Positions 1 through 24,815 of a stretch of DNA of 24,815 nucleotides are shown one piece after another (the first letter of the stretch is position 1; every line of letters begins with the position of its first letter). The position numbers and the translations under genes were made by a program. The stretch lies in the IMG/VR virus record IMGVR_UViG_3300043478_000039, positions 1-24,815 of that record; one strand, written 5' to 3'. The notes beneath the pieces are model-generated. The model saw only the letters and a program-made list of their open reading frames with translations. It had not been told where the DNA came from and did no database searches. Origin of the DNA: a virus. Taxonomy: Duplodnaviria; Caudoviricetes.

Positions 1-2788
1 AGTTCAGCAGGTCGACCATCTCCTGCTGCTGCGGCGTCAGCTGCTCGGCCGCGCCAGCGTCTGTCGGCACCGGCGCGGCCTCGCCCTGGCCAGCCGTCGC
101 GGTCACGTCGGCAGGCGGGTTCTGCGAATACTCTCCGGGGCCGAGCGTGATGTCGCCGCCCTGCCCGATCTCCGGCATCACCTGGGCCAGCGGCACGGTC
201 GCGATCTGGCCGTCGTCCAGGAACTGTATGTTCGGGTTGCCGCTGGCGTCGTAGCTGTGGACGACGCCGGCGACGATGCCGTCGGGTCCCTCAACGCCGG
301 GGATCTGCACGGTCACCTTGGCGCCGGGCGGCGGCGCCCCCTGCGAAACCGCCTGCTGCGCGACCTGCCGCTGCGCTTCGCTCTCGCCGTGATCCAGCGA
401 CCGCTCCAACGGCCCCTTCACGCGACCTGGGAGATTGGCGCCGGCAGACAGCCCGGCGCCTTCAGGGGTCGGCGGCCCGCCGCCCGGACCACCGGCCGGC
501 GATCCGCCGGCCGGAGGTGGTAGCCCACCCGCCGGCGGTGCGCCACTGCCGTCGTCGGCAGCCGGCGGCGGTGCGTCTGTCTCGTCGCGGCTGAACGCGC
601 CTGCCGGGCCGCCCATGCCGACGCCCATCGCGCCGCCGGCCACGGCGCCGCCGAGCACTGCATTGGCGACGCCTTCGCTCAGTTTGCGGTTCGGGTCGAC
701 ACCCTGCACGCCGACGTTGGTCGCAACCTGCTCGCCGCCGCTCTGGATGGTCTCCTCGAGCGTCTCGGCGGCACCTTCCTTGGCGGCGCCTTTGACCATG
801 CGTCTGGCGAGGCCGCCCTTGATGCCCTTGGTGAAGATGTTGGCGAGCACCATGTCGCCGCGACCGCCGACCAGGCCGGTGGCGACACCGGCCATGATGC
901 CGGCCTTCGCCGACTGGCTGTCGATGATCGATGCCTTGGCTTCCTCCGGCGACACGCCTTGCTTGATCATCGCCTGGTAGGACTCGCTGGCGTCCCAGAC
1001 GCTCTGCGGCAGCGCCGCCAACTCCTGCTTGACCTGGTCGGCGGTCGAGCCGGCCGACAGCAGGCCCTCGCTGATGCCGCCTGCCTTGAGCGCCGTCTTG
1101 GCAGCCAGTGCCGACGCCGCCTCCACGGTCATGCCGCGGGCGACCGCCGCGGCGTAGGCGCCCTTCCAGATCATCCCGGTCGGACCCATGGTCAGCACCG
1201 TCGCGGGGATCGATTCGACGATGGTCGACATGTAGGCGCGCGGATCGGTCCAGGCGTCGCCCATCGTGTCGGTCTTGTCGTCGTACCAGTTCTTCTTGCG
1301 CGCCGCCTGCGTTGCCGCCGACAGCTGGCCCTCGTCTTCCTTGATGTTGGCGGCGACCAGCTCGGGCGTCGGCTTGCCGGTCAGCCACTCGTCGATCTTG
1401 CGCGTGCCGGCGGTGACGTACTCGCCGCCCGGCACGATGTTGATCAGCGAATCGATCGACGTGGCGATGCCCTGCCAGCCGATGTCGAGGAGGTTGCCGA
1501 CGTCGCTCAGGATGCCCGGCTGGTTGGCGTCGAACTTCTTCTTCCAGCGCTCGTACTGGCGGGCCGGCATGACAGTGACCGGCGGCAGCCCCTGCGCAGC
1601 GCGGGAGGCGTTGAGCTGCGCGTAGGGGTCGGCGACCGCCGCGTTGGGGCCGACGACGGGCGCCGCCCCAGGCGCTGCCACCGGGTCGACCATGGGTGCC
1701 TGCTGGAAAGAGGCGACCGGGTCGAACTCGGGAATTCCGGGTAGTGGCGGCGCGTTGGTCGGCGCCAGCTTGGTGTTCTGGTTGACCACGATGCGGGTGA
1801 TGCCGCCGCTGCCCTTGGTGACAGCGCCTGTCGTGCCGTAGTCGACGCCGGGATCGCCGACCGTGCCGGCGTACTCGAAGTGCATCGGGTCCTTGCGGCC
1901 CTTGAAGTCGCCGCCCCACACCAGGCCGTGCTTGGCGGCCAGCTCGCGGATGTTGGCGGGCAGGTTGGTCTTGCCGCCGCCGAGCGGGTTGTCGGCCGCG
2001 TTGATGTCGATGGCCGTGCCGAACGCATGCTGCGACAGCTTCTTGGAGCCGCGGATCGGCCGGTAGTTGTAGCCGCCTGACGACTTGACGTTGTAGCCCT
2101 GCGCGGCGAGGTCCTTGATCAGGCCATCAAATGCTGCAGCGGCCGGCTTGTAGACCTCCCAGCGCTGGCCTTTGACCGGCTCGATGACGGTGAGGTTGTC
2201 CTTCTTCCACTGCGCGGTCGAGGAATTGCCGAGCCGCGCGGCGTTGCCCCAGTTGGGGGTCAGCCGGCCGTCGCTGGTGCGCGCCTGCTTACCGGCCGGC
2301 TTGCCGCCGCCGCCGCTGTCGTAGAACTCGTGGCTGCCGATCTTGGTGGTCTTCTTGAGGCCGCCAGCCCAGCCGGGACGAATGCTGTCGGCGTGGTAGT
2401 GATCGGCGCCGCCGGTGATGTCGGGCAGCGCGCCGGTCATGACGCCGTCGACGATCTGCTCGGCCTCGGCACGGATCCGCGGATCGCGCTGCGCCGCCTT
2501 GGCGCCGGAGCCGGGGTGTTCATAGCCTGTGAATTGCTTGGGCTGCTTGACCACGGCGTCGGGGTCGAGGCCGCGCCGCTCGGCGCGGTTCTTGATGACG
2601 CCGGCGACCGCCTGCATGCCCTTGGCGCCCTCGCCGGCGGCTTCGGCGATGACCGTGTCGACGACGGCCGAACGGGCAGCCGGCGGCTGCGCCGGCTTGG
2701 CGGCCACGGCCGCAGCCGCCGGCGCAGGTCTGCGCTCCGCTCCGGGCAGAGGATCGAATGTAAAGCCCGTGCCGACGATCCGTTCCAT
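1..2788 (-). CDS. Giant virion/ejection protein, 5' part only (>929 aa, runs off the window); N-terminal SleB/CwlJ-like cell wall hydrolase (Hydrolase_2) followed by an M15 family peptidase; probable DarB-like/polyvalent protein
   Basis: Manual translation from ATG at 2788 (MERIVGTGFTFDPLPG...) is open to position 1. The stretch TVIAEAAGEGAKGMQAVAGVIKNR...KQPKQFTGY...DITGGADHYHADSIRPGWA...KIGSHEFY (~2320-2670) fits Hydrolase_2. The stretch GGYNYRPIRGSKKLSQHAFGTAIDIN...GLVWGGDFKGRKDPMHFEY (~1870-2200) has the SxHxxGxAxD and DxxHFE zinc motifs of M15 peptidases. A Gly/Ala-rich helical region follows (EGAAETLEETIQSGGEQVATN), typical of large ejection proteins. Confidence 0.88.
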   Translation of the reverse strand, partial: MERIVGTGFTFDPLPGAERRPAPAAAAVAAKPAQPPAARSAVVDTVIAEAAGEGAKGMQAVAGVIKNRAERRGLDPDAVVKQPKQFTGYEHPGSGAKAAQRDPRIRAEAEQIVDGVMTGALPDITGGADHYHADSIRPGWAGGLKKTTKIGSHEFYDSGGGGKPAGKQARTSDGRLTPNWGNAARLGNSSTAQWKKDNLTVIEPVKGQRWEVYKPAAAAFDGLIKDLAAQGYNVKSSGGYNYRPIRGSKKLSQHAFGTAIDINAADNPLGGGKTNLPANIRELAAKHGLVWGGDFKGRKDPMHFEYAGTVGDPGVDYGTTGAVTKGSGGITRIVVNQNTKLAPTNAPPLPGIPEFDPVASFQQAPMVDPVAAPGAAPVVGPNAAVADPYAQLNASRAAQGLPPVTVMPARQYERWKKKFDANQPGILSDVGNLLDIGWQGIATSIDSLINIVPGGEYVTAGTRKIDEWLTGKPTPELVAANIKEDEGQLSAATQAARKKNWYDDKTDTMGDAWTDPRAYMSTIVESIPATVLTMGPTGMIWKGAYAAAVARGMTVEAASALAAKTALKAGGISEGLLSAGSTADQVKQELAALPQSVWDASESYQAMIKQGVSPEEAKASIIDSQSAKAGIMAGVATGLVGGRGDMVLANIFTKGIKGGLARRMVKGAAKEGAAETLEETIQSGGEQVATNVGVQGVDPNRKLSEGVANAVLGGAVAGGAMGVGMGGPAGAFSRDETDAPPPAADDGSGAPPAGGLPPPAGGSPAGGPGGGPPTPEGAGLSAGANLPGRVKGPLERSLDHGESEAQRQVAQQAVSQGAPPPGAKVTVQIPGVEGPDGIVAGVVHSYDASGNPNIQFLDDGQIATVPLAQVMPEIGQGGDITLGPGEYSQNPPADVTATAGQGEAAPVPTDAGAAEQLTPQQQEMVDLLN

Positions 2789-2789
2789 G

Positions 2790-4082
2790 CTACTGGGAGA
2801 CCCCCGGCTGCGCCGCCGTGACCGCCAGCCTGACGTCCTGCGGCCACGCCTCCGGCGGGATGCCGGCGGCGATCAGCGCCTGACCGATCTGCTGGCCGTT
2901 GCCGCCCTGCTTGATCATCTGCGATGCCTGCATCAGGTACTGCTGCTGCTGGCCGGGATCGACCTGGCTGTTGCCGGCTGCCGGCGTCGCGGCCGCTGCG
3001 GGATCGGCGGGCGCGTTCGAACCCATCATCGGCCCGCTCGGCGCGACAGCGGCAGGCGCCGCCTCGCCGGGCAGCATGTCGCCTTCAGCGGCATAGTTGT
3101 CGTTGTCCACCGGCGCTGAAATGCCGAGCTGCTCGTCGGCGGGCGCTGCGTCGACCGCCGCGTCGGTGGTCGGCGTTTGCGCCGCCGGCTCGACGATCTC
3201 GCCGGTCGACGGATCGACGGCGACGCTCGGCCCGGTGGACGCCGGCTGGCCACGCCCGGCGAAGCGCTCGTCGACGGTCTGCTTGGCCAATGCCTCCTTC
3301 TCGTCGGCGCTCATCTCGGAGATATCAGGGTCGGTGAGCGCGCTGTCCTCGATGCGCTTGCGCTCCTCCTGGATGGCGTTCTGGTACTGTGCGTCGGTGA
3401 GCGCCCCGGTGCCGGTGCCGAGCTTCTTGTCGAGCTGCTTCTTGCGGCCGTAGGTGTCGACCTCGCGATCGGCCTTGGCCTGCTCGGCCTCCTGCTGGAT
3501 CTGGTACTCGAAGGCCTGCCGCGGGTTGATGGTCGAGGCGAAGAACTTGGGCAGGTCGGCGGTGGCGACGTTGCGCGTCACCTCCTTGCCGTCGGGCGTG
3601 GTGTAGCCGAGGCGATATCCTGTCACCGCGCCGGCCGCCTCGTCGTAGTATTCGGCGATGCTCATCTTGCCGTCGGGGCCGTAGCCGGAGGTGTTGGCGG
3701 CCTTCTGCATGTCCTTGAGCGCACCCTCGACGTCGCCCGCGTGGAACTTGCCAAGGCCGCTGGTGAACAGCTTGGCGGCCTTCTTGGTGCTCGACGCCTC
3801 GGCCCAGTCGGTCCACGCCTGCGCCTTGTCGGGGTCGCCGGCCTCGAGGTACTTGTTGGCGATCTGCGGCACCAGCTCGTTGGTGTAGCGCGCCATGAAG
3901 TCGCCCGGCTCGGCCTTGCCGGCGGCGACGTCGGCGTCGAACTGCTTCTTGCCGGCGCTGGTGATGCCCTCGACCGAGCTTTCCAGGCGCCGCTGCTTGC
4001 GGACCTCGTGCAGCTGCTGGCCGATCTGAGCGCCTTGGCTGAAGCCCTGCATGAATGATCCGAGTGCGATCCCCAGGCTCAT
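2790..4082 (-). CDS. Putative internal virion (ejection) protein, 430 aa
   Basis: ORF with SD GAGGA and an ATGA overlap with the upstream stop. N-terminus MSLGIALGSFMQGFSQGAQIGQQ, then a helical Ala/Gln/Glu-rich body. Position between an ejection-type gene and the giant protein. Confidence 0.7.
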   Translation of the reverse strand: MSLGIALGSFMQGFSQGAQIGQQLHEVRKQRRLESSVEGITSAGKKQFDADVAAGKAEPGDFMARYTNELVPQIANKYLEAGDPDKAQAWTDWAEASSTKKAAKLFTSGLGKFHAGDVEGALKDMQKAANTSGYGPDGKMSIAEYYDEAAGAVTGYRLGYTTPDGKEVTRNVATADLPKFFASTINPRQAFEYQIQQEAEQAKADREVDTYGRKKQLDKKLGTGTGALTDAQYQNAIQEERKRIEDSALTDPDISEMSADEKEALAKQTVDERFAGRGQPASTGPSVAVDPSTGEIVEPAAQTPTTDAAVDAAPADEQLGISAPVDNDNYAAEGDMLPGEAAPAAVAPSGPMMGSNAPADPAAAATPAAGNSQVDPGQQQQYLMQASQMIKQGGNGQQIGQALIAAGIPPEAWPQDVRLAVTAAQPGVSQ

Positions 4083-5215
4083 GCCGCCATCCTCCTCTCA
4101 GTCGACTTCTTGTGCTTTTTGCCGCCCATCGATTTGTGCAGCGTGCTGACCTTGTGATCGAGATCCTGCACCGCCTTCATGGTGATGCCGATGGCGTCCT
4201 GAAGGTTGATGGTGCCGTTGTCCTTCTGTCCCGTCGCCTTGGCGTAGTGCGTCGACATGGTGCCGGTGTGGCCCTTGCCGCCGTCGCCGGCGCCGGGCTT
4301 GTAGTCGAACTTCGAGACCGGCATCTTCTTGATCGCCTTGAGGCCATCGCCCTTCTTGACCGGCTTGATGTTCTTCTTCACCGCCGGGTCCGACATGGCG
4401 ACGATGCCAGCGATCGAGCCGAGGCCCGACGCCAGGTCAGCCATGCCGGCGTTCTTGGTCTGCTGTTCCTGCGCCCACCCCTGCATCTGGATGCCGTAGG
4501 TGTTGTTGAGCACGTTGGCGCGGTTGAACTGACCGGCCTGCGCGCCTGAGAAGGCCGGGTTCATATTCTGCGCCGGCATCATGGAGATCTGCTGGTTGTT
4601 GGCACCCAGCCCAACCGCCGACGAGCCGGCCGCCAGCGTCGTGCCGAGGTTGGCGCTGGAGCGGCCGAGCGCGGTGTTGCCGAGGTCGATCGCAGCACCC
4701 CGCATGGCGTCGCCACGCGCCCGCTCCTGCGCCCGCGCGCCGGTCGCAGCGCCGGCGCTGGCCAGTGCCGTGCCCAGCTCGCCGGCCCGCGCCGCATTGG
4801 TGCTGCGGCCGGAATCGGGGCGGATGCCGAGCGACGACGCCTCGCGCTGCGCCGTCTCGCGGGCCTGCGCCGATGCCGTGCTAACGCCGGCGACGGCTTC
4901 CGCCGCGCGGTCCTCCTGCTGCTGCTTGTTGCCGGCGACCTTGGCGTCGGCGAAGAACTTGTCCTCGATGGGCTTGGCCTTGTCGGTCCAGCGGGCGCGG
5001 TCCTCCGTCGCCCACTTCTGCGACTGGTCAGCGATGCCGAGCTGCTGGGTGATGACCTTGTTGGTGAGGGTGTCCAGGCCCTCCTGCCGCTTCGACGACT
5101 TGTCGAAGGCGGTCTTGGCAAACGCCAGCCATTCTTCTCCGGTCTCCGCGCCCTTGAGGGCCGCGGCGCCGATCTGCGGGTCTGGAGAGGGTGCGCTACC
5201 ACCGCTCTTGTTCAT
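4079..5215 (-). CDS. Putative ejection/DNA-transfer protein with C-terminal intramolecular chaperone autoprocessing (peptidase S74-like) domain, 378 aa
   Basis: N-terminal KSGGSAPSPDPQIGAAA and an Ala/Gly/Gln-rich helical body typical of podovirus ejection proteins. C-terminal MSDPAVKKNIKPV...LKAIKKMPVSKFDYK...HTGTM...IGITMKAVQDLDHKV fits the SDxxxKxNI Ser-Lys dyad domain. SD AGGAG. Confidence 0.75.
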   Translation of the reverse strand: MNKSGGSAPSPDPQIGAAALKGAETGEEWLAFAKTAFDKSSKRQEGLDTLTNKVITQQLGIADQSQKWATEDRARWTDKAKPIEDKFFADAKVAGNKQQQEDRAAEAVAGVSTASAQARETAQREASSLGIRPDSGRSTNAARAGELGTALASAGAATGARAQERARGDAMRGAAIDLGNTALGRSSANLGTTLAAGSSAVGLGANNQQISMMPAQNMNPAFSGAQAGQFNRANVLNNTYGIQMQGWAQEQQTKNAGMADLASGLGSIAGIVAMSDPAVKKNIKPVKKGDGLKAIKKMPVSKFDYKPGAGDGGKGHTGTMSTHYAKATGQKDNGTINLQDAIGITMKAVQDLDHKVSTLHKSMGGKKHKKSTERRMAA

Positions 5216-5233
5216 GGCAGGTCTCCTGGAAAC

Positions 5234-5252
5234 CCGGCACGTCCTGCGCTGG
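5234..5252 (-). promoter_or_regulatory. Conserved leader element copy 3: GGA-loop hairpin (CsrA-type site) overlapping an SD/AUG-sequestering hairpin (5213-5241)
   Basis: Core 14-mer at 5237-5250 is identical to copies at 9263-9276 and 22489-22502. mRNA CCAGCGC-AGGAC-GUGCCGG. Alternative stem CGUGCCGGGUUUC-CAG-GAGACCUGCCAUG pairs 12 of 13 positions, including G-U. Confidence 0.75.
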
Positions 5253-5263
5253 TGGTGGGGCCG

Positions 5264-5710
5264 TTATACCGCCAACGGCGGTTCCGGCAAAGGGAGCCAC
5301 AGACACTCCTCGCGCAGCATGCCGTAGAGCAGCAGATCGTCGCCGCCCGGCCCGGCCCGGCGCATGATGCCTTCCAGCTTCCAGCCGCCGAACCGGCGGA
5401 TGAAATGCCGCGACAAAGTGTTCTTCCTGGCGACCAGACAGGTGATGCGTGTGAAGTTGCACTGGATGAACGGGAAGGCCATGGCGCGAACGATGAAGGC
5501 CTTGGTCAGCCACCGCCGCTTGCCGTTGGAGACCACCGTAACGAGGCAGTCGTTGACGCCGAACGTGTCGAACAAAACCGCGCCGCGCAGCTCGCCGTCG
5601 ACCTCCATGGCGATCGCCTTGGCGTCGTCGCGCATGCGATGGCCGTTGCCAAGCAGCGCCTCGGCCCACTTCACGATGCGCTCGTCCTGGTTGTAGACGT
5701 ACTCGATCAC
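5264..5710 (-). CDS. GNAT-family N-acetyltransferase (virion assembly-associated, analogous in position to T7 gp13/P22 gp14), 148 aa
   Basis: RRWLTKAFIVRAMAFPFIQCNFTRITCLVARKNTLSRHFIRRFGGWKLEGIMRRA...DLLLYGMLREECLW is a RimJ/RimL-like GNAT C-terminal signature. Sits just upstream of the ejection genes. Confidence 0.85.
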   Translation of the reverse strand: MIEYVYNQDERIVKWAEALLGNGHRMRDDAKAIAMEVDGELRGAVLFDTFGVNDCLVTVVSNGKRRWLTKAFIVRAMAFPFIQCNFTRITCLVARKNTLSRHFIRRFGGWKLEGIMRRAGPGGDDLLLYGMLREECLWLPLPEPPLAV

Positions 5711-6042
5711 GTATGCGGCCGGTTGAGGTTTTCGTTCGACGTGACGCGGTCGTGCAGCCGGTCGGCGACGATCTTGAGGGCGTTCATGATGGTCGTGACG
5801 TCGCGCAGCAGAGCGTTGTAGTCGGCCATGGTCGGTGCCGCGGTCAGCACCTTGGCGCGCAGGCTGGTGTCGATGTGCAGGATGCCGTTGAGGTCGCGGA
5901 TGCGGACGGCGGCAGCGCTCTTGTCGCGGCGGCGGCCGCCAAACAATACTTCGAGGGCCTCGTCGTACTGCTCGCGCGGCCGCGTCGGGTTGCGGCTGCC
6001 GTAGCCGTTGTATTCGTGATCGCTGGTGTCGCCCCGGCTCAC
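5707..6042 (-). CDS. Hypothetical virion protein, 111 aa (real start inside the 437-aa track ORF)
   Basis: GTG at 6042 overlaps the upstream TGA (GTGA) and has SD AGAGG. Product ...EALEVLFGGRRRDKSAAAVRIRDL...AAPTMADYNALLRDV... The upstream part of the track ORF is an Arg-rich shadow frame. Confidence 0.75.
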   Translation of the reverse strand: MSRGDTSDHEYNGYGSRNPTRPREQYDEALEVLFGGRRRDKSAAAVRIRDLNGILHIDTSLRAKVLTAAPTMADYNALLRDVTTIMNALKIVADRLHDRVTSNENLNRPHT

Positions 6043-7997
6043 GGCTGCCTCTTGAGGTCGTCCATGGTCTTGGCCATGGTGATGCGATCGATGCGCTGGT
6101 CTGTCAACACGTCGATCTCCCAGGTCCGCGCCTTGAAGCCGGACGGCAGCCGTACCGCCTTGTTGGCGACGCCGATCGCCGCGACCAGCTTCTTGTCGGC
6201 CCACACGCCGACGGTCAGCGTTCCGCCCTCGGCCTTCGGCAGCGACGACGGCACCGCCGCGGCGGTCTGCGCGAACGCCCCGATCAGCGTCTGCGCGCCG
6301 CCGCTGCGGCGCGGCATCGGCAGCAGCTTGTCGCTGGCCAGCGGCGCCACGTTGATGAACTGCTCGGCGCGCACCTCGGCCGGCGGCGTGGTGATCGGCG
6401 CCAGGTAGCCGTAGCCGATCGGCGTCGAGGCGAGGTCGCCGTCGAGCGAGATGTACTCGCCAGACGGATACTGATCCTGGATCCAGTCGAGGTTGGTCTC
6501 CTGCCGCTCCTCCTCTTCCGCGTCCTCCGCCTCCTGGTCGAGCGGCAGGAAGTCGTCGAGCGTGTCGATGACGATGGCGCCATAGTTCTCGGAGTACGGC
6601 AGCACGAACTCCTTCGACTTCCAGTACAGCCGCTTGCGCCGCGCGAACGGCGAATCGAAGCGCCAGATCTCGGCCACCCCGACCGGCGCGTAGTAGAGCG
6701 CGCTGTCCTCGACGCTGTAGACGGCGGCGCGCGCGAAGATGTCGCTGCGGATCAGGAAGTTGGGGTTGGCGAGGTCGAGCAGCAGGGCGCCCTTCTCCTC
6801 GACCTCGTCCTGCGGGAAGTAGTCGTAGAAGGCGACATAGCGGCCGTTGATCTGGGCGGCGATCATCTGCTGCGGCCGCAGCTCGAGCCAGCCGTCGCGG
6901 TTGAAGATGGCATTGCTGGCGATGTTGATGGCGCCGGTGGCGGTGGCCATGACGATGCCTTCGTTCGACCCCCACGCGACGGCGTAGCCGAGGTCGACGA
7001 CCGAGCGCTTGTTGATGCACGGCAGCAGCTGCTCGATCTTCTGGCTGGTCATGTTCTCGGGCAGCGTGCCCGACACCATGTACGGATGCGCGTCGGTGGC
7101 CACGATGATGGCCATCGCCATGGCGCCGAGGCCCATCACCTCGTGCTCGAAAGTCAGCGAGTACTTCTCGGGCCAGGCGTGCGGCCGGTACGGCTCGCAG
7201 AAGTACAGCTTCTTCTTCTTGCCGCCGATCGGCACGGCGCCGCCGAACGCCGCCATCATGCCGTTGGGCAGGACGATCAGGCCCTCAAGGTCGTCCGGCG
7301 GTGCGCTCCACGTCACCGAGGGACACGGCTCGGCGATCGCGCTGACGGCGTTGTTGTCGGCGTAGTTGCCGTTCGAAGCGGTGCGCTCGGCGATCAAGTA
7401 GAGGCCGGTGCCGGATTGCCCGCTCTGCGATCGGTAGATGCGCTGCTTGTAGGGGAAGCGGACGCTGGTCGGGGCCGGGTCGGTGGGCGGCGCGGCGAAG
7501 CCGGACAGCGTCACTGTCATGCCGGGCATCCAGTTGACCGGCAGCGAGGCCGGCGCCGGCTCGCTCTCCTCGCCGAGCGCGCTGACGAAGGTGTAGGAAT
7601 AGACGCGCGTGGTGACGTCGCCGGAGCCGCCCGCCGGAGAGCAAACCAGCGCGCCGGTCGGCCGCGCGATGCCGAGGTCGTAGACCTGCGCGCCGATGCG
7701 GATCTTCGGCTTGCCGTCGCCGGTGTAGTAGAGGCGGTCCTCGGCGATCGGGCCGGGCGCGGCGTGGACGACGTTGTCCCAGCCGATCCAGGCGTTGTTG
7801 TACTTGTAGATGGTCTTCCAGTTGATGCTGCCGGTGACCGCCACGTCGAGCGACGGCTGCCGCATCGGCGTCAGGCCGCCGTCGTCGAGGCGGACGTCGC
7901 GGGCGCTCTGGGCGGCGGTCTCGGGCATCAGCCGCGGCAGGATGCGCGGCTGCTCGCCGGTGAAGGCTGTCAGGATGATGGGCGGGGCTGCGGGCAT
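6039..7997 (-). CDS. Tail nozzle / tail tubular protein B-like (P22 gp10-type head-closure) protein, 652 aa
   Basis: True start ATG 7997 (TGATG overlap): MPAAPPIILTAFTGEQPRILPRLMPETAAQSARDVRL. Beta-rich, with RVYSYTFVSALGEESEPAP, LYFCEPYRPHAWP, PCINKRSVVDLG and YWKSKEF motifs of the kind seen in podovirus nozzle proteins. Confidence 0.7.
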   Translation of the reverse strand: MPAAPPIILTAFTGEQPRILPRLMPETAAQSARDVRLDDGGLTPMRQPSLDVAVTGSINWKTIYKYNNAWIGWDNVVHAAPGPIAEDRLYYTGDGKPKIRIGAQVYDLGIARPTGALVCSPAGGSGDVTTRVYSYTFVSALGEESEPAPASLPVNWMPGMTVTLSGFAAPPTDPAPTSVRFPYKQRIYRSQSGQSGTGLYLIAERTASNGNYADNNAVSAIAEPCPSVTWSAPPDDLEGLIVLPNGMMAAFGGAVPIGGKKKKLYFCEPYRPHAWPEKYSLTFEHEVMGLGAMAMAIIVATDAHPYMVSGTLPENMTSQKIEQLLPCINKRSVVDLGYAVAWGSNEGIVMATATGAINIASNAIFNRDGWLELRPQQMIAAQINGRYVAFYDYFPQDEVEEKGALLLDLANPNFLIRSDIFARAAVYSVEDSALYYAPVGVAEIWRFDSPFARRKRLYWKSKEFVLPYSENYGAIVIDTLDDFLPLDQEAEDAEEEERQETNLDWIQDQYPSGEYISLDGDLASTPIGYGYLAPITTPPAEVRAEQFINVAPLASDKLLPMPRRSGGAQTLIGAFAQTAAAVPSSLPKAEGGTLTVGVWADKKLVAAIGVANKAVRLPSGFKARTWEIDVLTDQRIDRITMAKTMDDLKRQP

Positions 7998-9241
7998 CAG
8001 GCGAACTTGATGATCTTGTTGGTGATGGTGGTCGGCTGCAAATTGTTGTGCGGCTTGTCGCCGCCGATCGAATCGGTGGTCCCGGTCAGGTTGTGGATGT
8101 GGTCGCCCTGCCCGGCGGGGGTCAGCGGGTTGTCGGTGTAGAGGACGCCGCTGCCGGCCTGGAACCCGAAACCGCCAGCCGTGCTGGCGATGCGGCCGGA
8201 GATGGTGTGCTGGTGGTCGCCGCCGCCGGTGGCGGTCTTGCCGGCCGCCGACAGGGTGTGGACGTGCGCCGATATCTGCAGGTCGGTCAGCGTGTGCAGC
8301 ATGTGGCCGCCGGAGGTGCCGAGCTTGGTGCCGTCCATGTCGTTGATGGTGTCGGCCGACAGCGCGATGCGGCCGGCGATGCTGCCGCCCATGTCGTCCT
8401 GGCCGGCAGTGACGCGGCCGCGTAAGTCGGGAACGCTGAAGGTGCTGCCGCTCGGCAGGCCCCATAGCGAGCCGGTGCCGCCGAGCGCCTGGAACAGCTT
8501 GTCGTAGGGCGGGGAACGCGACAACGACTGTCCGTAGCAGAGTAGCCAGCCGGCCGGCGCCGCCGGTCCGCCGTAGTCGACGATCGAGCCGATCGGCACG
8601 CCGGTGTCGGTCATGTTGAGCTGATACCAGGACTGCCAGCTGCCGTTGTCGAGGCGCCGCGCCCACGCCGCCGTCGAGTTGATCTGCCTCCACTCCTGGT
8701 ACTGATAGAGCGAGTTGTAGACGTCGGCCCACAGGTAGCCGTACACGCCCGCCACCGGCGCGTTGGTGGTCGTGGTGTTGGCGAGGTAGTGGCCGGTCAC
8801 GGTGACCGAGTTGGCATTGTTGCTCGGCACCGGCTCCGTCACCGAGCGCAGGCGCACCGGCAGCACGGTCTCGGAGACCAGGCCGGTGGTCAGCAGGCCG
8901 GCGTCGGCGAGCAGCGCGGCGATCGCCGCCGCCGTCAGGCGGACGTCGACACGGGCCTGGTTGGCGGTGAACGGCAGCGCCGTCGTGCCCTCCGCCCATG
9001 CGTTCGGCGCCCCACGCGGCATCTGCATGGTCAGCGTCGCGCCAGCCCGGCCGATGCACTTCATGATCTCGCGCTGGCCGGCGGCGTCGACGACGACGAC
9101 AGGGAACCAGTCGTTGGACCCCGCCGCGATGACCGGGAACTTGGCTGCGTCGGCGGCCGCGACGTTGAGCGATGGGTCAGTGCTGGTGATGCTCGACGCG
9201 AGGATCGAGGTGGCGTTGTTGGTCAGCCTGACAGTGCCCAT
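7997..9241 (-). CDS. Tail fibre with N-terminal anchor, knob-like domain, tail collar domain and HxH needle, 414 aa
   Basis: Collar motif VPIGSIVDYGGPAAPAGWLLCYGQSLSR...TFSVPDLRGRV. HVH/HQH/HIH motifs and C-terminal GGDKPHNNLQPTTITNKIIK as in T4 gp12-like/microcystin-dependent family proteins. N-terminal ~110 aa is paralogous to the fibre at 13524-15512. Confidence 0.9.
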   Translation of the reverse strand: MGTVRLTNNATSILASSITSTDPSLNVAAADAAKFPVIAAGSNDWFPVVVVDAAGQREIMKCIGRAGATLTMQMPRGAPNAWAEGTTALPFTANQARVDVRLTAAAIAALLADAGLLTTGLVSETVLPVRLRSVTEPVPSNNANSVTVTGHYLANTTTTNAPVAGVYGYLWADVYNSLYQYQEWRQINSTAAWARRLDNGSWQSWYQLNMTDTGVPIGSIVDYGGPAAPAGWLLCYGQSLSRSPPYDKLFQALGGTGSLWGLPSGSTFSVPDLRGRVTAGQDDMGGSIAGRIALSADTINDMDGTKLGTSGGHMLHTLTDLQISAHVHTLSAAGKTATGGGDHQHTISGRIASTAGGFGFQAGSGVLYTDNPLTPAGQGDHIHNLTGTTDSIGGDKPHNNLQPTTITNKIIKFA

Positions 9242-9260
9242 GCGATAGCCCTCAAAAAGC

Positions 9261-9277
9261 CAGCACGTCCTGCGCTG
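9261..9277 (-). promoter_or_regulatory. Conserved leader element copy 2: GGA-loop hairpin overlapping an SD/AUG-sequestering hairpin (9239-9267)
   Basis: mRNA CAGCGC-AGGAC-GUGCUG (6-bp stem). Alternative stem CGUGC-UGGCUUU-UUG-AGGGCUA-(UC bulge)-GCAUG covers GAGG and AUG. Confidence 0.75.
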
Positions 9278-9286
9278 CCGGCAGTA

Positions 9287-9475
9287 TTATGTCTTGCGGC
9301 TCTTCGTGTCGACGGCGGCCACCTTGTTGCCGGCTTCGAGGAACTCCAGCCAGTCGCCCTGCTGGCAGTTGTCGTCGAGCCACCAGACCTGGTCCTGGTC
9401 GTCGGTCGCCTTGATCAGCATCTCGGGCGGCGGGAAATCGTTGACGACGTACTCGGCGGAAACGAACTTCGGCAT
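9287..9475 (-). CDS. Small protein, probable tail fibre assembly chaperone, 62 aa
   Basis: ATG 9475 overlaps the fibre [17 protein letters not shown]...WWLDDNCQQGDWLEFLEAGNKV resembles the small 'N.DY..YL.W...GN' type proteins that follow fibre genes. Confidence 0.65.
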   Translation of the reverse strand: MPKFVSAEYVVNDFPPPEMLIKATDDQDQVWWLDDNCQQGDWLEFLEAGNKVAAVDTKSRKT

Positions 9476-11460
9476 CACACCCTCGCATCGACAATGTAGG
9501 TCGCAGACATCATGGCATAGCCGGTGCCGGAGCACGTCCGCAGATCGCGCAGCGTCTGGCTGTTGACAAAGCTCAGCGTGCCGCTGGTCGGGAACAGCGT
9601 GCCCGTCCCGCCGCTCGCCGCCAAGGCCGGGGTGGTGCGCGGCGTTATCGGGATGACGTAGACAGCGAGGAAGTTGGCGCTGCTGACGCCGGCGCCGTTC
9701 CACAGCCCATAGAAGGACTGCCAGTAGCGCTGGCACTTTATCATCTCGGTGGCCACGTCAGGCGCCTCCCACTTGGGCGGCACGCCGGTGTTGTCGGGGT
9801 CGAGATAGAGGCCGACGTCCCACAGCTCGAAGGTGTTGCCGACCGTCAGCAGGCCGTTGCTCATGCCCGGCCCGCCGACGAAGTTGCCGGCCTGCCAGCC
9901 GAGCACGCCGACGAAGGTCGCCCCGGTGCAGAACGTGAAAGCGACCTGCAGGGCGTGCGTCTCGTCGCTAGGCCAGGTCCCGGTGACGTCGCCGGGAATG
10001 ACGATCACCTGCTCGGTGTCGACGTTGTTGGCGATAGTGAAGGTGGCGATGAAGGACCGATTGGCGGCGCCGTTGCGGATCGCCACGGCGTAGGTCCCGG
10101 CGGGGCCTTTGATCCCGAACCGCAGGACGACCTGCTTGGCGCCCGCCGCACCCCACCCGAAACCTTCGATGTTCAGACCTTCCAGGCGTTGCATGATCAG
10201 CCAGTACTCACCGGCGGCGATCGAGGTGTCGGCGGTGGTGACCTTGAACTGCAGGCGGTCCTTCGACTTGTTCGGCGTCACCGTCTGCACGCGCTGCGCG
10301 GTCGCCGCGCCGGTGCTGATGTAGGAGTGGTTCCACTGATCGGCGGGGTAGCCGAGGCCAATCAGCGCATCGCCATACTGCTGCGAGATCTGCATGGCGC
10401 CGTTGATGAAGCGGTTGCGCGCGTCGGCAGTCTTGGTGGCGAGGCCGACCCACGGCCCCCACGTCCCGCCGAACACGCCGCGATACCACAGCCCCTTGCT
10501 GATGCTGGTGTTGAGGCTGTAGGGGATCGCCAGCTGGGTGACGTTGGCGCCGTAATTGTGCACCTCGCAGAAGTAATATTCGGAGGCCACCGGCGCGTTG
10601 GCGCAGCCGGGGCCGAGCAGCTCGGGGTGCAGGCCGGGCTTGGTGATGGTGTTCCAGTCGGTGGTGCTGCCGACGACGGTGACCTGGCCCAGCGCCTCCC
10701 ACGCCGCCGATCTGCGGACGTAGGGTTTGCCGTCGTTGACGGCGTCGGTCATGAAGCCGGGCGCCGCCGAGGTCGCCAGCGCGTGCAGGCCGAGGTTGCC
10801 GCGCAGGCCGTGCTGGGCGTCGGTCAGGGTGCCGGTGATGGCGCTGAACGGATGCGTATGGGCGTCCGGCGGGAAGGTCGCCGGCTTGCCGGAGATGCTG
10901 GCCCAGTCGCTGGCGCCGGCCGGTCCGGTGTCGCCGGTGTCGCCCTTGTCGCCCTTGTCGCCCTTCGGCCCCGGCACCGTCGAATCGGCGCCGGCCGGGC
11001 CGGTCGCACCGGGCGCACCGGCGGCGCCTGTCGCGCCGGTGTTGCCGGGCAGGCCCTGCGGTCCCTGCGCTCCGGTCGGCCCCGCCGCGCCGGTGTCGCC
11101 CTTGACGCCCTGCACACCCTGCGCGCCAGCGGATCCGGTCGCGCCGGTGTCGCCCTTGACGCCCTGCGGACCTTGCGCGCCGGTGACGCCCTGCGGCCCT
11201 GCCGCGCCGGTGGTGCCGGTGTCGCCCTTCGCGCCAGCCGGCCCGACCGGGCCGTCCGGCCCGGCCGGTCCGGTCGCCCCCATCGGCCCGGTCGGCCCGG
11301 TCGGGCCGGCTGGCCCGGTTGGACCAGGCGGGCCGTTGACGGCAGCCGGTGGGACGCCCTTGACCAGCCAGCGCGGCGGCACGAAGACATAGGTCTGGCC
11401 ACCACCCGGAGGGGTGAATTCCTGCCCGCTGACCGGGCTGGCCGGGAAATCGTAGCTCAT
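9475..11460 (-). CDS. Collagen-like tail/head fibre with knob-like and C-terminal receptor-binding domains, 661 aa
   Basis: 39+7 Gly-X-Y triplets, HTH motif, foldon-like [16 protein letters not shown], pyocin-knob-like DWNTITKPG...VTQLAIPY...[14 protein letters not shown], and [13 protein letters not shown]...YPADQW...EMIKCQRYW beta-sandwich. Confidence 0.88.
10909..11334 (-). repeat. Collagen Gly-X-Y repeat tract within the fibre gene
   Basis: 39 uninterrupted GXY triplets, an STVP interruption, then 7 more. Visible as 9-nt periodic sequence with a larger near-duplication (gcgccggtgtcgcccttgacgccctgc twice). Confidence 0.95.
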
Positions 11461-11461
11461 G

Positions 11462-12121
11462 TCACCATCCCAGATCGAGGCCGACGTACTGCGTGTCTAT
11501 GACGCCATTCGCAAAACCCGGCACGGTGATGGTGTCGCGGTAGATCGAATAGACGTTGACGATGGTCGGCTTGACAGTCGTGGGGCCGGGGTTCGTCCAC
11601 GTCTGCCCGTCGCCATTCGTCACCTTCAGGACAATTGCATAGTAGCCATTTGCCAGCATCGTGGCGGGTGTGACACTGGCCCACGCCCAGTCGCCAAGCG
11701 CCACGCTGGACACGTCGATGTCGGCCTGCGCTATCGTTGTGTTGGAGAACCACTCATAGACGAAAACTCGACGCGGCGTGCGATTACCCCCGGAGTATTG
11801 GATGCCGATCCACGAGAACGGCACGTTGGTGGGGCCGATACCGGCTCGCCAGCCGACCTCGCCAGTGTAGTCGTTGCGGCCGCCGCCGGGGGTGAAGGCG
11901 GTGACCAGCGAGGCGGTCGGCCCGCTCGGCCCCGCGACGCCGCCACCGACCCACGCGGTGCCGTTCCAGAACTTGACCGGCTTGGCGACCCACGCCGAGC
12001 CGCTCCACACCTTGGCCGGCTTCTCGACCCATGCAGTGCCGCTCCAGACCTTGAGGCGGCCGCCGGCCGGCGGCGTGACCGCCGCCGTCTTGCGCCCGAG
12101 GAAGATCTGGAACGACCGCAT
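11462..12121 (-). CDS. Putative fibre-tip/adhesin protein with three KVWxGxAWV repeats and a C-terminal beta-sandwich (DUF4082-like), 219 aa
   Basis: [36 protein letters not shown], followed by [11 protein letters not shown]...[20 protein letters not shown]. Confidence 0.65.
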
Positions 12122-12125
12122 CGCG

Positions 12126-12437
12126 TCACGTCGTCACGATGCAGAACGCCCAGTCCGCCCATTCCTTGACGGTCGTCTGGTCGATCGCCTGGATGGCGAC
12201 GTTGTCGGCGGTCATCTCGGCGGCCGACAGCGCGATCGTCACCCACATCGAGCCAGCCGGCGCCACCACCGGCAACGTCGCCAAATCGGCCAGCGCGCCA
12301 CCGTCCTTCGAGATCTTGAAGTCGCCGGCGGCGATGGTCGGGTTGAGGCGCAGCGCGCCGCTCAGCGCGGCGTCGACCAGCGCGATGCGGACCATGAAGT
12401 CCTCGCCCTTGGTCGGCGGGTTGTAGGGTGCAGCCAT
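12126..12437 (-). CDS. Small beta-rich virion protein (Ig-like/adaptor), 103 aa
   Basis: Coupled ORF with phage-like codon use (FKISKDGGALADLATLP...IALSAAEMTADNVAI), located within the fibre cluster. Confidence 0.65.
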   Translation of the reverse strand: MAAPYNPPTKGEDFMVRIALVDAALSGALRLNPTIAAGDFKISKDGGALADLATLPVVAPAGSMWVTIALSAAEMTADNVAIQAIDQTTVKEWADWAFCIVTT

Positions 12438-12438
12438 G

Positions 12439-13524
12439 TCAGATCCCCATTGCGAAGTTGGCGCGGCTGGTCTGCGGGAAGCCGGTGACCATCAGCGACA
12501 AGTTCGGGAAGAAGTCGGTGCGCAAGGTCCAGACGCCACCGATATCCCATACGCCGGGGCAGGTGACGAAATCGTCGCGCATGTTGTCGAAGACGGAGGC
12601 GAAGCTGGTGAAATCCTCGATTTGCGCACCGCTCATGGCGGCGGCGGTGCCGTAGGAAATGACGCAGTTGTAGGCCCGACCGGCGGCCAGCACGATCGGT
12701 GCCCAGCACTTCGCGCCGATCAGTTCGTCGCGGCTCTGGTTGGCATCAGTGCCGAGCGCGTAGCTGTACAGCGGCGTGCCGCCCGGAGGCGTCGCGGCGT
12801 CGTAGATCCTGAAACTGGCATATTGCGACGCGCCGCCGCCCGTGACCATGAAGCCGGACACCTCGATGTCGGTCGGCGGACGGATCTGGAACCCCTTCAT
12901 CTGGGTGTTGGAGATGAAGATCGTGTTGACGTTGGCGGTGAACGGCTGGCCGTAGGTGACACCGCCCTGCACGATGGCGTGCGGCAGGCGCGTCAGGTTG
13001 CTGCCGTTGACGGTGTAACCGACAAGGCTGCTGACGCCGTAGTGCTGCTGAGACAGCGAGCCATTGAACGCCGGAGCGAAAGCGGTGGTCGTCAGGATCG
13101 ACGGATAATCGACAGTCGGCGCCGGGCTGGTGTTCGACAGCACGAACCACAGGGTCTCACCGATCGCCGCAGGCGAATAGGGCGTCGGGAAATCGACCTC
13201 GATCCACTTCAGCGCCGCGTTCGGCTTGGTGACGACGCCGGTGGCGCGCAGTGTCGCACCGGGTGCCGCCACCAGCGAGCCTTCGGCGTATAGCTTGCAG
13301 TCCATCGTGATGTTGGCGAGCGTGCCTGTGATGGCCTCCAAGAAGAAGTAGATCTTGGTGATCGGCGCAGTGGTCCTCGCCTGATAGCGCATGGCGAGGC
13401 CCGTGCCGGACGCGAGATGCGAATAGGCCGCGTTGAGCGGCAGATTGCCGCGCGAGCCGGACGACTGGTGCGACCCTGTCGGGATGCGCAAGCCCGACCA
13501 GTAGTTGTTGCCGCTGACGCCCAT
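12439..13524 (-). CDS. Hypothetical beta-rich protein, possible receptor-binding subunit, 361 aa
   Basis: TGATG overlap with the upstream fibre. Two similar beta-sandwich-like halves (PITKIYFFLEAITG...IEVDFPTPYSP...LWFVL; DIEVSGFMV...WAPIVLAAGRAYNCVI). Confidence 0.7.
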   Translation of the reverse strand: MGVSGNNYWSGLRIPTGSHQSSGSRGNLPLNAAYSHLASGTGLAMRYQARTTAPITKIYFFLEAITGTLANITMDCKLYAEGSLVAAPGATLRATGVVTKPNAALKWIEVDFPTPYSPAAIGETLWFVLSNTSPAPTVDYPSILTTTAFAPAFNGSLSQQHYGVSSLVGYTVNGSNLTRLPHAIVQGGVTYGQPFTANVNTIFISNTQMKGFQIRPPTDIEVSGFMVTGGGASQYASFRIYDAATPPGGTPLYSYALGTDANQSRDELIGAKCWAPIVLAAGRAYNCVISYGTAAAMSGAQIEDFTSFASVFDNMRDDFVTCPGVWDIGGVWTLRTDFFPNLSLMVTGFPQTSRANFAMGI

Positions 13525-15512
13525 CAGGTTGTGTCGATCCAGACGTCGCCGGTCGCCGGCGAGGACGGCGCTGTCGAGGCGACGGTGAACTTCTTGCCGC
13601 CGACCAGCTCGGCATCGAGACCGCTGCCAGCGCCGTCGACCGTCTTGATCTTGGTCAGCACGTCGGCCGCCGTGTAGGCGCTGGCGTCGAGCTTGGCGGC
13701 GAGAGCCGCGACCAGGCCGGTGACATCCGACTGCGCATGGGTGTGCACCGTCGGTGCCTTGCCGGCGAGGTCGGTGACCAGGTTGGTAACGTCGGCCTGC
13801 GCGTGCGTGTGCACGGTCGCCGCCTTGGTGGCCAGCCCGGCGTCGGCATACTGCTTGGTAACGATGCCGAGCAGCGCAGTCGGGTCGCCCTTGACGATCG
13901 CCAGCCCGGTGGCGCGGTTGATCTGGAAGGGCACGCCGAGCGAGCCGCCACTGTCGTTGTAGTGGCGGACGGTGAAGTCGGAGCCGGCGTCGGATCCGGC
14001 CTCGGCGGTGCCGTCGCCCAGCTCAAGGCGCCAGCGCTGCGAGAACGCCTTGCGGCCGACGATGGCGTTGGTGGCACCGGAGATGCCCTTGTCGAGGTAA
14101 TGGAAGGCGTTGCTGTTGGCCGACGTCACGGTGACCGACGCCGGCCCGGCCGTCGGAGACACGCCCAAGTTGCCAGTCATGGTGTCGCCGGTCTTGGCGA
14201 CGAAGGCGCCGAGCAGCGTGTCGATCGCCGCCTTGGTGTAGCCGACCACCCAGGCTAGGCCGCTCCTGACATAGGCGTTGGCGTCGTTGGGCGCGTCGGC
14301 GATGCCGCCACCGCCACCGCCGCTGCTGCTGAGTTCGTCCTGTGTCACCAGATCGACGGCGACAGGCCAGCCTTCTTCCGGGACTGGCGTCAGCGAGAAG
14401 ATCGGCTCGATGTAGTAGCCGTTGGACGTGCCGGTGCCGGGGTAGGCCAGCGGCGTCGGCGAGTAGCAACCGGCATTGGGTGGGAAGTTGAACGCCGGGG
14501 TCGACATCAGCGCCGTGTGGAAATTGAGCGAGTGGGCGACGCCTTCGCCGACGCAGTCGTAAGAGACGGCGTAAGACGCGCCAGCCGTCACCGGCTGCGG
14601 CGTGGCGAACGTCTTGACGACCCACTGGTTGGCGTCGGTCGGCTCGCCGCCGATCAGTTCCCGGTGGAGGTTGGCCCCGGCACCGCTCCACAGCGTGATG
14701 TTGCGGCTGGTGCGGGTGTTTTCCGAAAGCTGGCGATACCAGCGGACGCCGATGATGTAGCCGGTCTTGACGGCAGTGAAGAGCGTGCCGACCTCGTAGT
14801 TCTGGCCAAGGCCGGTGAAGGTGTTGGGCAACGATGCCCCGAACACGCTGGCAGTGCTGACGCCAGCGCGCGGGCCGTAGAAGATGCCCGTCTCGGTGTC
14901 GAGGTAGACATCGCCTAGCTCGCCGATGTCGGTGCCCGGTGGGCCGCCACCCAGCAAGATGCCATCGCTGAACAGGATGCCGCTGCCGCCGCTCCCACCG
15001 GAGCCGCCTTCCGGCAACGCGCCGACATTGGTCGGCACCCACTGCACCGAGTTGCCGTCGTCGTACCAGATGAACAAATTGCCGGTGTCGCTCTCCCACC
15101 ACAGCTGGCCGATCGCCGGCGAGGCTGGCGGGTTGTCGCCGATCGCCACCACCAGCACGGCGTCCCAGGCGCCGTTCTTGCGGGCATACTGCTTGCCGTC
15201 GGCTGGCGGGTCCTGCAGCAGCACGGAGATGGCGTTGGACGTCAGGCGGTGCGACACCCGCGCGCCGATCGGGAAGGCCCGCGCCGCGGTGCCCTCCTGG
15301 CCGCGCGCCACGGTCAGGACGGCGCCGGCGCGCGCCGTGCAGCGCACGATCTCCAGGTTGACGCCGTCGACCAGCGTCACCGGGAACCAGTCGCCAGCCG
15401 CCGGCGTCGGGAACTTGGCGGCATCGGCGGCCTGCACCGTCAACGTCGTGGTGCCGACGCTGATCGCGGCAGCCAGCGTCGACAGCGCGTTGTTGGTGGT
15501 GATCAGGCCCAT
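13524..15512 (-). CDS. Modular long tail fibre with DUF4082-like domain, 662 aa (real start inside the 735-aa track ORF)
   Basis: Start ATG 15512 (TGATG): MGLITTNNALSTLAAAISVG...EIVRCTARAGAVLTVARGQEGTAARAF anchor domain. Two foldon-like motifs, DUF4082-like NYEVGTLFTAVKTGYIIGVRWYR...YYIEPIF, VAKTGDTMTGNL, two HTHAQxDVTxLV repeats, and DGAGSGLDAELVGG. Confidence 0.88.
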   Translation of the reverse strand: MGLITTNNALSTLAAAISVGTTTLTVQAADAAKFPTPAAGDWFPVTLVDGVNLEIVRCTARAGAVLTVARGQEGTAARAFPIGARVSHRLTSNAISVLLQDPPADGKQYARKNGAWDAVLVVAIGDNPPASPAIGQLWWESDTGNLFIWYDDGNSVQWVPTNVGALPEGGSGGSGGSGILFSDGILLGGGPPGTDIGELGDVYLDTETGIFYGPRAGVSTASVFGASLPNTFTGLGQNYEVGTLFTAVKTGYIIGVRWYRQLSENTRTSRNITLWSGAGANLHRELIGGEPTDANQWVVKTFATPQPVTAGASYAVSYDCVGEGVAHSLNFHTALMSTPAFNFPPNAGCYSPTPLAYPGTGTSNGYYIEPIFSLTPVPEEGWPVAVDLVTQDELSSSGGGGGGIADAPNDANAYVRSGLAWVVGYTKAAIDTLLGAFVAKTGDTMTGNLGVSPTAGPASVTVTSANSNAFHYLDKGISGATNAIVGRKAFSQRWRLELGDGTAEAGSDAGSDFTVRHYNDSGGSLGVPFQINRATGLAIVKGDPTALLGIVTKQYADAGLATKAATVHTHAQADVTNLVTDLAGKAPTVHTHAQSDVTGLVAALAAKLDASAYTAADVLTKIKTVDGAGSGLDAELVGGKKFTVASTAPSSPATGDVWIDTT

Positions 15513-15799
15513 CAGCAGTCCCGCACGCGCATCTCGAAGCGGGCCTCCTTGGTCCGCCCCGACAGCGTCGTGGCGTAGACGCGGATCTCGGATTCCTCGC
15601 CGTCGACGCCGCCCGACACCCAGACGCGGACGACCTGGTCGGTCCACTCGACCTGGTCGACGACGAAGCCGACGGTGGCGTCGACGACCGTCGCGCTTGC
15701 CGATCCGATGGTGTCGCTGTCGGTCAGCCAACGGCCGTAGTCGACGTCATAGTCGAGCCGGTCGACCGGGGCCTTCTCCATGGCTGCGAGGCAACTCAT
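15512..15799 (-). CDS. Fibre-tail adaptor-like small protein, 95 aa
   Basis: ATGA overlap start at 15799. KAPVDRLDYDVDYGRWL...VRVWVSGGVDGEES...TTLSGRTKE matches the widespread 'KDP...LDY..DW..WL...VWLSGG..G...T..GR' phage family. Confidence 0.8.
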   Translation of the reverse strand: MSCLAAMEKAPVDRLDYDVDYGRWLTDSDTIGSASATVVDATVGFVVDQVEWTDQVVRVWVSGGVDGEESEIRVYATTLSGRTKEARFEMRVRDC

Positions 15800-16503
15800 G
15801 CGATCACCTTGTGCTTTTGCCGAACGAGCACGACAGGCTCGCGCGGGATGACTATGCGGCGGTGCTGCACCTTGACGGCGAACAGCCTGCTCTCGCGCGG
15901 CAGCACCATGAGCGGCGTCTCGCGGACCGGCTCCTCGGCGACCTGCATAGCACGGTCTTCGAGCGGCACGACGACGCGGCGAACCCACTCCCAGCGGCCG
16001 ATGAACTCGCTGTCGAGCTGGCCGTCGAGCTGCAGCGCGAAGGCCATGTGGCTGTCGACGCCAAAGGCGCCGCTGATCGATTCGACAGCCTGCTCGAAAG
16101 CAAAGTCGTGCCCGGCTTCGAGGCCGATCGCCCGGCCCAGCCCTGTCGTCTGGCTGAAGGCCAGGCTGTGGTCGGCAGCCATGGCGCGCATGCGGCCGAG
16201 CACCAGCGCCTGGTTGACAGTGAAGGTATGGCTCGCCGCCATGTCCTTGACGCGGATAGTGCTTGCCTGCTGGTCGAAGCGGAACGAGTGGCTGGCCGCG
16301 ATGCTCTTGACGCGGCCGCTGTCGATGAGCTGCGTGAGGCGGAACGAGTGATCGGCGGCGAGGCCCTTGATGCCGCCGGTGTTGAGCAGCTGGGCGAAGG
16401 CGAACGCATGGCTGGCCTCGACGTCGAGGACAAAGGCGCTGCCATCGATCTCGTGGACATCGATGTCGTTGCCGTTGATTGCGCCATGGTCGTCGATGTC
16501 CAT
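15796..16503 (-). CDS. Hypothetical virion protein with 20-aa tandem repeats, 235 aa
   Basis: Six full repeats plus one partial of xAAxHxFxFxQxxxxGxxxx. Coupled to both neighbours. Confidence 0.75.
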   Translation of the reverse strand: MDIDDHGAINGNDIDVHEIDGSAFVLDVEASHAFAFAQLLNTGGIKGLAADHSFRLTQLIDSGRVKSIAASHSFRFDQQASTIRVKDMAASHTFTVNQALVLGRMRAMAADHSLAFSQTTGLGRAIGLEAGHDFAFEQAVESISGAFGVDSHMAFALQLDGQLDSEFIGRWEWVRRVVVPLEDRAMQVAEEPVRETPLMVLPRESRLFAVKVQHRRIVIPREPVVLVRQKHKVIA

Positions 16504-16504
16504 G

Positions 16505-16921
16505 TCATATGACCGACTCGATCAGCTTGCCGATCCTGATCGCTGCCTCGTCGGTCGGCGAGAAAGTGCGCGGCGTGGTCAGCGGGCCGTAGATCAGCAT
16601 GTTGCCGGCGACCTGCGCGTCCCACACCGCGGCGTGGGAGATGGTGATGTCGCCCGGCCCGTCCATCGGGCCGTAATTCATCTGCTTGAGGTTGTTCGTG
16701 GTCTTGGCGGCAGCCGCGCCAAAGCCGGTGTCGACCGCACCGCCGACGGCGGGGTCCTGCCGCAGGTAGGACGGCCATGCGGCGAGCGAGATCTCGTTGG
16801 CGCCGCCGACGCCGGGGTCGGCGATGTGCAGCGAGACGAAGACGCGGGCGGGTGCCGCGAAGGCGACGCCGCGCAGCAAAAGGTCGAGCATCTTGTTACC
16901 GGCATAGGTCGAAGCTGGCAT
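16505..16921 (-). CDS. Conserved phage tail-associated protein, 138 aa (real start inside the 380-aa track ORF)
   Basis: TGATG start at 16921. MPASTYAGNKMLDLLLRGVAFAAPARVFVSLHIADPG...ANEIS...YLRQ...TISHAAVWDAQVAGNMLIYGPL is a recognisable phage structural family pattern. Confidence 0.8.
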   Translation of the reverse strand: MPASTYAGNKMLDLLLRGVAFAAPARVFVSLHIADPGVGGANEISLAAWPSYLRQDPAVGGAVDTGFGAAAAKTTNNLKQMNYGPMDGPGDITISHAAVWDAQVAGNMLIYGPLTTPRTFSPTDEAAIRIGKLIESVI

Positions 16922-17541
16922 CAGAAGTAATCTCCCTTCGTGCGCAGCCGCGCGCCTTGCTGGCCCTTGACGGACTGGGTCTTGGCCGAGGCGACCTTGG
17001 ATTCGAAGATCGACTGCAGCCCGGCACCGAGCGTCGGGTTGGAATTCTCGCCCGGCAGCAGCAGCGCGCGTGCCGCGGCACCTTGGCCGATCAGGCCGCG
17101 ATGCAGGTCGAGCAGCCAGTCCGGCATGGTGGTGGCGGTCAGCGAAGGCTGCAGGATCAGCCCCAGCTCCAGCGTTCCCTCGGCGAACGGATAGACGGTG
17201 ACGGTGTTCGGGTTGAGCTGGGTGACGTACTGGGCGGCACCGCTGCTGACTTCGCTGTTCTGCCAGTCGCAATTGAAGCCGTCGAGCCAGCGCTTGGTGA
17301 CCGGCGTCAGGTTGACGCCGTTGAACTTGGCCTGTTCGATCTCGACGATGTCGGCGTCCTGGATGGTGCAGATGCCCTCGTAGGTCGGGTCGTCGATCTG
17401 GATGCTGTCGCGCTCGCGCCACAGCCGGGCCTTGAAGCACAGGTCGCGCGCCGCGTCGCGGATGACGCGGTGCGCCAGCGGCTCGTTGAGATTGGGTGCG
17501 TAGACCAGCACCTCGGTGAGGAAGTCGTCGATGTCGCGCAT
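16921..17541 (-). CDS. Head-tail adaptor-like virion protein, about 206 aa
   Basis: MRDIDDFLTEVLVYAPNLNEPLAHRVIRDAARDLCFKARLWRE...IGQGAAARALLLPG pattern. Start is ATG 17541 or GTG 17544, overlapping the upstream TGA. Confidence 0.7.
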   Translation of the reverse strand: MRDIDDFLTEVLVYAPNLNEPLAHRVIRDAARDLCFKARLWRERDSIQIDDPTYEGICTIQDADIVEIEQAKFNGVNLTPVTKRWLDGFNCDWQNSEVSSGAAQYVTQLNPNTVTVYPFAEGTLELGLILQPSLTATTMPDWLLDLHRGLIGQGAAARALLLPGENSNPTLGAGLQSIFESKVASAKTQSVKGQQGARLRTKGDYF

Positions 17542-18257
17542 CACGTCGAGGCCCTCGCATTCGGGCTGTGCGCCTTCTCGACCTGGATCTTGAGGCCGAT
17601 CGCGGTGGCGAACTGCTGGTAGTGGACGGCCGAGCGTCCGGCGGCACCGTCGGTGTCGTCCTTCATCTGGCAGCGATACAGCACGTAGTCGAGCAGCGGC
17701 ACCGAGTATGGCTCCGGCAGCCCGACGTCGACGGCGTAGGAGGCGAGGTCGGCGGGGTCGGCGTCGACGGCAATGGCGACCGGCGGCGGCAGGTGGCCGA
17801 TCTCGGCCTCGACCATGCCGGTGCCGTCGTTGCCGGGGTAGACATAGTACTCCAGGGGAACCATGTCGTTGTAGCAGTAGTTGCGCACCTCCTTGCGGAA
17901 CTGCACGCGGCTGCGGTCGTGCCAGTCGGGGTCGGTGACGTCGAGCTGGCCGCGCGCGGTGTGCTTGACCATGCGGCCAGCCTTGCGCGGCTCGTTGGCG
18001 TCGAGGATGTTGCGGTTGACCGACAGCAGGCTGAGCGGCTTTACCGGGCTGTCGAGGATGGCGTCGGGCAGCTTCTGCAGCGTCCCGACCTGCAGCTTGA
18101 GGACGATCGTCATCGAGGCAGCCGACGGCTTGGCCAGGCAGATGGCGCGGACGCCCTCGTTAAGCCAGTCGCACTTCTCCGGTAGCGGCCAACGGACGTG
18201 ATCCACGTCGTTGAGCAGAACCGCCGCGCGCGAGAGTATTTCCTGGCCTGTCGGCAT
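17541..18257 (-). CDS. Head-tail adaptor protein (DUF6682-like), 238 aa
   Basis: EILSRAAVLLNDVDHVRWPLPEKCDWLNEGVRAICLAKPSA...YYVYPG...LLDYVLYRCQMKD...HYQQFATAIG is the characteristic pattern. Confidence 0.8.
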   Translation of the reverse strand: MPTGQEILSRAAVLLNDVDHVRWPLPEKCDWLNEGVRAICLAKPSAASMTIVLKLQVGTLQKLPDAILDSPVKPLSLLSVNRNILDANEPRKAGRMVKHTARGQLDVTDPDWHDRSRVQFRKEVRNYCYNDMVPLEYYVYPGNDGTGMVEAEIGHLPPPVAIAVDADPADLASYAVDVGLPEPYSVPLLDYVLYRCQMKDDTDGAAGRSAVHYQQFATAIGLKIQVEKAHSPNARAST

Positions 18258-18260
18258 CCA

Positions 18261-18971
18261 TCATCCCGCCAAGGCTTTCGCCTGCCCGACCCAGTTGTCA
18301 CGCTCGACGCGGCCGTTGAGACCCAGCTCGTCGTCGATGGCCTTGGCCTTCTTGGCCGACCACTTGGCGATCTGGCGGGCGTCGTCGATGCCCATGGCTT
18401 CGAGCTTGGCAGCGGTGCCCTTGCCGATGCCGTTGATCTCGGTCAGCGGGATCTTGCCAACGTCTTCGCCGTCGTCGCCGGCGTCATAGCCCTCCGTCTC
18501 GTCAGGATCCTCGTCGGGCAGGTCTTCCTCGACCACCACCGGCTCGGTGAAGGTGAAGTCGAGCGGGTCGGTCACCGCCAGGTCGTAGCGGCGCACGTAG
18601 ACCGGCAGCGTGACGGCGCCCCATCCGAGCGACGGCTTGACGATGGTGGTGATCTCCTCGGTCGACACGAAGACGATCGGCTCGGGCTGGCCGGCGAAGA
18701 AGATCACCGAATCCGGGCCGAACCCGGCGCCGAGGCAGCGCAGCACGAAATCCTCGCCGCCCAGCTCGGCGGTCGCCGGGTCGAGCGACGTCAGCGTCAG
18801 CTCGTCGGGGTCCTTCAGCACGACGCGGTAGTGGACGACCGACGTCAGCAGCTGGACGTGGCGCTCGTCGTGCACCGTCGCGACGGCGCGTCCGAACTCG
18901 TCGGGGATGAAACTGTAGGTCGTGCCACCGACCTCGGTGACAGTAGGCCCGTAGGTGCATTGAACCAGCAT
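18261..18971 (-). CDS. Virion-associated protein with IPT/TIG Ig-like domain and C-terminal helix-hairpin-helix domain, 236 aa
   Basis: LTLTSLDPATAELGGEDFVLRCLGAGFGPDSVIFFAG...FVSTEEITTIV (IPT-like), an acidic linker, then LTEINGIGKGTAAKLEAMGI...QIAKWS...IDDELGLNGRVERDNWVGQAKALA (COG3743-type HhH). Confidence 0.8.
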   Translation of the reverse strand: MLVQCTYGPTVTEVGGTTYSFIPDEFGRAVATVHDERHVQLLTSVVHYRVVLKDPDELTLTSLDPATAELGGEDFVLRCLGAGFGPDSVIFFAGQPEPIVFVSTEEITTIVKPSLGWGAVTLPVYVRRYDLAVTDPLDFTFTEPVVVEEDLPDEDPDETEGYDAGDDGEDVGKIPLTEINGIGKGTAAKLEAMGIDDARQIAKWSAKKAKAIDDELGLNGRVERDNWVGQAKALAG

Positions 18972-18972
18972 G

Positions 18973-19113
18973 TCAGCTCTTCCTCTTCCCCTTGCGCGCG
19001 ACGCCCTTTGGCGCGGCCGGCAGCGCAGCCGTCTTGCCGAACTTCATAGTCCCGCCGGTGTCCGAGCGGAAGGTCTTGCCCTTGGGCGGGAACGCCGCTG
19101 GTTTCTTGGCCAT
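18973..19113 (-). CDS. Small basic protein, 46 aa (not in the ORF track)
   Basis: ATG directly after the upstream TAG, preceded by GGAGTGAG. Product MAKKPAAFPPKGKTFRSDTGGTMKFGKTAALPAAPKGVARKGKRKS. Fills the gap exactly, ending 1 nt before the next ATG. Confidence 0.75.
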   Translation of the reverse strand: MAKKPAAFPPKGKTFRSDTGGTMKFGKTAALPAAPKGVARKGKRKS

Positions 19114-20193
19114 CTAACGTCTCACTCCAACGAATTTCTTGACCACCGCCTTGGCGCTGGTCGGGCGGGCGCGGCTGGGCAGCGGCGTGCTGGTGCCTGG
19201 GCGCACGATGCCGGCGACACCCGCCGGCGGCGCTGCCGAGCGGCGGTCGGCGGCAGCCGACGCGACCTTGGCCTTGCTCATCGCACCGGCGATCCGATCC
19301 TTGGCGCTGAAGGTGTTGGGTGCCGCGGCAGTGGCGCCACCGGCCTTGACCACCGTGCTCGGCAATGGCTTCAGCGGCGCGTTCGGTATAGGTTTCATCA
19401 GCGACGGCTGCCGAGTGGCTGGCGCCGGCCGCGGCACGTTGCCGAACACCTTGGTCTTGGGCAGCGTGTAGCGGCCGCCGACCGGCGGCTTCACGGCGGC
19501 GACGGCGACACCGCCGCGCTCGCCGGCCTTGTCGGCCTTCGCCGAGCTGGTCCTGGCCTGCGCCATGCGCTTGTCGAGTTTCTGCTTGGCCGTGGCCGGC
19601 GCTCCCGCCGTGACGACGGCCGGGCGCGGCTTGAAGCTGGAGCGCGTCTCGGACCCGGCAGCCAGCTTGTCCTGGCCGGACCGCATCGTCTTGAACTGGC
19701 CGCTGGGCGGGTTCGCCTTGGCGGCCTCGGCGGCGCGATTGTCGCGGCGTGGCGACGGCGTTGGCTTCGGTGCGGTCTTGGGCAGTGCGCTGACGCTGGC
19801 CTTGCCGGGCGTCGGGCGCTTGGCCGGGGTGGCCGTGGTTTTGTTAGGTAGCGCGGATGCGCTGGCCTTGCCGACTGGCCGCTTGCCCGGCGTCGCCTTG
19901 GTCTTGTCAGGCAGCGCCGATGCAGCGGCGCGCGCCTGCAGCGTCGGGGCGCGCGACGGCGCGTTCGGCTCCGGGCGCTTGCCGACGGCGGCGACGGCCT
20001 TCTTGCCGCCCTTCGACTTCGACGCGCCGGCCATTTTGGTGCTGTAGCTCTTGCCGCCGAACGAGAAGGTCTTGGTCTTGGGGTTCTTGGACGCGACAGC
20101 GAACGCCTTGTCGAACGCCTTGCCGCCCTTCGAGCGGCCTTTCGGCTTCTTCGAGGCAGCTAGCTGTGCCTTGGTTCCCACGAACAGACCCAC
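19114..20193 (-). CDS. Lys/Ala/Pro-rich, highly basic low-complexity protein, 359 aa
   Basis: Coding-like codon use (AAG, GCC). Very few acidic residues. Internal SALPxKTxATPxKRPxxGKA repeats. GTG start is uncertain. Confidence 0.75.
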   Translation of the reverse strand: MGLFVGTKAQLAASKKPKGRSKGGKAFDKAFAVASKNPKTKTFSFGGKSYSTKMAGASKSKGGKKAVAAVGKRPEPNAPSRAPTLQARAAASALPDKTKATPGKRPVGKASASALPNKTTATPAKRPTPGKASVSALPKTAPKPTPSPRRDNRAAEAAKANPPSGQFKTMRSGQDKLAAGSETRSSFKPRPAVVTAGAPATAKQKLDKRMAQARTSSAKADKAGERGGVAVAAVKPPVGGRYTLPKTKVFGNVPRPAPATRQPSLMKPIPNAPLKPLPSTVVKAGGATAAAPNTFSAKDRIAGAMSKAKVASAAADRRSAAPPAGVAGIVRPGTSTPLPSRARPTSAKAVVKKFVGVRR

Positions 20194-20205
20194 GCGCCTG
20201 GCCCC

Positions 20206-20775
20206 CTACTTGAAGAAGCCCTTGAGGCCGCTGAAATCATGGCGGGCGCCGGCGGCGGCCCGCTGCTTCTTGCTCGGGTTCGGCTTGGTGCCGGGGTCGT
20301 AGCGGACCTGCTGCGGCACGTCGCCGCCGCGCCAGCTCTGGACGCCGCGGACGGCTGCCTGCGGCTTGACGGTGGCCTGCGGCCGCGGCGTCGGCGTGAC
20401 GGTCGTGGTCTGGCGCTTGGTGACCTTCTTGCCGCCGCCGCCGGCTGGCGGAGCGACAGTCGCTGGCGACTTGATGCGGGCGTCGCGCTCGCGGATGGTC
20501 TTGACCCACGGCAGGTTCGGGTTGACGCCGCTCTCCTCGCTGCGCTTGAACTTGCCGCCGGTCGCCTTGACCGCAGCCTCTTCCTGCCCACGCGCCGACT
20601 TGACCCATGGGTTATTGGCGTCGATCTCGGACCTGTGCACCTGCTTCGGGACCGGGGTGGACTTCACCTTTGGCGGTGGCGGCGGCGCAGGCGCGTCCGG
20701 GTCGGTGCGGCCAAGGCCCGTGCCGAGAAAGCCACCACCACCGAAAAAGCCTGGGTCTTCCTTGTTCTTGGCCAT
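20206..20775 (-). CDS. Basic Pro/Lys-rich hypothetical protein, 189 aa
   Basis: Strong SD AGAGGAG before ATG. Duplicated NxPWVK motif. Confidence 0.8.
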   Translation of the reverse strand: MAKNKEDPGFFGGGGFLGTGLGRTDPDAPAPPPPPKVKSTPVPKQVHRSEIDANNPWVKSARGQEEAAVKATGGKFKRSEESGVNPNLPWVKTIRERDARIKSPATVAPPAGGGGKKVTKRQTTTVTPTPRPQATVKPQAAVRGVQSWRGGDVPQQVRYDPGTKPNPSKKQRAAAGARHDFSGLKGFFK

Positions 20776-20781
20776 GCCCGT

Positions 20782-20847
20782 TCTCCTCTTCAGACTTTAC
20801 CGGCGGACCGTCGGCCTGGAGAGGAGATCAGGCCTACGGGCCGCCGG
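20782..20847 (-). promoter_or_regulatory. Long hairpin (20800-20847) with anti-SD loop, able to form a pseudoknot with the SD at 20782-20789
   Basis: mRNA CCGGCGGCCCGUAGGCCUG-AUCUCCUCUC-CAGGCCGACGGUCCGCCGG pairs 17 of 19 positions. Loop UCUCCUCU is the exact complement of the downstream AGAGGAGA. Confidence 0.65.
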
Positions 20848-20883
20848 ACGATACTTGAACCCCTTGCCCGGATTTGCGCAGGC

Positions 20884-21354
20884 TCAAGTAGTTGCGACCA
20901 TCAGCGTCAGCGCGATCGACGCCGAAACGGCGACAGTGCGAGCCGTGAAGATCAAGCCGATGCCGCGCTCCTTGCTGTCCGGCGCCAGGCGGAATGCGCT
21001 GAGCTGGGTGGCTGCGAGGCGGGTGATCGCGCCGGGAGCGGCGGTAGCACCGGCCACGGCGACGAACAACTCCTGGTTGGTGATGACGCGCGACCCATCG
21101 GCGGTGTCGCCGGCATTGCCGGTCAGCACGCCGATGTTGAACGTGGCAGTGGCGCCGAGCGGGCCGGGCACGTCGAGGTAGCCGTCGACGATGCGGCAGT
21201 AGGGCGGCAGCGACGCGAACTCGAAGATGTCGGCGAGCACGATCGGGTTCGACGCCGGGATGGAGAACTCGAAACGGTTGACGACGACATCGCCGGCGCT
21301 GCCGGGATAGGCGACGGGGGTGTTCTTGAAGGCCCCGCCCAGAATGGTGGTCAT
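20884..21354 (-). CDS. Probable capsid decoration/cement protein, 156 aa
   Basis: Immediately follows the MCP with SD AGGAGAG. Beta-rich LADIFEFASLPPYCRIVDGYL...TFNIGVLTG...ERGIGL pattern typical of genes following this MCP type. Confidence 0.65.
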   Translation of the reverse strand: MTTILGGAFKNTPVAYPGSAGDVVVNRFEFSIPASNPIVLADIFEFASLPPYCRIVDGYLDVPGPLGATATFNIGVLTGNAGDTADGSRVITNQELFVAVAGATAAPGAITRLAATQLSAFRLAPDSKERGIGLIFTARTVAVSASIALTLMVATT

Positions 21355-21366
21355 GAAGATCTCTCC

Positions 21367-22464
21367 TTACGGGTTCGGGTCCTTGGCCGCGGTGTCGATC
21401 GACAGGACGCCAAAGTCCTTGCCGTTGAACCGGGATTTCTTGATGCCCATGATGACGCCGGCCGCGACCTTCGGCTCGTTGCCGTGATCCGACATCTCCT
21501 CGGTCCAGGTGAACCGCAGCCCGCCTGTCGAGCCATAGGCGACGACACCCGCCTGCCGGCCCATGAACAGGGCACGCGCCGCGAGGATGTTGTTGCCGGA
21601 ACCGTAGTCGCTGAAGCGGATGACGTTCTCGTGGCTGTGCAGGACGACGTTGTCGATCATGCCCAACCCGCCCTTGAAGATCGGGTTGTTGCGGCCTTCG
21701 GCCTGCGCCGCGGCCTTCTGGATGTCGAGCCAGCCGCCGGTGTCGGAGACGCGAAGGTCGTACTCCTGGAACGGCGACATCAAGAGCACGTAATGCTGCT
21801 CGCCATCGATGTTGATGGCGATCATGTTGGCGGTCGTCGGGTCCGACGCCCGCATCATCGTCGCCTTGACGGCGGCGCGCTCGATGACGACGCGGGTCAT
21901 CACGTCGCCGACCACCAGGCCGGCCTTGCCGCCGGTGCCGGGATAGATGATGTGGCCGGTGTCCGGCGCGAGGATGGCGTTGTTGGCGAAGCCCGCCCAG
22001 GTGACGTCTTCGATGTAGTCCTGGTTGACGCCGCGCGAACCGGACAAATAGATGAAATTGATCTGGTCGATGTACTGCGACCAGTAATCCGACAGGCGGT
22101 CGCGGGCGATCGAGCGGATGTTGTGCAGCGTGCGCTTGCGGCTCATCTTACCGCCTGCAGAGACGCCGTGCCGCATCTGGTCGATGTAGACGGTGTCGGT
22201 GAAGAACCGCAGGTTCTCTTCCTTGCCCTCGAGCCGGTTGTCGCCGACGGTGGGCTTGTTGCGCAGCTGCACCGAGAGGTCGAAGCTGATCTGGTCACCA
22301 GCATCCGATTCGAGATCGGTGAGGCGCTGGATGACGCTGTTGTCGCTCTCCGACACGAACTTCCTGTCGAAGTAGCCCTTCGTCAGGATGTCGAGGAATA
22401 GCTGACCAGACCAGCGCTTGACGGCCTTGGGATCGCCGAGAGGGATATTGGTGGGACCAGCCAT
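21367..22464 (-). CDS. Major capsid protein, N4-gp56 family (DUF4043-like), 365 aa
   Basis: SD GGAGG before ATG 22464. DPKAVKRWSGQL...IQRLTDLESDAGDQISFDLSVQL...LEGKEENLRF...IDQMRHGVSAGGKMSRKRT...NNPIFKGGLGMIDNVVLH...KKSRFNGKDFGVLSIDTAA. Confidence 0.95.
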   Translation of the reverse strand: MAGPTNIPLGDPKAVKRWSGQLFLDILTKGYFDRKFVSESDNSVIQRLTDLESDAGDQISFDLSVQLRNKPTVGDNRLEGKEENLRFFTDTVYIDQMRHGVSAGGKMSRKRTLHNIRSIARDRLSDYWSQYIDQINFIYLSGSRGVNQDYIEDVTWAGFANNAILAPDTGHIIYPGTGGKAGLVVGDVMTRVVIERAAVKATMMRASDPTTANMIAINIDGEQHYVLLMSPFQEYDLRVSDTGGWLDIQKAAAQAEGRNNPIFKGGLGMIDNVVLHSHENVIRFSDYGSGNNILAARALFMGRQAGVVAYGSTGGLRFTWTEEMSDHGNEPKVAAGVIMGIKKSRFNGKDFGVLSIDTAAKDPNP

Positions 22465-22487
22465 GACGTGCAACCTCCAGGGGGGTC

Positions 22488-22502
22488 AGCACGTCCTGCG
22501 CT
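22488..22502 (-). promoter_or_regulatory. Conserved leader element copy 1: GGA-loop hairpin overlapping an SD-sequestering hairpin (22465-22495) of the MCP gene
   Basis: mRNA AGCGC-AGGAC-GUGCU. Its GACGUGC is perfectly complementary to GCACGUC immediately before the AUG, enclosing GACC/GGUU pairing over the SD GGAGG. Confidence 0.78.
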
Positions 22503-22510
22503 TTTGCGAA

Positions 22511-22539
22511 GAAATACTTCGAAACGGTGGATTGAGCAA
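22511..22539 (-). promoter_or_regulatory. Possible sigma70-like promoter for the capsid operon (TTGCTC-N17-TATTTC)
   Basis: 17-nt spacing in an AT-richer gap. The predicted start would fall in the A-run just 5' of the GGA hairpin. Match to consensus is only partial. Confidence 0.35.
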
Positions 22540-22559
22540 GCTGGTGCAGCCAGACCGCG

Positions 22560-22584
22560 GAAATTCGCCAAAAATGCGAATTTC
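22560..22584. repeat. Perfect 9-bp inverted repeat (GAAATTCGC-N7-GCGAATTTC) at the end of the CsrA-like gene; hairpin or operator
   Basis: Seen directly in the sequence. No U-tract follows on the minus strand, so it is not a canonical intrinsic terminator. Confidence 0.6.
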
Positions 22585-22798
22585 AGCCGACGCGCTGCAC
22601 CATTTCGAGAACGCGGCGCGGCGGCCCGACGACGCCGTAGACATAGCGCGGCGGCACCAGGCCGTCGACGAGGCAGCGGATCGGCAGCTGGCTGAAGAAC
22701 GACAGCTTGGTCGCCGAGCCGCTCTTGTACTCGACGCGCACCACCGCGACGTCGCCGATCTCGACGGCCTCGCCGGGCCGCATGGTTTTTGAAAACAT
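22583..22798 (-). CDS. CsrA/RsmA-like small RNA-binding protein (divergent), 71 aa
   Basis: MFSKTMRPGEAVEIGDVAVVRVEYKSG aligns without gaps to E. coli CsrA [27 protein letters not shown] (recalled sequence), identical at M1,T5,R7,G9,E10,I14,G15,D16,V20,V22,G27. The canonical APxxVxVxREE C-terminal motif is not conserved. Confidence 0.7.
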   Translation of the reverse strand: MFSKTMRPGEAVEIGDVAVVRVEYKSGSATKLSFFSQLPIRCLVDGLVPPRYVYGVVGPPRRVLEMVQRVG

Positions 22799-23746
22799 CT
22801 ACGCCCCCTGCAGATAGGCTTCACGGTCGGTCGGCGACAACCGCGCCAGCGCCCGCTCATAGTCGACGCCTTTCAATTTCTCCAGGCGCGCGAACTTGTT
22901 GACCGCGGTGACCGGCGTCTGGTCGGAGGCCGGCAGATTGTTGAGCGACGGTGGCATCTTGCGTCCGTTCCCGTTGAGCTTCTTCTTGGCCTTGGCCTTC
23001 GGCTTGGCGCCCTCGGCGGCGGGCGGCTCGCCCAGCTCGGCGACGATCAGCCTGTGCGCCTCGACCAGGATCTTCGGGTCGGTCGGGTTGGTGCTGGCCG
23101 CCTGCAGCTTCTTGACGGTGGTGTCGAGCAGCGTGTGGCGCATCGAGCCTTCGACGTACTCGGTGTGACTGGCCAAAAACAGCGGGATGGTCGAGCCGTA
23201 CCAGGTGTCGGCGACCAGCTTGCCCGACATCTTGGCCTGCGTGCGCTTGTCCTTCAGCTCGTCCAGCTCGGCAACCAGTGCCTTCGATTGGTCGCGCATC
23301 TCCTTGGCGGTGATCTCGCCGTCGTCGAACTTGACGGCGATCTCGTCGAGCGCGGTGTCGATGGCCGTGAAGCGCGCCTCCTCGGCGGCGGTCAGGCGGT
23401 AGGCCTGCACCGGCGCCGGGGCGGCGGCGATCGGCTCGGCCTCTTCCTCTTCCTCGGCCTCTTCCTCTTCCTCGGCCTCTTCCTCGGCTTCGGGTTCCGG
23501 CTCTTCCTCTTCCTCGGGTTCCGGCTCCGGCTCCGGCTCTTCCTCCGGCTCCGGCTCTTCCTCCGGCTCCGGCTCGTCGGCCTCGGCGACCGGCGCGTCC
23601 TCGGCATCGCCGGCCGCCGCCTTGGCGATCTCGGCGTCCTCGGCGGCCAGCTCGGCCTCAAGCTCGGCCTGGTACTCCTTCAGCCCGATGCGTTCCTCTT
23701 CGGTGAGGAGATCCAACTCCTCGTCCGTCACCTTCAATCGTGCCAT
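22799..23746 (-). CDS. Capsid scaffolding protein, 315 aa
   Basis: Between portal and MCP. SD AGAGGA before ATG 23746 (MARLKVTDEEL). Extremely acidic N-half, coiled coil, and C-terminal PPSLNNLPASD...FARLEKLKGVDYERALARLSPTDREAYL typical of these scaffolds. Confidence 0.85.
   Translation of the reverse strand: MARLKVTDEELDLLTEEERIGLKEYQAELEAELAAEDAEIAKAAAGDAEDAPVAEADEPEPEEEPEPEEEPEPEPEPEEEEEPEPEAEEEAEEEEEAEEEEEAEPIAAAPAPVQAYRLTAAEEARFTAIDTALDEIAVKFDDGEITAKEMRDQSKALVAELDELKDKRTQAKMSGKLVADTWYGSTIPLFLASHTEYVEGSMRHTLLDTTVKKLQAASTNPTDPKILVEAHRLIVAELGEPPAAEGAKPKAKAKKKLNGNGRKMPPSLNNLPASDQTPVTAVNKFARLEKLKGVDYERALARLSPTDREAYLQGA
23435..23582 (-). repeat. Glu/Pro/Ala low-complexity tandem repeats (EPEPEEE, EAEEEE) in the scaffold gene
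   Basis: Repeated ctcttcctccggctccgg and ctcttcctcttcctcggc units. Confidence 0.9.
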
Positions 23747-23756
23747 GTGGTCCTCT

Positions 23757-24815
23757 CTACTGCTGCGGGGGCGGACCACCGGGCGGTCCGCTGATCCCCA
23801 TCTGCTGCTCCGGCCCGGCCGGGGCGCCGGGTTGCGGTTCCTGTTGCGGCTGTTGCACGCCGGGCTGCTGCTGTTGCGCTGCGGCCTGCTGTTGCTGCGC
23901 GGCGGCCTGCTGCTGCTGCGCCTGCGCGGCCTGCAGCGTGGCGAGCTGCTGCGCCTTCTTGTCGGTCTCGCTGACGAAGCCGCTCTCGGCCATGATGTAG
24001 TCGGCGATCGGCGCTGCGTCGGGTGTCGCCAGCACCAGTGCCGCGGTCTCCAGCGCGGTCTGCTGCGTGGTCACGTTCAAGCCAGGTATCTCGGCGATGG
24101 TCTTGGCCGCCCCCGTCTTGGCCTGCGCGGCCTGCGCGGCGATCTTGTCGGCCTCGGCCTGCGCCTTGGCCAGCGCTGCCAGCGCCATGTCCATCTGCAG
24201 CTTTGCCTGAATGGCCTTCTGCTGCAGCATCTGCTGCTCTTCCGGCGACGGCGTCTCGGAGTTGGGGTCGAGCTGGCCGGTGACCTGGCGGATGCGCTTG
24301 ACGATCTCTTCGCGGTTCGGCAGGTCCATGTTCTCGACCGCGAGGTCGAGCAGGATCATCGCCACCTCTGGCGGCAGCTTGTTCATCGCCTCCATCAGCT
24401 CGTCGACGGCGGCTTGCCGCAGCGTCGCGTGCCACGCCGTCTCGCTGATGACGTAGTCCGCCTTGCAGCGGGTGATGTCATTCTCGGGGAGGCCGTCGTT
24501 GACGGTGACGTAGTCCGATTTGCCGGACTGCGAGGTGATGCGGAACTGCTTCTCCTCGCTCATGAACTGCTCGATGTTGGAGAGCAGCTTCTCGCCGTGC
24601 ACCTGGTTGGCGAACATCAAATTGTCGAAGATCTTGGCGGTGGCGAGGCTGCCCTGGTCCTGCCGGCGCTGGATCGCCACGCCCGACGTGGCGTTGGTCT
24701 TGCGGCCGAGCAGCTCGTCGGTGACGCCGCTGGCCTGCTGGATCATCGAGATGTCTCTAGACATCAGCTCGAGGTGCCACTGCGCGAGGTCGCGATCGGC
24801 GTTGAGGGTGATCAG
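23757..24815 (-). CDS. Portal protein, C-terminal part (5'-truncated by the window), P22-like
   Basis: Frame open from the window edge. IQQASGVTDELLGRKTNATSGVAIQRRQDQGSLATAKIFDNL and DLPNREEIVKRIRQ motifs. Gln-rich helical barrel-like C-terminus. Confidence 0.92.
   Translation of the reverse strand: MITLNADRDLAQWHLELMSRDISMIQQASGVTDELLGRKTNATSGVAIQRRQDQGSLATAKIFDNLMFANQVHGEKLLSNIEQFMSEEKQFRITSQSGKSDYVTVNDGLPENDITRCKADYVISETAWHATLRQAAVDELMEAMNKLPPEVAMILLDLAVENMDLPNREEIVKRIRQVTGQLDPNSETPSPEEQQMLQQKAIQAKLQMDMALAALAKAQAEADKIAAQAAQAKTGAAKTIAEIPGLNVTTQQTALETAALVLATPDAAPIADYIMAESGFVSETDKKAQQLATLQAAQAQQQQAAAQQQQAAAQQQQPGVQQPQQEPQPGAPAGPEQQMGISGPPGGPPPQQ

Follow-up and report, generated by a model that had tools for sequence, protein, structure and literature searches.

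Two described systems are precedents for the arrangement reported here. In the Escherichia coli ymdA leader, CsrA bound upstream destabilises a hairpin that sequesters the SD, and translation is activated; as presented in the available parts of that report, the protein is the host CsrA, acting through two sites on one host mRNA (PMC7492729). In phage Mu, Com, a small zinc-finger protein with a single target, binds a hairpin loop, in which GA matters, beside the mom initiation region, melting an inhibitory structure and activating translation, according to the excerpts of that report (PMC6483171). Genes of the csrA type, including RsmM in Pseudomonas aeruginosa phages, are themselves known from phages, where the accessible parts of the literature treat them as morons of unexplained function or propose roles in host manipulation or as anti-CRISPRs, and where the portions searched name no cis target for them (PMC9144972, PMC10269572, PMC7366521, PMC8450108).

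The locus described here shares with CsrA/RsmA/RsmE (PF02599; RsmE-hcnA, 2jpp) the fold, a C-G-closed hairpin, loop adenines and putative targets in 5' leaders, and may share the strand-swapped dimer. It differs from them in its loop, A-N-G-A-(N) with a free second base, in its conserved stem sequence, and in a phage protein predicted to activate the phage's own late genes. The canonical Csr site, A(N)GGAX in a loop, is matched by the three copies in our sequence and not by the element family-wide. Unlike ymdA, the phage leaders carry one hairpin each, number one to five late leaders per genome and have a predicted reader that is phage-encoded; unlike Com, the phage system would rely on a CsrA fold and is predicted to have many targets, namely the genes for capsid, tail, ejection and lysis and the DarB-like gene. 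The 'carbon storage regulator' genes of the Lessieviruses JC1 and CSP3, and the DC1 gene, are homologues of the gene studied here and occupy the same spot upstream of the capsid gene. We consider it probable that a phage-specific CsrA subfamily activates late-gene translation through this leader box, with both binding and sign being predictions.

Gene map and the repeated leader box

The window, meaning the whole 24,815-nt stretch of DNA analysed, encodes a P22-like portal, a PF13252 capsid protein, an acetyltransferase and a DarB-like giant gene in an order that matches Bcep22-, PBC5- and GP4-like podoviruses. The capsid protein is 68% identical to that of PBC5 and 63% identical to those of Bcep22 and GP4. 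Judged by gene order and capsid sequence, the source phage is a Bcep22/PBC5/GP4-like podovirus.

A sequence-only reading of this DNA had proposed that a CsrA-like protein and three identical leader hairpins form a translational activation system, and its description of the box was borne out. The 14-mer AGCGCAGGACGTGC occurs exactly three times, always on the minus (coding) strand, at the positions and distances from start codons that had been given (Table 1). On the drawn gene map, four intergenic gaps exceed 12 nt (118, 108, 45 and 48 nt); as claimed, the box is found in three of these, all but the 108-nt gap. Two starts on this map are off by 1-3 bases, to no effect on the result. One further match with at most two mismatches exists, at 10800 on the plus strand (chance mean 0.92). 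Apart from 14-mers of the collagen repeat and of the Glu/Pro repeat in the scaffold, AGCGCAGGACGTGC is the sole minus-strand 14-mer with at least three copies, and under a relaxed hairpin rule the element precedes these 3 of 26 gene starts and none of the others.

The two competing folds that had been postulated were likewise recovered. Folded alone, the box forms the small hairpin (-3.3 kcal/mol), and the minimum-energy fold of each leader pairs the 3' arm with the SD flank or the start codon. Overall, the three window leaders did not fold better than dinucleotide shuffles (z -1.27, 0.13 and -1.07). With the small hairpin held, a shorter SD hairpin of 6-8 bp persists in the predictions, and the opening costs are 9.4 (capsid leader), 4.0 and 6.3 kcal/mol. 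Rfam 15 covariance models gave eight weak matches far under their gathering scores, none of them at the boxes. Two of the three SDs in the window contain GGA. The coupled block behind box 3 ends in the DarB-like giant gene, which starts at 2788 and runs off the contig.

Table 1. Features of the putative late-gene switch in the window
Feature	Position	Strand	Remark
Scaffold-like gene (phrog_8246)	22799..23746	-	function inferred from position; directly upstream of CsrA-like gene
CsrA-fold protein gene, 71 aa, KSG-type phage subfamily	22583..22798	-	start codon adjoins stop of scaffold-like gene; predicted box reader
Possible sigma-70-type promoter ahead of box 1, TTGCTC-17-TATTTC	22511..22539	-	found by eye; under scan threshold; family enrichment
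Box 1, hairpin GCGC-AGGAC-GUGC	22489..22502	-	24 nt ahead of major capsid ATG
Predicted SD-occluding hairpin, capsid leader	22465..22495	-	GACGUGC pairs with GCACGUC (22471-22465); SD GGAGG at 22478-22474
Major capsid protein gene (PF13252, phrog_334)	21367..22464	-	box 1 target (predicted)
Sigma-70-like promoter match ahead of box 2, TCGACA-18-AATACT	9283..9312	-	sole scan match; about chance expectation
Box 2	9263..9276	-	21 nt ahead of collar-domain fibre gene coupled to phrog_511 (nozzle-like) block
Predicted SD/start-occluding hairpin, leader 2	9240..9266	-	weakest of the three such hairpins; gain predicted at 1.3-2.3 kcal/mol
Tail collar-domain fibre gene (PF07484)	7997..9241	-	box 2 target (predicted)
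Sigma-70-like promoter match ahead of box 3, TTGCCG-16-TATAAC	5263..5290	-	
Box 3	5237..5250	-	21 nt ahead of first ejection-type virion protein gene
Predicted SD/start-occluding hairpin, leader 3	5214..5240	-	predicted gain 3.5-4.5 kcal/mol
Virion protein gene (phrog_8003), first of coupled block	4079..5215	-	box 3 target (predicted)

The CsrA-fold protein

The 71-aa ORF upstream of the first box matches phrog_8397, 'CsrA-like regulator', at E 5e-5. Pfam gave no match for the window protein, which does not reach the curated PF02599 cut-off. At E <= 1, PF02599 picks up 19 of the 34 family members, the strongest at 3.3e-7, and the family profile matches RsmE 2jpp at E 4e-11. The structural model has a pLDDT of about 92 over residues 1-30 and values of 40-68 past residue 40, the part that bears on the C-terminal helix following beta 5 in CsrA, with unconserved tails. 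Its top 13 Foldseek matches are all CsrA/RsmA/RsmE chains, the best with an rmsd of 1.2 Å over 44 columns (probability 1.00, E only 0.04). The family profile and Foldseek both give the product of the gene upstream of the first box the CsrA fold. TAL effectors, which surfaced in a single-sequence search of solved structures, were rejected as an artefact of summed weak repeat matches, each stretch below 8 bits.

The protein may form a CsrA-like strand-swapped homodimer. The homodimer model scored 0.50 against 0.05 for the best of three controls, a difference that may reflect likeness to solved CsrA dimers; of 30 solved pairs 20 score as high as the mark, as does 1 of 23 single chains. The runs share at least 95% of their contacts, pLDDT is at least 75, and residues 2-6 face residues 30-34 of the other chain.

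The protein is not a canonical CsrA: it lacks Arg44, and its family prefers D5, L6 and K25. Arg44 is essential to RNA binding, and the equivalent RsmN Arg62 contacts N7 of the first G (PMC3791407). At profile position 44 the window protein has Val (Cys if a two-residue deletion is assumed), and Arg44 occurs in 4 of 34 aligned members and in 46 of 150 top representatives; the subfamily signature is instead D5, L6 and K25-S26-G27. Raw counts associate Arg44 with GGA loops (21/41 vs 3/58, one spurious row included), and on independent pairs (3-6 pairs) the association is not significant (median p 0.5-1). We do not claim Arg44-GGA co-evolution, which has the right direction and loses significance under kinship control; the window's own clade has GGA without Arg44. 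The profile matches 3,256 representatives at E <= 0.001, probably including canonical CsrA, and 251 at E <= 1e-10. Epa33 encodes both types, its second CsrA, with a canonical R44 region, lying elsewhere in the genome, and this canonical copy is the better candidate for host effects than the KSG type.

Conservation, covariation and co-occurrence in relatives

A hairpin of the form GCGC-A(N)GA(N)-GUGC is present in 57 of 67 distinct capsid leaders, making it a family-wide element. The loops of these 57 protein-selected leaders are AAGA (16), AUGA (13), AAGAC (11), AGGAC (6), AUGAC (5), AGGAU (2), AAGAA (2) and AGGA (2). The sequence-only reading had made GGA the key feature, a view that conservation contradicts: GGA is found in 10 of the 57, and across 111 distinct leaders 48 have it and 63 do not. 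Because the second loop base varies, the GGA-to-CCA mutation suggested earlier would mix an unneeded base with a needed one. USP_18 carries AAGA, AGGA and AUGA sites in one genome together with a single CsrA-like match.

Both predicted folds covary. The fifth pair of the small hairpin lies outside every search pattern; it can form in 82 of 111 distinct leaders (AU 28, CG 26, UG 13, GC 12, UA 2, GU 1), against a mean of 48 in shuffled controls and 20-29 when slid. The stem is swapped wholesale in L012/L021 (GGCU/GGCC) with the loop AUGAC retained, and GP4 has an A-U pair as replacement. The core G-U wobble is retained in 46 of 57 leaders and is G-C in nine. The loop's first A and the 5' arm are conserved beyond the needs of pairing. 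For the occluding hairpin, the first pattern-free base forms a Watson-Crick match with the last base of the loop in 34 of 56 distinct leaders of structural genes, compared with 8 of 33 background matches (p 0.001; protein-blind scan, uncorrected for kinship); among five-base loops this holds in 12 of 17 (permutation p 0.001, likewise uncorrected).

The box ends 21-44 nt ahead of the start codon in all 111 leaders, roughly outside the 30S footprint. The POI1126 sites are only 19 and 20 nt from the start, and certain pattern matches overlap the SD or start codon instead: in Epa33 and USP_18 a conserved match lies 5-6 nt ahead of a start with the SD within its loop, and another match spans the ATG of the integrase gene in PBC5 and in G046, which is closely related to it, with none there in Atu_ph08. 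We discounted the integrase-start box as evidence, since Met-Ser-Ala codons account for most of the match. Genomes carry one to five boxed late leaders. Probable lysis-region boxes were seen in G003, G005 and G007.

Since the DNA pattern of the protein-blind reverse scan has GGAGCAC built in, opening energies were computed again for the protein-selected leaders alone. In 55 of these, the predicted cost of opening positions -16 to +3 has a median of 12.7 kcal/mol in the free leader and 6.5 with the small hairpin held. The median drop is 6.3 kcal/mol, compared with about 0.2 (0.18) in spacer-shuffled controls, and the gain is at least 1.4 kcal/mol in 54 of the 55; in 4 of the 111 leaders it falls below 0.5. 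Folds, covariation and energy gain, all computed, point to a binding site that competes with an SD-occluding structure.

Box and CsrA-like gene were found to be present, absent and relocated together, as the proposal predicted, over few independent events. The gene is found at 71 of 80 capsid loci; of the nine others, four have less than 250 nt upstream, four are also boxless and the last is a fragment of 7 kb. The gene is missing from eight relatives with complete or near-complete genomes (933W, phi191, K250, phiA008, AP1, Pan3, Y7 and G013); their capsid genes lack the box, and each record has 0-1 matches to the pattern. Of 81 structural-gene leaders in the protein-blind scan, 70 had the gene within the fetched stretch, compared with 1 of the 39 other matches. 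Box and gene alike have shifted to the tail region in the F116-like phages Epa33 and USP_18. The gene lies about 28-30 kb off in PBC5 and Atu_ph08, which have boxes on both strands before divergent capsid and endolysin genes. Box and gene are jointly missing from the clade-nested lineages L054, L050 and L337, and also from Y7. L331, an exception at first sight, has its gene 8 kb away; Mwe-JY07 has a box and, where the gene usually lies, an ORF with weak CsrA likeness (local E 3.4; no match in two other searches), and the fragments L182 and L240 have a box and no gene within 5.7 and 2.2 kb upstream, respectively. Some co-inheritance is automatic because the gene and the first box are neighbours, and a quick capsid tree explains the boxless rows by only two changes.

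Promoter-like sites of the sigma-70 type were counted in 33 of 111 leaders; shuffles gave 4.2 +/- 2.0. Twenty lie 12-14 nt upstream of the box, which would therefore sit near the mRNA 5' end, often at about +5; other promoters are 25-38 nt away, and 78 leaders have none. A promoter role does not fall away in the manner that the earlier proposal foresaw, such promoters often directly preceding the box. Some boxes sit inside the end of the CsrA-like gene, and boxes occur within polycistronic messages.

A candidate late-gene switch and its alternatives

We infer that the phage's own CsrA-fold protein reads the box, that it activates, and that its gene position sets the timing. In this mechanism, pairing of the 3' arm with the RBS flank would keep translation off. 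The protein would bind the small hairpin with an A(N)GA(N) loop that the box forms, withdrawing the arm from the RBS flank and switching on the capsid, tail and ejection gene blocks. Leaders under host-type promoters would stay silent in the prophage or early in infection. Since the CsrA-like gene closes the portal-scaffold run, synthesis of capsid protein would have to wait for that of portal and scaffold.

The sign of regulation bears on the alternative that we regard as unlikely rather than negligible: the phage protein reads the box and represses, bridging the upstream hairpin and an SD GGA to cap or delay virion output. CsrA usually represses through one site upstream and a second at the SD (PMC4005645), and the GGA in two window SDs, the SD-in-loop matches (Epa33, USP_18) and the integrase-ATG match (PBC5, G046) suit it. 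However, the predictions show the free leaders as closed from the outset (median 13.0 kcal/mol, against 7.8 with shuffled spacers), leaving little to repress; a plain repressor site does not need the covarying arm-to-SD-flank pairing, and the box keeps its 21-44 nt distance in 111 of 111 leaders. Folds, covariation and energies make activation the likelier sign. We give a low probability to a kinetic switch that needs no protein, in which the small hairpin forms first and opens a brief window for ribosomes before refolding, while the gene rides along or targets host mRNAs. The 5' hairpin is indeed transcribed first, the first box adjoins the gene, the tree requires few changes, and excerpts of two reports propose host action for phage RsmA proteins (PMC8450108, PMC7366521); but the conservation of the loop's first A and 5' arm past pairing needs, the joint absences (L054, L050, L337, Y7) and joint relocation in F116-like phages, and the second CsrA of Epa33, better suited to host effects, all argue against it.

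A similarly low probability attaches to a transcription-level box, either a DNA operator or pause site past late promoters or a nut-like RNA site for antitermination. The promoter enrichment at 12-14 nt, the near-dyad form of the box and the long coupled blocks that it heads would agree with this, but the G-U wobble, the four- or five-base centre and the compensatory stem changes fit an RNA rather than a DNA dyad, SD-flank pairing covaries, 78 of 111 leaders have no such promoter, other promoters are 25-38 nt off, and some boxes lie inside the CsrA-like gene end. Antitermination may nevertheless come in as an added effect. It is very improbable that the protein mainly shields late mRNAs from decay with translation as a secondary effect: a box at about +5 would be well placed for this, and CsrA activation by blocking decay is described in the consulted part of the ymdA report (PMC7492729), but neither the covarying SD-flank pairing nor the boxes within polycistronic messages would be explained. 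Most improbable of all is a host CsrA/RsmA as the reader. With its AGGAC loop, the window's box conforms to A(N)GGAX, the consensus given for CsrA (PMC4005645), and 48 of 111 leaders have GGA, but 63 do not. Canonical CsrA above the Pfam cut-off was found in 2 and missing from 14 of the 16 host genomes searched (several being incomplete MAGs), and the nearest named relatives infect Alphaproteobacteria.

A broader reading can be proposed, for and against which we see equal chances. Bcep22-, GP4-, PBC5-, PEp14- and F116-like podoviruses, a widespread group, would use CsrA as a private late activator with an A-N-G-A code. Late blocks under host-type promoters would stay RNA-locked until the protein from the end of the portal-scaffold run acts in trans to free the genes for capsid, tail, ejection and lysis and the DarB-like gene. 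The late switch would then work by translation and not by a sigma factor or antiterminator, and the protein may repress where the box overlaps the SD or integrase start.

For years, annotation has presented the CsrA-like genes of these phages as morons or host manipulators, with no target named. Our proposal would supply them with a target in cis, a sign and a stage of infection at which to act, setting the KSG-type subfamily apart from the canonical RsmM type. It indicates late-gene control through translation across a large phage group, some cultured members of which are in use or under consideration for therapy and biocontrol. If true, a 7-kDa protein and a 13-nt site would make a compact, orthogonal synthetic translational ON switch. 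The idea is directly testable, because F116, LKA5 and H66 carry a copy identical to the Epa33 gene.

Three boxes in the window's late region

The complete 24.8-kb virus contig carries a podovirus late region with its genes on the minus strand: a P22-like portal gene, a scaffold-like gene, the 71-aa CsrA-like gene, a PF13252 capsid gene, adaptor, head, and fibre genes, a phrog_511 gene, an acetyltransferase gene, genes for two ejection-type proteins, and a DarB-like giant gene of which the start is present. Its capsid protein is 68% identical to that of Sinorhizobium phage PBC5 and 63% identical to those of Bcep22 and GP4, and alphaproteobacterial phages are the nearest named relatives.

Exactly three identical copies of the box, a 14-base RNA hairpin with GGA in its loop, were found in the window, confirming exactly the positions and distances to the ATG (24, 21, and 21 nt) described in the sequence-only reading. 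Its remark that the boxes fill three of four long intergenic gaps also held: four of the 26 gene junctions exceed 12 nt (118, 108, 45, and 48 nt), and three of these contain a box. A relaxed hairpin rule placed a box ahead of the same three gene starts only (3/26). Folded alone, the box is predicted to form a hairpin of 4-5 bp (the small hairpin), and in the predicted minimum-energy fold of each window leader its 3′ arm pairs beside the Shine-Dalgarno sequence (SD) or start codon (the occluding hairpin). Whole-leader stability is unremarkable (z -1.27, 0.13, and -1.07).

In the fourth long gap, the capsid-neighbour gene is followed by a terminator-like hairpin and then by a long hairpin whose pyrimidine tract pairs with the SD of the next gene. 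Matches to the ORFs that this gap heads are mainly in the closest relative, L003.

Coordinates of boxes, genes, and other features in the window and in related records
Feature	Location	Remark
Box 1	window 22489-22502 (-)	precedes capsid gene
Box 2	window 9263-9276 (-)	precedes collar-fibre gene
Box 3	window 5237-5250 (-)	precedes first ejection gene
CsrA-like gene	window 22583-22798 (-)	71 aa
Fourth long gap	window 20776-20883 (-)	no box
Block of Ala/Lys/Pro-rich ORFs	window 20775-18973	headed by fourth gap
Second box, Epa33	L085:13976-13993	F116-like phage
Second box, USP_18	L359:504-521	F116-like phage
Integrase-start box, PBC5	L002:961-972	perfect box
Integrase-start box, G046	L358:285-296	perfect box
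Capsid leader, phiA008	L146:2253-2455	no CsrA-like gene
Capsid leader, AP1	L147:2214-2416	no CsrA-like gene
Capsid leader, Atu_ph08	L355:4368-4462	annotated start 4371
CsrA-like genes, G045	L037:8240-8437; L037:12836-12988	KSG-type
Second CsrA, Epa33	W05:C1:15563-15703	locus L158

The leader element in related phages

Leaders were drawn from 80 IMG/VR capsid loci and annotated phages; 89 had sufficient flank, and 67 were distinct. A hairpin with the loop A-N-G-A-(N) was present in 57 of these 67 capsid leaders, over capsid identities of 41-93%, and was not found in ten (L030, L054, L050, K250, phiA008, AP1, Pan3, Y7, phi191/933W, and Epa33); in L030 the stem is unchanged and the loop is AUCA. 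At loci from bacterial genomes, with capsid identity down to 38%, the hairpin was visible by eye in 18/19, with the additional loops AUAC, AUAA, UGGAU, and AUGAAC. The description of a GGA-loop switch thus suits the window copies but not the family, since GGA occupies only 10/57 capsid-leader loops, and 48/111 in a larger distinct set made up of the capsid leaders and additions from a pattern scan. The single genome of USP_18 holds AAGA, AGGA, and AUGA sites. Other box-led genes are tail, acetyltransferase, ejection, DarB-like, and endolysin genes, with 1-5 sites per genome. The box ends 21-44 nt from the start in all 111 leaders; in POI1126, which is not among them, sites lie 19 and 20 nt away.

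The fifth pair of the small hairpin forms in 82/111 leaders, by four common pair types, versus 48 in shuffled and 20-29 in slid sequences. The entire stem is exchanged and the loop retained in L012/L021, and the outer pair is exchanged in GP4. A protein-blind DNA pattern search (box plus GGAGCAC) yielded 120 loci from an estimated 160, and the reversed box yielded 48. There, the base following the pattern, which the pattern does not fix, can form a Watson-Crick pair with the last base of the loop in 34/56 structural-gene leaders versus 8/33 background matches and in 12/17 five-base loops, counts that ignore kinship and that agree with the covariation of SD hairpins sought in relatives. In 55 leaders picked by the protein alone, holding the small hairpin lowered the predicted cost of opening positions -16 to +3 from a median of 12.7 to 6.5 kcal/mol, with a gain of at least 1.4 kcal/mol in 54/55; the median for spacer-shuffled controls was 0.18. 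Predicted gains in the window are 4.0-6.2, 1.3-2.3, and 3.5-4.5 kcal/mol, varying with the 5′ end, and a residual SD hairpin is predicted to persist. The two competing folds expected by the sequence-only reading are thus predicted in both window and relatives, and, judged from sequence, the leader element behaves as an RNA with two folds.

Four leaders (L044, L053, L180, and L217) have tandem boxes, the extra copy lying 20-40 nt upstream, which could suit a dimer's two RNA sites. Moraxella and Psychrobacter prophages (L344-L346, L348) have lost the loop G (AUAA, AUAC), and the searched host genomes with canonical CsrA are the two from Psychrobacter, a hint of escape from cross-talk with the host. 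The annotated capsid start of Atu_ph08 overlaps the box; by analogy with PBC5, the true start is probably ~30 nt downstream. The prophage at L347, in a record named Pantoea sp. 18069, is Comamonas-like, canonical CsrA was not found in that genome, and the Pantoea label may be wrong. phiA008 and AP1 have a different element in common in their long capsid leaders (TCTTGACC-GCCT-AA-GTC-like), and the G013 lineage (L054-L056), without gene and box, has at the corresponding position a hairpin of 7 bp whose loop is ACAC.

The CsrA-like protein and its co-occurrence with the box

An alignment of 34 family members matched RsmE (E 4e-11), position for position across 1-48, and the 13 top hits of the window protein's structure model were all CsrA/RsmA/RsmE chains (best rmsd 1.2 Å, but with E 0.04). 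A two-copy model scored 0.50 versus 0.05 for the best control, with contact agreement between runs of at least 95% and pLDDT of at least 75, a pass that solved CsrA dimers may explain; the dimer-score mark was reached by 20/30 solved pairs and 1/23 single chains. The protein shares the CsrA fold but falls outside strict family membership by the Pfam cut-off, Arg44, and the GGA site. The RNA-contact positions of the phage family differ, with D5, L6, and K25 dominant and Arg44 in 4/34 and 46/150. The equivalent arginine of RsmN contacts N7 of the first G in GGA (PMC3791407), and the scarcity of Arg44 would fit the free second loop base. Arg44 was present in 21/41 GGA pairs versus 3/58 others (one spurious row included); since this association had no significance on independent pairs and the window's clade has GGA loops without Arg44, we treat it as a lead only.

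The CsrA-like gene is present at 71/80 capsid loci. The other nine comprise four short flanks, four loci also lacking the box, and one fragment; eight complete or near-complete records without the gene likewise lack a box ahead of the capsid gene. In the protein-blind scan, the gene lay within the fetched stretch for 70/81 structural-gene leaders versus 1/39 other matches, and that lone match resembles a capsid gene whose start is unusual. The 11 gene-less structural leaders include five with at most 300 nt upstream, two on contigs where another locus has the gene, the 638-nt locus L269, L175 (ahead of the same 192-197-aa gene family), and the fragments L182 and L240. At bacterial-genome loci the gene lies within 4 kb in 17/19 and at 8 kb in one; both gene and box are missing from the remaining locus. 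Gene and box have both shifted from the capsid gene to the tail region in the F116-like phages Epa33 and USP_18. In PBC5 and Atu_ph08, boxes of both orientations stand between the capsid and endolysin genes, about 28-30 kb away from the CsrA-like gene, which implies action in trans. The co-occurrence anticipated earlier is supported by the counts and by joint loss and relocation; against it, just 2 changes on a quick tree account for the box-less capsid rows, and in Mwe-JY07, which has boxes, the sole candidate for a CsrA-like ORF is weak.

G045 encodes two KSG-type CsrA-like genes, with a box directly after each. The second CsrA of Epa33, encoded outside the late region, carries the MLILTRR and HR motifs of canonical CsrA, is considerably extended at its C terminus, and is probably of the RsmM type described in PMC7366521.

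Proposed opening of late-gene leaders and alternative readings

We consider it probable that a phage CsrA-fold protein holds the small hairpin and thereby opens late-gene leaders to translation. This proposal draws on the box, its positions, conservation and covariation, the protein fold, and co-occurrence, together with two exclusive folds and a dimer that are predictions. The protein would bind the loop and stem of the box, the held hairpin would weaken the SD hairpin and let ribosomes enter, and coupled genes, whose stops and starts overlap or are near-adjacent, would then pass translation along each block. Because the CsrA-like gene starts at the stop of the scaffold-like gene, synthesis of the capsid protein would come after that of portal and scaffold. 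Leaky late promoters would do no harm in a prophage. The proposed switch would work like ymdA activation (PMC7492729) and Mu Com-mom (PMC6483171). In passages of PMC9144972, PMC10269572, PMC8450108, and PMC7366521, phage csrA genes are regarded as morons or host manipulators, and a single peptide of the phage CsrA-like protein is reported from JC1 virions. No description of the boxed leader was found in the open literature (main texts) or Rfam, and we regard the system as real, widespread, and as yet undescribed, a variation on known parts.

That the protein reads the box but represses is unlikely, and a leader switching without any protein is less probable still. Equally improbable is action of the box at the transcription level, a reading kept alive by promoter-like sites and opposed by RNA covariation and promoter-less sites. 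TTG-N16-18-TATAAT-like sites occur in 33/111 leaders versus 4.2 ± 2.0 in shuffles; 20 of the 33 lie 12-14 nt upstream of the box, which would place it near mRNA +5. The window shows such matches ahead of boxes 2 and 3; the one ahead of box 1 is weaker. It seems very doubtful that the protein chiefly protects late mRNA. Reading of the box by host CsrA is the hardest to credit: in a search of the host genomes for 16 of the 19 loci, several of them MAGs, CsrA exceeded the cut-off in 2/16, so that it is not a general reader.

The F116-like phages Epa33 and USP_18 have a second box 5-6 nt ahead of a start, with the SD in its loop and different genes downstream; it is a candidate repressive site. 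In PBC5 and its close relative G046, a box also spans the start codon of the integrase gene; no such box was found in Atu_ph08. This box likely arose by chance from Met-Ser-Ala codons; possibly, it represses integrase late.

Follow-up and report, generated by a model that had tools for sequence, protein, structure and literature searches.

The leader of the major capsid gene in this phage probably acts as a two-state RNA switch, in which a CsrA-like protein encoded by the phage holds a conserved hairpin (H1) and translation is on; we give this reading a probability of roughly 0.6. At the level of the sequences, complementarity, repeats, conservation and gene linkage are all present; the two folds and the order in which they form are predicted. 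The feature is real and conserved, and it is broader than the capsid gene alone.

The window, i.e. the whole stretch of 24,815 nt that was analysed, is the late region of a Bcep22-like podophage with its genes on the minus strand. It has the portal-scaffold-csrA-capsid order with a PF13252 capsid by which such phages (Lessievirus and allied genera) are recognized, and its capsid protein is 62-68% identical to those of PBC5, POI1126, Bcep22 and JC1. The capsid gene is followed by adaptor, tail and internal virion genes. The genes around the leader are the following:

23757 to the window end, minus strand: portal (PF16510)
22799..23746, minus strand: acidic protein between the portal and the CsrA-like gene (phrog_8246), a putative scaffold judging by its position
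22583..22798, minus strand: diverged CsrA-family protein of 71 aa (phrog_8397), candidate operator of the switch
21367..22464, minus strand: major capsid protein of 365 aa (PF13252, phrog_334)

Two Lys/Ala/Pro-rich basic ORFs with no Pfam or PHROG match (19114-20193 and 20206-20775, minus strand) follow the neighbour of the capsid gene, and a head-region ORF (18261-18971, minus strand) has a C-terminal helix-hairpin-helix with a weak match to Pfam IMS_HHH (E 3e-5).

Within the capsid leader, the elements are arranged as follows:

22488..22502, minus strand: H1 hairpin, AGCGC-AGGAC-GUGCU, the conserved motif, predicted ON-state element and likely protein-binding site
22497-22493, minus strand: H1 loop
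22489..22495, minus strand: GACGUGC, 5' strand of the OFF clamp, made of the 3' part of the H1 loop and the H1 3' arm
22471..22487, minus strand: inner hairpin H2 (-4.4 kcal/mol), predicted in both states, a weak cover of the Shine-Dalgarno (SD) sequence
22474..22478, minus strand: SD sequence GGAGG
22465..22471, minus strand: GCACGUC, the anti-H1 strand between SD and AUG
22464-22462, minus strand: capsid AUG

An earlier note on this DNA had pointed out that GCACGUC, right before the capsid AUG, is the exact complement of GACGUGC, and the minus strand reads just so. Over the 41-nt leader stretch, the 7-bp clamp and the inner stem reach -17.9 kcal/mol (z -2.88, 1 of 200 shuffles as good); minus the six 5' bases, z becomes -4.04 and none of 200 shuffles is as good. 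With flanking sequence the OFF stem extends to the UG of the AUG, and the H1 5' arm pairs with UGGCU across the start codon. H1 alone is worth -4.7 kcal/mol, and the clamp state is favoured by 5.9-7.9 kcal/mol over four context lengths. The same note spoke of mutually exclusive hairpins, which is correct for the outer clamp, since it excludes H1, but not for the inner stem (-4.4 kcal/mol), which is compatible with H1. This GACC/GGUU stem can be present together with H1 and so plays no part in switching, which is left to the outer clamp alone. The stem was also said to cover GGAGG, and it does cover the last GG, but the first GG finds its partner in CC, and the A bulges out.

The predicted consequence concerns the start site as a whole. 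Opening positions -14 to +3 of the capsid leader costs 15-16 kcal/mol in the free RNA versus 8.7-9.4 kcal/mol when H1 is held, and for the SD by itself the cost falls only slightly (7.0 to 5.8 kcal/mol), the SD in the predicted ON state still lying inside a weak hairpin. All 17 other starts compared in the window (one of which is placed off its start codon) are cheaper to open than the free capsid leader, at 3.3-12.9 kcal/mol. In predictions for growing transcripts, H1 is the prevailing fold (P 0.93-0.99) as long as the 3' end lies short of about 22467; beyond that point it collapses, and clamp closure precedes the emergence of the AUG.

Related leaders were gathered by capsid homology (80 viral and 19 genome loci) and from 17 annotated phage regions; three loci with truncated capsids and two with <45 nt upstream were excluded, leaving 112 with the window included. 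H1 precedes the capsid gene in 98 of the 112 loci by score, corresponding to 69 distinct leaders, although these loci share descent and counts across them are not independent events. Of the 14 loci with no scored H1, three (L010, L019, L082) have variant hairpins that the score missed and 11 have none. The distance from H1 to the start codon stays between 22 and 45 nt in the 69 leaders. Both sides of the H1 stem have changed in four of its five pairs, a level attained by 0 of 500 shuffles (47 distinct contexts); this signal comes mostly from the outer pair, the rest of the core being nearly invariant, with G-U and G-C alternating. A G-U pair is needed in 60 of the 69 cores, and pairs outside the 5-bp stem receive no support in the related leaders. 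Like a canonical CsrA site, H1 is a short hairpin that presents a loop (about 4 bp is typical of such sites; the H1 stem has 4-5 bp, with covariation). The canonical ANGGAN hexaloop with its invariant GGA is not what the 69 leaders present: their loops are mostly AAGA, AUGA, AAGAC, AGGAC or AUGAC, with the consensus A-[A/U/G]-G-A-(N) over 4-5 nt, and GGA occurs in 14 of them, including the AGGAC of the window, and is absent from 55. An Rfam search over 22300-22700 gave a best E of 2.2, far below gathering score. Two loci (L042:3015 and L051:297) show an additional H1-like hairpin immediately 5' of the first one and within the final part of the CsrA-like gene; the pair could serve both surfaces of a dimer. 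In L003 and L004 a gene of 118-140 aa sits between the CsrA-like gene and the capsid leader, and the leader with its promoter-like box is kept.

Across the 69 distinct leaders, holding H1 lowers the median cost of opening the ribosome site from 13.5 to 6.6 kcal/mol; the saving is >2 kcal/mol in 57 leaders and <=2 kcal/mol in 12. The median gap between clamp and H1 is 7 kcal/mol. The probability of H1 is <0.1 in 61 of 69 leaders and >0.5 in four, which favour H1 unaided. Default silence of the capsid mRNA, as the earlier note had proposed, is thus what the computed energies predict, both here and in most relatives.

Comparison of the sequences points to a clamp that is conserved as structure and not as sequence. 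The perfect 7-bp clamp abutting the AUG, together with the GGUU inner arm, is found only in the window, L002 and L003; in L001, L004 and L005 the clamp is retained but lies 1-2 nt more distant from the AUG, and GGUU is missing. RNAalifold on eight near leaders returned H1 only and no clamp, since the register of the clamp shifts from phage to phage. For 11 leaders of a second clade it gave an OFF fold, in which 1 of 11 pairs has changed on both sides. Since column-wise covariation of the clamp is weak, duplex permutation was used as support: native H1-to-RBS duplexes average -9.6 versus -7.1 when permuted (p 2e-4), and the pairing with the own RBS beats the cross mean in 58 of 69 H1 segments, but only 35 of the 69 duplexes reach z < -2 against shuffled RBS. 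In the L056-L093 clade the capsid begins with Met-Arg (AUGCG/GUGCG), so that the H1 5' arm pairs across the start codon and coding sequence appears to take part in the clamp.

A search in the other direction began with the 5-nt-loop motif followed by GGAG and ATG and yielded 120 loci from 5 of the 64 parts of IMG/VR. The capsid loci among them were chosen by eye and then confirmed, 25 of the 120 downstream proteins being scanned. Capsids of phrog_334 follow 13 of the 120 loci, and these 13 include every one of the 11 loci that have a CsrA-like gene upstream. A drop of >2 kcal/mol was found at 10 of the 13 capsid loci versus 5 of the 107 others (Fisher p 7e-9; 4e-8 minus one contig already used), and two of these five precede an endolysin and a phrog_8003 gene. 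As the drop is rare at non-capsid motif matches, the motif alone does not create the clamp.

The candidate partner of H1 is encoded just upstream. The 71-aa protein of the window matches phrog_8397 ('CsrA-like regulator', E 5e-5), and the profile of its family, built on a 41-member alignment, matches RsmE in the PDB (E 3e-10) and eight other CsrA chains. Pfam CsrA (PF02599) is found in 21 of the 41 members and not in the window protein taken alone. By sequence, then, the window protein is a diverged CsrA-family member. The RNA-binding residues of CsrA include L4 and R44, according to the available text of the review PMC7652899. In RsmE numbering, R44 is kept in 5 of the 41 proteins, T5 in 5, R6 in none and L4 in 9; the window protein has neither R44 nor L4, the alignment near residue 44 being uncertain. 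A family-specific K25-S/T26-G27 turn is present, with K in 38 of 41. With R at position 44 in just 5 of 41 proteins, belonging to the family does not by itself imply RNA binding. The monomer model has a pLDDT of 73. A dimer model of residues 1-52 scores 0.66 versus 0.02 for the best control, likely through likeness to solved CsrA dimers, against a mark that 20 of 30 solved pairs and 1 of 23 single chains attain. Its runs agree in 100% of contacts with a pLDDT of at least 82, and the modelled inter-chain contacts join residues 3-6 with 30-34 and 38-43 with 12-14.

Gene and motif tend to occur together. Among 41 capsid clusters (80% identity), 31 contain H1 together with the gene, 8 lack both in the neighbourhood of the capsid gene and 2 contain H1 alone, counts that are not phylogenetically independent. 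One of the H1-only clusters comprises PBC5 and Atu_ph08, where the CsrA-like gene is present elsewhere; in the other, Mwe-JY07, a small ORF at the usual csrA position looks alike by eye and misses the profile. Empty profile searches in incomplete records were not counted as gene absence. The whole records of 933W, D56, AP1, phiA008 and G007 contain no CsrA-like gene and at most one stray motif match. phiC725A, one of the eight that lack both, carries its CsrA-like gene on the downstream side of the capsid gene; its capsid leader has no copy of the motif, and copies stand instead before the later genes 0044, 0045 and 0049. This F116-like phage has two csrA-type matches, the diverged one at L117:10687-10893 and a second at 16391-16528 of the record. 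PTXU04 was considered as a supporting relative and rejected, its csrA being canonical in type and located among lysis genes, with no motif match in the genome.

The earlier note tied the feature to the capsid gene. It is real there, but the same element also heads other late genes. The 13-mer motif GCGCAGGACGTGC occurs in three exact copies in the window versus 0.015 on average in shuffles, and every copy stands 21-24 nt ahead of a virion gene; besides the one in the capsid leader, the copies are:

9263..9275, minus strand: second exact H1 copy, 21 nt before the tail-fibre gene (7997-9241)
5237..5249, minus strand: third exact H1 copy, 21 nt before a virion-protein gene (4079-5215, phrog_8003)

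At these two copies, holding H1 has an effect of 2.5-2.7 kcal/mol in short context, which is gone with 80 nt of upstream sequence. Related loci contain 59 further motif matches, 49 of them on the strand of the capsid gene; 19 stand before an SD and a start, and 40 have no such ORF. An SD-led ORF begins 19-38 nt after eighteen non-capsid copies; a drop in opening cost is seen in 16 of 19 scored cases, one of the 19 being a capsid gene. With the reversed pattern as a control, an SD-led ORF follows in 0 of 16. In cultured phages, H1 precedes the endolysin gene in PBC5, Atu_ph08, PEp14 and POI1126 and the DarB gene in PBC5 and POI1126, and internal virion and phrog_8003-type genes are also candidate targets; in cultured JC1 the sole convincing copy is that of the capsid gene. 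In PBC5 (L102:3863-3960) and Atu_ph08 the capsid and endolysin genes diverge from a single short intergenic region that contains a separate H1 copy for either gene. PBC5 also has an exact copy with the integrase AUG in the loop (L102:961-972), a single case that may be due to chance; binding of the protein there would block translation, not free it.

If transcription starts close to H1, the hairpin gains a particular role. A sigma70-like promoter candidate lies just upstream:

22511..22539, minus strand: -35 box TTGCTC (22539-22534), 17-nt spacer, -10 box TATTTC (22516-22511)

This candidate would start the leader about 4 nt before H1, its -10 box ending 9 nt before the hairpin. A strict consensus scan found 0 promoter sites near the leader, and a test for the -10 box alone gave 21 of 67 leaders versus a shuffle mean of 19.3, no enrichment. 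The pattern TTG[AC]nn-N17-box, 9-18 nt before H1, occurs in 25 of 67 leaders versus a shuffle mean of 0.9, the pattern having been defined after looking at the same sequences in which it was counted. It is found in 25 of 30 leaders of the near clade, in 0 of 37 elsewhere and at 1 of 18 non-capsid copies, and a spacer of 17 is preferred (25 matches vs 11 or fewer for other spacers within 14-20). If the promoter is real, H1 is the first structure of the capsid mRNA.

The mechanism that we propose would begin at this host-type promoter 9 nt before H1, giving a leader of about 40 nt. H1 is predicted to fold first and, when no protein is bound, to be displaced once GCACGUC has been made, the resulting stem covering SD, spacer and AUG (OFF). 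A CsrA-like dimer, made late from the portal-scaffold-csrA unit, would bind the A-N-G-A(N) loop and hold H1, leaving the weak hairpin alone on the SD (ON). The median gap of 7 kcal/mol may exceed the binding energy at equilibrium, so capture must probably be co-transcriptional. The H1 stem and loop are conserved yet unstable, which argues that something must hold them. Moreover, holding H1 frees the start site and a gene with an RNA-binding fold travels with it, hence the reading as activation. As in ON switches of the ymdA or Com-mom type, a default fold that buries SD and start and an alternative fold that frees them are both found, here by computation. The same element heads tail-fibre, internal-virion, DarB and endolysin genes, where it may function alike. 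Since several late genes are so headed, they may form a post-transcriptional regulon, with structural and lysis genes silent until the late phase.

CsrA's usual mode is repression, according to the available text of PMC7652899, and the protein might bind H1 in a glgC-like manner, with one subunit seated on the upstream hairpin and its partner reaching over to the SD, to tune capsid stoichiometry or shut down late synthesis. The GGA of the window loop and that of the SD start 18 nt apart, near the bridging distance given in that text, and the exact PBC5 copy overlaps the integrase AUG. However, 61 of 69 leaders are closed even when unbound, so that no ON state is there to repress, just 14 of 69 loops have GGA and the GGA-reading R44 is mostly lost, and we consider repression unlikely. 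The scarcity of GGA, missing from 55 of 69 loops, bears equally on the idea of a real switch with another opener (the CsrA/RsmA of the host, an RNase cut in the long stem, an antisense RNA or a different phage protein), with the neighbouring gene as a passenger. This idea can draw on the GGA in the window loop, on the canonical-type csrA of other phages such as PTXU04 and on the fact that co-occurrence can reflect shared descent. It appears very improbable, since PTXU04 has its canonical-type gene and no motif, gene and motif share a different position in phiC725A and, in the available text of PMC7366521, Burkholderia hosts of such phages are described as having no chromosomal csrA.

The order of folding allows for a switch with no factor at all. 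The earlier note held that an opening factor is implied, and in favour of this the CsrA-like gene co-occurs with H1 and the partner strand covaries; but H1 is predicted to form first (P 0.93-0.99 up to a nascent 3' end at about 22467), and a metastable co-transcriptional H1 could act as a timer that gives ribosomes a short window before the clamp closes. Such a timer is quite unlikely: the clamp closes before the AUG emerges, and the conserved loop, the co-occurrence of the CsrA-like gene and their shared downstream position in phiC725A are left unexplained. H1 could also be a site at the level of DNA or transcription (an operator, a late-activator site or a pause or antitermination signal after the promoter), the clamp being secondary. 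In 25 of 67 leaders the motif does follow a promoter-like -10 box at a distance of 9-18 nt, and its core is highly conserved in sequence. Against this, G-U pairs in 60 of 69 cores and compensatory changes fit an RNA and not a DNA palindrome, 49 of 59 further matches share the capsid-gene strand, H1 stays 22-45 nt away from the start codon and its RBS partner covaries with it, all of which makes a DNA-level role very unlikely.

The switch held open by the CsrA-like protein thus remains our preferred reading, and it can be extended, tentatively, to a phage group in which it is widespread: an orthogonal CsrA, re-tuned from GGA to A-N-G-A, may unlock several separately started late mRNAs together. 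The nascent 5' hairpin would then be captured on capsid, tail, ejection/DarB and endolysin mRNAs, and it is conceivable that the late programme is timed after transcription. The system could, just as tentatively, replace a late transcriptional activator, be insulated from the Csr/Rsm sRNAs of the host and perhaps repress the PBC5 integrase.

The phage csrA homologues described so far are thought to manipulate the host, according to the available text of PMC9144972, PMC11879866 and PMC7366521. The present reading gives the Bcep22-type branch a phage-internal target and a predicted direction, and if true it provides a role for a phage gene until now listed as accessory. It may also explain why capsid and lysin are silent in temperate phages with host-type late promoters. 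Few cases of CsrA activation have been worked out, as stated in the available text of PMC7652899, and a compact, repeated activator site would therefore be a clean model. If orthogonal to host CsrA, a leader of about 40 nt and a protein of 60-70 aa would be usable as a synthetic ON switch.

In the accessible text of PMC9144972 and PMC7366521, the Bcep22-like csrA-type gene is a moron of unknown role, and no target site or mechanism for it was found there. The word 'phage' is absent from PMC13443453. Neither Rfam nor the matches listed by literature searches contained a description of an H1 leader. The csrA-like genes of JC1 (gp47), PEp14, Itty13, Parlo and Skulduggery represent the same gene at the same scaffold-capsid position. 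In the available text of PMC11879866, where phage CsrA is said not to have been tested before, knockdown of the csrA homologue gp28 of PTXU04 shrinks plaques; since gp28 has canonical-type residues and lies among lysis genes in a genome that does not have the motif, this is not evidence for the H1 system.

The protein resembles CsrA/RsmA/RsmE (PF02599; RsmE-hcnA, PDB 2jpp) in its profile match and a likely target hairpin of 4-5 bp closed by C-G, and a homodimer in which strands of the two chains touch is predicted for it. It differs in that T5, R6 and R44 are mostly lost, a K25-S/T26-G27 turn is present, GGA is rare and activation is predicted. Com of phage Mu, as far as the available text of PMC6483171 goes, is a small RNA-binding protein of a phage, encoded next to its target; much as proposed here, it contacts a hairpin loop close to the initiation site and melts structure at the start codon. 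Com, however, is a zinc finger that acts on the mom mRNA, whereas the protein described here has a CsrA fold and capsid, tail, DarB and endolysin genes as candidate targets. A close parallel to the proposed mechanism is the activation of E. coli ymdA (Renda et al. 2020, PMC7492729; PMC7652899), where, in the available text of these sources, a CsrA-fold protein binds the leader and frees an SD that is buried by default in a hairpin. With ymdA, two GGA sites are involved and one hairpin is destabilized (available text of PMC7492729). The phage leader, unlike ymdA, has a dedicated alternative hairpin with an A-N-G-A(N) loop at the head of several genes, a protein mostly devoid of R44, and both parts encoded by the phage.
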